32,889 bases of DNA, taken from positions 1 through 32,889 of IMG/VR virus record IMGVR_UViG_3300002092_000022; one strand, given 5' to 3'. Of this stretch, positions 1-32,889 are shown in pieces (within the stretch, counting starts at the first letter, position 1; the number at the start of each line of letters is the position of its first letter). Position numbers and translations under genes: made by a program. This DNA is from a virus. The notes below the pieces were generated by a model. That model searched no databases and was not told the DNA's origin. It saw only the letters and a list, made by a program, of their open reading frames with translations.

Positions 1-101
1 CGCAAGCCATGCCAACTGGGTTCATTGTTCCGCCAGGGTTGCTTCCAAGTGTTATAGCAGTAAACGATGTTCCACTATTAGTTGATTTATCTACCACGCC
101 A
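1..101. repeat. Terminal direct repeat, copy 1. Identical to 32789-32889, so it is either a circular-assembly overlap or terminal redundancy.
   Basis: Read directly: the 101-nt string CGCAAGCCATGCCAACTGGG...TTATCTACCACGCCA occurs at both window ends. Confidence 0.95.
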
Positions 102-511
102 TTTACCTCGCCAATATATCTTACGAAGAATATTTTTGTGCCATCTGAAGAGCATGCAACATAAAGACGAACCGCAGGCGTTAAGGCAGATAATGGGTTC
201 CATGTAACACCATAGTTAGTTGATCGCGTTGGTGTTCCACTTGCTACTGGAGTTGCTACTACATACTGGCCTGTGGAGTCGCAAACAATGTCTGACCAAG
301 TGCTTGGGCCAATACCAGTCTGTTGCGTCCAAGTAATGCCCCAGTCATTAGATGAATAAACGTAATCCGATGCGGAAGATGTTATTGCGTAGTAATACTG
401 TCCAGTGGAGTCGCAAATAATCTTGCGCCAGTTTTTGGACGGTGATCCTGCTTGAAGTTTCCAGCCAGCAGCGATTAGTGCGGAAGCCCATGCTCCTAGT
501 AGGACGGCCAT
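1..511 (-). CDS. Tail fibre / receptor-binding candidate with Asp-box (BNR)-like repeats, N-terminal part. Continues across the junction into 32319..32788, 326 aa in total.
   Basis: ATG at 511-509 overlaps the upstream TAA (TAATG). I translated 511->1 by hand (MAVLLGAWASALIAAGWKLQAGSPSKNWRKIICDSTGQYYY...) and found no stop. The frame matches the ORF at 32319..32885. Not in the ORF track because it runs off the window edge. Confidence 0.85.
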   Translation of the reverse strand, partial: MAVLLGAWASALIAAGWKLQAGSPSKNWRKIICDSTGQYYYAITSSASDYVYSSNDWGITWTQQTGIGPSTWSDIVCDSTGQYVVATPVASGTPTRSTNYGVTWNPLSALTPAVRLYVACSSDGTKIFFVRYIGEVNGVVDKSTNSGTSFTAITLGSNPGGTMNPVGMAC

Positions 512-2634
512 TATGCGCTCAAGTTTCCGACAAGTGTCCAAGCATCAGCGCCACGGTATACGAGGCTTGCTACTGCTCCAGGTCCTGCCAGTTTGAGTCC
601 AGGATAAGCATTTATTGTCACGCCACCCGCTGCAACGAATGCGTAAACACCAGCGGCTCCTGCTGTCATCTGGAAGTGAATCTGCGCGCCAATACGGAAT
701 GGAACAGTCGCGTTGGTTGGGACGGTTACCGTGAATGGACCAACGGTTCCAGTTAGGGGAACCAATGCATCTTCTACTGTTGAGTTGAGAGTATATGAAC
801 CAGTGACGTTATTTGATATTGCTTTAATACCGTTGACGCTTGCGGCTGAAGCAGCTGCGGGTGCTGTTGCGACGTTCATAACACCAGTCTGAGCAGCAAC
901 AATTCCGCTCTTAGATGGAGCGATGATAGATTTCGTTCTTAAGCGGTTTAGTTGAGCCTGCATCGCTGACCATTCAAGATCTCGCGTGCTAACTGAGAGG
1001 GTTACCGTTGGATCCGTGGTTAGCGACCACTCGACTCGAGAAACAATAAGCGAGAGATCTTGTCCCCACTTCTTCTTGTAGGCGATCGTGTCACCTGGAG
1101 CGATATCCCATCGTGCATATTCTTGAGGGCATACCGTTAGGACGAGATCGCCTTCTATTGGGCGGACGGAATCCCGGTTAACCGCAGCAGTTGCCGCGAT
1201 TACTGCTTGAGAAATACTCACGCCATCGCCGAAGTCTTGGTAATCATCGATCACTCTGACTGAAGCCTTGTAGGCAGGGTTAGGTCCGATATCTTTACCA
1301 TATGAGTTGAATAATCTTGGTTGTGTTGCTGTATTAGCAGCAAGGGGAGCCTGGTAATACCCAGCGGTGCAGTCGCGTTGTCCCATTAACTTTGACCAGA
1401 ACTTTGCATCGACTACGCCGGTTACCTTCTGTCCCCAGATTGCTTGTTGTGCGCTAACTGCCTTAGTTGTTTGAGCATCAAATGTTTTATAGGCAACGCT
1501 TCCAGGTGTGGAAGAAGCAGATACGATCGTATAGTTATATGGAGATGCGACTAACTTTGCTTTTAGCACTCCGCCTATTGCAGTAACACCTCCAGAGTAA
1601 AGAAATAATTGATCGTCCGTAGCGTTTTCTGCGAAGCCACCGAATGGGTCATCCAATGGGAACCTGTAAGCCGTCGCGCTTGATAGTGGATACATTGTGT
1701 TACGCCAAGCGAAGCCACCTTTAGTAGTGCCTTGACCATAGATTGTTGTGATGCCGTTACTTGTGTCCTTGATTAGGTTATCGACGACGCCATCTTGACC
1801 TGCGATCAACGTGTGAGTTTTTGCTCCAGGGATCGCATTAGTTCTCACGATGGAAGGGATCGCATTCATATTAACCCAGATAGTCCAAGCAGCGTTGCTG
1901 GTGCTCTCACTCATTGTTAAGCAAGACTTTAAGTACGAGACGATATCTTCGCCGCCTCCATCTTTCTGAGCATATTGTCCAACGGCTACAGGTTTACAAG
2001 AAGATAGTCCAACGCGAGCCTTGTTCATCCTTGCTGCCATAACATAACCGAGGTCTTGGTATGGAACCGATTGCGTTCCACCTGCTGCAGGAAGTGCTTT
2101 AACTGTTGATAGTTCATAAAATAATCCTTGGCCACTAATAACTATTCCGAGGCCATCACTATTAGGTGCGAAGTTATTTATCTTGCCGAGCCAGATTGCT
2201 GATGCAACACCAGAACTGTCGATCTTCTCAACGCGGATTGGTGCGCTCTCTGTTAACCAAGTGAGATCGTTGTATCCAGGACGGTCGTAGATTGTTAATG
2301 CTGGGATGGTTAATTCAATGCTCTCACTGTTACCGAGACGATTCCAAGCGATTGAAGTAATAACGATTGGAGCTGATCGGTAGTAACTAATATCTGTGCC
2401 ACCTATGAATACGCGAGGGTGTCCCCAGGTTGCGATGGTCTCCGAGGTCATAACGAGCTTATCGTTAGCAGGGCGACCAGCTGTGATAGTTGGTGAAGTG
2501 TAGACAGGGCTAACGCGCATCAAGTCAGATATCGCGGATGGACTAAGTATTGGACCGCGTGAAGATGCGACTACTTTTGTCTTGTGCTTGCTTTTAGCAG
2601 AGTGTCCGCGTGCATTGGTTGTTACTGATGCCAT
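511..2634 (-). CDS. Large tail/baseplate protein (minor tail protein in the Tal-like position).
   Basis: 707-aa ORF downstream of the tape measure and two small tail genes. Translationally coupled to the fibre gene. No catalytic motif recognised. Confidence 0.75.
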   Translation of the reverse strand: MASVTTNARGHSAKSKHKTKVVASSRGPILSPSAISDLMRVSPVYTSPTITAGRPANDKLVMTSETIATWGHPRVFIGGTDISYYRSAPIVITSIAWNRLGNSESIELTIPALTIYDRPGYNDLTWLTESAPIRVEKIDSSGVASAIWLGKINNFAPNSDGLGIVISGQGLFYELSTVKALPAAGGTQSVPYQDLGYVMAARMNKARVGLSSCKPVAVGQYAQKDGGGEDIVSYLKSCLTMSESTSNAAWTIWVNMNAIPSIVRTNAIPGAKTHTLIAGQDGVVDNLIKDTSNGITTIYGQGTTKGGFAWRNTMYPLSSATAYRFPLDDPFGGFAENATDDQLFLYSGGVTAIGGVLKAKLVASPYNYTIVSASSTPGSVAYKTFDAQTTKAVSAQQAIWGQKVTGVVDAKFWSKLMGQRDCTAGYYQAPLAANTATQPRLFNSYGKDIGPNPAYKASVRVIDDYQDFGDGVSISQAVIAATAAVNRDSVRPIEGDLVLTVCPQEYARWDIAPGDTIAYKKKWGQDLSLIVSRVEWSLTTDPTVTLSVSTRDLEWSAMQAQLNRLRTKSIIAPSKSGIVAAQTGVMNVATAPAAASAASVNGIKAISNNVTGSYTLNSTVEDALVPLTGTVGPFTVTVPTNATVPFRIGAQIHFQMTAGAAGVYAFVAAGGVTINAYPGLKLAGPGAVASLVYRGADAWTLVGNLSA

Positions 2635-2646
2635 TTGCGAACCTCC

Positions 2647-3075
2647 TTATAGCTCGTGTGATAGAACAAGTCCGCCGATTGGAATTGTTAATGCTGTTCC
2701 GCCGTTGAGAACATCTTGTGCTACATCAAGCTCGAAGAGTGCTCTGACTTGTGTTCCAGTTGAATCGAATAGGACGAGGTATTGCAACCCTGTTCCCCAG
2801 TCGGCAGTTGGTGCTGGGAATGTGATTGCGGAAGTGTTTGCCTTGAGTCTCGATGCTGCGGAACCCCATGAAGCCACTGGAACACTCACGCGAGCGTATG
2901 AGCCTCCTGATACTTCGGTGAAGGTTCCGGCTGTTAATCCTTTTGTAGAGCCAGCAACTACGGTGTCATCAAGTGTTGCTTCTGTTGTGGAGATAGCAAG
3001 TTGACAGGTTCCCCAAGCGGTTACCTTTGCATCTAGGGACGCGTTTTCGTCCATGCCTGTAAATCCGGTTGCCAT
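2647..3075 (-). CDS. Small tail-associated protein, function unknown.
   Basis: 142-aa ORF in the tail module, tightly packed with its neighbours. Confidence 0.6.
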   Translation of the reverse strand: MATGFTGMDENASLDAKVTAWGTCQLAISTTEATLDDTVVAGSTKGLTAGTFTEVSGGSYARVSVPVASWGSAASRLKANTSAITFPAPTADWGTGLQYLVLFDSTGTQVRALFELDVAQDVLNGGTALTIPIGGLVLSHEL

Positions 3076-3085
3076 TTGGTTCTCC

Positions 3086-3541
3086 TTAGCCGATCGATGG
3101 ATCGCGCGGAATAGTGATGGTTACTTGCGTCCAACCGTTTGCGTGCATATCTGGATCAATGCCACCAGCTTGGATATCTATATCACCAGCACCGTTAGCA
3201 GTGAAGGAATATGAATCGCCGTCCCAGTTGATTGTTAGCGTGTAACGCAGTTGAGAGATAGCAGTAGCGATCGTCTGAATCTTTGCCTTTAATCCTGCAG
3301 GTGTTGATGCCCAGATGTATACATCGAATACCTCGGTTACTGATTGAAGGCGTTGACCTACTACTCGATCGCCATTTACCCATGCACTAGGTGAAGCGTT
3401 GTAGTGCTGCCAGTGTTGGCCGCCGGTTACCCAGTTATCCGTAACGTAGTAGCCAGCAGTTGAATCATTGAGGTTGAGGTCTGCGAGTGATAACCCAGCA
3501 CGTCCGATAGTGACTTGTCTGCTACTCACTTTAGCCTCCAA
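3086..3541 (-). CDS. Tail protein in the distal-tail-protein position (unconfirmed).
   Basis: 151-aa ORF immediately after the tape measure, overlapping it by 11 nt. Confidence 0.55.
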   Translation of the reverse strand: MEAKVSSRQVTIGRAGLSLADLNLNDSTAGYYVTDNWVTGGQHWQHYNASPSAWVNGDRVVGQRLQSVTEVFDVYIWASTPAGLKAKIQTIATAISQLRYTLTINWDGDSYSFTANGAGDIDIQAGGIDPDMHANGWTQVTITIPRDPSIG

Positions 3542-5477
3542 CTACTGCGAGGGTGCGTTGCTTGCGTAACGCTTCCTTTTGGACTTGAGCAACAGTGAGA
3601 CCCTGTGCCTGAACGTTGATCGTTGTGTAGGAAGTTGCGCCGCCTACTGGTCCACCGAGTGGTGAAGCAGTTACTGGCTTAGGTGTTGACATATTTGGAA
3701 CCTGTGTATCGATCTTGATACCCATGTGACCGAGGATCCCCTTGAGGAATGGAATCTTGCCGAGCGCACCAGTAACAATGCCACCGACCTTAGACAATGC
3801 TTCCTCGATACCCTTGGTGAAGAAGCTCCAAGTATTCTTGCCGATATCGAATAACTTGCTACCAAATCCGCTGAGCATCTTCCAGAATCCACTGAAGAAC
3901 TTGCCAACAGTTTCTCCTACAGCATTTACGCCATCACCGAAGGCATTGAAGCCAGCACTAATCAAGTGAATAGCACCGCCAATAAGTTTGCCAGCAGTTT
4001 TAACGATACCGATTACTGCATTGAATACAGTAGAAGCTGCGTTCTTAATCGTGTTCCAGTGCTTGACTACTTCGTAAACCATGATCCCGATGGGACCAGT
4101 TAATCCGATTAGGATCATCTTTCCCCAGCGCTTGAATGCACCTACTAAACCGTCGAATATAGTAACGGCAACAGTCTTGATGCCTTTCCAAATTGCGTTG
4201 ACGCCATCGTGGAACCACTTAATATGCTTGTATGCGAGAACGAATGCGGCAGTTAAGGCAACTGTTCCAGCGATAATCAAGAAGATTGGGTTAGCTAGCA
4301 TCGTGAAGTTAAGTGCTGCGAATGCTGATGTTGCACCTTCTGCTGCGACGGTACCAGCGACTTCTGCCTCGCCTTGAGCTATAGCTGCGGCAGCTGCTGC
4401 AACATGTCGTGCCTTGATTATTCCTAGGACTGCACCAAATCCACTCATAACTGGACCGGCTGCGGTAATAGCAGGACCGAACTTCTGTCCAAATGCTGCT
4501 GTTGCATCAAGTGCTTTAGTCTTTAAGATATCGAACTGGGAACCTAAGTTATTTACGGATGCCTTAGCTTGACCATCTATTTTCTTACTTAATTGATCGA
4601 TTACGTCCTTTTGTGCTTTACCAGCATTAGCGGCATCAGCATGTGCTTGCGCTAATTTTTGGTCAGAAAGATTAAGGTTAGTTTGAGCAGAAACTATCTT
4701 CTGCTGGGCTATCGCTAATCTGTCATTATCAGCGATAGTAACTTTCTTTTTAACAGATAACTGATCTTGCAAGAGTTTATATTTACCTTCGGCACTTGCT
4801 ACTTGATTTACGGCAACCTCATGTGCCCTTGTAGCCTTAGTTAAATCAACCGCTGCATTAGTTGCTTTAGGCATAGTAATTCCATATTGAGCGAGAGTAC
4901 GAGCACCTTTACCACTCATGATCTTGTCTACCATACCTGCGGCGTCTGCAAGAGAAACGTGCTGAGCTGCAGCAAGGTTTGCTACTAGTCCCATATTTGC
5001 TAAAGCTTTAGAAGGATCCCCTGTTGCTTGGGTCATCTTTTGAAGAGCTGCCTTTGTATCTTCAGCAGAGTGATTATAGTTTTCTTGAGTCTTTACAGCC
5101 TTCTCGAACTTATCTTTATATTCTTCAACGCTATGACCTGAGTCAATTACTGCTTGGTTAAGTTGATCTGTGGCTTGCTTTTCCTTGGCTCCCATTGCAG
5201 TGAGTCCAACACCAACGCCAGTTAAGATCCCGCCTATTGCTTCTAACTTCTTACCTTTTTCGCCAAGCTTTTCGAAACCATCGCCTACTTCACTTATAAC
5301 GTTTCCGAGTTCTCCGCCAATAGTTGAACCTAGTTTAGAGAACGCTCCAGCAATACCTTTAGATATCCCTCCGCTTTCGGAACCAAACTTCTTCATTGCA
5401 TTGCTTGCTGCTTCTAATCCATCATTGTGATAATTAAATTTAACGCTTAAAGCAGGTAACGCTGTCTCGTTTGACAT
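3531..5477 (-). CDS. Tape measure protein.
   Basis: 648 aa, Ala/Gly/Lys-rich. The N-terminal half looks coiled-coil and the C-terminal half has hydrophobic glycine-zipper segments. Follows the chaperone pair. AGGAGG lies 5 nt upstream of the ATG. Confidence 0.85.
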   Translation of the reverse strand: MSNETALPALSVKFNYHNDGLEAASNAMKKFGSESGGISKGIAGAFSKLGSTIGGELGNVISEVGDGFEKLGEKGKKLEAIGGILTGVGVGLTAMGAKEKQATDQLNQAVIDSGHSVEEYKDKFEKAVKTQENYNHSAEDTKAALQKMTQATGDPSKALANMGLVANLAAAQHVSLADAAGMVDKIMSGKGARTLAQYGITMPKATNAAVDLTKATRAHEVAVNQVASAEGKYKLLQDQLSVKKKVTIADNDRLAIAQQKIVSAQTNLNLSDQKLAQAHADAANAGKAQKDVIDQLSKKIDGQAKASVNNLGSQFDILKTKALDATAAFGQKFGPAITAAGPVMSGFGAVLGIIKARHVAAAAAAIAQGEAEVAGTVAAEGATSAFAALNFTMLANPIFLIIAGTVALTAAFVLAYKHIKWFHDGVNAIWKGIKTVAVTIFDGLVGAFKRWGKMILIGLTGPIGIMVYEVVKHWNTIKNAASTVFNAVIGIVKTAGKLIGGAIHLISAGFNAFGDGVNAVGETVGKFFSGFWKMLSGFGSKLFDIGKNTWSFFTKGIEEALSKVGGIVTGALGKIPFLKGILGHMGIKIDTQVPNMSTPKPVTASPLGGPVGGATSYTTINVQAQGLTVAQVQKEALRKQRTLAVVGG

Positions 5478-5487
5478 AGTTCCTCCT

Positions 5488-6089
5488 TTAATTCGTTGCT
5501 GCTAGTGGCATACGTTTAAACATTTCAATATCTTCCGCAGTTAATGGTGTTGCCTTAAGAGATTGTGATTTCCCTGACTGCGAATCATCTGGATTATTTA
5601 TTTCTATATGAATATTAAGCAAGTGGTTAACTTGTGCTGGTGTCATCTTCCAGAATTCTTTATCAGATCTTCCAAATGTGACTGTTGCTATGTAGTAGAA
5701 CTTATCCCAGGGGATTAGTTCGTTTCTGCCGGGGTTTCCCCGGCTTCCGCTTCCCCCGAGGTATCCTCAAAGGAACCGAAGGCTTCCTGAAAAGCTTCGG
5801 TAAAAGCAAAAAGATATTCAGATGTACGTTTTGGATCTAGTAATTCCGCAAACGCATCTACAGTCTTGTTTCTCTTAGTTCCCGCCCAAATAGCGAATAG
5901 AACATTCGAGAACATCGCACCTTTATCTTTTTTATCGAACTCATCTTGCAGTGCACCTAATGAACCGTATTCTTTTTCGATTGCTTTCAGTGCTGGGAAA
6001 CCATATCGAATTATTTCAATGCTTCCGTCCGCGAGAGTGATCTCGCGGCCGGAAGCTGCTATTTCTTCACGAACATTTTGCTTAGACAT
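5488..6089 (-). CDS. Tail assembly chaperone, putative -1 frameshift (GT-like) product.
   Basis: The -1 frame is open from at least 5742 to the TAA at 5490-5488 (...RGNPGRNELIPWDKFYYIATVTFGRSDKEFWKMTPAQVNHLL...) and has no start codon of its own. A GGGGAAACCCC run (5731-5741, minus sense) lies just before the frame-0 stop. Confidence 0.55.
5715..6089 (-). CDS. Tail assembly chaperone, short (G-like) product.
   Basis: 124 aa with an acidic C-terminus, located between the major tail protein and the tape measure. Confidence 0.75.
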   Translation of the reverse strand: MSKQNVREEIAASGREITLADGSIEIIRYGFPALKAIEKEYGSLGALQDEFDKKDKGAMFSNVLFAIWAGTKRNKTVDAFAELLDPKRTSEYLFAFTEAFQEAFGSFEDTSGEAEAGETPAETN

Positions 6090-6131
6090 TTACTACTCCT
6101 AGGGGTTGTTGGGTTTTTATCTTTTTACTGA

Positions 6132-6680
6132 TTAGGAGAGCGTGATTGCTGTGCTGTGGTATCCGCCATCGATCCAGCCTGTGGTTCCAACTGGCTTAAC
6201 AGCGCGACCCTTCAATGTGAAAGGTTGGAAGTCTTCCTCAGTGAAACCGATAGAAGGAAGCTCAGTAATCTTGCACTTGTTAAGAGTGATTGAGTTATTT
6301 GAGCCGTTAACTTCAGAAACCAAGCTGATACCTTCAATGTTGAACCAAGCAGCATTAGCTGGGCCACCAAGTGACCAGTTGTAGTCAGTGCCGGTTCCGG
6401 CAGTGTTAACAGCACCAGTAACGAGAGCGAAGATGTTTGGATCGAACTTAACTACATCAAGTTCCCAAGTGACATCCTTGAGGATTGAGAATAGGTCGTA
6501 GACCGTGTAGTTAGCCTTCAGTTCCTTGACATCGTAAGTTCCGGAGATCTTAAGATTCTTGGCACCAGGAAGGTGGATTGAGGTTCCGTAGGTCGCAGCG
6601 GCACCAGCGACGTCGGTTGAGAGTGGGCTGACTGTGACGTCTGCCAAGGCGAAGCTTTTGATTGCGATCTGGGTAGTCAT
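6132..6680 (-). CDS. Major tail protein.
   Basis: 182 aa, in the position upstream of the chaperones. Preceded by a copy of the late motif at 6711-6733. Confidence 0.7.
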   Translation of the reverse strand: MTTQIAIKSFALADVTVSPLSTDVAGAAATYGTSIHLPGAKNLKISGTYDVKELKANYTVYDLFSILKDVTWELDVVKFDPNIFALVTGAVNTAGTGTDYNWSLGGPANAAWFNIEGISLVSEVNGSNNSITLNKCKITELPSIGFTEEDFQPFTLKGRAVKPVGTTGWIDGGYHSTAITLS

Positions 6681-6710
6681 GGCGGTCCTTTTTGTTAGTT
6701 GGTCTATTAG

Positions 6711-6733
6711 TAATAGTGCGGGCTAGCGTCCCC
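6711..6733 (-). promoter_or_regulatory. Motif ii, copy a: GGGGACGCTAGCCCGCACTATTA.
   Basis: 30 nt upstream of the major tail protein ATG. Confidence 0.55.
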
Positions 6734-6746
6734 TTGGGATAAGGGT

Positions 6747-7145
6747 TTAAGCGGGTGAACGTGTGATTGTGAGCGTGTATAGCGTGCGAGTTATTCCCTC
6801 ATCGTTAACCTCACCAGCAACGGGATTTGTTGTGCGGCTAACTACTGAGCATCGGTAGACCTGTCCTGCTGCTACCGAAAGTGATTTGCGATGAAGTGCT
6901 TTATGGACTGCATCTGGGAGTCCAACGTCTTCACCCGTATTGGTATAAAGGTCAACCTGGCAGGTCTCTGTAAGAATTAAATCACCGGGTATATCAAGTC
7001 GAGTCGATACGTCTAAACCGTCGTATACAACTAAGACTGGCGCAATATTTGCTGGAGCTTCAATACGGTAGACGGGGAGCGTTGGGATGCTTGTAGCCAG
7101 GGAAGCCTTGATGGCACCGGCGATCGTTGCTGGGAGCGTTGTCAC
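6747..7145 (-). CDS. Tail terminator / tail completion protein (called by position only).
   Basis: 132 aa, ATGA overlap with the upstream gene, lies between the gp10-like gene and the major tail gene. Confidence 0.5.
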   Translation of the reverse strand: MTTLPATIAGAIKASLATSIPTLPVYRIEAPANIAPVLVVYDGLDVSTRLDIPGDLILTETCQVDLYTNTGEDVGLPDAVHKALHRKSLSVAAGQVYRCSVVSRTTNPVAGEVNDEGITRTLYTLTITRSPA

Positions 7146-7588
7146 TTTATTCCCTTCAACTTTTTAAGAAACTTTGGAACCTGATGTGTAATAGCTGGAC
7201 GTAGCATTGGTTGCGGACGTGTTCCAGGATGCCTGACCTTCTTGCCGAAGATTTCTCCTGTGCGCCTATTTGCTAAGACCTTCGCGTTCTTTGCAACTAT
7301 GTCGTGTGGCTTGGTTCCGTATTCGATATCTGCTGCATATGGAACATTATTGGATACCTCTACCCAGCCGCCCTTATTAGTGCGACCTTGGCGAATCTTC
7401 CAACCAGCGCGTAATACGCCAGTCTTAACCGGAGTTAATGAGAGTGCTTCGTTACGAATCTCGTAACCAAGCTTGACTACTTCGTCGAATGCTTTTTCTT
7501 CTAATCGCTCAAGATGTTTGCTTACGGCTTCCATAAACGGATTTATGTCGAAAACTTCAAAATCTCTTTGTGGACCGATATTTGCCAT
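7142..7588 (-). CDS. HK97 gp10-like head-tail joining / tail component protein.
   Basis: 148 aa. The TPVKTGVLRAGWKI motif is typical of the HK97-gp10 family. Confidence 0.7.
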   Translation of the reverse strand: MANIGPQRDFEVFDINPFMEAVSKHLERLEEKAFDEVVKLGYEIRNEALSLTPVKTGVLRAGWKIRQGRTNKGGWVEVSNNVPYAADIEYGTKPHDIVAKNAKVLANRRTGEIFGKKVRHPGTRPQPMLRPAITHQVPKFLKKLKGIK

Positions 7589-7914
7589 TAGCGTCCCCAG
7601 ACTGCGAGCTGAATCCTTTTGGTTAGTGCTAACTCATATACGCCGATTACTGCCCAGTCGCGGCCGTTGATAGTTAACTTGTCGCCTATTTGGACATCCG
7701 GGTTAGCCATCGTTGATATTGCGGCATCTACTCTTTGACCGGCAGCACCTGCTACTTCTTGACGGCTAGCCTTTGGGACACCGAAGCCACCGTAGAACTC
7801 TCCAACGTTGACCCATGTGTGCGACATACTGCCTTCTAGGTCTACACCGGATTCCCTGCGTTGAATCATCGCGTGATGCGAGGTAAGCGAGGGGAGCGTA
7901 AACATTAGTACCAC
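7588..7914 (-). CDS. Head closure / head-tail joining protein (SPP1 gp16-like).
   Basis: 108 aa. Position and the C-terminal pattern (DKLTINGRDWAVIGV) fit the head-tail joining family. Confidence 0.65.
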   Translation of the reverse strand: MVLMFTLPSLTSHHAMIQRRESGVDLEGSMSHTWVNVGEFYGGFGVPKASRQEVAGAAGQRVDAAISTMANPDVQIGDKLTINGRDWAVIGVYELALTKRIQLAVWGR

Positions 7915-8570
7915 CTGCTCCTTGGTTGACGCCTGTATGGAGCGATCAATCGATCGATTACTGCATAACCTGTTCCGTGTATTTCTGAAGTCAATGGTTG
8001 AGCTGGTTGAGAAGCAAAGGTTGCCGAGTAACCCTCTACAGATATTGCTTGGACTCCATCTGGTCTAACTGTTAAACCGGCACCAGCGGCTGTTGGTATT
8101 GCTTGACCTGTGTTAATCAGGAAGGCACCTGCGAGCATTGCTGTTGCTTGCTTAATTCCTATTGGAGTTGATTCGGTTCCAAGGTCTGCCGTTACTACTA
8201 AAGTGATTCCGCCTGTTTGATATTTTCCTAGTCTCCAGGGTTCCATTCCAACGATAAGAATGTTCCATTGACGATAAGGCGTGATGCGGATACTTCCAAG
8301 CTTTCCTGTCGTGATCTTCATTGCTTGAGCTGGGATCGTTACCCCGGTCAACCTATCGGCTACTGATGTAACTGCTCGGGTTGTTGCGGGCATATAGGCA
8401 ACGCCTGCTTTATTTGTGAAGATTTCTACTGTTGAAGCATTGTGTGGCTCGAAGAAGTCTTGCGCGATCATTTCTATCTGTGATTGAGCGTGAATGATTG
8501 CGTCTGCTACAGATACACCTTCATGCGGTGTTGCGTAGATTAGTACGTCTGACTCTGCACAGTAACTCAT
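7905..8570 (-). CDS. Head-tail connector/adaptor protein (putative).
   Basis: First gene after the capsid terminator. I prefer the second ATG (8570, MSYCAESD...) because GGGGA lies 4 nt upstream of it. Confidence 0.55.
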   Translation of the reverse strand: MSYCAESDVLIYATPHEGVSVADAIIHAQSQIEMIAQDFFEPHNASTVEIFTNKAGVAYMPATTRAVTSVADRLTGVTIPAQAMKITTGKLGSIRITPYRQWNILIVGMEPWRLGKYQTGGITLVVTADLGTESTPIGIKQATAMLAGAFLINTGQAIPTAAGAGLTVRPDGVQAISVEGYSATFASQPAQPLTSEIHGTGYAVIDRLIAPYRRQPRSRWY

Positions 8571-8586
8571 CGTTCCCCATTTCATT

Positions 8587-8622
8587 TATAAAAATGGGGG
8601 TGGGTTTTATTCCACCCCCATT
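8587..8622 (-). terminator. Rho-independent terminator after the capsid gene.
   Basis: 11-bp stem AATGGGGGTGG/CCACCCCCATT with an 8-nt loop, followed by TTTTTAT on the minus strand. Confidence 0.8.
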
Positions 8623-8645
8623 AGGACTAACTGGTTATCGACCTA

Positions 8646-9743
8646 TTAGTCGACTGTGCACTTGACGATTGCTTTTGGAACAATCATGTAAGGCAATACA
8701 CGAACATCACCCATAAGAGTGAGAACACCCTTGAGGAAGTTGTCTGCGTGTGAGTCAGTCATAGCAAGAGTGGTATCTCCACGGTCGTAGATTGTTACGG
8801 CAGTCTTGAAGTCACCAACGTAAGCATCTCCAGCAGCAACAAGTGGGCTTGTTACAATCTTGAGATCCCAGAATGCATCGTGAACCTGAGCACCGGTCAA
8901 TGTTTGACGAAGGATTGCTACGTCAGCAGCAGCGCGATCCAATGGGTTCATAAGAACAGCATTTGGAACGTAGCCAAGAGCGAGTGCTTGTGCTTGTCCT
9001 TCACGGATGGAAGACAAGAGATCCAATGGGGAACCTGTGGAAGCGTAGACATTGGTCTGGATTGCGCCAGCGCCTGAAGTTGGAGCAGAGGTGATTACGG
9101 TAGCAATCAGTGCCTCAACCTTGTTGATGATGCCTCGGTAGATACGGTTGGTGATAAGCGAGGTAACGCGACCGAAGTCAGCGGCAGCTTGCTTTGTTAC
9201 AGCAGTCCAGTTGGATACTGTCTCGAGAGCAGCGGTCACCTGGGTGAACTCAACTGTGGTCTCTGGACGAGTAGCACCTTCGGCAACAACGTCAGCACCA
9301 AGTACGAAGTCTTCGGTTACGAATTGAACTGCTGTGGTGCTAACAGTCTCGTGGTTGACTACATCGGTGAGTGGTGTTGGTAGGTCGACGATTGGAACAT
9401 ACTTTTGGGTTGGAAGAACTTGAAGATCGGTTGTTGATGTAGCACGTGATGCTAACTCAACTTTTCCGCTTCCCTTGCGACCAGCGTATTCAACAACGCC
9501 CTTCGCAGCTCTTGCGGTTAAATCTTCCTCAGCAACGCGACCGTTAACATCTTCAGTTGAGACAGAGGTTCCGGAGTTTGCAGCGGCAACAGCGTCAGCG
9601 GCTAGTTTTGCGTTTCTGTTGTGGGTTTCGATCTTGGATGTGACGTCGCGAAGTTCTGAGATTTCCTCTTCAGAAAGTGTTTCGCCAGCAGTTAATCTTG
9701 CTGCGAGTTCAGCAGCGCGGGTTTTCATTTGCTCAATAGGCAC
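8646..9743 (-). CDS. Major capsid protein, HK97-like with an N-terminal delta domain.
   Basis: 365 aa. The first ~100 aa look coiled-coil (KTRAAELAARL...). GTG start with AAGGAG upstream. Follows the prohead protease and there is no separate scaffold gene. Confidence 0.85.
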   Translation of the reverse strand: MPIEQMKTRAAELAARLTAGETLSEEEISELRDVTSKIETHNRNAKLAADAVAAANSGTSVSTEDVNGRVAEEDLTARAAKGVVEYAGRKGSGKVELASRATSTTDLQVLPTQKYVPIVDLPTPLTDVVNHETVSTTAVQFVTEDFVLGADVVAEGATRPETTVEFTQVTAALETVSNWTAVTKQAAADFGRVTSLITNRIYRGIINKVEALIATVITSAPTSGAGAIQTNVYASTGSPLDLLSSIREGQAQALALGYVPNAVLMNPLDRAAADVAILRQTLTGAQVHDAFWDLKIVTSPLVAAGDAYVGDFKTAVTIYDRGDTTLAMTDSHADNFLKGVLTLMGDVRVLPYMIVPKAIVKCTVD

Positions 9744-9815
9744 GATGGCTCCTTAGTAGATTATTTGGTTTACGCCTTCGTGCTACATCCCCAGGGCGTA
9801 ATACTGGATCACTAG

Positions 9816-9838
9816 TAATAGTGCGGGGGGGCGTCCGC
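9816..9838 (-). promoter_or_regulatory. Motif ii, copy b: GCGGACGCCCCCCCGCACTATTA.
   Basis: About 72 nt upstream of the capsid GTG. Confidence 0.55.
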
Positions 9839-9848
9839 TGTTAACCTG

Positions 9849-10262
9849 TTACTTCTCAGATTTAGCCTTCAAGACTTCGATAGCAATAGCCATCTCGTTC
9901 TGATTTTCAAGCATAAAGTCGACCTTGTTGACGAGTCCCGTCTTGCCTGAATTGAAGATTGCGTAGTTAATCTTGGCTAAGACTGCCTCGATGTTTGAGA
10001 ATTTTGCGTCGAACTTGTGCTCGAGAGATTCGAGCTGAACCTTCACGGCATCATTAGCATCACGCTTAGCAATCTCGTCCTGTTGAGTCTCGATTAGCAA
10101 GTCCTTCTCGGAACTCTTGTTCTTTCGGTATTCCTTAGCCTTCTTATAGCTGAAGTATCCGATTATTAGGGTCGCCACGGAATCAACGATTGCCCAGAAA
10201 GTGTTGACTAGGAGGTTGGTTTCATCCAACGTAAGTATCAGCGGAATATGAGAGGCAACCAT
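9849..10262 (-). CDS. Membrane-anchored coiled-coil protein, unknown function.
   Basis: 137 aa with one hydrophobic segment (FWAIVDSVATLIIGYFSY) followed by a charged helical region. Coupled to the upstream gene (TAATCATG). Confidence 0.6.
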   Translation of the reverse strand: MVASHIPLILTLDETNLLVNTFWAIVDSVATLIIGYFSYKKAKEYRKNKSSEKDLLIETQQDEIAKRDANDAVKVQLESLEHKFDAKFSNIEAVLAKINYAIFNSGKTGLVNKVDFMLENQNEMAIAIEVLKAKSEK

Positions 10263-10264
10263 GA

Positions 10265-10618
10265 TTACGCTCCAGGAGTGATTGGTGCCGTCGAACCGTT
10301 CTCGGATGCTAGGTGATCAAGGTATCCGCCAACAGCGGCTACATCAGAAGCAATGGGTGCCGAGAGGTTGGCCTCTTTGGATGCTAATACGGCAGCCTTG
10401 GCAACAAAGGACACGGTGCGACCGAATCTAGGATCCTTCTTGTTGAAGTAGCTATAGATAGTCGCGAGAGTCGCGGCCGCTGCTCCGAAGAGGATTGAAT
10501 AGATCTGCTTGGTAGTGAAGTCCAACGGATTTACGGCTAACCCAGCAAATGCAGTGGAGACTGCAGCGAGATAGGTTTTAACCCAAGACTCGATTAGAAG
10601 TTTTGTGCTTGTAGACAT
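10265..10618 (-). CDS. Two-TM small membrane protein, unknown function.
   Basis: I prefer the internal ATG at 10618 (MSTSTKLL...) because AAAGGAACGACG precedes it and the longer ORF would run through a hairpin. Two hydrophobic segments. Confidence 0.55.
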   Translation of the reverse strand: MSTSTKLLIESWVKTYLAAVSTAFAGLAVNPLDFTTKQIYSILFGAAAATLATIYSYFNKKDPRFGRTVSFVAKAAVLASKEANLSAPIASDVAAVGGYLDHLASENGSTAPITPGA

Positions 10619-10639
10619 CGTCGTTCCTTTGCTTAGGGG

Positions 10640-10690
10640 TATGTTGATCCAACCCGGGGCGTTTGACCCCGACACTTCCCCGGGTTGGGT
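10640..10690 (-). other. 11-bp inverted repeat (CCAACCCGGGG ... CCCCGGGTTGG) between the protease gene and the membrane-protein genes.
   Basis: Read directly at about 10645-10688. No clear T-run follows, so it is more likely an attenuator or RNA structure than a strong terminator. Confidence 0.5.
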
Positions 10691-10694
10691 TCTA

Positions 10695-11351
10695 TTACTC
10701 GGCTAGCGCTATACGAGCGAGTAGCGAGAGGGCTTCTTGGTTTCGCTTCGATACGGCGGCTTCAGTAATGCGAGCGGCTTCATCACCATCTGGTTCCCCA
10801 GCGTCATCAGAGCCAGCAGGGACACCATCAACTTGATCGAGAACATTCTCGATTAGTTCAGCGGCATCACGGAGTGCTTGTTCATTAGCGGCAGATAAGA
10901 CTCGACCAGAGCGAGCAGAAGAGAACTTGCTACCAGGAACAGCTGCGAACCTTGCGGTTATCTGGCTAACCTCAACGAGGCGAGCCTGCTTAATTTCAGT
11001 AGAAGAGGCATCGCTCTCATAGTCAAGCCATTCGAAGCCAACTGATAATTCTCCAGCAGAGCCAGATAGAGCAGCAGCACGAGCATTCTGCCCGTCAGTG
11101 GATTCATCCCACTTGCCAACTATCCATAGACCGTCCATTCGCTCTTCAGCCATGAAGGTTCCGATTGGCTTATTTGGATTATGCATCCATAGGAGCGCAT
11201 AGGTTGTCTTGTCTAATCCACCAGCGTTGAAGCATCCTGGAATAAAGGTTGTCCCGTAACTATCAACTACACCGAATTGGCAAGCTCGGCCTTCAAAGAA
11301 GTTGGAGTCTGTAGTGGCGCGTATCGCCATATTTATGCTGCGTATGTTCAT
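10695..11351 (-). CDS. Prohead protease (HK97 family, S78-like).
   Basis: LWMHNPNKPIG (His) and ELSVGF (Ser) motifs. Position between the portal and capsid genes. Confidence 0.8.
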   Translation of the reverse strand: MNIRSINMAIRATTDSNFFEGRACQFGVVDSYGTTFIPGCFNAGGLDKTTYALLWMHNPNKPIGTFMAEERMDGLWIVGKWDESTDGQNARAAALSGSAGELSVGFEWLDYESDASSTEIKQARLVEVSQITARFAAVPGSKFSSARSGRVLSAANEQALRDAAELIENVLDQVDGVPAGSDDAGEPDGDEAARITEAAVSKRNQEALSLLARIALAE

Positions 11352-13585
11352 TCTGCGCCTCCTGAGGCATCGTTGTTTTCTTGGTTATCCGGGGAATCAG
11401 TAGTGTCTGGAGTATCAGTCGCGTATTGCTCGACACAGCGGCAATTCACGGTCTCTTCTGGATCCCCATCAGGATCACCAGGGAACATCAAGCCATTTGG
11501 ATACTCATCGTCCATGCTCTTTGTCTCGTAGCCATCGAGTTCGGCGTGACTATCGCGAGTATGTTCATCTAATTCAGCCATCCAGATACGTGATGAGGTA
11601 ACACCAGACTCAACAGCAGACATCCTTGAGGCACCGTTGTATCCGCCAACCATCTCTGTGCGAGCGATTGAATCAGCACGCCAAGTAGAGAGATCTGAGA
11701 AGGTGGCTTCCAAGGCATCAGCAAACTGGGTAACCGTCAAGCCATCGAACTCACCTAGTGCAGAGAGTTTCTGATCAAGGATTTTCGCGGTTGTCTCATT
11801 TACATAACCAGCAAGTTTTGTTGCTCGCTCTGTAGCACTCTTCATAATGAGCTCATCGAACGAGACTGTTATTCCTAGGGCATCAGCAACATCGGAAGCC
11901 CCGGCATCCATAGCAGCAGTGATTGCTGGTAGTAAGTAATCAGTAGCGCGTTCTACCCATAACTTCGGATCAAATACATCGCTTGCTTTAGGTAACGTGG
12001 TAGCACGGGAACGATTTAACCTCTTAGTAGCATCCTTGAGTTGTGCCTCTGCGAGTCGTTTAACTGCTCTGGTCATCCCGGCTTCCAGGCGATCCATTGC
12101 TTTGCGAGCTTTATCAGGCGAGACACCGCGGATTAGGCGAGTAGGAACCTCAACGCGGGTCTCCTCAACAACCTCTTCTGCACCGGATTCCGATTTGGAC
12201 GGTTCAGGAGTGGTGTCTACATCTGTGGACACGCGAGCCTCTACTGGCCTAGCGTCAATGTTGAAGGTTTGGATTGTTTCCGGGGTTATCCTGGCAACAG
12301 GTGCTGTTGGCTTAGGAGCGAATAATGCTTCATAAGCAACGAGAGTCAGGTGACCATACTCAGGCATAGCGTCTTTACCGAATAACGCACGACCCTCGTC
12401 GATGGTAATCAAGTTCGTATTAGCGAGTGTTGCGATTCTCTGGACGAGGCTGTCCTGGCTCTCTTGGAGAACCGAGATATCAGACGTATCGAATACTGCG
12501 CGAAGACCAGTGCCAGCAAGGAACTGTCGATCGATTTCTGAAGCAACGAGAGATAGCGTTGGGAGAACCGAGGCTTCCCAGAAGATAGTCCACGAGGCAT
12601 CAACGTTTGCGTAAGTCCTTTGACCACCAACGAGATCCAGTGGGATACCGAGAGCCAAGGCAATATCGTCACCCGCTACACCAATCGAGTTGAGATACTC
12701 GAACTCTTTAGGTGAGAAGGAAGTCTTAATAAAGTGCGGTTGAACTGGACCAGATACAACAGCGATACGTCCAGCACTTGAAGGGCCAGTTAATGCTGCT
12801 TCTACTTCTTCACGTAGACCGTAATACTCTTCGCTGTTTCCCTCTGGATTACCGAGGTAGACAATGCCCGATGGGTTACCACCGTTAGCGAGTTGTCCTG
12901 CTTGCCATTCACGAGATGCTTTAGTTAAACCGATTGAGTCTAGAGCGGCAGTCATTGGAGCACGGGCAGCCCAAGGATCCATTGGATCCGGATAACGGAA
13001 CCAGAAGACTTCAGATGGTGCGAGGATTGCTGTTTCTTTTCCAACGCCAACTCTGTAAGCAATAATCTCTCCATGAGGAGCGTGAGCAGATGGGTCGCCA
13101 AGGATTACCTCTACCTTGCCGTAGTGAAGCCAAGCAGTCTTAGGTGTATCAACACGCGATGAGCCGCGATCCATTATTACGAAGGCTTGACCAGTATGCG
13201 TTCCACGACCATAGAGTGATCGACGGAATAGGAGACCCGAGATATCAGTTGATGGTGCTTCGTTGAATAGTGTTGTTAGGAAGTGTGGGACTTCATCGCC
13301 AGCCTCGTTAATAATCTTGAGTCTGCGAGAAGCCAGTGAGTTAACTAGTAAATCGAAGCATCGAGAAGCTACTGCGGATACTGCGAGTGCCCTATCAAGA
13401 CTTGGGCGTAACCGAGATATCTCTTGTTCAGTGCTGATTGCCGAGCCACCCCAAGGTGAACCGATCATGCTGAAAGAGCCCCAAGGAGTCTGGAACATTC
13501 CGTTAGCTTGTTGCGCTTGAATTATTTGCTCGCGCTTTTCTAAACCACCGATTGGGTTTCCGTGTCTGTCAAGCAGTGCCATCAA
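11348..13585 (-). CDS. Portal protein fused to a MuF / SPP1 gp7-like head morphogenesis domain.
   Basis: 745 aa. The C-terminal block ...RTEMVGGYN...DEHTRDSHAELDG...PGDPDGDPEETVNCRCV is the MuF signature. ATGA overlaps on both sides. Confidence 0.8.
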   Translation of the reverse strand: MMALLDRHGNPIGGLEKREQIIQAQQANGMFQTPWGSFSMIGSPWGGSAISTEQEISRLRPSLDRALAVSAVASRCFDLLVNSLASRRLKIINEAGDEVPHFLTTLFNEAPSTDISGLLFRRSLYGRGTHTGQAFVIMDRGSSRVDTPKTAWLHYGKVEVILGDPSAHAPHGEIIAYRVGVGKETAILAPSEVFWFRYPDPMDPWAARAPMTAALDSIGLTKASREWQAGQLANGGNPSGIVYLGNPEGNSEEYYGLREEVEAALTGPSSAGRIAVVSGPVQPHFIKTSFSPKEFEYLNSIGVAGDDIALALGIPLDLVGGQRTYANVDASWTIFWEASVLPTLSLVASEIDRQFLAGTGLRAVFDTSDISVLQESQDSLVQRIATLANTNLITIDEGRALFGKDAMPEYGHLTLVAYEALFAPKPTAPVARITPETIQTFNIDARPVEARVSTDVDTTPEPSKSESGAEEVVEETRVEVPTRLIRGVSPDKARKAMDRLEAGMTRAVKRLAEAQLKDATKRLNRSRATTLPKASDVFDPKLWVERATDYLLPAITAAMDAGASDVADALGITVSFDELIMKSATERATKLAGYVNETTAKILDQKLSALGEFDGLTVTQFADALEATFSDLSTWRADSIARTEMVGGYNGASRMSAVESGVTSSRIWMAELDEHTRDSHAELDGYETKSMDDEYPNGLMFPGDPDGDPEETVNCRCVEQYATDTPDTTDSPDNQENNDASGGAE

Positions 13586-15027
13586 CGGCCTCCTAATGGG
13601 CGGGGTGCGAACGGTGAAATCTTCTTAGTCGGTCTTCGTCCATACATGTAGTTATGACTGGAACTACTGTCTTCGAGTAATGCTGTTATTGCCCAGACCA
13701 TCGCATCGAGTCGATCAGGTGAACCTGGTTTATCTGGCGTCCAAGTAGTCATCTGCTCTTCAAGTTTGACGAAGTAACCCACCATATGAAGGCGACCTTG
13801 TTCCGAGAGTGCAGCAATAGGCTCAGCACGAACCCGCTTGCCACGGGACGCGCGAACCTTCTTAATATCTATAGTGCGGGCTACCGTCCGCGTTTTAAGT
13901 AGGGATTCCGCAAAATCGCCACCCTGGTTAACCTCGACAACGATTGAATCCGCATTCCAAGTCTCATAAGCATCAAGAACCATAGAGACAGCGCCATCTG
14001 GTGAATACACGCCAGACCTATCATCAAGGATCACGTAGTGAGCAGGATCCCCACTTAATTGAGCTGCCACGATGATGCCGTGCTCATCACTATTCGCGTT
14101 TGATGTAACCGCGGGATCCCAACCAACAAATATCTTCTTCATTTCATCAACAGCCGGCGGGAATTCGTGTCGAGTGATATCTATTGAAGCGGAAGTCCAT
14201 AAGGCACCAGGGGTATCCGTAAGGAACTCGCCATACAATTCTTGACGACCAGTACGAGTCTTATCCCAACGCTCTTCCCACTTTGCTAATACCTCGGGTG
14301 ACAGGTTCTCCCTGTTCTCATAAGTCGTATGGACAACCCGGTATACATTCTTAGATTCAATCAAGCGTTTAACAAGGGGATGCCCCTGCTTCGGGGTTCC
14401 CGTCATAATGAATAACGCGCCACCTTTTCGAACAGCGAAGCCAATAGCGTTATCCCACGTGTATTCCCAGGTATTCAAGTTCCACAATCCAACTTCATCG
14501 CACCAGATGGCACTGACGTTCTTGGATTCAATTTGGGCTCCACGGTTATCCGCTCCACCCGAGTAAACAATCGCACCGTTATTCATATGAAGGATGCCAG
14601 TAGAACGGTTGTAAGCTTTTATATGCGGACCATTCTCGCCGCCTAATGCTTTAATGAGACCACTATCGCCTTCCATAAGCGTCGTCTTAGTGGTCGAGAG
14701 AATCGGACCAACTACCGCATAAGCGTTTTGGGATCCCTCTTCATCGTATCCATCGTTGTAAACAATTATCTCTGCGAGAGCATTTGCCGCGCACCAGGTT
14801 TTCCCTGAGCCTCTACCGCCTTGCGCGTAATATTCTCGGTAGACAGTATTGAGTCCACCTGGACCCCAAGGTGGCTGTTGTTTCCCTCTTGCGTGCTTAT
14901 ATGGATAACCATCGTGAGGCTTGCCATCGCACTCGCGGTTAGGACAGCGCCAACTAACAGCGGCCTTGCGTGTCTCGAGTATCTCGGCTAATCGCTTGCG
15001 GGCTACCTGGTCTACAGGGAGTTCCAT
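13582..15027 (-). CDS. terL: Terminase large subunit.
   Basis: Walker A-like GGRGSGKT, a downstream nuclease-domain-like C-terminus, and position upstream of the portal. Confidence 0.9.
   Translation of the reverse strand: MELPVDQVARKRLAEILETRKAAVSWRCPNRECDGKPHDGYPYKHARGKQQPPWGPGGLNTVYREYYAQGGRGSGKTWCAANALAEIIVYNDGYDEEGSQNAYAVVGPILSTTKTTLMEGDSGLIKALGGENGPHIKAYNRSTGILHMNNGAIVYSGGADNRGAQIESKNVSAIWCDEVGLWNLNTWEYTWDNAIGFAVRKGGALFIMTGTPKQGHPLVKRLIESKNVYRVVHTTYENRENLSPEVLAKWEERWDKTRTGRQELYGEFLTDTPGALWTSASIDITRHEFPPAVDEMKKIFVGWDPAVTSNANSDEHGIIVAAQLSGDPAHYVILDDRSGVYSPDGAVSMVLDAYETWNADSIVVEVNQGGDFAESLLKTRTVARTIDIKKVRASRGKRVRAEPIAALSEQGRLHMVGYFVKLEEQMTTWTPDKPGSPDRLDAMVWAITALLEDSSSSHNYMYGRRPTKKISPFAPRPLGGR
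13869..13891 (-). promoter_or_regulatory. Motif ii, copy e: GCGGACGGTAGCCCGCACTATAG, inside the terL coding sequence.
   Basis: Encodes ..TRTVARTID.. and lies about 285 nt upstream of the portal start. Confidence 0.45.
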
Positions 15028-15332
15028 TTGTCATCCCCACTAAACCAAGGCAAGTCCAACGCATCGTGATTCTCTTTATCGTGTAAACCAATCGCAGCAA
15101 GACAAGCAGCCGCTATTACTTGATGGACATCATGACAAACTTCAGTCCTGCACTCGTATACAGCGATCGCCTCTTCACACGCTTCTTGATACATACTGAA
15201 AGCGGCTTCGTGAACAATGCGGTGCTCTAAGTCGATCGGGCAATCCTCGTTACAGATGGAATCCTCTTCATTGCTTTCTTCGTTGAAGTTCACATATATA
15301 CGCACGTCTATGCTCACCTTTCGATCAATCAC
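15012..15332 (-). CDS. Acidic Cys/His-rich protein, unknown function. Start codon uncertain.
   Basis: 106-aa ORF overlapping the terL start by 16 nt. It has several candidate GTG starts, and AAAGGTGAG precedes the one at about 15302. Confidence 0.5.
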   Translation of the reverse strand: MIDRKVSIDVRIYVNFNEESNEEDSICNEDCPIDLEHRIVHEAAFSMYQEACEEAIAVYECRTEVCHDVHQVIAAACLAAIGLHDKENHDALDLPWFSGDDKWNSL

Positions 15333-15506
15333 TTTTACGCTCAGATGTTGTTGGTTTCCCTGCTATCTCTCTAAGGGTTTAAGTCAGTGTCGTTCGTCAG
15401 GGTGTAAAGCGGTTGAGAGCCCGGTGTGCGAGGGCGACCCAAGGGATCAACACGTCTCGCTTGCCGAGAGAGGGCGGCCATTAAGACCAGGCTCCCAACC
15501 TCAATC

Positions 15507-15522
15507 TGATCTATCGGCGTGA
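15507..15522 (-). promoter_or_regulatory. Motif i, copy 1: TCACGCCGATAGATCA.
   Basis: Embedded in the inverted repeat AATCTGAT-N15-ATCAGATT. Heads the 15012/terL operon. Confidence 0.55.
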
Positions 15523-15538
15523 TAAATCAGATTCGCAA

Positions 15539-15880
15539 CTAAATCTTTGATAAATCTTTTTGTAACCAATCAGGCTCTGAAGAAGGATCCATCGCCACGC
15601 ATATAGCAAGAGCATTAGCAACCGCTGGGTTACTACCGTCAGTCACTTCAGCCGCTGCCTCTTGCATTGTTAAGTTGTAAGAAGTCAGCACGTCCGACGC
15701 ACACTTGAGTTCCGCCTTCGCTGTAGCAGGTAACACAGTGCTAACCGTGTTAACCAATTCTTCAACGCCGCTCGCAGTAATCGTTGAGACAATCCCCAAT
15801 AACCCTGCTGCCATAATCAGTTCGGTAACAGTGAAACCCTTGTTGCCATGCTTCCTAAGCTCGTTGATTCTCTTGATCAT
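15539..15880 (-). CDS. Membrane protein with a prepilin-type (class III signal) N-terminus. Holin-like position.
   Basis: MIKRINELRKHGNKG/FTVTELIMAAGLLGIV matches the G-F-T-x-x-E + hydrophobic motif. GGGAGG lies 7 nt upstream of the ATG. Last gene of the lysis cassette. Confidence 0.6.
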   Translation of the reverse strand: MIKRINELRKHGNKGFTVTELIMAAGLLGIVSTITASGVEELVNTVSTVLPATAKAELKCASDVLTSYNLTMQEAAAEVTDGSNPAVANALAICVAMDPSSEPDWLQKDLSKI

Positions 15881-16352
15881 TTGATGCCTCCCTGGCTATC
15901 CCGGACGGTGTTGTCCAGAACGGCTCTAACCATCGGCGGTCACCCGCGGCCACAGCGACGAACGCTGCTAACTGCGAACAAACAACCGTCCTCGTATCAA
16001 GGCAAACTCGCTCAACCCACTTAGGACGAAACCCGAGGATCGAGATAGCCAATGCAATGAGATCAATGAAGCCATACGGTTTCCCAAGATGCTTAACCGC
16101 TTCAGCCAATGCTTCCGTCCGGTCACCCTCTAGAGAGATAACGATGTAATCCGAGTATTCATTTAGGGAACCCAAGGCAACACCAGTAGGACACGCTTCA
16201 ATGATCATCTTGCCGTATACGTGAATCGCAACATGGTTATAACGCCAAGCGTCAGTAGAGTGATCATCTATCCACTGTGCCCCGCGGATCACCTTCCCGA
16301 AGAACCCGCCAGTACGAATCGCTATTAGGTCACCAGTCTTTAACTCCATCAC
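15855..16352 (-). CDS. Permuted papain-like cysteine peptidase (YaeF/YiiX, NlpC/P60-related). Second cell-wall hydrolase candidate.
   Basis: GDLIAIRTGG..., NHVAIHV (His) ... IIEA ... VCSQLAA (Cys), in the permuted order. Confidence 0.6.
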   Translation of the reverse strand: MMELKTGDLIAIRTGGFFGKVIRGAQWIDDHSTDAWRYNHVAIHVYGKMIIEACPTGVALGSLNEYSDYIVISLEGDRTEALAEAVKHLGKPYGFIDLIALAISILGFRPKWVERVCLDTRTVVCSQLAAFVAVAAGDRRWLEPFWTTPSGIAREASNDQENQRA

Positions 16353-17251
16353 GAAGCCACTTCGAATAAGTCGCTCTTCTTGCCGAGTAACGCGAGAGTC
16401 GTGAACCCTGGTGCCCCGTTAGCGTTAGCTCCCCTGTAACCGCAATCGCGTTGCCAAGCGGCGTAAGCGTTAGAGGTAGCGTTGCCGAAGATGCCATCTG
16501 GGTTCCCTGGATTACGACCAACTTTTGCTAGTGCTTGCTGTAATAGCTTGACTTCAGGGTTAGATTTATTGGGTTGAACATCGGTTAACTTGATTACTGG
16601 CAGAATCGGGCTTGTATGCCCCGTAGAGGCGTTGACTACTGTCTTTGGGGTAATCACCTCAGGAGAACCTGGATCCCCCGCCAAAACCGAACGTCCGCCC
16701 GATTTGGGGGTGTTTAGCCCCGATACACCAGCAAGGAATGACGCTAGCGGGAAGTTCACGCCTGGATCCGTGTGACCACCAGCGATTTGTTTAGCTCGGG
16801 TGATGTCCGCGTGATAGCAGAAGCCACTAGAGACACCATCAAGGATCTGCTTGTCTGATAGGTGTATCGGGGCTATACCGTATGCCTTAGATAATTCAGC
16901 GGAGAGCTTCTCTACTAGAGCGAGTTCACCTCGGCTGTAAGCATCAGCCCATTGAGCTGGTGACTGGGAAGCCTGGCCAGCCAATTCAATGCTGATCGAC
17001 TCTTCGTTGTATTCAGGGTTAGCAACTGCCCACGCGGTATCCGAGTCCTTAACGCTTTGGACTATCTCGTGATTATCAACGCAATAATGCGCGGAAGCCT
17101 CAGGAGCGGTTGACCCGGCGAACCACGATGCAACACTAGACGCGCGTCCATCAGTCTCGGGAGTCTCCATCGTGTGGAGGACAATCATCCTGATCTTCTT
17201 GCCAGCGCGACCTGGCGTGTAATGCTTCGCTTGAATAAAGGGATACGACAC
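16349..17251 (-). CDS. Endolysin: N-acetylmuramoyl-L-alanine amidase (amidase_2/PGRP) with a C-terminal PG_binding_1 domain.
   Basis: IVLHTMETPE...SAHYCVD...ISIELAG motifs, and the C-terminal LLQQALAKVG...PDGIFGNATSNAYAAWQ. I prefer the GTG at 17251 because GGAGG lies 6 nt upstream. The track ORF extends to 17299. Confidence 0.9.
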   Translation of the reverse strand: MSYPFIQAKHYTPGRAGKKIRMIVLHTMETPETDGRASSVASWFAGSTAPEASAHYCVDNHEIVQSVKDSDTAWAVANPEYNEESISIELAGQASQSPAQWADAYSRGELALVEKLSAELSKAYGIAPIHLSDKQILDGVSSGFCYHADITRAKQIAGGHTDPGVNFPLASFLAGVSGLNTPKSGGRSVLAGDPGSPEVITPKTVVNASTGHTSPILPVIKLTDVQPNKSNPEVKLLQQALAKVGRNPGNPDGIFGNATSNAYAAWQRDCGYRGANANGAPGFTTLALLGKKSDLFEVAS

Positions 17252-17313
17252 GGGGAACCTCCAGAGATACCAGTAACCCGTGCCTGAAACCAGTAACACG
17301 AGCGTTGTTACCT

Positions 17314-17337
17314 CTATTAGTGCGGGCTAGTGTCCGC
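17314..17337 (-). promoter_or_regulatory. Motif ii, copy c: GCGGACACTAGCCCGCACTAATAG.
   Basis: About 62 nt upstream of the endolysin GTG. Confidence 0.55.
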
Positions 17338-17350
17338 ATAGAATCCCTAC

Positions 17351-17902
17351 ATGACTGATACTGATCAAGCTACTAAAGAAAAGTTTATGAAGGAGTGCTT
17401 AAAGATTTGGAACGCAATACAGACTGCAAACGCGATCGAGACACGCTGGGGGTATTTTATTTACAATGATCTGGCCACCACGGTTAGCCCAGGGGATATC
17501 TACCTAGAGGATTACGGCGATCAGTTTCTTCTCTTCTCGCTTGAAGCACTAACGATTGCACGCGAAGAGGAAACCAATCTCGATAAGTTAAATTGGATTG
17601 ACGCGAATATTGAGCTAGCCACGGAAGACCGTGCTAACAAGGCTACCGCTCAAAACATCATCGACTCGTACAAGACTTTGGTAGAGGCGCATAAAGAAAC
17701 TTTTAATTATTTAGATCAAGTGTATGTGCGTGATCGTAAGAGTGACCTAGAGAAAATTTCTGGAATCGGCTTTGTTGAAAAACAGTTAAAAGACTTGATG
17801 CTAAAAAGTAGTTACGATCACAGAACTGCTGAGATTGCTTATGCGTTATCTGCGAGGCCGATAGGTACTGGTAACCAAGAAAACAAAGGGGATCCAGAAT
17901 GA
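17351..17902 (+). CDS. Acidic protein, unknown function (plus-strand accessory gene).
   Basis: 183-aa ORF, AT-richer than the flanking sequence, coupled to the next gene by an ATGA overlap. Confidence 0.6.
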   Translation: MTDTDQATKEKFMKECLKIWNAIQTANAIETRWGYFIYNDLATTVSPGDIYLEDYGDQFLLFSLEALTIAREEETNLDKLNWIDANIELATEDRANKATAQNIIDSYKTLVEAHKETFNYLDQVYVRDRKSDLEKISGIGFVEKQLKDLMLKSSYDHRTAEIAYALSARPIGTGNQENKGDPE

Positions 17903-18252
17903 ACACGGCATCAGCGGACGAATTTAATAAACTACTCGCACTAGAGAAGGCTCACTACTACGTGAGCACCTACCCAAATAACCTAATTGTTACTCGCAAT
18001 ACTTTAGACATGATGAAGCTCAAGAAGATACAGCCAGAATCCTGCTGCGTTATCGGAGAGTTCTTCCTGCTTGACTACGTTAACGAGGATGAGGTCTTAG
18101 GTGGCTACTGCCCGAATGCGATCATCGCCATCGTTACTTGTACCGCGCTAACACAAGCGAGAGCCGAGGCTTCCCTGGAAACCAAGGTAGCCATCGCTTT
18201 AACACTCAACGGTAAGCCAGCACCAGCACCATGGGCAGAAAGTGCCCTATGA
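17899..18252 (+). CDS. Small protein, member D of the four-member paralog family.
   Basis: Shares LLALEKAH... and ...ALTQARAEASLETKVAIAL with the ORFs at 21261, 22115 and 22305. Confidence 0.6.
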   Translation: MNTASADEFNKLLALEKAHYYVSTYPNNLIVTRNTLDMMKLKKIQPESCCVIGEFFLLDYVNEDEVLGGYCPNAIIAIVTCTALTQARAEASLETKVAIALTLNGKPAPAPWAESAL

Positions 18253-18526
18253 GGGGCGATCTATTTAACATAGTTCAGAGTAAGAGTACAGAGACAACTG
18301 CGTGACTAACGCGGTTGTCACAGCGTGACAGGTATTTACTAATCACCAACAAGACTGTTCCTAGAAGCCATTCTCAGCAGACCAATCCAAAATGCTAAAA
18401 AGTAGCAAAAACAGTGTAAAAAGTTGAGCGTGAAAACGCTGTAGGAACGATCCTAAGGGCTCGAATTTTTAGGGGTGCAGGTATTCTACCCCGCTAAATT
18501 ATTGAGCCTATTTTGAGCATGAAAAA

Positions 18527-18617
18527 GCCCCCAATCAGGACTCGAACCTGAACCTCACTTCTAGGGTTGCAACCACTTGGGTTCCTAGAAGCTGCTCTGC
18601 CATCGAGCTCTTGGGGA
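18527..18617 (-). tRNA. tRNA-like gene with canonical acceptor, D and T arms but a 26-nt anticodon loop. Isotype undetermined; may be intron-containing, degenerate or a decoy.
   Basis: My hand fold gives: acceptor TCCCCAA/TTGGGGG, D arm GCTC-GATGGCA-GAGC, T arm TCAGG-TTCGAGT-CCTGA, anticodon stem GCTTC/GAAGT enclosing 26 nt. No CCA is encoded. Confidence 0.6.
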
Positions 18618-18675
18618 CTTCTATCTAATAGCCTGCACATGATGCTAAGCAACAGAGATGCAGGCACTGACAACT

Positions 18676-19233
18676 TTAACTATCGGCGTCAATTTCTTGG
18701 TTCTCTTGGATTACAGGTAACACTGGACCGATCCCGCTCAACTCATTCGCTAATCGCAGCAAGTCCGCATCGGTAACCGTGGAGACCTGCGACTGCATCG
18801 GACCGCCATCAGGGCCGCTGAGTTCAACCTTCTGAACATTCTTCCCGAACTCATCAGGCCAACCTTTTTCTAGCAAGAAAGTGTTAGCCGTAACTGAACC
18901 ATTCTTAGCAAGGACCCGAAGGTTCCCCAGGAACTCCTGCTTGTAAAACGCTCTCGCCCGCTCAATCGCGTCCACGAAGTTGACATACACGTCATTCTTA
19001 GGATTCGGACGCGCCTCTTTCGGAGTAGCAGCACGACCCTTAGCATCAAAGTCATCCCAGGCTTCCCGGATAGCAGACTCAGCATTACCAATCGACTTCC
19101 ACTTATGGAAAACCGAAGGCGAAATACCAGATAACCGAGCCGAGTCAATAATAGACATACCATTCACGACACGAGTCGTAATCTCCTCAGCCAGCTCAGC
19201 TGTAGGTTTTGGACGGAAAGATGATTTAGTCAT
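18676..19233 (-). CDS. terS: Terminase small subunit candidate (HTH DNA-binding protein).
   Basis: N-terminal HTH (MSIIDSARLSGISPSVFHKW) and the block ...ANTFLLEKGWPDEFG, which is typical of small terminases. Lies 3.6 kb from terL. Confidence 0.6.
   Translation of the reverse strand: MTKSSFRPKPTAELAEEITTRVVNGMSIIDSARLSGISPSVFHKWKSIGNAESAIREAWDDFDAKGRAATPKEARPNPKNDVYVNFVDAIERARAFYKQEFLGNLRVLAKNGSVTANTFLLEKGWPDEFGKNVQKVELSGPDGGPMQSQVSTVTDADLLRLANELSGIGPVLPVIQENQEIDADS
18680..18695 (-). promoter_or_regulatory. Motif i, copy 2: AAATTGACGCCGATAG.
   Basis: Lies in the last codons of terS (..EIDADS*), with 62 nt between it and the tRNA-like gene. Confidence 0.55.
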
Positions 19234-19237
19234 ACAC

Positions 19238-19260
19238 CTAATAGTGCGGGCTGGTGACGG
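19238..19260 (-). promoter_or_regulatory. Motif ii, copy d: CCGTCACCAGCCCGCACTATTAG.
   Basis: Ends 4 nt before the terS ATG, so the transcript may be leaderless or nearly so. Confidence 0.5.
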
Positions 19261-19264
19261 AAAA

Positions 19265-19324
19265 TGTTATAAATTGTTATCAGGTTTTTGTTAACACCTG
19301 TTAACCCTTGATAACTTTGATAAC
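19265..19324. repeat. Six helically phased copies of TG(T/A)TA(A/T)C.
   Basis: Copies start at 19265, 19275, 19289, 19299, 19309 and 19318 (spacings 10, 14, 10, 10, 9). The first four are in the TGTTAxC form and the last two are TGATAAC (inverted sense). Confidence 0.7.
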
Positions 19325-19347
19325 CGAAAAACACAGAAATCCAATAA

Positions 19348-19367
19348 TCACGCCGATGTATCTATCA
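19348..19367 (+). promoter_or_regulatory. Motif i, variant copy 9 on the plus strand: TCACGCCGATGTATCTATCA.
   Basis: The only plus-sense copy. It precedes the plus-strand gene at 19406. Confidence 0.4.
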
Positions 19368-19405
19368 GCAAGTCAAAAGAACTTGCACGACAGAAAGGCA
19401 GTCAG

Positions 19406-19732
19406 ATGTTTGGAACCGTGTATGTAGATACAGAAAAAGAAACTAAAGACTATATAGAAAGCAAACCAACTATCAAAGTGTGGATGGTAAATATCTTCGG
19501 CTCTTCTAAAACTTATAGAAGCAGCTTCATTTTCTTATCTGAAGAAGATGCGAAAAAATACGTTATCGAAGAATTTATAAAGAATCAATATGCAAGGTAT
19601 CTAAGTAATCTTCAAGAGGTGGGCAGGGCTCTAGTATTCTCAATGGCTAGGAATAATGATTCGATCAAATATAGACTCCGAAGTACCTTTTTAGTCACAG
19701 ACTTAGAAAGATACTTCGGAGTCTATATTTGA
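19406..19732 (+). CDS. AT-rich moron-like gene, unknown function.
   Basis: 108-aa plus-strand ORF, visibly AT-rich, followed by its own strong hairpin terminator. Confidence 0.55.
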   Translation: MFGTVYVDTEKETKDYIESKPTIKVWMVNIFGSSKTYRSSFIFLSEEDAKKYVIEEFIKNQYARYLSNLQEVGRALVFSMARNNDSIKYRLRSTFLVTDLERYFGVYI

Positions 19733-19803
19733 TAAAGCTATAAAAGTATTGAGAAATGAAGTTGAAATAATCGAAAAGTACACCTGCTAAACCCCGACAT
19801 AAA

Positions 19804-19836
19804 GAAGGCCCGCGATCATCGTGATCGCGGGCCTTC
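19804..19836. terminator. Bidirectional hairpin terminator between convergent genes.
   Basis: Perfect 15-bp stem GAAGGCCCGCGATCA/TGATCGCGGGCCTTC with a 3-nt loop. Confidence 0.8.
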
Positions 19837-19897
19837 TTGCTTGTGCGCTTTACTTTAAGGTTTTCCAGTAACTTATTCGGCTATTGAATAATTCCAG

Positions 19898-20461
19898 TTA
19901 ACCCTGCAACACTTCCACTTCAGCCATAGAGATAGCTGTTCGATACTCGATCCCCTCGACAACGAGATCCGAAGCTACTCCAAGCAGGCGAGCCCTATCG
20001 CGAGTGGGTGATTGGATTCCAGGGTCAGCCAGATTCCAAGCAACCCAAGCAGGAAGCAGTGCTCCGAAGAGCTCAGCATCAACACCATAGGTCAATGTGT
20101 TCAAGCGGTCACCAGGTATCGCGATCATCGCCTCGATATAGACGCCGTCAATATGTTGCATTGTGTCATCTATACGCACAAACTGCGTCTTAGGATCCCA
20201 AGGTGAAATAGCTTGCGTCTTAGCCAGAATTGATCGCGCGAGACGCAGTTGCTTCTCCAGTGCCTTGTCACCAGGTTCACTACAGATTCCCCAAGTGCGG
20301 ACTTCTAGGATCGCCAAGGTTTCAATGGGTCCAGAATTATGCTCGCCAATATGCCGAGAAATATGGTGACACTCTCTAACTTGCAGGGGAGTCGGGATTG
20401 TCGGGATCCCAGTCATCATATCGCGTTCAGGAAGATGCGGCCAAGGCTGTGAGTTACTCAT
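19898..20461 (-). CDS. Hypothetical protein.
   Basis: 187-aa ORF, the first gene of the leftward early block. Confidence 0.6.
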   Translation of the reverse strand: MSNSQPWPHLPERDMMTGIPTIPTPLQVRECHHISRHIGEHNSGPIETLAILEVRTWGICSEPGDKALEKQLRLARSILAKTQAISPWDPKTQFVRIDDTMQHIDGVYIEAMIAIPGDRLNTLTYGVDAELFGALLPAWVAWNLADPGIQSPTRDRARLLGVASDLVVEGIEYRTAISMAEVEVLQG

Positions 20462-20501
20462 ACCCTAAGTATACCGGCTTTTGTATATCGGGGCTATACG
20501 G

Positions 20502-20891
20502 TTACTGGTTACCAGTTACAGTGTTAGGTGTTGAGGTCTTAACAGTTACTTGAGCGGAGTTGATGTTGCGAGTCTGGTAGCCGTATTCATTGAAGCCCAA
20601 TGGTGCACTTGGATACACGGCAGGCTTGATGGCTGGAGTTGTATACACGCGCTTAGCATTCAAGCATTGACGGCACGTCCTGCGACCAGCTGAATTTACG
20701 ATCGTATTCTCTGGGGTGTATTCGTGACCCTCGGGGCACTTAGTTACTAACTGACCTGACTTTGGACCGCGACGCAAGTTATACCGAGCACGACGAGCCT
20801 CGATGCCAGTTAAGTGCTGAAGTTCCTTTAGCTTCTCAACGCGAGCCATCTCGTCCAAGTATTCGCTGTAGTCATTATTTTCGATAGCCAT
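20502..20891 (-). CDS. Zinc-ribbon / HNH-like domain protein.
   Basis: CPEGHEYTPENTIVNSAGRRTCRQC motif. Confidence 0.55.
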   Translation of the reverse strand: MAIENNDYSEYLDEMARVEKLKELQHLTGIEARRARYNLRRGPKSGQLVTKCPEGHEYTPENTIVNSAGRRTCRQCLNAKRVYTTPAIKPAVYPSAPLGFNEYGYQTRNINSAQVTVKTSTPNTVTGNQ

Positions 20892-20892
20892 T

Positions 20893-21264
20893 TTATTTGC
20901 TCCTTATTTTTCCTTTAACTTGAACACCTAGTGGCTCTAGATAAATATGAAAATCTTGAACCGGGATTTTCTTGCAACCTAATTCTTTAAGCAGTGGGTC
21001 AAAGGACCCGTTATCAAATACCCTAGAAACATCTAGCAAATTAGGATTCTTTTTTTTCTCTGGAGGCTTTCCTCTGTATATGAACTCACGGACTGTTGTA
21101 TAGAAATACGCCCACTCGCTCCCATAGAGTGATCCTTTACTGCGGTCATCAGAACAGAACTTCTGTGCATCTTCTACTGAGAGCATGAACTTGATGCCCG
21201 AGTTCTTTCCAGACTGCCCTGCGGTATAGAGGAATGCGAGATTATCCATCGTGAAAGCACTCAC
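20893..21264 (-). CDS. Hypothetical protein.
   Basis: 123-aa ORF, AT-rich, tightly packed. Confidence 0.55.
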   Translation of the reverse strand: MSAFTMDNLAFLYTAGQSGKNSGIKFMLSVEDAQKFCSDDRSKGSLYGSEWAYFYTTVREFIYRGKPPEKKKNPNLLDVSRVFDNGSFDPLLKELGCKKIPVQDFHIYLEPLGVQVKGKIRSK

Positions 21265-21545
21265 TTCTTGTCTCCTCCCATCACTAACGCAACAGCCACC
21301 TTGGTAGCCGGGTCAGCCGATGCTCTCGCTTCAACCAAGGTAGGACAGGGGTCAGAAAACTTAAATATCTCAGTCCTTGGGATTGGGTGTGAACAGTAAA
21401 AACATAAAAGACCTATACCTGATTTATCTTCACTAAATGTATAACCCCAATTACCCTCGTGTTCTCGTTCTATGGCTACCAGGTTATCCACGGCCTCCGC
21501 GGAATAAGGGACAGTGTCCATTTTGGTGTCCATTGGGCTAGTCAT
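21261..21545 (-). CDS. Small protein, paralog family member A.
   Basis: NLVAIEREHEG ... DPCPTLVEARASADPATKVAVAL. Confidence 0.6.
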   Translation of the reverse strand: MTSPMDTKMDTVPYSAEAVDNLVAIEREHEGNWGYTFSEDKSGIGLLCFYCSHPIPRTEIFKFSDPCPTLVEARASADPATKVAVALVMGGDKK

Positions 21546-21726
21546 TAAAGGCCTTCAAACCTAAAGCAGTGGCAAATACCCATATGATTGACGCATTGAA
21601 GAAAAAGAAGGCCTCGTTAGTTCTAAAGTCAGTTGTATGTTGAAAATCAAGTTGGACAAAGAATATAAAACCAACAATCAAAAAGAATTGAATAGCAAAT
21701 GTTAGATACCCAAATATTCTTTTCAT
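21538..21726 (-). CDS. Small two-TM membrane protein.
   Basis: 62 aa with two Phe-rich hydrophobic segments. Overlaps both neighbours. Confidence 0.5.
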   Translation of the reverse strand: MKRIFGYLTFAIQFFLIVGFIFFVQLDFQHTTDFRTNEAFFFFNASIIWVFATALGLKAFND

Positions 21727-22115
21727 TCTCCCACGCTCCCGTCCTCTAGTGCGACATCAGTCTTGTGTGCCTTCTTCATATTGCGGAGAGCCTTGCGAGC
21801 ACTGGATCCCGTGTGCTTTTTATAGAGTCTGTAAGCAACCAGGCGCATCCTCTTGGCTTTCTTGGTATCCCCAACGCAAGCGTTAACAAAGATGCTTGGA
21901 ATACCATCAAGGGAATCCTCATAAACCCGATGCTTAAGATCGAAGCTCGCAAGTATCAGCAGTAGTTGGATAACCGTTTCCTCGGTTACATCGGACTCAC
22001 TAACGGGCTCCTGATTGAAAGACTTGAGAGCCAGGTTTCCCCAGAACACGAGAGCGTTACCACGAAGAGTTGCGTAGCTAGTTAATTCAGCGAGATGCTT
22101 CTTTGTTCCAAGCAT
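21723..22115 (-). CDS. Hypothetical protein.
   Basis: 130-aa ORF in the operon. Confidence 0.55.
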   Translation of the reverse strand: MLGTKKHLAELTSYATLRGNALVFWGNLALKSFNQEPVSESDVTEETVIQLLLILASFDLKHRVYEDSLDGIPSIFVNACVGDTKKAKRMRLVAYRLYKKHTGSSARKALRNMKKAHKTDVALEDGSVGE

Positions 22116-22303
22116 TACGCCCTCCCGTTCTCTAGTGCGAGGTGAATAGCAACGTAATCCAGGGTCTCCTTGGAAGCCACAGCACGAGCGAGTTGAAGGG
22201 CATAATTCATGCCATGCATGATAATCGTTCTTTCCAGACTGCCCTGCCCTCTAGGCGTATTTCGTTCCAGCGCCAGCAGTATCGCTGCTGCTTCGGTATC
22301 CAT
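22115..22303 (-). CDS. Small protein, paralog family member C (short form).
   Basis: EAAAILLALERN ... LARAVASKETLDYVAIHL. Confidence 0.55.
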   Translation of the reverse strand: MDTEAAAILLALERNTPRGQGSLERTIIMHGMNYALQLARAVASKETLDYVAIHLALENGRA

Positions 22304-22304
22304 A

Positions 22305-22697
22305 TTATTTTCCTTCTTTCAATTGCTCGGCTACATAATCGAGAGTTGATTGACTCGCCACAGAACGAGCGTCCACGAGAGTAGGGCAGGGATATGTTTT
22401 CCAGAAAGTTCCATAATCATCATCGCTCAATTTGCACTCAGAGCATTCAGTAGTAAAAGGTTTTTCGTGTCTTCTTTCTGTATCTCTTTTCTTTCCTCTT
22501 TTGTGCAACTTCTCCACAGCCATTAGTATCGCTGCGGCTTCAAGGTTAACATGGGGAACCGCAACTGACTCTTGACCCATTTTGTAAGCATCATCGAAAG
22601 CACGCTTTAGAGTTTCCTTAACTCCAGGAATATCCTTGAAGTTAACTTTTACAACAATTGGCTCAGCTACATTCTCAAAGTATTCATCATTAGGCAT
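22305..22697 (-). CDS. Small protein, paralog family member B.
   Basis: EAAAILMAVEKLH ... YPCPTLVDARSVASQSTLDYVAEQL. Confidence 0.6.
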   Translation of the reverse strand: MPNDEYFENVAEPIVVKVNFKDIPGVKETLKRAFDDAYKMGQESVAVPHVNLEAAAILMAVEKLHKRGKKRDTERRHEKPFTTECSECKLSDDDYGTFWKTYPCPTLVDARSVASQSTLDYVAEQLKEGK

Positions 22698-23149
22698 TAG
22701 ATACTCCTTTTACAGTGTCTATCAAACAGAATGATTGAACCAGCTACAGCAACATTCATAGACTCTGTTCTAGAACACGGAATCTGAACAACTTGATTTA
22801 CAGAATTTAGAACTTCACTTGGCAATCCATCATCTTCAGCTCCTAATAGATACCAGGCAGATTTTGGATGGGCGAATTCTTTTAATGAGATAGCACCATT
22901 TATTAACTCAACTGCTATTAAAGGAATCTGACTATCTTTAGATGAAAGTAATTCCTCAATCGTATTGAAGTGAAGTAAAGGAATATGCTTATTTGTCTTC
23001 ATAGTATCGCTTGGTTGATTCTTATATCTTTTACCAACAGTAAATATTAAAGAAGCATCATAGAGATTTGCCGTTCTCCATAAGGTTCCCAGGTTTATAG
23101 GTGTTTTAGATCCATAGATTCCAATGGCTACATAACCCTTATTCATCAT
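22697..23149 (-). CDS. SpoU/TrmH-family (SPOUT) RNA 2'-O-methyltransferase.
   Basis: Three SPOUT motifs: NLGTLWRTANLYDA, LLGAEDDGLPSEV and IPCSRTESMNVAVAGSIILFD. Confidence 0.85.
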   Translation of the reverse strand: MMNKGYVAIGIYGSKTPINLGTLWRTANLYDASLIFTVGKRYKNQPSDTMKTNKHIPLLHFNTIEELLSSKDSQIPLIAVELINGAISLKEFAHPKSAWYLLGAEDDGLPSEVLNSVNQVVQIPCSRTESMNVAVAGSIILFDRHCKRSI

Positions 23150-23382
23150 GCACCTGCCAATTCACCGCGAACCAACCAAGCAGGATTGTGACCGATATGC
23201 CACTCATGGCACTCCCAGCAAACATAGGGGCGCAGGTTCCCCTTCCCATTCTTAGCAAGCAACCGAGCAGCAACCTTCGCACCACTACGATTGAAATAAG
23301 CACGCTTGCCAGTAACACAATTCACGTGCGAATACTGAAGCGCAGGACGCTCCACTTTCATTTTACGGCGCGCAGTTTTCAC
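23146..23382 (-). CDS. Small basic zinc-ribbon-like protein.
   Basis: 78 aa with the C-terminal motif [13 protein letters not shown]. Confidence 0.5.
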
Positions 23383-23714
23383 TTGGTGCCACCCTTCTTA
23401 TCATTGAAGGGAACAGCACGGCGAAGGTTCTCGGCATTAGTAACAGCCTCAAGGTGCTTTGGATTCACGCAAGCACGATTACGGCAAAGGTGATCCAGGA
23501 CTAAGTTGGTATCTGGTGAACCATAAGCAAGCGAGTAAGCCAAACGATGCGCACGAATAGCACGACCTGCTAACCAGATATAGCCATAGCCGCGATCATT
23601 CTTAGCACCAGTCCACTCGTGGCAACCGGTTACCTTGTTCTTTAATACTTTGTTTTCGAATCTGATATTAGCTTTAGTATCAAGCGTTGTAGCCATTTGT
23701 TGAGCGAGACTCAT
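23379..23714 (-). CDS. HNH endonuclease.
   Basis: [16 protein letters not shown]...AHRLAY...[21 protein letters not shown]. Confidence 0.85.
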
Positions 23715-23757
23715 TTTGTTTTCCTTTGATCATCTATAGGCCTCCCTGACCTACACC

Positions 23758-23777
23758 TGATCTATCGGCGTCAATTT
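23758..23777 (-). promoter_or_regulatory. Motif i, copy 3: AAATTGACGCCGATAGATCA.
   Basis: 47 nt lie between GCCGATAG and the HNH gene ATG. It directly follows a terminator. Confidence 0.65.
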
Positions 23778-23800
23778 GTGATTTACGGGAAAATGTTTGC

Positions 23801-23843
23801 AAAAAGAAATCCGCCCCGGGAGAAAGGTTAAGAACCGGGGCGG
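23801..23843 (-). terminator. Rho-independent terminator.
   Basis: CCGCCCCGG / CCGGGGCGG 9-bp stem followed by ATTTCTTTTT on the minus strand. Confidence 0.85.
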
Positions 23844-23860
23844 AAGATTATTGCGTTGTG

Positions 23861-24505
23861 TTACTTGATTAGCAGGTTAAGCCCTAACGCGACTAAAGAA
23901 ATAAAGAAGGCGACTGAAGCTAATACAAGTGGTACTTTGCTTTGCTCGTTAGAAGGAATATGGTAAAACACAGGATTGACCAATTTAACTTCATCATCCT
24001 GCTTCTCTTTAACATTCCACTCAATGTAGCTTTCGTCAGCACAGATGTGCTTTACGCGAAGTTGACCGACCTCGCTGAATTTATCGTAGGCACCAGGGCT
24101 CCAGGTCTTCCAAGTCTCACCATCATCAGTTGAATACTCGGTAAGCGGATCATTAGCAATCGCATAAGCATCGTGATCACAAGAAGCATTGGACTTCTTG
24201 GATTCCCTAAGAGCAGCGCCAATCTCATCGAGGAATGAGAAGTAGATATCGCCGTTAATACCGGTGAGCTTTACAATATACGACACGGGAGTAGATTCGA
24301 TTTTGATTACACCAATAGAGTGAAGGAAATCCCCTTCCTCAACCGTGAGACCTGAAGGAAGAATAAAGTTGGGCTCGGTATTAGGTGATAATTCTTCTAA
24401 GGCAATCTCAATGTCATCCAAATCTTCTTGAACATGATCGATGAATGCTTGTATTTCTAACTTAGCTTCTTTACTTAATGGCGCCGCTACTTTTGCTTCA
24501 CTCAT
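23861..24505 (-). CDS. Tail-anchored membrane protein, unknown function.
   Basis: 214 aa with an acidic N-terminus and a C-terminal TM segment (VPLVLASVAFFISLVALGLNLLI). Confidence 0.6.
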   Translation of the reverse strand: MSEAKVAAPLSKEAKLEIQAFIDHVQEDLDDIEIALEELSPNTEPNFILPSGLTVEEGDFLHSIGVIKIESTPVSYIVKLTGINGDIYFSFLDEIGAALRESKKSNASCDHDAYAIANDPLTEYSTDDGETWKTWSPGAYDKFSEVGQLRVKHICADESYIEWNVKEKQDDEVKLVNPVFYHIPSNEQSKVPLVLASVAFFISLVALGLNLLIK

Positions 24506-24596
24506 TTTCTTTGCCTCTCTTATTTCTGTCGGGGATGTTTTTTGTTATACTTGTTATACTTCGGCTTAGTCGTCTGCGAGAATGTCGTCCCAGTTA

Positions 24597-24731
24597 CTAG
24601 AACCCCACACACCACTCTTTGCGGAAGCAGCGCTGATTGATCCGCGCTTGGGCACTTGCTGATGCTGCGATACTTGAATCGATCTTTACTGCTGCGCTTT
24701 TTACTGACTGTGTATTTGATGCTGCGTTCAT
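24597..24731 (-). CDS. Possible 44-aa protein, a shortened form of track ORF 24597..24809.
   Basis: The internal ATG at 24731 has AAGGGAAACAAA upstream. The longer ORF would begin inside the promoter-like motif at 24777-24796. Confidence 0.4.
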   Translation of the reverse strand: MNAASNTQSVKSAAVKIDSSIAASASAQARINQRCFRKEWCVGF

Positions 24732-24776
24732 TTTGTTTCCCTTTTCTCTCTTTGTAGTAGCTCTCTGCCCTACACC

Positions 24777-24796
24777 TGATCTATCGGCGTGAATTT
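24777..24796 (-). promoter_or_regulatory. Motif i, copy 4: AAATTCACGCCGATAGATCA.
   Basis: 49 nt upstream of the ATG at 24731. Confidence 0.6.
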
Positions 24797-24827
24797 CAAG
24801 AAATCGCAAGAAATCTCAAAAATCTTT

Positions 24828-25688
24828 TTATAGGTTTTCGGACTCAAGATCCCAGTCACGCTTCTCATCCGCGGCTAGTGCACCCTTAAGAGGCTTATTG
24901 GCGAACAGAGTGTTGAGAGCCAGAGTGATTCGATTTCCGTTGATGTTTTGACCGTTTCTAGCCAGCCAGTTAATTGCTTTAGAGAGAGCTTCTATTGAAG
25001 GCTTGTATTCCTCTGGGCGGTCATCTTCTAGGATCAGTTTTATTTGCCTAATAACTGCTTTTTGGGATTCCCCTGATTGTTTTGCGTATGGCAACCAATT
25101 TTCATAAGCAATCTTCTTCGCGATCACATCAGCAGAATGAGGGGTTTCTCTCGTTATATGACTCTGGTTATATGACTCTGATTTGTACCGCACTGGTGCG
25201 GGGTTCGGTTCCGCATCCTTGCGGGGTTCGGTTCCGCATCCTTGCGGATCCTTAGCACGTCCAGCAAGGTTGCGTGCCACGTCTTCGGCTGGAACCCCGG
25301 CGATCAACTCAACTTCTTGAGCCTCTTCTTCAACGGTTTCAGTAGCAGTATTAGGGTTCACCCAGGTAGCCGGGCGAGCGGAGCGCACTGTGTATAGGTT
25401 GCTTGTCCACTCGTTGCCGTCTTTGCGTTGTTGCTTGCAGGTAAGAGCGCCGATTGCCATTAGTTCTTTAGCGGCACGTGCAACGGTATCTATTGAGCAT
25501 CGCATTCTATTTGCGAGTGTTTCTTGCTTTGGGAAGCAGGTGCCCTGTGCGTTGGCGTAGCGATTCAATAGTGCATATAAGCGGATTGCATTAGCTGAGA
25601 TATCGGAATCCAGAATCCATTCCGGCAAGATTGCGAAGTATTCATCAGCATTGAGTTTGTGTTGCTTCTTTGTTGATTCGGTGTTCAC
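24828..25688 (-). CDS. Replication initiator / replisome organiser candidate with an N-terminal winged-helix (HTH_36-like) domain.
   Basis: FAILPEWILDSDISANAIRLYALLNRYANAQGTCFPKQETLANRMRCSIDTVARAAKELMAIGAL. GTG start. Tandem repeats lie in its linker. Confidence 0.7.
   Translation of the reverse strand: MNTESTKKQHKLNADEYFAILPEWILDSDISANAIRLYALLNRYANAQGTCFPKQETLANRMRCSIDTVARAAKELMAIGALTCKQQRKDGNEWTSNLYTVRSARPATWVNPNTATETVEEEAQEVELIAGVPAEDVARNLAGRAKDPQGCGTEPRKDAEPNPAPVRYKSESYNQSHITRETPHSADVIAKKIAYENWLPYAKQSGESQKAVIRQIKLILEDDRPEEYKPSIEALSKAINWLARNGQNINGNRITLALNTLFANKPLKGALAADEKRDWDLESENL
25153..25180. repeat. Perfect 14-bp tandem duplication (GTTATATGACTCTG x2) inside the initiator gene.
   Basis: Read directly. 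The two copies are translated in different frames. Confidence 0.9.
25198..25243. repeat. Perfect 23-bp tandem duplication (GCGGGGTTCGGTTCCGCATCCTT x2, plus a partial third copy) inside the initiator gene.
   Basis: Read directly. Each unit contains short GCGG/CCGC inverted repeats. The copies are translated in different frames. Confidence 0.9.
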
Positions 25689-25731
25689 TTTGTATTCCCT
25701 TGATCATCTATAAGCCTCCCTGACCTACACT

Positions 25732-25751
25732 TGATCTATCGGCGTCAATTT
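25732..25751 (-). promoter_or_regulatory. Motif i, copy 5: AAATTGACGCCGATAGATCA.
   Basis: 47 nt upstream of the initiator GTG. It starts directly after the stop of the upstream gene. Confidence 0.65.
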
Positions 25752-26297
25752 CTATTTAGTGATGCGCTCTACCTTAATTATGTTGAAGGGAGCCATTACT
25801 TGATTACTGTGGTGTTCAGCTGCTTCTGCTACTTTGATGAGTTTCGTGCGAGCAGAGAATGTTGTTCCTTGTAGTGTGTGTAATCCGCCTAGAGCGAGTG
25901 TTTCGCCTGAACCAATGGCTTCATAGGGATCCAGGGATTCCCCGATGTGATAATCAGGTTGGACGTTAAAGATGTGTCCATCTAGTCCTACGAGGATTGG
26001 GTATAGCTCTCCATCGCTCTTGCGTAAGGCTGTTTTGATTGACTCGATGAAGGTTGTTCGCATGAAGCGTTCGATAGCGATTCGTCCTGTGTATACAGGC
26101 GGTTCCCATATGTGTTGAAGGATTTCACCTGTCCTAAATGATCCAGCGAAGCCGATGCCGTATTGACCGCGAATAAATACCTTGGGATCCTTTCGGACGC
26201 CTCTAATAATGTCGTCTTCTGTTGTCGGTATAGCGGCGCTATCTCCGAGCATATAAATGTTGCCTCGGGCATCTTTAATAGCGGCTATTAGTGTCAT
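25752..26297 (-). CDS. Proteasome beta / HslV-like Ntn-hydrolase.
   Basis: MT-LIAAIKDARGNIYMLGDSA (Thr1, Asp17), a candidate Lys33 equivalent in the RKDPKVF segment, and AIGSGETLALG (Ser129-Gly130 equivalents). Confidence 0.7.
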   Translation of the reverse strand: MTLIAAIKDARGNIYMLGDSAAIPTTEDDIIRGVRKDPKVFIRGQYGIGFAGSFRTGEILQHIWEPPVYTGRIAIERFMRTTFIESIKTALRKSDGELYPILVGLDGHIFNVQPDYHIGESLDPYEAIGSGETLALGGLHTLQGTTFSARTKLIKVAEAAEHHSNQVMAPFNIIKVERITK

Positions 26298-26315
26298 GGT
26301 GTTCCTCTCGATGCT

Positions 26316-26335
26316 CTATCTATCGGCATGAGTTT
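26316..26335 (-). promoter_or_regulatory. Motif i, copy 6: AAACTCATGCCGATAGATAG.
   Basis: 22 nt upstream of the Ntn-hydrolase ATG. Confidence 0.55.
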
Positions 26336-26402
26336 TTCTATTTGTTTTCCGTGTCTTTTCGCTGTTTCTTCTCGTGTCAGGCCAACCCAGTAGACTTGGT
26401 TT

Positions 26403-27302
26403 ATGGCAAACAAGGGGAGCGAGCGGGATCCCCTGCGGCCCTTCCTTCGTTGGGCTGGCGGTAAGCGGAAACTGCTACCGACGCTGTTGAGCCTTGTGCC
26501 AGAGGATCACTCTCCTAAGGCTCGCGTGTATGAGCCGTTTCTCGGAGGCGGTGCCTTCTCGATTGCGATGGCTTCCCAAGGGATACCAGGCAGGAGCCTC
26601 TACCTCAACGACAGCAACCCTGATTTAGTTTTGGCATACCAGGCAATCCGTGATGAGCCAAGGAAGTTGATGACCCGGCTCGACAAGATTTCTCAACATC
26701 TTAACCAGGACGAGTATTTAGCCGTCAGAGCAGCACGTCCGAAGGACTCAATTGAGAGAGCCGCTCGCTTCATCTACTTGAACCGAACTTGCTTTAATGG
26801 ACTATGGCGCGTCAATTCGTCTGGTGAATTCAATGTGCCTTTTGGCAAGCTTGATAATCCGCTTATCTATGATGCTGATAATTTTCTAGCGCTTCATCAA
26901 GTATTACAGAAGGCGACTGTTACCTCAGTCGGTTTTGCTAACGCAGTTGAGTCAGCGCGTCCGGGAGACCTTGTATACCTGGATCCTCCATACCTTCCAC
27001 TAACGACGACAGCTTCATTCTCTGCTTATGCGCGTGATGGATTTGGATTGCTTGATCATTATGCGCTTGCTGGAGTTATTGCTGGGCTTAGTGATCGCGG
27101 AGTTAAGGTGATCCTGTCTAACTCGGATACCCCTGCGACCCGCAAGATCTTCGGTGAAGTCTTGGACCTTCACACTATATCTGTAGCGCGGAGTATCTCT
27201 GCTAAGGCTTCTTCTCGCGGCAATGTTGGAGAATTGATCGGTGTTAACTATGCGATCCCGGTTGCATCAGCGCTGCGCGAAAGTAGGATTGCCTCCACTT
27301 AA
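26403..27302 (+). CDS. Dam-family (D12 class) N6-adenine DNA methyltransferase.
   Basis: FLRWAGGKRKLLP, EPFLGGGAF (AdoMet-binding motif) and LDPPY (catalytic motif). Confidence 0.9.
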   Translation: MANKGSERDPLRPFLRWAGGKRKLLPTLLSLVPEDHSPKARVYEPFLGGGAFSIAMASQGIPGRSLYLNDSNPDLVLAYQAIRDEPRKLMTRLDKISQHLNQDEYLAVRAARPKDSIERAARFIYLNRTCFNGLWRVNSSGEFNVPFGKLDNPLIYDADNFLALHQVLQKATVTSVGFANAVESARPGDLVYLDPPYLPLTTTASFSAYARDGFGLLDHYALAGVIAGLSDRGVKVILSNSDTPATRKIFGEVLDLHTISVARSISAKASSRGNVGELIGVNYAIPVASALRESRIAST

Positions 27303-27319
27303 CTTTCTTCGGAGGCGTA

Positions 27320-27766
27320 ATGGTTCCACGGGACACAACAACTGGAACCGCTTATGAAGCGATAGTCGAAACTTGTATCACTCGGGCATCCAAGAAGTAC
27401 GGCTACGATGCGCAGCAGCACGTCAATATCGGCGTGAAACCAGGTGGCGGTAATCATATTATCGACTGGGAATTATCGGATAAGAATGATCCTGATCGAC
27501 GTGCATTAGTATCTTGTAAGTATCAGGGAACCTCTGGAACCGCTGAAGAGAAGATCGCATATGAAGTAATCAAGTTGTTACACGCTATGAAGATGAATCC
27601 AATATACAAGCACGCGTGGCTTGTTATGGGCGGCACTGGTTGGAGTCCCGGCATGGTTGAGTTCGTTAAGAATCACTTGTTTGAATGGATACCGGAAGCC
27701 AAAGGGAAGATCACTATCTTCACTTCTACCGACGAGTTAGTTACTACCGAGATTCAGATACCCTAG
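27320..27766 (+). CDS. Small nuclease candidate (possible type II restriction endonuclease partner of the MTase).
   Basis: 148 aa, starts 17 nt after the MTase stop with GGAGG 5 nt upstream of its ATG. The IIDWE...LVSCKYQGTSGTAEEK stretch is loosely PD-(D/E)xK-like. The fold is not confirmed. Confidence 0.4.
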   Translation: MVPRDTTTGTAYEAIVETCITRASKKYGYDAQQHVNIGVKPGGGNHIIDWELSDKNDPDRRALVSCKYQGTSGTAEEKIAYEVIKLLHAMKMNPIYKHAWLVMGGTGWSPGMVEFVKNHLFEWIPEAKGKITIFTSTDELVTTEIQIP

Positions 27767-28459
27767 AGATGATTGCTTAATCTCTGCTTGAAGTATTTCT
27801 ATAGCTTCCGCTTCTAATTTTTTAACTGTTTCTACGTTCATCTGAAAACGTTTTGCTATTTCTGCTGTTGTCTTCATGCTTCCAGTAGTAAACCCAAAGC
27901 GAAGGTCAATCACCTTGCGTTGCCGTGGATTCAGGTGAACCAATGCCGCTCTGATTTCCCTATACATTTCTGCTGTCATGGCTTCCATCTCAGGCGTCTC
28001 CTCTTGATCGTTGTGTGAGTCGTATTTTTCGATTTCGATGAAGCCATCATGTTGATATGGCCAAAGTTCAATAACTTTCTTCTTGCTGAATTTTAAGTAA
28101 CTAGCTACAGCGTCAATCGTGTTATGCCCAAGTTTTACTGCTTCACGTATCTTGCGTAGTTCTGGTTCCAATTTATCTGGAATCCGTACAAGCAAAAGTG
28201 ATTTCTTATACTCATCATCTAACTCATACTTGATGATCAATCGCGCGTATGCGGAGAAAGGACCGCGAGTCTTATCCCACTTCTGAGCAGCAAGACAGAG
28301 CCCTATATATGCTTGAGAGGTTAGTTGCTGGTTCTCCAGGTCATCTTGATAACCACCGGTTTTCTTCCAGTAACTTTTAGCCATCGACTCAGCAATCCAG
28401 AGGTTCTCTTCTACCAGTGCTTGCTGTGCCTTAGTGAGCTTCTTTGGATTACTGGGCAT
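27737..28459 (-). CDS. Sigma-70 family sigma factor, group 3 (FliA/SigD/WhiG-like in size and architecture).
   Basis: Region 2 (LVEENLWIAESMAKSY...AYIGLCLAAQKWDKTRGPFSAYARLIIKYEL), region 3 (VRIPDKLEPELRKIREAV) and region 4 (LNPRQRKVIDLRFGF...TAEIAKRFQMNVETVKKLEAEAIEIL). Confidence 0.85.
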   Translation of the reverse strand: MPSNPKKLTKAQQALVEENLWIAESMAKSYWKKTGGYQDDLENQQLTSQAYIGLCLAAQKWDKTRGPFSAYARLIIKYELDDEYKKSLLLVRIPDKLEPELRKIREAVKLGHNTIDAVASYLKFSKKKVIELWPYQHDGFIEIEKYDSHNDQEETPEMEAMTAEMYREIRAALVHLNPRQRKVIDLRFGFTTGSMKTTAEIAKRFQMNVETVKKLEAEAIEILQAEIKQSSLGYLNLGSN

Positions 28460-28691
28460 AGGTTTGGACAGGATTCACCGTGAAGTAATCCGACATCTTC
28501 AAGTCAGCACCGAGGAGATCTTCTAGTTGCTGAGCGAAGATTGGGATGAAGCTATCTAGCGGTTGGTCGCTTAGGTTCGCATCGGTTGCCTGGTAGGTAA
28601 AGGTTCGATACTCGATTTCCTTTACGCGGTTCTCGACATCTTCTCTGAATCGTGCGCTATCAAAAGTAGCGTCTACCATCTCAACTGCCAT
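28449..28691 (-). CDS. Acidic 80-aa protein, unknown function, co-transcribed with the sigma factor.
   Basis: Overlaps the sigma gene start by 11 nt. AGGAGG lies 6 nt upstream of its ATG. Confidence 0.55.
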   Translation of the reverse strand: MAVEMVDATFDSARFREDVENRVKEIEYRTFTYQATDANLSDQPLDSFIPIFAQQLEDLLGADLKMSDYFTVNPVQTYAQ

Positions 28692-28703
28692 TGCGTGCCT
28701 CCT

Positions 28704-28724
28704 ATATAGGTGTGTTACCTATAT
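28704..28724. promoter_or_regulatory. 8-5-8 palindrome ATATAGGT-GTGTT-ACCTATAT (operator candidate).
   Basis: Read directly. It lies between the promoter-like motif at 28721-28740 and the RBS of the 80-aa/sigma operon. Confidence 0.55.
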
Positions 28725-28740
28725 CTATCGGCATCGCTTT
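28721..28740 (-). promoter_or_regulatory. Motif i, copy 7: AAAGCGATGCCGATAGATAT.
   Basis: 33 nt upstream of the ATG of the 80-aa/sigma operon. TAAA lies 16 nt upstream of GCCGATAG. Confidence 0.6.
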
Positions 28741-28766
28741 TATAATTCTTTATAGTTTTTAGATTT

Positions 28767-28793
28767 GTTAGATATGTTAGATATGTTAGATAT
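28767..28793. repeat. Three perfect tandem copies of GTTAGATAT.
   Basis: Read directly. A degenerate TAGAT lies just upstream at 28760-28764. The last copy ends on the first base of the xis stop-codon triplet (28793-28795). Confidence 0.85.
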
Positions 28794-28978
28794 CAGTAAT
28801 CCGCCCCAGCGTCGGCCCACTTAGCAAGGTAGTTGTCGATGTCCTCGCGTGTGTAGCGGACGAGTCGTCCTATGCGATGGCAGGGGAAGATTCCCATTGT
28901 CGTGTGACGCCGGATAGTGATGAGGCTGAGGTTTAGAAGTGTTGCTACCTGGTCTGCTGTGTATGCGATGTTTTCCAT
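28793..28978 (-). CDS. xis: Excisionase-family HTH (MerR/AlpA-like) DNA-binding protein.
   Basis: YTADQVATLLNLSLITIRRHTTMGIFPCHRIGRLVRYTREDIDNYL. Adjacent to attP and int. Confidence 0.7.
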   Translation of the reverse strand: MENIAYTADQVATLLNLSLITIRRHTTMGIFPCHRIGRLVRYTREDIDNYLAKWADAGADY

Positions 28979-29027
28979 ACGGCAGCCATCGGCGCCCTGT
29001 TACACTCAGCCAGCGAAAAAAAGACTG

Positions 29028-29049
29028 TTGCCCTATCTTTTGCCCTATC
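29028..29049 (+). repeat. Left arm repeats: TTGCCCTATC x2, 12-bp period.
   Basis: Read directly (29028-29037 and 29040-29049). Confidence 0.85.
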
Positions 29050-29111
29050 TACGGACATGCCCTGATATCTCAGGACATCTCAAGATAGAAAAAGCAGTAA
29101 ATATCGCTATT

Positions 29112-29157
29112 GCGCTCGTAGCTCAACGGATAGAGCTTCTGACTTCGGATCAGTGGG
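29112..29157 (+). other. tRNA-Arg(UCG)-like 5' half: acceptor 5' strand, D arm and anticodon arm. No T arm.
   Basis: GCGCTCG-TA-GCTC-AACGGATA-GAGC-T-TCTGA-CTTCGGA-TCAGT. The downstream sequence has no T arm or acceptor 3' strand. Confidence 0.65.
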
Positions 29158-29187
29158 TTTACTTAGAGATTAAGTTGATAAGAAACT

Positions 29188-30654
29188 TCAAATTGTTAGT
29201 GTTTTACGCTTACTTTGGGCGATTTTCTTCTTTTTCGCAGGAGGTCTAGCAGCCACTGTTGCCCTATTTATTGCCCTATCGGGGCTAACTGCTACCTTTT
29301 TAGTCCGTTTCGTCCCTTTTACTCTTAGTGCTTTTGCTGCTTCTGGGAATTGAGTAGTCCAGGCTTCCCATAGGGCATCAAGTCTAGCGGCAGTAGAAAG
29401 TGTCTGATCGATTCTGAGTTGCATTCTTGCTGGATCCTGGTCTTGAGAGTTAAAGGCTCGCAGGTAATGGGTTGCCGTTACTTTTATATCTGAGTGGCGC
29501 AGGTATACGGCAATCTCAACCGCAGTCGCCCCAGCGTCGGCTAGCACGGATGCTGCGAACGCTCTTAGGTCTTTTACTCGTAATCCTCTACTACGAGGAT
29601 CGGCAGTTGGACGAGTTGGGTCTCCGTCCAAACCGGCAGCCTGGCGAGCCGGTATCCAAACATTCCGTCGGAAGTTTGAATGATCCATTATTCCAATAGA
29701 TCCAGCACGGTCATTTGTTACTGGAGAACGGAATAGGAGATTACCTGCAATATCGTTTGGTTCAGATTTAGATAATCGTTCATCTGCAAGTATGCGTAAG
29801 CGTTCCCATAGTTGTCTTGGTATTGGAACAGTTGCTGTTTGTCCAGCCTTTGGAGGCTCGGATACCCATTGGTTCATATGCGACTTTGATAAGACTCGAC
29901 TTATCGATATCGCTGGTTTATCTTTCCAGACTGATCTCGCTTCAAGAGATATTGCTTCACTCCAACGCAAACCAGCCCAAGCCATCAAGGCAATCAAGAT
30001 CCTGTCATTTACTTCTTGCGGTGTCTGGACAATTTTTGCGAGCTCACTCCAGGTTGGAAGTAATACGGGGCCAAGTGGCTGATCGCTAGCTCGTTTGAAT
30101 TTAGAAGTAGTGATGCGGACTTTCCTAAAAGGAGATACCGCGAGCCTTCCCTCGTTTACCTCCCATGAGAGTGCTGCTGAAAGTAAGCGTCTAGCAGCGT
30201 TTATCGTGGGTTGACCCACACCTAAAGTTGTTAAGTCATCCATCCAATTAGAGATGCCAAGTGGTGTTAAGCGTGCAATGGCAACTTCCCCGATATTGGC
30301 ATCGGGTCTAATAATCGTTGTAGTTAGGACGGATTTGTATCCGCGAATCGTTTTGCCAGCTAGAGGTGCTCTTGGGTCTGTAGTTCTAAACGCGATGTAA
30401 TCCTCAACTGAGTGTCGGACGCGTCTAACTGGGCCGCCAGGTCTACCGCTGGGAGCAGCAAGCCTTCCATTATCTATATCAGCAATATGTGCTGAGAGAG
30501 CTCGTCTTGCGAGAGTCTTATTAGGGAAGCGTCCAGGTATTGAAGTGCGTTGACCGCGTTGGCATAAGCGTGGTGGTAGCAGGGCTATCCAGGAGCCGGA
30601 GCCTTTCCGTGGTGTCTCTTTAACCGTGCCTTCTACACCGCTCTTGCGTGCCAT
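29188..30654 (-). CDS. int: Tyrosine recombinase (phage integrase).
   Basis: AWAGLRWSEA (Arg I), KDLRAFAAS, and YLRHSDIKVTATHYL (His...Tyr). N-terminal SAM-like domain and a basic C-terminal tail. Confidence 0.9.
   Translation of the reverse strand: MARKSGVEGTVKETPRKGSGSWIALLPPRLCQRGQRTSIPGRFPNKTLARRALSAHIADIDNGRLAAPSGRPGGPVRRVRHSVEDYIAFRTTDPRAPLAGKTIRGYKSVLTTTIIRPDANIGEVAIARLTPLGISNWMDDLTTLGVGQPTINAARRLLSAALSWEVNEGRLAVSPFRKVRITTSKFKRASDQPLGPVLLPTWSELAKIVQTPQEVNDRILIALMAWAGLRWSEAISLEARSVWKDKPAISISRVLSKSHMNQWVSEPPKAGQTATVPIPRQLWERLRILADERLSKSEPNDIAGNLLFRSPVTNDRAGSIGIMDHSNFRRNVWIPARQAAGLDGDPTRPTADPRSRGLRVKDLRAFAASVLADAGATAVEIAVYLRHSDIKVTATHYLRAFNSQDQDPARMQLRIDQTLSTAARLDALWEAWTTQFPEAAKALRVKGTKRTKKVAVSPDRAINRATVAARPPAKKKKIAQSKRKTLTI
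29259..29280 (+). repeat. Right arm repeats: TTGCCCTATT and TTGCCCTATC, 12-bp period, inside the int 3' coding region.
   Basis: Read directly. The first copy of each pair shares the extended 13-mer ACTGTTGCCCTAT. Confidence 0.85.
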
Positions 30655-30936
30655 CTAATTGGTTCCCAAGTATTTGTCGGTGTTTCCGCTCATCCCGTTG
30701 AGTATCTGGTAGACGCGTGCTTTCTTGACGCCGATCATTTGTCCTATCTCATCGTAGGAGTATCCATTGGCTACGAGTTCGGTGACTGCTTCCCTTCGGA
30801 TTACTTTGGCATCCATTTCAGCAGCTGCTAGTGAGAGTAGGAGTTGTGTTGCTTCGGTTGCTCGCTTCTCTGGGTTGGGGATCTTGGTGAGCCTTGTGAG
30901 CTGGGCTTTAATCTGGTCACGTTTCTCCGTTGCCAT
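30655..30936 (-). CDS. HTH DNA-binding protein directly upstream of int, a possible lysogeny regulator.
   Basis: ELVANGYSYDEIGQMIGVKKARVYQIL. Its stop abuts the int start. Confidence 0.6.
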   Translation of the reverse strand: MATEKRDQIKAQLTRLTKIPNPEKRATEATQLLLSLAAAEMDAKVIRREAVTELVANGYSYDEIGQMIGVKKARVYQILNGMSGNTDKYLGTN

Positions 30937-30994
30937 AGGTTAAGTGTATCCCTGCTTCACGCACCGGTATAGCAGTCTGTGCTGACAATTGGAA

Positions 30995-31020
30995 GAGCCC
31001 CCAGGTTTCCCTAGGGGCTC
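30995..31020 (-). terminator. Hairpin after the exonuclease gene (terminator candidate).
   Basis: GAGCCCCCAGG / CCTAGGGGCTC: an 11-bp stem with one mismatch and a 4-nt loop. Only a weak T-tract follows. Confidence 0.55.
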
Positions 31021-31043
31021 CAAGTATATCAGGGATATACGGT

Positions 31044-31859
31044 TTAGATAGCGCGAGTGATCGTGCGATCCTTTACGTGAGTCAATCGGTTCCAAGCGCC
31101 ACAGTCACCGCACTGGAATCTCGCATAAGCAGATACAGCCGTGTGATGGAACCCAGCGTGCTTAAGACTTGTTGAACCACATCTATAGCAGCAACGCTCT
31201 CCCGTCCAGAGTCCAATATGAGGGAACTGGGTCGCCTTGATCCAGGGACCAAGGTAATCAAAGAGAGCCTCTGTTAATACAACATCGCCAATATTGTATT
31301 TCTTCATTAGGTTCCAAGCCTTATCATCACCTTCAAGAACCTTATTCCAAAGTTCTTGTCCGGTGTGCTTCACCTTAGAACCGAGACCAAGTGCTTGAGC
31401 TACATAGTCCAACTTATTGGACGGAAACTTAAACATTCCACGAGCAACCATTAAGAGATCACAAGTTTTCACTGGGCTCGGAGGTGTTAAGCCTTCGAGG
31501 ATAAATTCACGGTTAAGCCATTTCATATCAAAAGACTTGTGGTTATAGCCAACAACAATGTCGGCTTCGTCAATGAGTCTCCAGGCTTCCCTAATCATTT
31601 GCTTGCGTGTGTCGTGATGCTCTGAGAAGAACATTGTCTTTTTCTCACCATACCATTTAGCAGCGAAGCAGAGCATGCGACCGTGATCAACGATTTGGCT
31701 GATTGAGTGATTCTGGTCAAATAGGCCCCAAGAATAAACCATCATTGGAGCAGTCTCGATATCGAGTGTGAGGATCTTTGGCATTCCGCCAGTTAGTGTC
31801 TGGAGGTGCTTAGTAGCTACTGGCTTTAGAATTACGTCTAGGCGGTTATCTTTTTTCAT
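31044..31859 (-). CDS. DnaQ/DEDD-type 3'-5' exonuclease (RNase H-like fold) with a C-terminal zinc ribbon.
   Basis: LTLDIETAP (Exo I), VGYNHKSFD (Exo II), KYNIGDV (Exo III), and CCYRCG...CGDCG. Confidence 0.75.
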   Translation of the reverse strand: MKKDNRLDVILKPVATKHLQTLTGGMPKILTLDIETAPMMVYSWGLFDQNHSISQIVDHGRMLCFAAKWYGEKKTMFFSEHHDTRKQMIREAWRLIDEADIVVGYNHKSFDMKWLNREFILEGLTPPSPVKTCDLLMVARGMFKFPSNKLDYVAQALGLGSKVKHTGQELWNKVLEGDDKAWNLMKKYNIGDVVLTEALFDYLGPWIKATQFPHIGLWTGERCCYRCGSTSLKHAGFHHTAVSAYARFQCGDCGAWNRLTHVKDRTITRAI

Positions 31860-31861
31860 TA

Positions 31862-32140
31862 TTAGTTACCTGCCTTTTCGCATAGGCAAATACCGTCGCG
31901 ATGATTTTTTAGTGAGTTCCATCCACGACCAGCGAGTCCTGCTTTAAGGATCATTGTTTGGATCGTTGTAATTCCGATATTTGGGTTACCAATGTGAGCT
32001 GCAAATGCTGAAGCATGTGGTTCAGGTAGGTCAGCTATTAGCTTTCCAACTGTGCACATCTCCCTAACTTCAGTGATTGGTGCTTGGATTAGAGCATCAA
32101 GATTTATTTCCTTTACTTTTATTGCTTTCTTCTGGGCCAT
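31862..32140 (-). CDS. Hypothetical protein.
   Basis: 92-aa ORF with AAGGAAACGAAA upstream of the ATG. Confidence 0.55.
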   Translation of the reverse strand: MAQKKAIKVKEINLDALIQAPITEVREMCTVGKLIADLPEPHASAFAAHIGNPNIGITTIQTMILKAGLAGRGWNSLKNHRDGICLCEKAGN

Positions 32141-32185
32141 TTTCGTTTCCTTCTATTAGCAAACCTGAATGGTTTGATATGAGGG

Positions 32186-32195
32186 ATATCGGCGG
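32186..32195 (-). promoter_or_regulatory. Motif i, weak copy 8: CCGCCGATAT.
   Basis: 45 nt upstream of the ATG at 32140. Confidence 0.4.
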
Positions 32196-32318
32196 AGGGC
32201 TGGCGGTGTGAGCAGTGGGGCGCGGCGAATAGCCCTAAAACCAGCATAGAATACTGACTTTAGGGCATTAGGTTGATATTGTTAGAAGAGGGATCCAGGG
32301 AATCCGGGACGTCCAAGG

Positions 32319-32889
32319 TTACGCGTATGTCCAGATCTGGCCGCCACGAACGCAAGCTGCGAAACGGTTACCCGCAGCGTTACTTGTAGCGCAGTTCCAT
32401 ACACTGGAACCAGCTCCAGCCTGAGCCGTCCAAGAAGATCCAGTGTTCGTTGAGACTTGAAGGAATCCCGTGCCGTTAGGAGCGACTATCAAGATTGTTC
32501 CAGTCGAGTCAATGCCGAAGGATCTGGTGCCAGGGTTACCAGGGTTAGGGGAACCAGCAATAAGCGACCAAGTTGAACCATGGTTAGTTGATTGATCGAT
32601 ACCTGATCCACTCATCGCGAAGAATTGTAATGAGCCGCTCGCATTGGACGCCGCCCAGTTGTCATTATTAGTTGAGTGAATAAGATTAGTTGATCGTGTA
32701 AATGATGTTCCAGTATTGGTTGAGTAGTAGGTAGCACCAGATACGGCGTTATCGAAGACGCCAACGAATACATATTGACCGGTTGAGTCGCAAGCCATGC
32801 CAACTGGGTTCATTGTTCCGCCAGGGTTGCTTCCAAGTGTTATAGCAGTAAACGATGTTCCACTATTAGTTGATTTATCTACCACGCCA
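32319..32889 (-). CDS. C-terminal part of the same Asp-box/BNR-like repeat fibre protein.
   Basis: Repeated S-T-N-x-G-[ST]-[ST]-[FW] motifs (STNSGTSF, STNTGTSF, STNHGSTW, STNTGSSW), each preceded by a CDSTGQY-type strand. Suggests a beta-propeller. Confidence 0.85.
   Translation of the reverse strand, partial: GVVDKSTNSGTSFTAITLGSNPGGTMNPVGMACDSTGQYVFVGVFDNAVSGATYYSTNTGTSFTRSTNLIHSTNNDNWAASNASGSLQFFAMSGSGIDQSTNHGSTWSLIAGSPNPGNPGTRSFGIDSTGTILIVAPNGTGFLQVSTNTGSSWTAQAGAGSSVWNCATSNAAGNRFAACVRGGQIWTYA
32789..32889. repeat. Terminal direct repeat, copy 2 (identical to 1-101).
   Basis: Same 101-nt string as bases 1-101. Confidence 0.95.

What the first reader, a model, noticed from the sequence alone, without database searches (positions are those of the whole stretch)
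6711..19260. Second conserved 20-23-nt motif (GCGGAC-NNTAGCCCGCACTATTA) marks the late genes, with one copy inside terL
Seen:
- Five same-sense copies lie at 6711, 9816, 13869, 17314 and 19238. They share AGCCCGCACTA(T/A)TA, and four of them also share an upstream GCGGAC.
- They precede the major tail, major capsid, endolysin and terS genes.
- The fifth copy is inside the terL reading frame (coding ..TRTVARTID..), about 285 nt before the portal gene.
- The terS copy ends 4 nt before the ATG, which would give a leaderless or near-leaderless mRNA if it is a promoter.

The spacing between GCGGAC and the A/T-rich part is too short for a standard -35/-10 pair, so this is not an obvious sigma-70 promoter. 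It is clearly distinct from the GCCGATAG motif. That implies two transcription classes: one is likely read by the phage sigma, the other by the host holoenzyme or an activator.
Basis: partly seen in the sequence, partly recalled or inferred. Interest (0 to 1): 0.65.

Follow-up and report, generated by a model that had tools for sequence, protein, structure and literature searches.

The report
Late-gene promoter set of an actinophage
The repeated 23-base motif is real and is most likely the phage's own late-gene promoter, kept at the same five places (one inside the terminase gene) in every known relative; this is a familiar phage strategy in an unusual form, and the protein that reads it is still unknown.

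Summary
The five minus-strand copies exist at the stated places, against 0.19 matches expected by chance. Four relatives from metagenomes carry the motif at the same positions: before terS, endolysin, capsid and tail genes where the contig reaches them, and inside terL. A distant fifth relative, L244, has its own version at five or six late-region places, also inside terL.

Two blocks are conserved everywhere, GGAC and ACTA, 10 bases apart. A T-purine pair follows 8-9 bases after ACTA in all 19 aligned sites. At terS that purine is the A of the start codon. The 10 bases between the blocks differ between lineages.

Inside terL, synonymous positions are frozen and two codons change amino acid to fit each phage's variant. 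No RNA hairpin is conserved. The pattern is absent from 401 actinobacterial genomes and from 92 more distant terL relatives.

I read it as a late promoter without a -35 element, giving a leaderless terS mRNA.

The genome holds three promoter classes:
- host-type TANNNT-N6-ATG;
- the GCCGATAG class;
- this class.

My odds are 45% the phage sigma and 35% an unrecognised factor. No transcript data could be obtained.

The parts
19233..19261 (-). Motif B copy before terS (TCCGTCACCAGCCCGCACTATTAGGTGT-A). The predicted +1 is the A of the terS ATG at 19233, giving a leaderless mRNA.
   Evidence: The spacing CACTA-N8-ATG is identical in W, L016, L243 and L234; L237's contig starts inside the site (CTATTAGGTATATG). 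No Shine-Dalgarno sequence fits. The terS N-terminus is conserved from Met1.
17309..17337 (-). Motif B copy before the endolysin (GCGGACACTAGCCCGCACTAATAGAGGT-A), predicted +1 at 17309. It lies back to back with a host-type leaderless promoter (TAGAAT at 17339-17344) for the plus-strand gene at 17351.
   Evidence: The same position is occupied in L016, L243, L234 and L237.
13863..13891 (-). Motif B copy inside the terL reading frame (GCGGACGGTAGCCCGCACTATAGATATT-A), 284 nt upstream of the portal gene. Predicted +1 at 13863.
   Evidence: Codon alignment. Codons CGG ACG .. CGC ACT ATW GAT ATT .. AAG GTT CGC are identical or nearly so in four phages, while flanking synonymous sites vary. The two middle codons read VA, LS, PS or PT, following each phage's variant. 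L244 has its own variant at the same place.
9810..9838 (-). Motif B copy before the major capsid gene (GCGGACGCCCCCCCGCACTATTACTAGT-G), predicted +1 at 9810, with a 66-nt leader.
   Evidence: Conserved in L016, L234, L236 and L243.
6705..6733 (-). Motif B copy before the major tail gene (GGGGACGCTAGCCCGCACTATTACTAAT-A), predicted +1 at 6705, with a 24-nt leader containing AAGGA.
   Evidence: Conserved in L016 and L236.
18676..19233 (-). terS, small terminase subunit, 185 aa.
   Evidence: 91-92% identical in L016 and L042/L243, 67-68% in L234 and L237. Called terS from its position; no Pfam hit.
13582..15027 (-). terL, large terminase subunit. It hosts the internal motif copy.
   Evidence: Terminase_6N/6C in the L234 orthologue.
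16349..17251 (-). Endolysin (Amidase_2 plus PG_binding_1).
   Evidence: The start at GTG 17251 is inferred from the conserved GGAGG-N-GTGTCG in L016.
8646..9743 (-). Major capsid protein.
   Evidence: Orthologues carry Phage_capsid PF05065.
6132..6680 (-). Major tail protein (named from its position).
   Evidence: No family search was run on it.
27737..28459 (-). The only recognisable sigma factor gene (240 aa, regions 2-4, closest to primary-type sigmas). One of two candidate readers of motif B.
15511..15518 (-). Motif A (GCCGATAG) copy in the late region, before the small gene and terL operon. It is followed by a conserved structured leader.
18680..18687 (-). Motif A copy at the 3' end of terS.

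Best explanation
Motif B is the late-class promoter of this temperate actinophage lineage.

Anatomy, counted from the inferred start:
- GGAC at -26 to -23.
- A 10-bp spacer that differs between lineages.
- (C)ACTAW at -13 to -8.
- A T at -1 and a purine at +1 that never vary.
- No -35 element.

Five copies feed one long late transcription unit: terS (leaderless), the lysis genes, portal and protease (from inside terL), the capsid and head-completion genes, and the tail genes. None is preceded by a terminator, so they act as boosters along the unit.

Host core RNA polymerase is directed to them by a phage-encoded factor made earlier in infection. The leading candidate is the phage's own RpoD-like sigma factor (27737-28459). 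That gene sits behind a GCCGATAG-class promoter, which gives a cascade from GCCGATAG class to sigma to motif B.

Shown: the motif, its positions, its conservation, selection on the DNA inside terL, and the absence of a conserved RNA fold.

Inferred: My odds are about 0.8 for 'late promoter' and about 0.45 for 'read by the phage sigma'.
For: Occurrence:
- There are 7 hits against 0.19 expected.
- All copies are on the gene strand, and there are none in the early region.

Conservation of position:
- Motif B is conserved at the terS, endolysin, terL-internal, capsid and tail positions wherever the contig reaches them, in four relatives (L016 and L040, L243/L042, L225/L234, L227/L236/L237); all five are on record in W and L016 only.
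- L244 carries its own version at five or six late-region places, including inside terL.

Start site:
- In 19 aligned sites the T and purine 8-9 nt after CACTA never vary.
- The five L244 sites examined show the same pair.
- At terS, and at one L244 gene, the purine is the A of the ATG.

Selection on the DNA inside terL:
- Identical codons reach 0.75-0.86 in the windows downstream of the first block, against 0.35 overall.
- The two middle codons change amino acid to match each phage's variant.

Other points for a promoter:
- Leaders of 24-66 nt with ribosome sites follow the other copies.
- No hairpin is conserved.
- The pattern is not a host genome motif: 4 hits against about 45 control hits in 401 actinobacterial genomes.

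For the phage sigma as reader:
- It is the only transcription factor of the right kind that is shared by all lineages.
- Its gene lies behind motif A in every lineage.
- Motif B drifts between lineages, as does the sigma (26-54% identity, no invariant residue in regions 2.4, 3.0 or 4.2).
- Motif A stays GCCGATA throughout, as expected for an element held in place by a slowly evolving host factor. Its octamer equals the sigma-28/WhiG -10 consensus GCCGATAA; that comparison rests on my own knowledge.
Against:
- No -35 element lies 16-18 bp upstream, although this sigma has a normal-looking region 4.
- The sigmas of L227 and L234 are close to each other (same regions 2.4 and 4.2), yet their motif B spacers differ (CATCAC against CTACCC). 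The more different L040 sigma goes with the same spacer as L227. So the spacer does not simply track the sigma.
- If host factors read the 8-10 motif A promoters, a lysogen would need each of them repressed. If instead the phage sigma reads motif A, silencing one gene is enough.
- GCCGAT-type elements also accompany distant members of this sigma family (L228, L244). An earlier follow-up (e1-3276411) assigned motif A to the sigma.
- Orthologous sites in relatives are not independent observations.
Confidence: 0.45

Rival explanations
1. Motif B is a late promoter, but the phage sigma reads the GCCGATAG class and activates its own gene. Motif B is then read through a second phage factor made from GCCGATAG-driven transcripts. 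That factor is not recognisable by sequence. It could be a gp55-like minimal sigma, an activator, or a cofactor that retargets the sigma or the host holoenzyme.
For: - A GCCGAT(A/G) element precedes the sigma gene and early genes in every lineage carrying this sigma family, including L244 (sigma 26-28% identical) and the 66%-GC L228.
- A temperate phage is easier to silence if its many early promoters depend on one phage protein.
- A host-type leaderless promoter before the HTH-integrase operon could read across attP into xis and sigma, but only in the circular genome. That would give first expression after infection.
- TTGnnn at -35-like spacing occurs in 8 of 33 motif A sites against 6% background, and the sigma's region 4.2 resembles that of primary sigmas.
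- The motif B spacer does not track sigma similarity.
Against: - No candidate second factor was found. Pfam, NCBIfam and PHROGs on the unknown early proteins gave nothing sigma-like or activator-like.
- gp187, next to terS, is missing from the L225 phage.
- Besides the sigma, the only early proteins shared with L244 are an HNH nuclease, a zinc-finger fragment of HNH type, and a small zinc-ribbon protein that is itself not found in L225/L234.
- An RpoD-like sigma would have had to arrive at exactly the sigma-28 octamer and keep it unchanged while its DNA-reading regions diverged.
Confidence: 0.35
2. Motif B is not a promoter. It would be a protein-binding site that acts on elongation or silencing, like the oriented repressor sites ('stoperators') of mycobacteriophage L5, or an RNA processing site that cuts the late polycistronic transcript.
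For: - The site is asymmetric, always co-oriented with transcription, and lies directly after the stop codon of the preceding gene.
- No terminator precedes any copy.
- Cleavage just before the AUG would also give a leaderless terS mRNA.
Against: - The motif is restricted to the late region, with only five copies.
- The T-purine pair at a fixed distance, the exact spacing to two start codons, and the A/T-rich stretch between ACTA and that pair all fit initiation.
- A processing site inside terL would destroy the terL message, whereas a promoter there is harmless.
- No RNA structure is conserved.
Confidence: 0.1
3. Motif B is read by a different kind of polymerase or holoenzyme: a sigma-54-type -24/-12 promoter (GG-N10-GC), or a T7-type single-subunit RNA polymerase promoter (compare CACTATAG).
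For: - In the window and its close relatives, GG and GC lie 10 bp apart with the start 13 nt after the GC.
- The 23-bp contiguous conservation and the CACTATA string look like T7, SP6 or K11 promoters. That comparison rests on my own knowledge.
Against: - The GC is not kept in L244, which has TA or CA there.
- The hosts are actinobacteria, which lack sigma-54 according to established knowledge. No AAA+ activator was found among the proteins scanned.
- The record is a complete 32.9-kb genome with terminal repeats. Its largest reading frames (745, 707, 648 aa) lie in the portal/MuF, tail and tape-measure positions, so there is no room for a single-subunit or two-barrel polymerase.
Confidence: 0.03

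Closest known systems
Late or middle promoters without a -35 element, read by small phage-encoded sigma factors (T4 gp55 with TATAAATA; phiEco32 gp36 and Salmonella phage 7-11, PMC4331800; SPO1 gp28 and gp33/34)
   Same: A phage-specific element centred near -10, repeated before structural and lysis genes, in a genome that encodes its own sigma factor behind an earlier-class promoter. Host core polymerase is redirected.
   Different: - Conservation runs over about 20 bp (-28 to -8), with a second block one helical turn upstream and a lineage-specific spacer.
- The sigma here is a full region 2-4, RpoD-like protein.
- The phage is temperate and infects actinobacteria.
- The pairing of sigma and promoter is not shown, and may belong to the other motif.
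T7-group promoters for single-subunit RNA polymerases
   Same: A contiguous, genome-specific sequence of about 23 bp that differs at a few positions between related phages and contains CACTATA-like bases.
   Different: No such polymerase gene is present in the complete genome. The inferred start is 8-9 nt after ACTA, not directly after TATA.
Late operon activators upstream of terS in Gram-positive temperate phages (RinA, ArpU, LtrC families; PMC3152322)
   Same: A dedicated late control element directly upstream of terS in a temperate siphophage.
   Different: Those phages have one late promoter and a recognisable activator gene next to terS. Here there are five copies, one of them inside a gene, and no recognisable activator. 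The gene next to terS (gp187) is not conserved.
Stoperators of cluster A mycobacteriophages and start-associated sequences of cluster K (own knowledge)
   Same: Short asymmetric repeats in actinophage genomes, oriented with transcription and placed between genes.
   Different: Stoperators number 20-30 across both genome arms and bind the repressor. Start-associated sequences abut the start codon and include the ribosome site. Motif B is late-only, lies 0-284 nt from the next start, and carries a start-site signature.

Membership tests
Primary-sigma (sigma-70/SigA) promoter | -10 hexamer TANNNT at -12 to -7 | tested here: not met
   The bases at -12 to -7 are ACTAWN. CACTAT is one base further upstream, with C at the first position. 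Genuine TANNNT-N6-ATG elements occur elsewhere in the same genome.
Primary-sigma (sigma-70/SigA) promoter | -35 hexamer 16-18 bp upstream of the -10 | tested here: not met
   Nothing is conserved upstream of -28. GGAC lies only 10 bp from ACTA. The consensus scan finds no excess of standard promoters.
Sigma-54 (-24/-12) promoter | GG and GC separated by 10 bp, conserved across members | tested here: not met
   Present in the window and close relatives, but the GC is replaced by TA or CA in the L244 sites that share GGAC, ACTA and the start pair.
Sigma-54 (-24/-12) promoter | Host sigma-54 and an AAA+ activator | not testable with these tools
   The host genome is unknown. The phage proteins scanned show no AAA+ activator. 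That actinobacteria lack rpoN is established knowledge and was not tested here.
T7-type single-subunit polymerase promoter | The phage encodes the cognate polymerase | tested here: not met
   Complete genome with terminal repeats. No unassigned reading frame is large enough.
Phage-sigma-dependent late promoter without a -35 element | Conserved element near -10, before late genes, co-oriented with them | tested here: met
Phage-sigma-dependent late promoter without a -35 element | Sigma factor gene in the same genome and in all relatives that carry the motif | tested here: met
   A sigma is present in W, L040 (the L016 phage), L225, L227 and L244. The pattern is absent from 92 loci of terL relatives outside this group.
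Phage-sigma-dependent late promoter without a -35 element | That sigma directs initiation at the motif | not testable with these tools
   Needs in vitro transcription or reporter assays. Sequence co-variation was inconclusive.
Stoperator-like repressor sites | Many copies in both early and late regions, including at the early promoter | tested here: not met
   Five copies, all in the late region.
Structured RNA element or terminator | Conserved base pairing | tested here: not met
   The 4-bp GCGG/CCGC stem exists only in the variants with CCCGC. The CATCAC variant does not fold.

The most novel reading that the evidence does not exclude
The late genes of this actinophage group are switched on by a specificity factor of a kind not yet recognised. 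One possibility is a small phage protein with no detectable similarity to sigma factors. Another is the RpoD-like sigma working in an unusual geometry, contacting a continuous stretch from -28 to -8 with a second contact only one helical turn upstream of the -10. Either way, a three-tier cascade (host primary sigma, then the GCCGATAG class, then the GGAC-N10-ACTA class) would run in a 33-kb temperate phage with only one visible sigma gene.
Probability: 0.3. Interest if true: 0.7.

Novelty: new variant of a known kind. Interest (0 to 1): 0.5.

Why it matters
- Phage-specific promoters are the handles by which a phage's gene programme can be read from sequence alone. Here they divide an uncultured freshwater actinophage genome into three expression classes.
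- The copy inside terL is a clear case of a coding sequence bending to a regulatory signal: silent sites are frozen and two amino acids follow the promoter variant.
- The short, orthogonal promoter and factor pairs could also serve as expression parts for actinobacteria.

Tried and rejected
- **Exact 15-mer of motif B in viral contigs.** It gave 12 single-copy hits, all chance.
- **Exact 14-mer of motif A in viral contigs.** It gave 116 single hits, none related.
- **Megablast of the window against cultured phages.** No match.
- **Sigma profile against viral contigs.** No relatives.
- **terS profile against viral contigs.** Only L016.
- **Inverted repeat or hairpin reading.** Rejected because it is not conserved.
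- **gp187 (19898-20461) as late activator.** Rejected because it is absent from the L225 phage. It is itself behind a host-type leaderless promoter.
- **Sigma-54 and T7-type readings.** Rejected; see the rival explanations.
- **Co-variation of sigma regions 2.4, 3.0 and 4.2 with the motif B spacer.** Inconclusive.
- **Hidden second sigma among unknown proteins.** None found.
- **Motif B as a host genome motif.** No. The one look-alike, in G195, lies inside an ordinary gene.
- **Generalised pattern in 92 loci of distant terL relatives.** There were 8 hits. Five lie in one homologous coding stretch, and none resembles motif B.
- **Rfam.** No match.
- **Last terS relative (P0068).** No DNA was held for it.


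Full report
**What the window is.** The 32,889-bp window is a complete virus record with a 101-bp terminal repeat. Almost all genes lie on the minus strand.

In transcription order the genes are:
- an HTH protein and a tyrosine integrase (29188-30654);
- an excisionase-like HTH;
- a 240-aa sigma factor (27737-28459);
- replication and small early genes;
- terS, the lysis genes, terL, portal/MuF, protease, capsid, tail and tape-measure genes.

The best matches to cultured phages are all actinophages: Arthrobacter, Gordonia, Microbacterium and Mycobacterium. The nearest prophage-like terL lies in a Thermoleophilia genome. So the host is an actinobacterium. Judging by the sample names of the relatives, it is probably a freshwater one.

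**Check of the observation.**
- The five minus-strand copies are there.
- With up to two mismatches the 14-mer core gives 7 hits against 0.19 expected.
- Two of those hits (3950 on the plus strand, 7375 on the minus strand) lack the rest of the motif and are chance.
- Only three copies carry the exact core, and only three carry an exact GCGGAC.
- The gene assignments are right. The terL copy lies 284 nt before the portal start.

**Relatives.** Searches with the terL, sigma and terS proteins found four close lineages and two distant ones.

| Lineage | Source |
|---|---|
| L016 plus L040 | Same sample, overlapping gene content; taken as one phage |
| L042, full contig L243 | 32.8 kb, inside an NCBI assembly |
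| L225/L234 | 31.3-kb contig |
| L227/L235/L236/L237 | 30.6-kb contig |
| L244 (distant) | terL 59%, sigma 26-28% identical |
| L228 (distant) | Sigma 33-34% identical, 66% GC, early region only |

Wherever a close relative's contig covers the position, the motif stands there: before terS, before the endolysin, inside terL, before the capsid gene and before the tail gene.

**Anatomy.**
- Nineteen sites align as SCGGACRC-NWNC-MCGCACTAWWR-N5-T-R.
- The middle block is specific to each lineage: TAGCC in the window, CATCA in L016, L243 and L227, CTACC in L225.
- It also tolerates some variation within a genome: CCCCC in the window's capsid copy, and CAGAC in the L237 endolysin copy.
- L244 has a very different version, KGACGGGCACGAYAACTAWCA, at five or six late-region places including inside terL.
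- When anchored on GGAC, the L244 version shares GGAC, 10 bases, ACTA (ACCA in one copy), and the same T-purine pair 8-9 nt after ACTA.
- So the deep core is GGAC-N10-ACTA-N7-T-R. This reduced pattern hits 3-6 times per genome, only on the gene strand, against 0.05-0.3 expected. It is absent from the early-region loci.

**Evidence that it is a promoter.**
1. *Position.* Copies lie directly after the preceding stop codon or in divergent intergenic regions. Each is followed by a 24-66-nt leader with a ribosome site, or abuts the start codon.
2. *Start-site signature.* The T-purine pair never varies, which is the usual pyrimidine(-1)/purine(+1) pattern. At terS the purine is the A of the ATG, with the same spacing (CACTA-N8-ATG) in every lineage where the site is fully held. 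One L244 gene has the same arrangement. Leaderless mRNAs are common in actinobacteria; that is established knowledge.
3. *Selection on the DNA inside terL.* Codons over the two blocks and the start region are identical in four phages, although every flanking conserved residue uses varying synonymous codons. The share of identical codons is 0.75-0.86 in the windows downstream of the first block, against 0.35 overall. The two codons over the spacer change the protein (VA, LS, PS, PT) to match each phage's variant.
4. *No RNA fold.* The GCGG/CCGC stem seen in this genome is missing from the CATCAC variant, so no fold is conserved.
5. *Not a host motif.* The pattern gives 4 hits against about 45 control hits in 401 actinobacterial genomes. 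It does not occur in 92 loci of more distant terL relatives.

The start sites are therefore inferred.

**What it is not.**
- *Not a standard primary-sigma promoter.* Nothing is conserved at -35, the bases at -12 to -7 are ACTAWN, and the two blocks are too close together.
- *Not sigma-54 type.* The GG-N10-GC spacing holds only in the close relatives and fails in L244. Actinobacteria also lack sigma-54 (established knowledge).
- *Not T7 type.* Despite the CACTATA look, the complete genome has no room for a phage polymerase.

**Three promoter classes, one sigma.**

*Motif A.* Its consensus is AAAWTSAC-GCCGATAK-AT.
- It precedes the sigma gene, the early genes, the terL operon and a few others, in every lineage.
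- GCCGAT(A/G) elements also stand in four intergenic regions of L228.
- Upstream of motif A lie phased A and T tracts.
- Many motif A leaders begin with a conserved hairpin.

*Host-type class.* A third class fits the actinobacterial primary-sigma pattern for leaderless genes: TANNNT, 6 nt, ATG.
- TACACT stands before the HTH-integrase operon. This is conserved as TATACT in L225 and L227.
- TAGAAT stands before the gene at 17351.
- TAGACT stands before the methylase gene.
- TATACT stands before gp187. In L016 this is TATAAT.

So neither repeated motif is a host primary-sigma promoter. Two specificity factors are needed, and only one is visible.

**Who reads motif B.**

For the phage sigma:
- It follows the classical order: the sigma gene lies behind the earlier class and the motif lies before late genes.
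- It is the only suitable protein shared by all lineages.
- Motif B drifts with the phage lineage, as does the sigma, which has no invariant residue in its DNA-reading regions.
- Motif A is frozen, and its octamer equals the sigma-28/WhiG -10 consensus. That suggests a conserved host factor reads motif A.

Against the phage sigma:
- A temperate phage with 8-10 host-read early promoters would need all of them repressed.
- The sigma sits behind its own class of motif, together with operator-like TATAACAA repeats.
- The motif B spacer does not track sigma similarity. The L227 and L234 sigmas share regions 2.4 and 4.2 but go with different spacers.
- An earlier follow-up note (e1-3276411) assigned motif A to the sigma. 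Its co-occurrence argument holds, but it holds equally for motif B.

The search for another factor failed:
- gp187, next to terS, is missing in L225.
- Family scans of the unknown early proteins found nothing sigma-like or activator-like.
- Besides the sigma, the early proteins shared with L244 are an HNH nuclease, an HNH-type zinc-finger fragment, and a small zinc-ribbon protein that is not found in L225/L234.

My odds: late promoter about 0.8. Read by the phage sigma about 0.45, read by an unrecognised factor about 0.35, not a promoter about 0.1, and other polymerase types about 0.03.

**Comparison and novelty.** The closest known things are late promoters without a -35 element that are read by phage sigmas, such as T4 gp55 and phiEco32 gp36. 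Motif B differs from them in four ways:
- its long contiguous conservation;
- the second block at -25 and the lineage-specific spacer;
- the full-length RpoD-like sigma;
- the temperate actinobacterial setting.

I rate it a new variant of a known kind.

Noticed in passing
window 15395-15508, minus strand: A structured RNA of about 95 nt lies in the 5' leader of the small-gene and terL operon, directly after a GCCGATAG site. It has a 15-bp closing stem, and 7 pairs in the predicted fold (mostly in that stem) keep pairing through changes on both sides across five phages. The core UAAUGGCCGCCCUCUCUCGGCAAGC is invariant. Rfam has no match.
   Followed up: partly
window 30937-30955 (-), 17339-17353 (+), 26391-26405 (+), 20462-20476 (-): Host-type leaderless promoters (TANNNT, 6 nt, ATG) stand before the HTH-integrase operon, a divergent gene pair, the methylase/nuclease pair and gp187. 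They are conserved in relatives. Because attP appears to lie between int and xis, a transcript from the HTH-int promoter could reach the sigma gene only in the circular genome.
   Followed up: partly
window, downstream of motif A sites at 23769, 24788, 25743; also L040, L234, L227: Many GCCGATAG-class leaders begin with a conserved hairpin (GTAGGNCA..CTACA) followed by CCTTAGAGAGG as the ribosome site. This is a reusable 5' leader module.
   Followed up: no
L244 12064, 13111, 13602, 13935, 15359, 20157: A distant relative (JGI sample 3300051400) has its own late motif KGACGGGCACGAYAACTAWCA, including a copy inside terL. The spacer contains CGATAA, which resembles the -10 of the other motif class.
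   Followed up: partly
window 22305-22697, 22115-22303, 21261-21545 (-) and 17899-18252 (+): A family of small paralogous proteins shares a C-terminal pattern (CP.L..AR...TL.YVA..L). No family match was found, and the function is unknown.
   Followed up: no
window 20480-20496 (-); also 16715 (+), 16875 (-), 29287 (-): The 11-mer TAGCCCCGATA occurs four times. Before gp187 it forms the palindrome GTATAGCCCCGATATAC, which is conserved in L016. It is a possible operator.
   Followed up: no
window 28733-28775 (-); L040 200-245; L225 9905-9950: Direct repeats of TATAACAA-like heptamers stand just upstream of the GCCGATAG element in front of the sigma gene, in several lineages. They look like operators controlling sigma expression.
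   Followed up: no
window 28793-28978 (-): The 61-aa excisionase-like HTH_17 protein is 88-90% identical across lineages whose other early proteins are 40-75% identical. That is unusually strong conservation.
   Followed up: no
L243 (NCBI assembly GCA_001029185.1, contig LDNN01000024.1, 32.8 kb): A complete relative of this phage sits as a separate contig in a deposited genome assembly. Identifying that assembly's organism might name the host.
   Followed up: no

Follow-up and report, generated by a model that had tools for sequence, protein, structure and literature searches.

A short element precedes nearly all early genes of this genome, its sigma gene and two small RNA genes, which raises the question of whether it is a promoter and which sigma factor reads it.

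Genome, host and relatives

The window, that is the whole stretch of 32,889 nucleotides that was analysed, is a complete temperate siphovirus-like phage genome (circular assembly, 32,788 bp), 7.8% of which is non-coding. The phage attachment site matches a tRNA-Arg gene of low-G+C freshwater actinobacteria, its core (+) corresponding to the 5′ half of tRNA-Arg(TCG), and the host is probably a freshwater actinobacterium:

29112..29153, plus strand: attP core, between the integrase gene and the excisionase-like and sigma genes

Placing the host in the order Nanopelagicales is a guess from G+C content; members of that order are non-motile and have just 2-4 sigma factors (PMC12817590). The comparison set comprised two diverged lineages and one 941-nt fragment, with sigma factors 45-47% and TerL 65% identical. 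The two lineages differ in G+C content and in their att tRNAs.

An oriented signal next to genes

The core of the element, here termed class I, is GCCGATAG. It has nine exact matches on both strands of the whole window against 0.92 expected, and none of 100 shuffled windows reached nine. Six of the nine are fully non-coding (binomial P = 1.6e-5), an intergenic enrichment of the kind that the sequence-only reading had suggested scanning for; just one (8353, −) lies deep inside a gene. The consensus aAAAwTSAY-GCCGATAG-ATmw is a 20-bp conserved signal in which an upstream block, AAAWTSAC, abuts the core, and conservation reaches 10 nt upstream into an A-rich tract.

An independent matrix, built solely from eight sites in the relatives L006, L008 and L009, found exactly eight sites in the window, scoring 18-34, with the next-best position at 9.4; across 100 shuffles the best scores had a mean of 11.7 and a maximum of 21.4. 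Each of the eight is a short way upstream of a gene or RNA and points in its direction. The sense orientation earlier ascribed to every copy holds for these eight, the exact copy at 8353 being the one deep inside an ORF. Distances to starts are 7-62 nt, and the sites are not scattered through operons. Moreover, the relatives carry the core at matching positions, amid diverged flanks: ahead of the sigma, 178-aa, replication-initiator, 44-aa, HNH and terL-leader units. These observations support class I as a functional signal that is oriented, lies close to genes and has been kept in diverged relatives. There are eight strong sites and two to three weaker ones; these, the exact copy at 17857 included, are as follows:

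28725..28732, minus strand: class I core GCCGATAG; the 80-aa gene and sigma operon follow after 33 nt; score 25.0
26320..26327, minus strand: class I core, 22 nt before a 181-aa gene in a divergent intergenic region; score 21.1
25736..25743, minus strand: class I core, 47 nt before the replication-initiator (HTH_36/DnaD-like) gene; score 33.8; orthologue at L008 7403
24781..24788, minus strand: class I core, 49 nt before a 44-aa ORF (24597-24731), then a 214-aa gene; score 26.9
23762..23769, minus strand: class I core, 47 nt before the HNH gene heading a 12-gene operon; score 28.9
19352..19359, plus strand: class I variant GCCGATGT with full ATCAC…AT flanks, 46 nt before a plus-strand 108-aa gene; score 21.5
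18680..18687, minus strand: class I core across the end of terS, its stop included; the tRNA-like RNA gene follows after 61-62 nt; score 27.6
15511..15518, minus strand: class I core upstream of a conserved non-coding stretch (RNA or leader), which the 106-aa, terL and portal genes follow; score 18.3
17857..17864, plus strand: exact GCCGATAG between poor flanks, within the last part of a 183-aa ORF, 34 nt before a 117-aa gene
32186..32193, minus strand: weak class I copy GCCGATAT, 45 nt before a 92-aa gene; matrix score below 8
28986..28993, minus strand: degenerate core GCCGATGG; the ATG of an excisionase-like HTH gene follows after exactly 7 nt

The seven strong copies described previously are all real and on the minus strand, six of them having been placed 4 nt low, at the low end of the 12-mer GCCGATAGATCA, with 18680 given correctly. 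Six core-to-start distances (22, 33, 46, 47, 47 and 49 nt) were also right, as was the position of 18680 over the last codons and stop of terS. The prefix AAATT(G/C)AC, described as usual, is present in four of the seven, and ATCA follows the core in four of the seven. The list was incomplete: it lacked the exact copies at 8353 (−) and 17857 (+), the second of which joins 19352 (+), formerly thought to be the single plus-strand copy. That site, entered as a weak copy at 19348, proved to be a full class I member. Because 17857 has a positional counterpart at L009 3405 (the 183-aa protein being homologous to one of 167 aa), it is probably functional. The weak copy at 32186 has poor flanks, its core being kept in L008 as tcacGCCGATAC.

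Orthologous sites are found for 28725 (L008 5880, L006 246), for 26320 (L008 6726, GCCGATAT, with the 22-nt core-to-ATG spacing of the 181/178-aa gene kept), for 24781 (L008 8272, L006 2630), for 23762 (L006 4229, in a divergent region) and for 15511 (L009 6719). At 28725, ATCTAACA direct repeats (28759-28791) stand upstream of the core and an 8-bp palindrome adjoins it downstream; this site alone has TAAA at N16.

Two small RNA genes

18526..18618, minus strand: tRNA-like RNA gene with an 8-bp acceptor stem, canonical T arm and oversized anticodon arm, then a T-run
15409..15502, minus strand: non-coding G+C-rich stretch, closely following the 15511 promoter

Default ARAGORN found no tRNA in the window; the tRNA-like gene proposed earlier appears only once introns are allowed or the threshold is lowered. 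Neither stretch was matched in an Rfam search. Compared with L009, 15409..15502 is far better conserved than its surroundings, with 32 nt identical in both; the 18680 promoter and the tRNA-like RNA are both absent from L009.

Probable promoter function and start point

From the sequence we infer both the function and the start point of class I sites, and the signal is almost certainly a promoter. Two arrangements favour this over an RNA or operator signal. Three sites (19352 and 26320 in the window, L006 4229) lie in divergent regions, where no gene on the site's own strand precedes it, and a terminator ends some 32 nt ahead of the 23762 core:

23801..23843, minus strand: intrinsic terminator, 9-10 bp G+C stem and U-run, −21.5 kcal/mol

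The presence of class I ahead of non-coding RNAs points the same way. The sequence-only reading had taken these for sigma-28-type promoters, and the core does match the sigma-28/WhiG −10 (GCCGATAA) at seven of eight positions, including the key CGA. However, the −35 box is missing, with AAAWTSAC abutting the core instead, and the earlier caveat that TAAA at N15 is not conserved was sound. In actinobacterial WhiG promoters the −35 is highly conserved (PMC12871210). Since T(A/C)AA at the proper spacing (N13-19) occurs in just 1 of 16 sites, class I is not a canonical sigma-28 promoter.

Indirect clues suggest initiation about 8 nt past the core, in the sigma-28 register. One is the conserved 22-nt spacing at the 181/178-aa gene. 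Another is GCCGATGG-N7-ATG at the excisionase-like gene, which lacks a Shine-Dalgarno sequence in both lineages; core and spacing are identical in L008, the 7 nt differing in sequence and not in length. This arrangement parallels the ordinary leaderless TANNNT-N6-ATG promoters of the same genome. At most sites hairpin stems, read by eye from folds, begin 6-9 nt past the core; at some, outer stems begin 1-2 nt past it and, if formed in RNA, would imply an earlier start. The folds give no hairpin at 26320 or L008 6726. Stem changes between HNH orthologues look compensatory on our reading of the sequences, which is not a tool count.

The phage sigma factor

27737..28459, minus strand: sigma-70-family gene, 240 aa, regions 2-4 and no region 1, primary-sigma-like
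28449..28691, minus strand: 80-aa acidic protein, its stop overlapping the sigma start

The sigma factor had been assigned to the sigma-28 family, an assignment that three results do not support. It scores 31 bits against the NCBIfam FliA_WhiG model (cutoff 189.6) and 70-78 bits against generic and primary-sigma models. Its closest solved structures, among the matches listed, are cyanobacterial and other SigA/RpoD chains, with no FliA chain among the best 60 of 61 PDB matches. Of the FliA signature Y-A-x-x-R-I-R-G-A-M-L-D-E…W-x-P-R it keeps just D(+11)E(+12). Judged by these comparisons, it is a truncated primary-sigma-like protein and not FliA-like. The 80-aa protein has no family matches; it is about 84% identical to that of L007 over 64 residues (hand count), against 54% for sigma.

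What may read the class I sites

In the best explanation, to which we give an even chance, class I sites are early/middle promoters read by host core RNA polymerase carrying the phage sigma. They would drive the sigma operon, the replication genes, the long HNH-headed operon and one plus-strand gene, together with the tRNA-like RNA and the conserved non-coding RNA ahead of terL. GCCGATAG would act as an extended −10, its core spanning −15 to −8 with a flipped A at −11, as in the sigma-28 open-complex structure (PMC12784957). Transcripts would start about 8 nt after the core, most opening with a stabilising hairpin, and specificity would come from the abutting A-rich block, with no −35 element. 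The least certain step is the reader, which would be the truncated primary-like sigma and not a host FliA/WhiG. The first sigma could be supplied by read-through, as no terminator-like site was found on the minus strand from 30654 to 28460; it would start at the host-type leaderless promoter TACACT-N6-ATG at 30943 and run through the 93-aa gene, integrase, excisionase-like gene and 80-aa gene into sigma, with positive feedback from the class I site before the sigma operon.

The assignment of the phage sigma to class I is put no higher than plausible because a second motif class and host-type promoters coexist with it. Class II, GGACRC-N6-GCACTAWTA, precedes the terS, endolysin, capsid and tail genes, and the genome has four host-type leaderless promoters (TANNNT-N6-ATG):

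19239..19247, minus strand: class II GCACTATTA, 5 nt before the terS ATG; L009 1817
17315..17335, minus strand: class II GGACAC-N6-GCACTAATA, before the endolysin operon; L009 3978
9816..9836, minus strand: class II, before the major capsid gene
6711..6731, minus strand: class II, before the major tail gene
30943..30948, minus strand: host-type −10 TACACT, heading the 93-aa gene and integrase operon with 6 nt to the ATG; conserved in L008
20468..20473, minus strand: host-type −10 TATACT, 6 nt before the ATG of a 187-aa gene; TATAAT-N6-ATG in L009
17339..17344, plus strand: host-type −10 TAGAAT, 6 nt before the ATG of the 183-aa gene
26391..26396, plus strand: host-type −10 TAGACT, 6 nt before the ATG of a Dam-like methyltransferase gene
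20483..20499, no strand: palindrome GTATA-N7-TATAC; second copy at 31024-31040

The palindrome beside ordinary promoters is a candidate operator. It holds CCCGATAT at 20485, formerly counted as a weak class I copy; the sequence is conserved, yet it is the centre of GTATAGCCCCGATATAC, 9 nt upstream of the TATACT-N6-ATG promoter, and was rejected as a member.

Class II also needs a reader and would compete for the phage sigma, and in most phages a phage-encoded sigma serves the late class. It is possible, if rather doubtful, that a host sigma-28-family factor (WhiG/FliA type) reads class I and the phage sigma then reads class II, in a two-step cascade. The host is inferred to be an actinobacterium, and a match to the actinobacterial WhiG −10 in its phage is a notable coincidence that favours such a reader. 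Moreover, all early units and the sigma operon carry class I, so that no bootstrapping would be needed; the host factor is the simpler choice unless read-through occurs. The phage sigma would have the usual role of phage sigmas, class II preceding exactly the late genes, and TAWTA is nearer to a TANNNT box without T-7, as expected for a primary-like sigma lacking region 1.2. Against this, the −35 of WhiG regulons is missing in 15 of 16 sites, and the different block that abuts the core is kept across two phage lineages. Candidate hosts may lack sigma-28, Nanopelagicales, if that guess is right, being sigma-poor. Lytic genes would also be on whenever the host factor was active, and no operator is visible at the sites.

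It is improbable that the motif acts in RNA, as a processing, stabilising or antitermination site within long polycistronic transcripts, in the manner of the linear box and hairpin of nut boxA/boxB. Such a site would suit a motif always on the sense strand between genes, with a same-strand gene upstream of most copies and a hairpin within 1-9 nt whose stem varies while pairing is kept. However, the three divergent sites, the strong terminator directly upstream of one copy and the two sites without a hairpin are at odds with it; the A-rich tract is typical of promoter DNA, and GCCGATGG-N7-ATG and the 22-nt spacings fit a transcription start, not cleavage.

Binding of a phage repressor or regulator to oriented stoperators that block or control transcription, as in Cluster A mycobacteriophages, is very unlikely. 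The comparison is invited by a temperate actinophage in which an asymmetric motif of ~12-20 bp recurs in many oriented copies, and some unassigned small protein could bind, no canonical repressor having been found. Yet the sites are confined to 7-62 nt before starts, the core matches a known −10 box, and the short gaps hold no other promoter-like sequence, sigma-70-type matches not being enriched (17 found, 23.8 expected); the operator candidate is a separate palindrome. A class I promoter may also be bound by a regulator in a dual role. Recent intragenomic duplication of intergenic DNA without common function is scarcely credible: 23762 and 25736 have ~60 nt in common, leader included, and 24781 resembles them, but the remaining copies share just the 20-bp block, and it is kept at orthologous positions (45-65% protein identity) where flanks diverge.

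Comparison with known sigma factors

Returning to the phage sigma as reader of class I, its comparison with FliA bears on both sides. Most FliA −10-recognition residues are missing, which argues against it: Ile stands at the position of FliA R74/R80, and Asp at that of R91/R97, after the conserved Pro. In its favour are its co-conservation with the motif, the two being present together in every lineage found, and the lack of region 1.2, which forms the T-7 pocket (PMC12784957). Finally, its D82 is invariant and aligns with FliA D81 / Pa D87, where sigma-70 has Arg; the FliA residue contacts the C-G of CGA (PMC12784957), and D82 likewise argues for the phage sigma.

Genome organisation, relatives and inferred host

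The first and last 101 bases of the window (1-101 and 32789-32889) are an exact direct repeat, so that the assembly closes into a circle of 32,788 bp. Its G+C content is 47.4% and the junction is crossed by a 322-aa tail-fibre-like gene. The same genome was found on contigs of ~32.8 kb in two ENA 'GROS21-1' metagenomes and in SRR5247223, and a megablast search with positions 15000-32889 returned no near relative among GenBank phages. Almost all genes lie on the − strand.

Gene order of the phage in the direction of transcription
First block: 92-aa gene, exonuclease, 93-aa gene, tyrosine integrase
Next block: excisionase-like HTH gene; then 80-aa gene and sigma-70-family gene
+ strand pair, after sigma in order: Dam-like methyltransferase, PD-(D/E)XK nuclease
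Next block: 181-aa gene, replication initiator; then 44-aa and 214-aa genes
HNH block: HNH gene and eleven small genes, then 187-aa gene
+ strand 108-aa gene, then terS and tRNA-like RNA
+ strand 183-aa and 117-aa genes, then endolysin operon
Final block: non-coding stretch, 106-aa gene, terL, portal/MuF, capsid, major tail, tail genes

The sigma-70-family protein (27737-28459, −; 240 aa), hereafter the phage sigma, is a rare protein, with only three relatives among the 5.8 billion protein clusters searched (54%, 47% and 27% identity). Nothing above 34% identity was found by tblastn against phages. Neither IMG/VR scans with the sigma and the replication protein nor a search of GTDB genomes with a sigma alignment gave a match, and the same alignment run against metagenomes added one new locus, L008. 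The loci below are contigs of sigma relatives, this metagenome hit and one TerL hit.

Metagenomic loci of diverged relatives
L006: 6 kb, G+C 39%, sigma 47% identical
L008: 9.8 kb, G+C 41%, sigma 45% identical
L009: 18.6 kb, G+C 42%, TerL 65% identical; sample shared with L006
L007: fragment of 941 nt, G+C 35%, sigma 54% identical

The attP core (29112-29153, +; 42 nt) lies between the integrase and the excisionase-like/sigma genes, and integration would therefore part the sigma operon from the integrase-side promoter. These 42 nt are the 5′ half of intact tRNA-Arg(TCG) genes and are identical in three actinobacterial MAGs; at two of the three tRNA-Arg loci the G+C content is 47-48%, like that of the phage. 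We infer a freshwater, low-G+C actinobacterium as host. An attP that holds the 5′ half of a tRNA is unusual, and L008 instead has the 3′ half of tRNA-Arg(ACG). Arm-type repeats GATAGGGCAA are found near attP at 29028-29037, 29040-29049 and 29271-29280. Moreover, a 129-aa protein (20502-20891, −) contains GHEYTPENT…GRRTCRQC, which we take to be typical of small zinc-finger/HNH-like proteins common in actinophages and which is consistent with this host phylum.

A recurring motif before early genes

The core of the putative promoter motif that we term class I, GCCGATAG, is found exactly nine times against 0.92 expected, and no shuffle got to nine. Six of the nine copies fall wholly within the 7.8% of the genome that does not code (P = 1.6e-5), in keeping with the intergenic enrichment for which the sequence-only reading had proposed a scan. 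Its seven strong copies (15511, 18680, 23762, 24781, 25736, 26320 and 28725, with six of its coordinates marking the low end of the 12-mer GCCGATAGATCA) are present as placed. Its core-to-start distances of 22-49 nt are correct, as is the overlap of one copy with the terS stop codon. It had missed two exact copies, at 8353(−) and 17857(+). The latter is 34 nt 5′ of the 117-aa gene, between the homologous first genes and the second gene of the cassette, and is the positional counterpart of a site at 3405 in L009. A gene or RNA starts 22-62 nt after eight of the nine exact copies; only 8353 is deep within an ORF.

The same core is found in the relatives before the same genes (sigma, the 178-aa gene, the replication initiator, the 44-aa gene, HNH and the terL leader) and before two further genes, and the intergenic sequence around it has diverged. 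A position matrix made solely from eight sites of the relatives owes nothing to the window; applied to the window, it picks out exactly eight sites (scores 18-34), namely the seven strong copies and 19352(+). The next best window position scores 9.4, and 100 shuffles gave a mean top score of 11.7 (highest 21.4). The conserved block is aAAAwTSAY-GCCGATAG-ATmw. Eight sites carry GCCGAT(A/G)(G/T), GCCGATA(G/T/A) is present in 15 of 16 aligned sites from the window and relatives, and in this alignment no conserved columns are seen further upstream, between −40 and −14.

The weaker copies that had been proposed fared differently. The one placed at 19348 is the matrix-recovered 19352(+), and that at 32186 is probably a weak member since L008 has a counterpart, tcacGCCGATAC. 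The copy at 20485 was rejected: it forms the middle of a conserved palindrome, GTATAGCCCCGATATAC, which an ordinary promoter, TATACT-N6-ATG (TATAAT-N6-ATG in L009), follows after 9 nt. A further copy, previously unlisted, is GCCGATGG at 28986, which in L008 too is exactly 7 nt before the excisionase-like ATG.

Wider scans gave chance matches. That for TTGACGCCGATAGATCA returned 2 loci only, with the match in L004 inside a 1049-aa ORF; that for TCACGCCGATAGAT returned at least 119, and the core-richest ones we looked at are ordinary coding DNA with unconserved flanks. GCCGATA is not enriched in the TerL relatives L010-L029.

Class I sites of the window read GATAGATCA, GATC included, and those of the relatives mostly GATAGATAT or GATAGATAA. 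GATC is in slight excess in the window (180 observed vs 142 expected) and about two-fold depleted in L006, L008 and L009 (16/29.5, 27/59.5 and 8/18.6 observed/expected). The relatives lack the methyltransferase and nuclease insertion between sigma and the 178-aa gene.

Other probable promoter classes and RNAs

Other features of the window
17339-17344, +: leaderless −10 TAGAAT, exactly 6 nt before ATG of 183-aa gene
26391-26396, +: leaderless −10 TAGACT, exactly 6 nt before ATG of methyltransferase
20468-20473, −: leaderless −10 TATACT, exactly 6 nt before ATG of 187-aa gene
30943-30948, −: leaderless −10 TACACT, exactly 6 nt before ATG of 93-aa/integrase operon
19239-19247, −: GCACTAWTA part of class II motif, before terS, ending 5 nt before ATG
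17315-17335, −: class II motif, before endolysin operon
9816-9836, −: class II motif, before major capsid gene
6711-6731, −: class II motif, before major tail gene
18526-18618, −: tRNA-like gene with 8-bp acceptor stem, canonical GTTCGAGTC T-loop and oversized anticodon arm, followed by a T-run

None of the four TANNNT-N6-ATG promoters has a Shine-Dalgarno sequence, and two are conserved in relatives. They look like actinobacterial-style leaderless promoters, the host's normal type. Two of them adjoin a 17-bp palindrome, GTATA-N7-TATAC, which is found at 20483-20499 and 31024-31040 in the window, at 3223 in L008 and at 1195 and 6842 in L009, where a copy occurs in the terL leader too. The palindrome may be an operator for some regulator.

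The second motif, class II, reads GGAC(A/G)C-N6-GCACTAWTA. Its GCACTAWTA part is found five times against 0.59 expected, the fifth copy (7375) being inside a gene. It is kept in L009 before terS (1817) and before the gene in the endolysin position (3978), and its placement suggests a probable late-promoter class. A scan with the terS pattern of class II found only the contig of L009 itself and one unrelated contig of 53% G+C. Reading class II as sigma-54-like (GG-N10-GC) was rejected, with no enhancer-binding ATPase among the ORFs searched; to our knowledge actinobacteria lack sigma-54. Class I is foreign, as is class II, and a single phage sigma can be recognised.

Two class I copies precede non-coding RNAs. 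One is the tRNA-like gene, in which ARAGORN with default settings calls no tRNA, a call being made only with an 11-nt 'intron' or a low threshold; L009, whose terS ends earlier, lacks this gene and its promoter. The other, ~95 nt long, is non-coding and rich in G+C (15409-15502, −) and follows the 15511 promoter (~6735-6830 in L009). It is far better conserved with L009 than its surroundings, with 32 nt identical although TerL is 65% identical. An Rfam search of the whole window, this stretch included, gave no family at E ≤ 1. The stretch could act as a structured RNA, or as a leader that regulates the packaging operon.

Class I as a probable start signal

A strong intrinsic terminator with a U-run (23801-23843, −21.5 kcal/mol) ends ~32 nt upstream of the 23762 core. 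Moreover, the sites at 19352 and 26320, and at 4229 in L006, are in divergent intergenic regions where the same-strand DNA upstream is antisense to other genes. The window shows no excess of sigma-70-consensus promoters (17 found vs 23.8 expected), and thus the short gaps hold no other promoter candidate. Together with the non-coding RNAs downstream of two copies, these observations point to class I being a DNA-level start signal.

In both lineages the excisionase-like gene is arranged as GCCGATGG-N7-ATG and has no Shine-Dalgarno sequence; the spacer keeps its length while its sequence changes. The arrangement parallels the four leaderless TANNNT-N6-ATG promoters of the genome. At the 181/178-aa gene the core-to-ATG spacing of 22 nt is kept, and at most sites a hairpin stem begins 6-9 nt after the core (inner stems read by eye from folds). 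Stem changes between the HNH orthologues look compensatory on our own reading of the sequences rather than by a tool's count. The N7-ATG arrangement, the 22-nt spacing and the hairpin onsets are indirect clues, suggesting that transcription may start at the eighth nucleotide after the core, the sigma-28 register; in solved sigma-28 open complexes GCCGATAA is at −15 to −8, with A-11 flipped (PMC12784957). Some sites allow an outer stem beginning 1-2 nt after the core, and if this forms in RNA the start would be earlier.

Two other readings of the block were rejected. TTGAC as a −35 element finds no TANNNT 17 bp downstream, and the 26320 copy leaves no room for one. The core itself cannot be a −35 element with an ATG only 7 and 22 nt away.

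Likeness to sigma-28 promoters

Sigma-28 (FliA/SigD/WhiG) promoters read TAAA-N15/16-GCCGATAA, and those of actinobacterial WhiG2 T(A/C)AA-N16-GCCGATAA; the −10 consensus has a central CGA (PMC12784957, PMC12871210). The class I core, GCCGATA(G/T/A), equals this −10 at 7 of 8 positions with the critical CGA invariant, its 5′ GC could serve as an extended −10, and a start ~8 nt past the core, if it is used, would fit the −15 to −8 register. However, class I has no −35: T[AC]AA is found at N13-19 in 1 of 16 sites, that at 28725, which bears out the earlier caveat that a TAAA at N15 is not conserved. This element is highly conserved in actinobacterial WhiG regulons (PMC12871210). Class I further differs in that an AAAWTSAC block abuts the core, in that its regulon is phage early genes rather than flagellar or developmental ones, and in that the one sigma encoded nearby scores below the threshold for FliA/WhiG proteins.

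The phage sigma and its operon

The phage sigma has regions 2-4. Pfam Sigma70_r4 scores above its cutoff (3.5e-11; 42.9 vs 24.1 bits), as does TIGR02937 (77.7 vs 42.9 bits), and Sigma70_r2 is just below (7.4e-5; 22.9 vs 24 bits); regions 2 and 4 are both present, as in members of the sigma-70 superfamily. The FliA/WhiG model TIGR02479 gives 31.1 bits against a cutoff of 189.6, and generic sigma-70 and RpoD-type models give 70-78 bits. The solved structures that match it best are chains of SigA and RpoD, and none of the 60 structural matches listed (of 61) is a FliA chain. The region 2.4/3.0 signature of FliA/WhiG, Y-A-x-x-R-I-R-G-A-M-(L/I)-D-E…D-W-x-P-R-S (seen in 6pmi, 9wsf and 6pfv), is replaced by Y-A-R-L-I-I-K-Y-E-L-D-D-E…L-V-R-I-P-D-K, in which only D(+11)E(+12) is kept and the R-I-P motif is primary-sigma-like. 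The earlier claim that a sigma-28-family factor encoded here reads the motif is only partly right: a sigma factor is encoded, and it falls outside the FliA/WhiG family. The Trp434 equivalent is Ile, not the Arg of group 3 sigmas. An invariant D82 is suggestive: the FliA residue at this position (D81; Pa D87) touches the C-G of CGA, and sigma-70 has Arg there (PMC12784957).

Upstream in the operon is an 80-aa acidic protein (28449-28691, −) whose stop overlaps the sigma start. By our count it is ~84% identical to its counterpart in L007 (2-196) over the 64 residues held there, where sigma is 54% identical. L006 and L008 do not have it; there the sigma frame runs further upstream with no canonical start codon, and a 6-codon upstream ORF precedes it. 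The 80-aa protein may act as a partner of sigma or as an anti-sigma. The sigma-operon promoter alone is preceded by three to four 9-bp direct repeats, (T)ATCTAACA, with ATATAACA in relatives (28759-28791, −; ~5830-5875 in L008), and an 8-bp palindrome, ATATAGGT-N5-ACCTATAT, begins directly after its core. These elements suggest special regulation of the sigma promoter.

Who reads class I

We hold it to be an even call whether the phage sigma reads class I. It is preferred as the reader because of the missing −35, the private upstream block, D82 and the possible absence of a host sigma-28. The upstream block travels with the phage across lineages of differing G+C and att tRNAs. Nanopelagicales are non-motile and have 2-4 sigmas (PMC12817590), and a host without sigma-28 is a possibility only if the host is of this type. 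The first sigma would come from read-through, starting at the ordinary promoter at 30943 and passing the integrase and excisionase-like genes; sigma would then amplify itself from the class I site at 28725. Read-through could supply it since the 30943 promoter is upstream on the same strand and no terminator-like site was seen on the − strand from there to the sigma gene, which softens the bootstrapping problem.

That a host WhiG-type sigma reads class I, with the phage sigma reading class II, seems to us rather unlikely: it fails on the −35 and would leave lytic genes exposed to a host factor. However, it would let two sigmas cover both foreign classes, make bootstrapping unneeded and explain why the core resembles the WhiG box of actinobacteria. 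We give a lower probability to a function at the RNA level or as an operator, and either might be an additional role; the sites are not spread through operons and genes as are Cluster A-type stoperators, which the immunity repressor binds, eight of nine exact copies being 22-62 nt before starts.

Returning to the phage sigma as reader, a self-contained switch can be proposed, which we consider a long shot. A truncated primary-like sigma would have evolved to read the −35-less AAAWTSAC-GCCGATAG and would activate its own operon and all lytic early units, with the sole host-type entry promoter upstream of the 93-aa gene/integrase. Integration at attP (29112-29153) would cut the sigma operon off, such that lysogeny would be held largely by sigma absence and not by a repressor at each promoter; class II would need a further step.

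Implications and comparison with known systems

If the phage sigma reads these sites, a primary-type sigma without region 1 would have arrived by convergence at the CGA-type −10 used by flagellar and developmental sigmas, and would do without a −35. This would be a compact natural example of re-coded −10 specificity. Low-G+C freshwater actinobacteria, a hugely abundant group for which genetic tools are almost lacking and few temperate phages are known, would gain an orthogonal pair of promoter and sigma. Should a host WhiG-type sigma be the reader instead, the phage would be one of the rare ones whose whole early programme depends on an alternative sigma of the host. In both cases the genome provides a clean map of three promoter classes: host-type leaderless, class I and class II.

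Phage sigmas with private promoters are known from T4 (gp55, TATAAATA), SPO1 (gp28, gp33/34) and phiEco32 (gp36). As in these systems, the phage described here has its own sigma-70-family protein and a multi-copy motif unlike that of the host, and like T4 late promoters class I is a single extended −10-like block with no −35. Unlike them, this phage is small and temperate, its sigma is truncated and primary-like with region 4 intact, it has two non-host motif classes for one recognisable sigma, and the sigma gene is behind the same motif, which implies autoregulation or a host reader. Class I resembles T7/SP6-type promoters in having a contiguous conserved block of ~20 bp, ending …ATAG, repeated before each transcription unit. 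However, a T7-type promoter was rejected: the window has no gene for a single-subunit or other phage RNA polymerase, all large ORFs being assigned (tail, portal, TerL, capsid, integrase, endolysin). Cluster A mycobacteriophage stoperators are likewise many oriented, asymmetric sites in a temperate actinophage; class I differs in being found only at promoter positions, in matching a −10 consensus and in also preceding RNA genes.

Literature searches, also on promoters of phage-encoded sigmas, turned up no precedent for a phage GCCGATA promoter family among the titles and abstracts listed. A phage-encoded sigma with private promoters is already known as a type of system, and class I is not a new category. 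Judged from its sequence and conservation, class I is a real and functional signal, best described as a phage-specific family of putative −35-less promoters whose extended −10 resembles that of sigma-28; the temperate actinophage that has it is uncultured and encodes a rare, truncated primary-like sigma.

What the first reader, a model, noticed from the sequence alone, without database searches (positions are those of the whole stretch)
27737..28740. Phage-encoded FliA-sized sigma factor behind its own candidate promoter, an operator-like palindrome and an acidic partner gene
Seen:
- A 240-aa ORF with recognisable sigma regions 2, 3 and 4.
- It is translationally overlapped (11 nt) by an upstream 80-aa acidic ORF.
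- The operon is preceded by motif copy 7 (28721-28740), which overlaps an 8-5-8 palindrome (28704-28724).

Inference: this could be a positive autoregulatory loop, in which the sigma reads its own promoter. The palindrome would be bound by a lysogeny repressor to gate the loop. The acidic protein could be an anti-sigma or co-factor.

A temperate phage that brings a sigma-28-like factor together with a matching promoter set is a compact, testable regulatory system.
Basis: partly seen in the sequence, partly recalled or inferred. Interest (0 to 1): 0.7.

Follow-up and report, generated by a model that had tools for sequence, protein, structure and literature searches.

The report
Phage sigma factor with matching promoters
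A temperate phage carries a short sigma factor of a previously undescribed family, and its genes, including the sigma gene, sit behind a conserved ACGCCGATA promoter-like element that recurs in every relative carrying this sigma; this is a new variant of a known phage strategy, not a flagellar-type sigma with a repressor operator.

Summary

- **Sigma type.** The 240-aa protein is a three-domain sigma-70-family factor. By HMM, PDB profile and fold it is a truncated primary-like (group 1/2) sigma, not FliA/WhiG. It belongs to a small family of 220-240-aa sigmas with no close cultured-phage relative.
- **Promoter-like motif.** (G/C)AC-GCCGATA-(G/T)AT occurs in about 8 gene-sense copies in the window, against 0.15 expected for the 9-mer. 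It also occurs in all six sigma-bearing lineages I could fetch (GC 35-66%, sigma identity 27-55%). It lies upstream of start codons and several times just after terminators.
- **Start-site geometry.** A GCCGATG-N8-ATG arrangement with no Shine-Dalgarno precedes the neighbouring xis-like gene in four lineages. This places the start site 15 nt from the G, the same geometry as sigma-28 promoters. The sigma-28 -35 (TAAA) is absent.
- **Autoregulation.** In each lineage the sigma gene lies behind such an element, so positive autoregulation is plausible.
- **Palindrome.** It is one of many promoter-proximal hairpins with unrelated sequences and compensatory changes. It is more likely a 5'-leader RNA stem-loop than an operator.
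- **80-aa acidic gene.** It is real and under purifying selection, but lineage-restricted and of unknown function.

The parts
27737..28459 (-). Sigma factor gene, 240 aa. Domains sigma2, sigma3 and sigma4 with a disordered 3.2 linker; no region 1.
   Evidence: ORF. Pfam and NCBIfam matches, PHROG 351. AF2 model, Foldseek, PDB profile search.
28449..28691 (-). 80-aa acidic gene (pI 4.05), translationally coupled to sigma by an 11-nt overlap at 28449-28459.
   Evidence: The only homologue is P0170 (86% identical, same overlap). Substitutions by codon position are 8/4/18, with 15 synonymous against 11 non-synonymous codon changes.
28723..28735 (-). Class-1 promoter-like element of the sigma operon, GAT-GCCGATA-GAT. 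The position -2/-1 reads AT instead of the consensus AC.
   Evidence: The homologous element lies upstream of sigma in L085/L001, L196, L191 and L192.
28704..28724 (-). 8-5-8 palindrome overlapping the predicted start site (about 28717). Best read as a promoter-proximal or 5'-leader hairpin.
   Evidence: Pairing is kept in L196 (TATAGGTG-12-CACTTATA, with one G.U pair) and in L085 (TAGGTA-7-TACCTA).
28698..28703 (-). Shine-Dalgarno AGGAGG of the 80-aa gene.
   Evidence: Read directly.
28759..28793 (-). Tandem 9-mers TATCTAACA x3.9 immediately upstream of the sigma promoter. Candidate regulator-binding sites.
   Evidence: TRF; this is one of only 6 arrays in the window. L196 has AATCTAACA x2 and L085 has ATATAACAA x5 at the same place.
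28793..28978 (-). Xis-like HTH_17 gene, 61 aa, a syntenic partner of sigma.
   Evidence: Pfam HTH_17 and TIGR01764. It lies directly upstream of sigma in L085, L191, L192 and L196.
28987..28993 (-). Variant element GCCGATG exactly 8 nt before the xis ATG, with no SD. Predicted promoter of a leaderless mRNA.
   Evidence: GCCGATG-N8-ATG is found in the window, L085, L191 and L192.
26318..26330 (-). Class-1 element upstream of the HslV-like peptidase gene (25752-26297).
25734..25746 (-). Class-1 element upstream of the replication initiator gene (24828-25688).
   Evidence: Its hairpin is scored.
24779..24791 (-). Class-1 element upstream of a small ORF and the 214-aa gene.
23760..23772 (-). Class-1 element upstream of the HNH gene operon, about 30 nt after a terminator-like hairpin (about 23800-23843).
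18678..18690 (-). Class-1 element (GACGCCGATAGTT) at the end of ORF 18676-19233, facing a 423-nt non-coding gap.
15509..15521 (-). Class-1 element at the head of the terminase-portal-head-tail gene array.
32187..32193 (-). Weaker GCCGATA copy upstream of the 92-aa gene and the exonuclease gene. The homologous site in L085 (2064) is a full ACGCCGATA.

Best explanation
The window is the excised form of a temperate siphovirus. Its early and middle genes, and the terminase-portal-head-tail gene array, are transcribed by host core RNA polymerase carrying a phage-encoded sigma factor.

**The sigma (shown).** It is a 240-aa protein with sigma2, sigma3 and sigma4 and no region 1. It descends from primary-like sigmas but has a diverged region 2.3-2.4 in which the sigma-70 W433/W434 pair is replaced.

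**The promoter element (inferred function).** I infer that the sigma recognises a compact element, (A-rich)-(G/C)AC-GCCGATA-(G/T)AT. Transcription would start about 15 nt downstream of the first G. This is the same -10 sequence and geometry as sigma-28 promoters, but without their TAAA -35.

**The feedback loop (inferred).** The sigma gene lies behind one such element, so once some sigma is made the operon can feed back positively. The first sigma presumably comes from read-through or from a host-read promoter elsewhere.

**Special features of the sigma promoter (shown).**
- It has a non-consensus -2/-1.
- It has an array of 9-nt direct repeats just upstream, which are better candidates for a gating regulator than the palindrome.

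**The palindrome (inferred function).** It is one instance of a general rule. Transcripts from these promoters begin with a stem-loop, most simply a 5'-terminal stabiliser.

**The neighbouring genes.**
- The adjacent xis-like gene is made as a leaderless mRNA from a GCCGATG variant of the element.
- The acidic 80-aa protein is translated first, and sigma is translationally coupled to it. It is an accessory found in only some lineages. It may bind sigma, host sigma or RNA polymerase; its function is not established.
For: **Sigma identity and class**
- The family consists of 220-240-aa proteins.

**Motif enrichment and placement in the window**
- The copies lie in the gaps 23-34 nt, and in one case 176 nt, before start codons.
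- No sigma-70-type promoters lie in those gaps; the region has 17 matches against 26 expected.

**The same element in every sigma-bearing lineage fetched**
- L001/L085: GC 0.41, sigma 47% identical. ACGCCGATA occurs 4 times against 0.04 expected in L085.
- L002/L196: GC 0.35, sigma 54% identical.
- L191: GC 0.59, sigma 27% identical. 3 copies against 0.06 expected.
- L192: GC 0.66, sigma 33% identical.
- L193: GC 0.52, sigma 29% identical. 2 copies against 0.05 expected.
- All copies are gene-sense and intergenic.

**Sigma behind the element in each lineage**
- Shown. In L193 the element heads the 497-aa + sigma operon.

**Independent transcription units**
- Terminator-like hairpins lie directly upstream of elements in the window (about 23800-23843), L001, L191 and L192. 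The downstream genes therefore need their own promoter.

**Start-site geometry**
- GCCGATG-N8-ATG without an SD precedes the xis-like gene in four lineages.
- The P. aeruginosa fliC sigma-28 promoter is numbered (-15)GCCGATAA(-8) (PMC12784957).

**Controls**
- 26 IMG/VR phages with HslV-like or Rep homologues but no such sigma lack the extended element.
- Scans of IMG/VR with 14- and 15-nt versions gave only single matches per stretch, and no family sigma nearby.

**Hairpins**
- Across 22 sites the mean z is -1.69. At 16 of 22 sites the first paired base is within -3..+3 of the predicted start.
- The consensus hairpin of five homologous leaders keeps 39 of 40 pair cells and shows 2 compensatory pairs.
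Against: - No transcript or binding data exist. The sigma-to-element link rests on co-occurrence in lineages that were found by searching with the sigma itself.
- The element's core equals the sigma-28 (FliA/SigD/WhiG) -10, which is itself conserved across phyla (PMC8325347). A host sigma could therefore explain conservation across GC contents.
- No conserved -35 was found for a sigma that keeps a sigma4 domain. There is only a weak TTG excess, 4 of 24 sites against 1.1 expected.
- A second conserved intergenic motif, GACRCYAGCCCGCACTATTA, precedes head, tail and lysis genes. It could be the true target of the phage sigma.
- Some hairpin left arms begin 4-7 nt upstream of the predicted start, including the sigma promoter itself. 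The RNA reading therefore does not fit every copy cleanly.
- A purely self-dependent sigma promoter needs an ignition source, and none was identified.
Confidence: 0.6

Rival explanations
1. The GCCGATA elements are read by the host's own sigma-28-family factor (FliA, SigD or WhiG). The phage sigma then serves another promoter class, for example the GCCCGCACTATTA sites before the head, tail and lysis genes.
For: - The core is identical to the universal sigma-28 -10, GCCGATAA.
- The inferred start-site spacing is the same.
- A second motif class sits before the late genes and needs a reader.
- The window's sigma promoter happens to have TAAA 16 nt upstream.
Against: - TAAA at sigma-28 spacing is present at only 1 of 24 sites, against 1.4 expected by chance. 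It is not conserved at the homologous sigma promoters of L196 and L085.
- The conserved AC just upstream of the core (15 of 24 sites) and the GAT just downstream are not recalled as sigma-28 consensus features. That is from my own knowledge, not a test.
- Tying all early and replication genes to a flagellar or developmental sigma would restrict infection to a host sub-state.
- The element tracks the phage sigma family across GC 35-66%.
Confidence: 0.17
2. The repeated asymmetric element is not a promoter. It is a binding site for a phage DNA-binding protein, either a repressor that blocks elongation (as with mycobacteriophage L5 'stoperators') or the conserved HTH_17 protein.
For: - The sites are asymmetric, about 13 nt long, lie in short intergenic gaps and are all oriented with transcription.
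- The HTH_17 protein is a conserved neighbour of sigma. It is 90% identical between the window and L085, and 45-48% identical to L191 and L192.
Against: - The core is invariant across lineages whose proteins have diverged to 27-55% identity. From general knowledge, repressor-operator pairs usually diversify for immunity.
- Several sites follow terminators, so a new promoter is required there.
- The fixed N8 spacing to an SD-less ATG fits a start-site-defining element.
- A phage that encodes a sigma must have cognate promoters, and this is the only motif shared by all lineages.
Confidence: 0.08
3. One reading: the 8-5-8 palindrome at 28704-28724 is a DNA operator for a dimeric lysogeny repressor that gates the sigma promoter.
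For: - The palindrome is perfect, with all pairs Watson-Crick, and spans about -7 to +14 of the predicted start, a classical repression position.
- Its left arm starts upstream of the predicted start, so the full stem may not be present in the RNA.
- The sigma promoter is otherwise special.
Against: - The inter-arm distance is 5, 7 and 12 nt in three lineages, and the right arm shifts while pairing is kept, with a G.U pair in L196.
- The other class-1 promoters carry hairpins of unrelated sequence at the same place, with compensatory changes.
- No CI-like repressor was identified in the window.
- The window holds 93 comparable inverted repeats.
Confidence: 0.1

Closest known systems
Phage-encoded sigma factors that redirect host RNA polymerase to phage promoters (Bacillus phage SPO1 gp28 and gp33/34; phage phiEco32 gp36; T4 gp55)
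   Same: - A small phage sigma replaces the host sigma on the host core enzyme.
- It reads a phage-specific promoter consensus repeated in front of phage operons.
- The protein matches PHROG 351, 'RNA polymerase sigma factor'.
   Different: - There is no close sequence relationship. The best cultured-phage hit is 34% identity over half the protein, to Synechococcus phage S-CBWM1.
- This phage is temperate, and sigma sits next to attP and xis.
- The element precedes early and replication genes and the sigma gene itself, not only late genes.
- The promoter core equals the sigma-28 -10.
FliA/SigD/WhiG (sigma-28, group 3) and its promoters (TAAA-N15-GCCGATAA)
   Same: - The protein is of similar size, with the three domains sigma2, sigma3 and sigma4.
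- The -10 core is GCCGATA.
- The inferred spacing from the -10 to the start site is the same.
   Different: - TIGR02479 scores 31 bits against a cutoff of 190.
- The family profile scores 95 bits to SigA/HrdB against 55-63 to FliA.
- The Y-to-P stretch of region 2.3-2.4 is 24 residues, as in my recalled sigma-70 sequence; my recalled E. coli FliA sequence gives 21. This hand alignment is a lead, not a tool result.
- There is no TAAA -35.
- There is no FlgM-like partner.
Primary-like sigmas (group 1/2: SigA, HrdB, SigB, RpoS)
   Same: - These give the best HMM, profile and fold matches over regions 2-4.
- The RFGFTTG motif of region 4.1 resembles the RFGLTDG of SigA.
   Different: - Regions 1.1 and 1.2 and the non-conserved region are absent.
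- The W433/W434 equivalents are replaced.
- The region 4.2 recognition-helix residues differ from those I recall for sigma-70.
- All scores are far below the family cutoffs; RpoD_Cterm scores 58 against 354.
5'-terminal stem-loops that stabilise bacterial and phage mRNAs (for example the ompA leader and Bacillus 5' stabilisers)
   Same: Hairpins begin within a few nucleotides of the predicted 5' end. Their sequences are variable and pairing is kept by compensatory and G.U changes.
   Different: Function was not tested. Some stems would start upstream of the predicted start site. One (L191 4191) looks like an intrinsic terminator or attenuator.

Membership tests
Sigma-70 family (any group) | Sigma2 and sigma4 domains detectable by curated models | tested here: met
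   TIGR02937 scores 77.7 bits against a cutoff of 42.9. PF04545 scores 42.9 against 24.1. PF04542 scores 22.9, just under 24.
Sigma-70 family (any group) | Fold of sigma2-sigma3-linker-sigma4 as in holoenzyme structures | tested here: met
   The AF2 model has pLDDT 85.5. The Foldseek top 50 are nearly all sigma chains, mostly from RNAP complexes, with probability 1.00. TM-scores are low (about 0.33) because the domain arrangement differs.
FliA/WhiG (sigma-28, group 3) | Score above the TIGR02479 subfamily cutoff | tested here: not met
   31.1 bits against a cutoff of 189.6. In the PDB profile search FliA chains rank below SigA, RpoS and RpoH.
FliA/WhiG (sigma-28, group 3) | Cognate promoters with -35 TAAA about 15 nt upstream of GCCGATAA | tested here: not met
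   The -10 core is present, but TAAA at 14-17 nt spacing is found at 1 of 24 sites against 1.4 expected.
FliA/WhiG (sigma-28, group 3) | FlgM or RsiG-type anti-sigma partner | not tested
   The 80-aa protein has no Pfam, NCBIfam or PHROG hit and no fold match. No specific comparison with FlgM was made.
Group 1/2 primary-like sigma | Region 1.2 (and 1.1 for group 1), plus a score above the RpoD/SigA/RpoS cutoffs | tested here: not met
   The protein starts at region 2.1. The best scores are 55-72 bits against cutoffs of 354-554.
ECF sigma (group 4) | Only sigma2 and sigma4, with no sigma3 domain | tested here: not met
   Helices 95-135 align to region 3 of SigA. PF07638 scores 16.1 against 21.1.
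Phage sigma with cognate promoter set | A repeated phage-specific promoter consensus co-occurring with the sigma gene | tested here: met
   Six lineages carry both. Relatives without the sigma lack the element.
Phage sigma with cognate promoter set | Sigma-dependent initiation at those sites | not testable with these tools
   This needs in vitro transcription or 5'-end mapping.
Repressor operator (dimer-binding palindrome) | Conserved half-sites at fixed spacing across relatives | tested here: not met
   The loop is 5, 7 or 12 nt and the right arm is displaced and altered.
Leaderless mRNA | Start codon at the transcription start, no SD, promoter at a fixed distance | tested here: inconclusive
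   GCCGATG-N8-ATG without an SD is found in four lineages. The actual 5' end is not mapped.

The most novel reading that the evidence does not exclude
This sigma family has converged on the -10 specificity and start-site geometry of the host's sigma-28 (FliA/SigD/WhiG), and that creates cross-talk. Host sigma-28 activity, which reflects motility or differentiation state, could give the first weak firing of the sigma promoter. That would ignite a self-sustaining sigma loop which acts as the phage's lytic switch. In the other direction, the phage sigma could fire host sigma-28-type promoters.
Probability: 0.1. Interest if true: 0.8.

Novelty: new variant of a known kind. Interest (0 to 1): 0.55.

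Why it matters
- **A ready orthogonal transcription system.** The finding defines a compact unit: a roughly 230-aa sigma, a promoter of about 13-18 nt, leaderless and hairpin-led transcripts. It comes with a ready-made comparative set of six lineages.
- **A temperate phage built around its own sigma.** Most lytic operons and the sigma gene appear wired to the phage's own sigma. That raises the testable idea of a sigma feedback loop as part of the lysis-lysogeny decision.
- **A test case for how sigma specificity evolves.** A primary-like sigma appears to use the GCCGATA core otherwise known from group 3 sigmas.
- **A correction for annotation.** A label of 'FliA-like' for this gene would be wrong.

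Tried and rejected
- **Host identification and prophage relatives.** The genome-contig scan returned only housekeeping RpoD/SigA genes at 25-30% identity.
- **Metagenome scan.** It added one close relative, L085. The rest were housekeeping sigmas.
- **IMG/VR scans.**
  - The scan with the sigma alignment found nothing close.
  - The scans with HslV-like and Rep alignments found 26 loci, none with the sigma or the extended motif.
  - The scan with the HTH_17 alignment found two unrelated loci.
- **IMG/VR motif scans.** GCCGATAGATATAGG gave 24 single hits and ACGCCGATAGATCA gave at least 119 single hits. All are consistent with chance. L218, which has two 9-mers, carries them in unrelated sequence with no homology to the window.
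- **Cultured phages.** There was no DNA match. The portal protein is only 29-32% identical to Streptomyces phage portals.
- **The 80-aa protein.** Its AF2 model is poor (pLDDT 64) and the Foldseek search found nothing with E below 1.
- **Rfam.** Nothing in the window reached a gathering score.
- **Search for a CI-like repressor.** Ten ORFs in 17351-24505 and at 32319-32885 gave no useful Pfam hit.
- **Single-subunit phage RNA polymerase.** I considered this because both motif classes are contiguous blocks next to the start site. I rejected it because no candidate gene exists. The 707-aa ORF gives only a weak, sub-threshold PG_binding_1 hit and lies at the end of the tail module, and the 142-aa ORF next to it is tail-fibre-like.
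- **Literature.** A search for the motif string found only primers and unrelated sequences.
Full report
**1. Observation**

- ORF 27737-28459(-) encodes 240 aa. ORF 28449-28691(-) encodes 80 aa. They overlap by 11 nt.
- Read on the minus strand, the upstream gap runs in this order:
  - three and a half TATCTAACA repeats;
  - an A/T-rich stretch;
  - GAT-GCCGATA-GAT at 28723-28735;
  - the palindrome ATATAGGT-AACAC-ACCTATAT at 28704-28724;
  - AGGAGG at 28698-28703;
  - the ATG at 28691.
- The 80-aa product is acidic, with pI 4.05.
- The motif is enriched over shuffles. GCCGATA occurs 12 times against 3.2 expected, 10 of them on the minus strand. ACGCCGATA occurs 6 times against 0.15.
- The palindrome alone is not statistically remarkable. 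The window holds 93 comparable inverted repeats.

**2. Context**

The window is a siphovirus-type temperate phage.
- On the minus strand it encodes terminase, portal, protease, major head protein, tape measure and endolysin.
- It also encodes a replication initiator, an HslV-like peptidase, an exonuclease, a tyrosine integrase and an xis-like HTH_17 protein.
- A Dam-class methyltransferase and a PD-(D/E)XK nuclease lie on the plus strand between sigma and the next minus-strand operon. This cassette is absent from relatives L001 and L085.
- Between xis and int lies half of a tRNA gene (29113-29160), next to direct CCCTATCT repeats. This looks like attP. The sequence is therefore the excised or virion form of the phage, not an integrated prophage.
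- No cultured phage is close.

**3. The sigma**

- *Curated models.* They place it in the sigma-70 family: TIGR02937 scores 77.7 bits and Sigma70_r4 scores 42.9. The best specific similarities are to primary-like sigmas at 55-72 bits (cyanobacterial RpoD type, RpoS, RpoD C-terminal half). FliA/WhiG scores 31 bits against a cutoff of 190.
- *Homologues.* An exhaustive HMMER search of 1.8 billion representatives found only 54 proteins below E = 1e-10. Among the strongest hits, most of the top twenty are stand-alone 220-240-aa proteins, with longer multidomain sigmas mixed in. These short proteins align end to end, with conserved ELWPY and RFGFTTGxPM motifs.
- *PDB comparison.* The family profile scores 95 bits to actinobacterial and firmicute SigA/HrdB/SigB. 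It scores 76 to RpoS, 64 to RpoH and 55-63 to FliA. In that alignment the sigma-70 W433/W434 positions are not tryptophan.
- *Structure.* The AlphaFold model (pLDDT 85.5) shows sigma2 helices, sigma3 helices at 95-135, a disordered 139-152 linker and sigma4. Foldseek returns mainly group 1/2 sigmas in RNAP initiation complexes.
- *Conclusion.* 'FliA-sized' is correct. 'Sigma-28-like' is not supported at the protein level.

**4. The motif is a conserved promoter-like element linked to this sigma family**

*In the window.* The gene-sense copies share (G/C)A(C/T)-GCCGATA-GAT preceded by AAAWT.
- They lie at 15509-15521, 18678-18690, 23760-23772, 24779-24791, 25734-25746, 26318-26330 and 28723-28735, with a weaker one at 32187-32193.
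- They occupy the gaps in front of the terminase array, the HNH operon, the Rep gene, the HslV-like gene and the sigma operon.
- Sigma-70-type promoter matches are not enriched in that region (17 against 26 expected), and none lies in these gaps.

*In relatives.* I fetched every contig I could for family members.

| Locus | GC | Sigma identity to window |
|---|---|---|
| L001/L085 | 0.41 | 47% |
| L002/L196/L197 | 0.35 | 54% |
| L191 | 0.59 | 27% |
| L192 | 0.66 | 33% |
| L193-195 | 0.52 | 29% |

All carry (S)AC-GCCGATA-W in intergenic gaps, in gene sense, 25-60 nt before start codons. Against shuffles, ACGCCGATA occurs 4 times against 0.04 expected in L085, 3 against 0.06 in L191, and 2 against 0.05 in L193.

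*The sigma gene lies behind the element in each lineage.*
- It is directly behind in L191 and in L085/L001.
- It is behind via the 80-aa gene in the window and L196.
- It is behind a GCCGATG variant in L192.
- It is the second gene of the operon in L193.

*Terminators precede several elements.* Terminator-like hairpins lie immediately upstream of elements in the window (about 23800-23843), L001, L191 and L192. The downstream genes therefore need a new promoter there.

*Controls.*
- Twenty-six IMG/VR phages with HslV-like or Rep homologues but without this sigma lack the extended element.
- Scans of IMG/VR with 14-15-nt versions found only single matches per stretch and no family sigma.

**5. 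Start-site geometry**

- In the window, L085, L191 and L192, the xis-like HTH_17 gene begins exactly 8 nt after a GCCGATG element, with no Shine-Dalgarno. L002 has GCCGATA-N8-ATG.
- If the A of the ATG is the first transcribed base, the element occupies -15 to -9.
- That is the numbering reported for the P. aeruginosa sigma-28 fliC promoter, (-15)GCCGATAA(-8) (PMC12784957).
- The element therefore resembles a sigma-28 -10 in both sequence and spacing.
- The sigma-28 -35 (TAAA; PMC8325347) is found at the right distance at only 1 of 24 sites, which is chance level. That single site is not conserved in the homologous promoters of relatives.
- The AC just upstream of the core is present at 15 of 24 sites.
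- There is a weak TTG excess 17-21 nt upstream, 4 of 24 sites against 1.1 expected.

I conclude that the phage sigma is the more likely reader and host sigma-28 is the main rival.

**6. The palindrome**

- I folded 40 nt starting at -4 of the predicted start for 22 elements. The mean z was -1.69. At 16 of 22 sites the first paired base fell within -3..+3 of the predicted start.
- The stems have unrelated sequences.
- Homologous leaders show compensatory changes:
  - TGCAAG/CTTGCA in L085 against TGCGAG/CTCGCA in L001;
  - TAGG/CCTA in the window at 23763, TAGG/CTTA (a G.U pair) in the window at 25737, and TAAG/CTTA in L001.
- A five-sequence consensus hairpin keeps 39 of 40 pair cells, with two compensatory pairs.
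- At the sigma promoter itself, the window, L085 and L196 keep pairing with loops of 5, 7 and 12 nt. L196 uses a G.U pair. The lineage-specific base after GGT (G in L196, A in L085) is matched by C or T in the right arm.
- This pattern does not fit a dimer operator. It fits a strand-specific structure, most simply a 5'-leader stem-loop.
- Caveat: at the sigma promoter the left arm starts at about -7, so the full stem would need an earlier start. A DNA-level role is not excluded.

**7. What is special about the sigma promoter**

- In the three close lineages it has AT or GC instead of AC before the core.
- It is preceded by a tandem array of 9-mers: TATCTAACA x3.9 in the window, AATCTAACA x2 in L196, and ATATAACAA x5 in L085.
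- The window has only six tandem arrays in all.
- These repeats are the better candidates for regulator binding.

**8. The 80-aa gene**

- Its only homologue is 86% identical and has the same 11-nt overlap.
- Substitutions are concentrated at third codon positions (8/4/18 by position), so it is a real gene. It is better conserved than sigma, which is 54% identical between the same two lineages.
- It is absent from L001/L085, L191, L192 and L193.
- There is no family hit and no confident fold.
- No SD precedes the sigma ATG, so sigma translation probably depends on coupling to it. That is an inference.
- Its function as an anti-sigma, an inhibitor of host RNA polymerase or a co-factor remains open.

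**9. Verdict**

- A phage sigma with a matching promoter set and a plausible positive loop: yes.
- A sigma-28-type protein and a repressor operator: no.

Phage sigma factors with cognate promoters are a known kind. The new elements are these:
- the sigma family itself;
- its temperate-phage setting next to attP and xis;
- a primary-like sigma paired with a GCCGATA core;
- the leaderless xis;
- the hairpin-led transcripts.

Noticed in passing
window 6711-6724, 9816-9829, 17315-17328, 19239-19252 (all minus strand); in-gene copy 13869-13882: A second conserved intergenic motif, GAC(R)C(Y)AGCCCGCACTATTA, lies before a tail-region gene, the major head gene, the endolysin gene and ORF 18676-19233. 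At that last ORF it is only 5 nt from the ATG. It gives 8 hits at up to 3 mismatches against 2.3 expected. It may be a second (late) promoter class, and its reader is unknown.
   Followed up: partly
window 29113-29160 (+) and 29028-29050: The 5' half of a tRNA gene (anticodon loop CTTCGGA, possibly Arg-UCG) lies between xis and int. Next to it is a CCCTATCT direct repeat. This is probably the attP core and Int arm-type sites. ARAGORN finds no complete tRNA.
   Followed up: partly
window 27427-27435 (-): An exact ACGCCGATA lies inside the plus-strand PD-(D/E)XK nuclease gene, in antisense orientation. If active it would drive antisense transcription through the restriction-modification cassette towards the HslV-like operon.
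   Followed up: no
window 26403-27766 (+): A D12-class adenine methyltransferase and a PD-(D/E)XK nuclease form a likely restriction-modification cassette between sigma and the next operon. It is present in the window and L003 but absent from L001 and L085.
   Followed up: partly
window 18253-18675, especially 18528-18609 (-): A 423-nt non-coding gap lies downstream of a class-1 element. It contains a tRNA-like T-arm (GGTTCGAGTCC) and a terminator-like GGGGGCTTTTT. Rfam gives only sub-threshold tRNA-like hits (mascRNA 22.8 bits, tRNA 18.1 bits).
   Followed up: partly
L085 5900-6065 and L001 265-430: In this lineage the sigma frame has no ATG, GTG or TTG before residue ~45. An ATC sits where the window has the 80-aa gene's ATG, at the same SD spacing. 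It opens a short frame (IAKPNK-stop) whose sequence continues the sigma N-terminus if one base is skipped at AAA_TAA_G. This could be a +1 frameshift or non-canonical initiation. The sequence is identical in two independent assemblies.
   Followed up: partly
window 25148-25247 and L085 7800-7883: Tandem 14-nt and 23-nt (window) or 24-nt (L085) repeats lie inside the replication-initiator gene. They are probably origin iterons.
   Followed up: no
window 30655-30936 (-): The 93-aa HTH protein next to the integrase has weak similarity to sigma region 4 (Sigma70_r4_2 E = 0.002, TIGR02937 18.9 bits, PHROG sigma-factor families). It is conserved in L085 at 64% identity. It could be a transcription accessory factor.
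   Followed up: no
window 24792-24825 and 24542-24561: A 10-nt tandem array (x3.5) lies directly upstream of the class-1 element at 24779-24791. A GTATAACAA x2.2 array, related to the 9-mers at the sigma promoter of L085, lies before the 214-aa gene.
   Followed up: no
L191 4191-4245: In this high-GC relative one class-1 element is followed at once by a 12-13-bp G+C-rich stem and a T-run (AAGAAGGCTGGCC...GGCCAGCCTTCTTTTCG). This is a terminator-like attenuator between the promoter and its gene.
   Followed up: no
window 8586-8645 (-): A strong intrinsic-terminator-like hairpin (GGGGTGG...CCACCCCCATTTTT) lies right after the major head gene. That gene is therefore bracketed by a class-2 motif and a terminator.
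   Followed up: no
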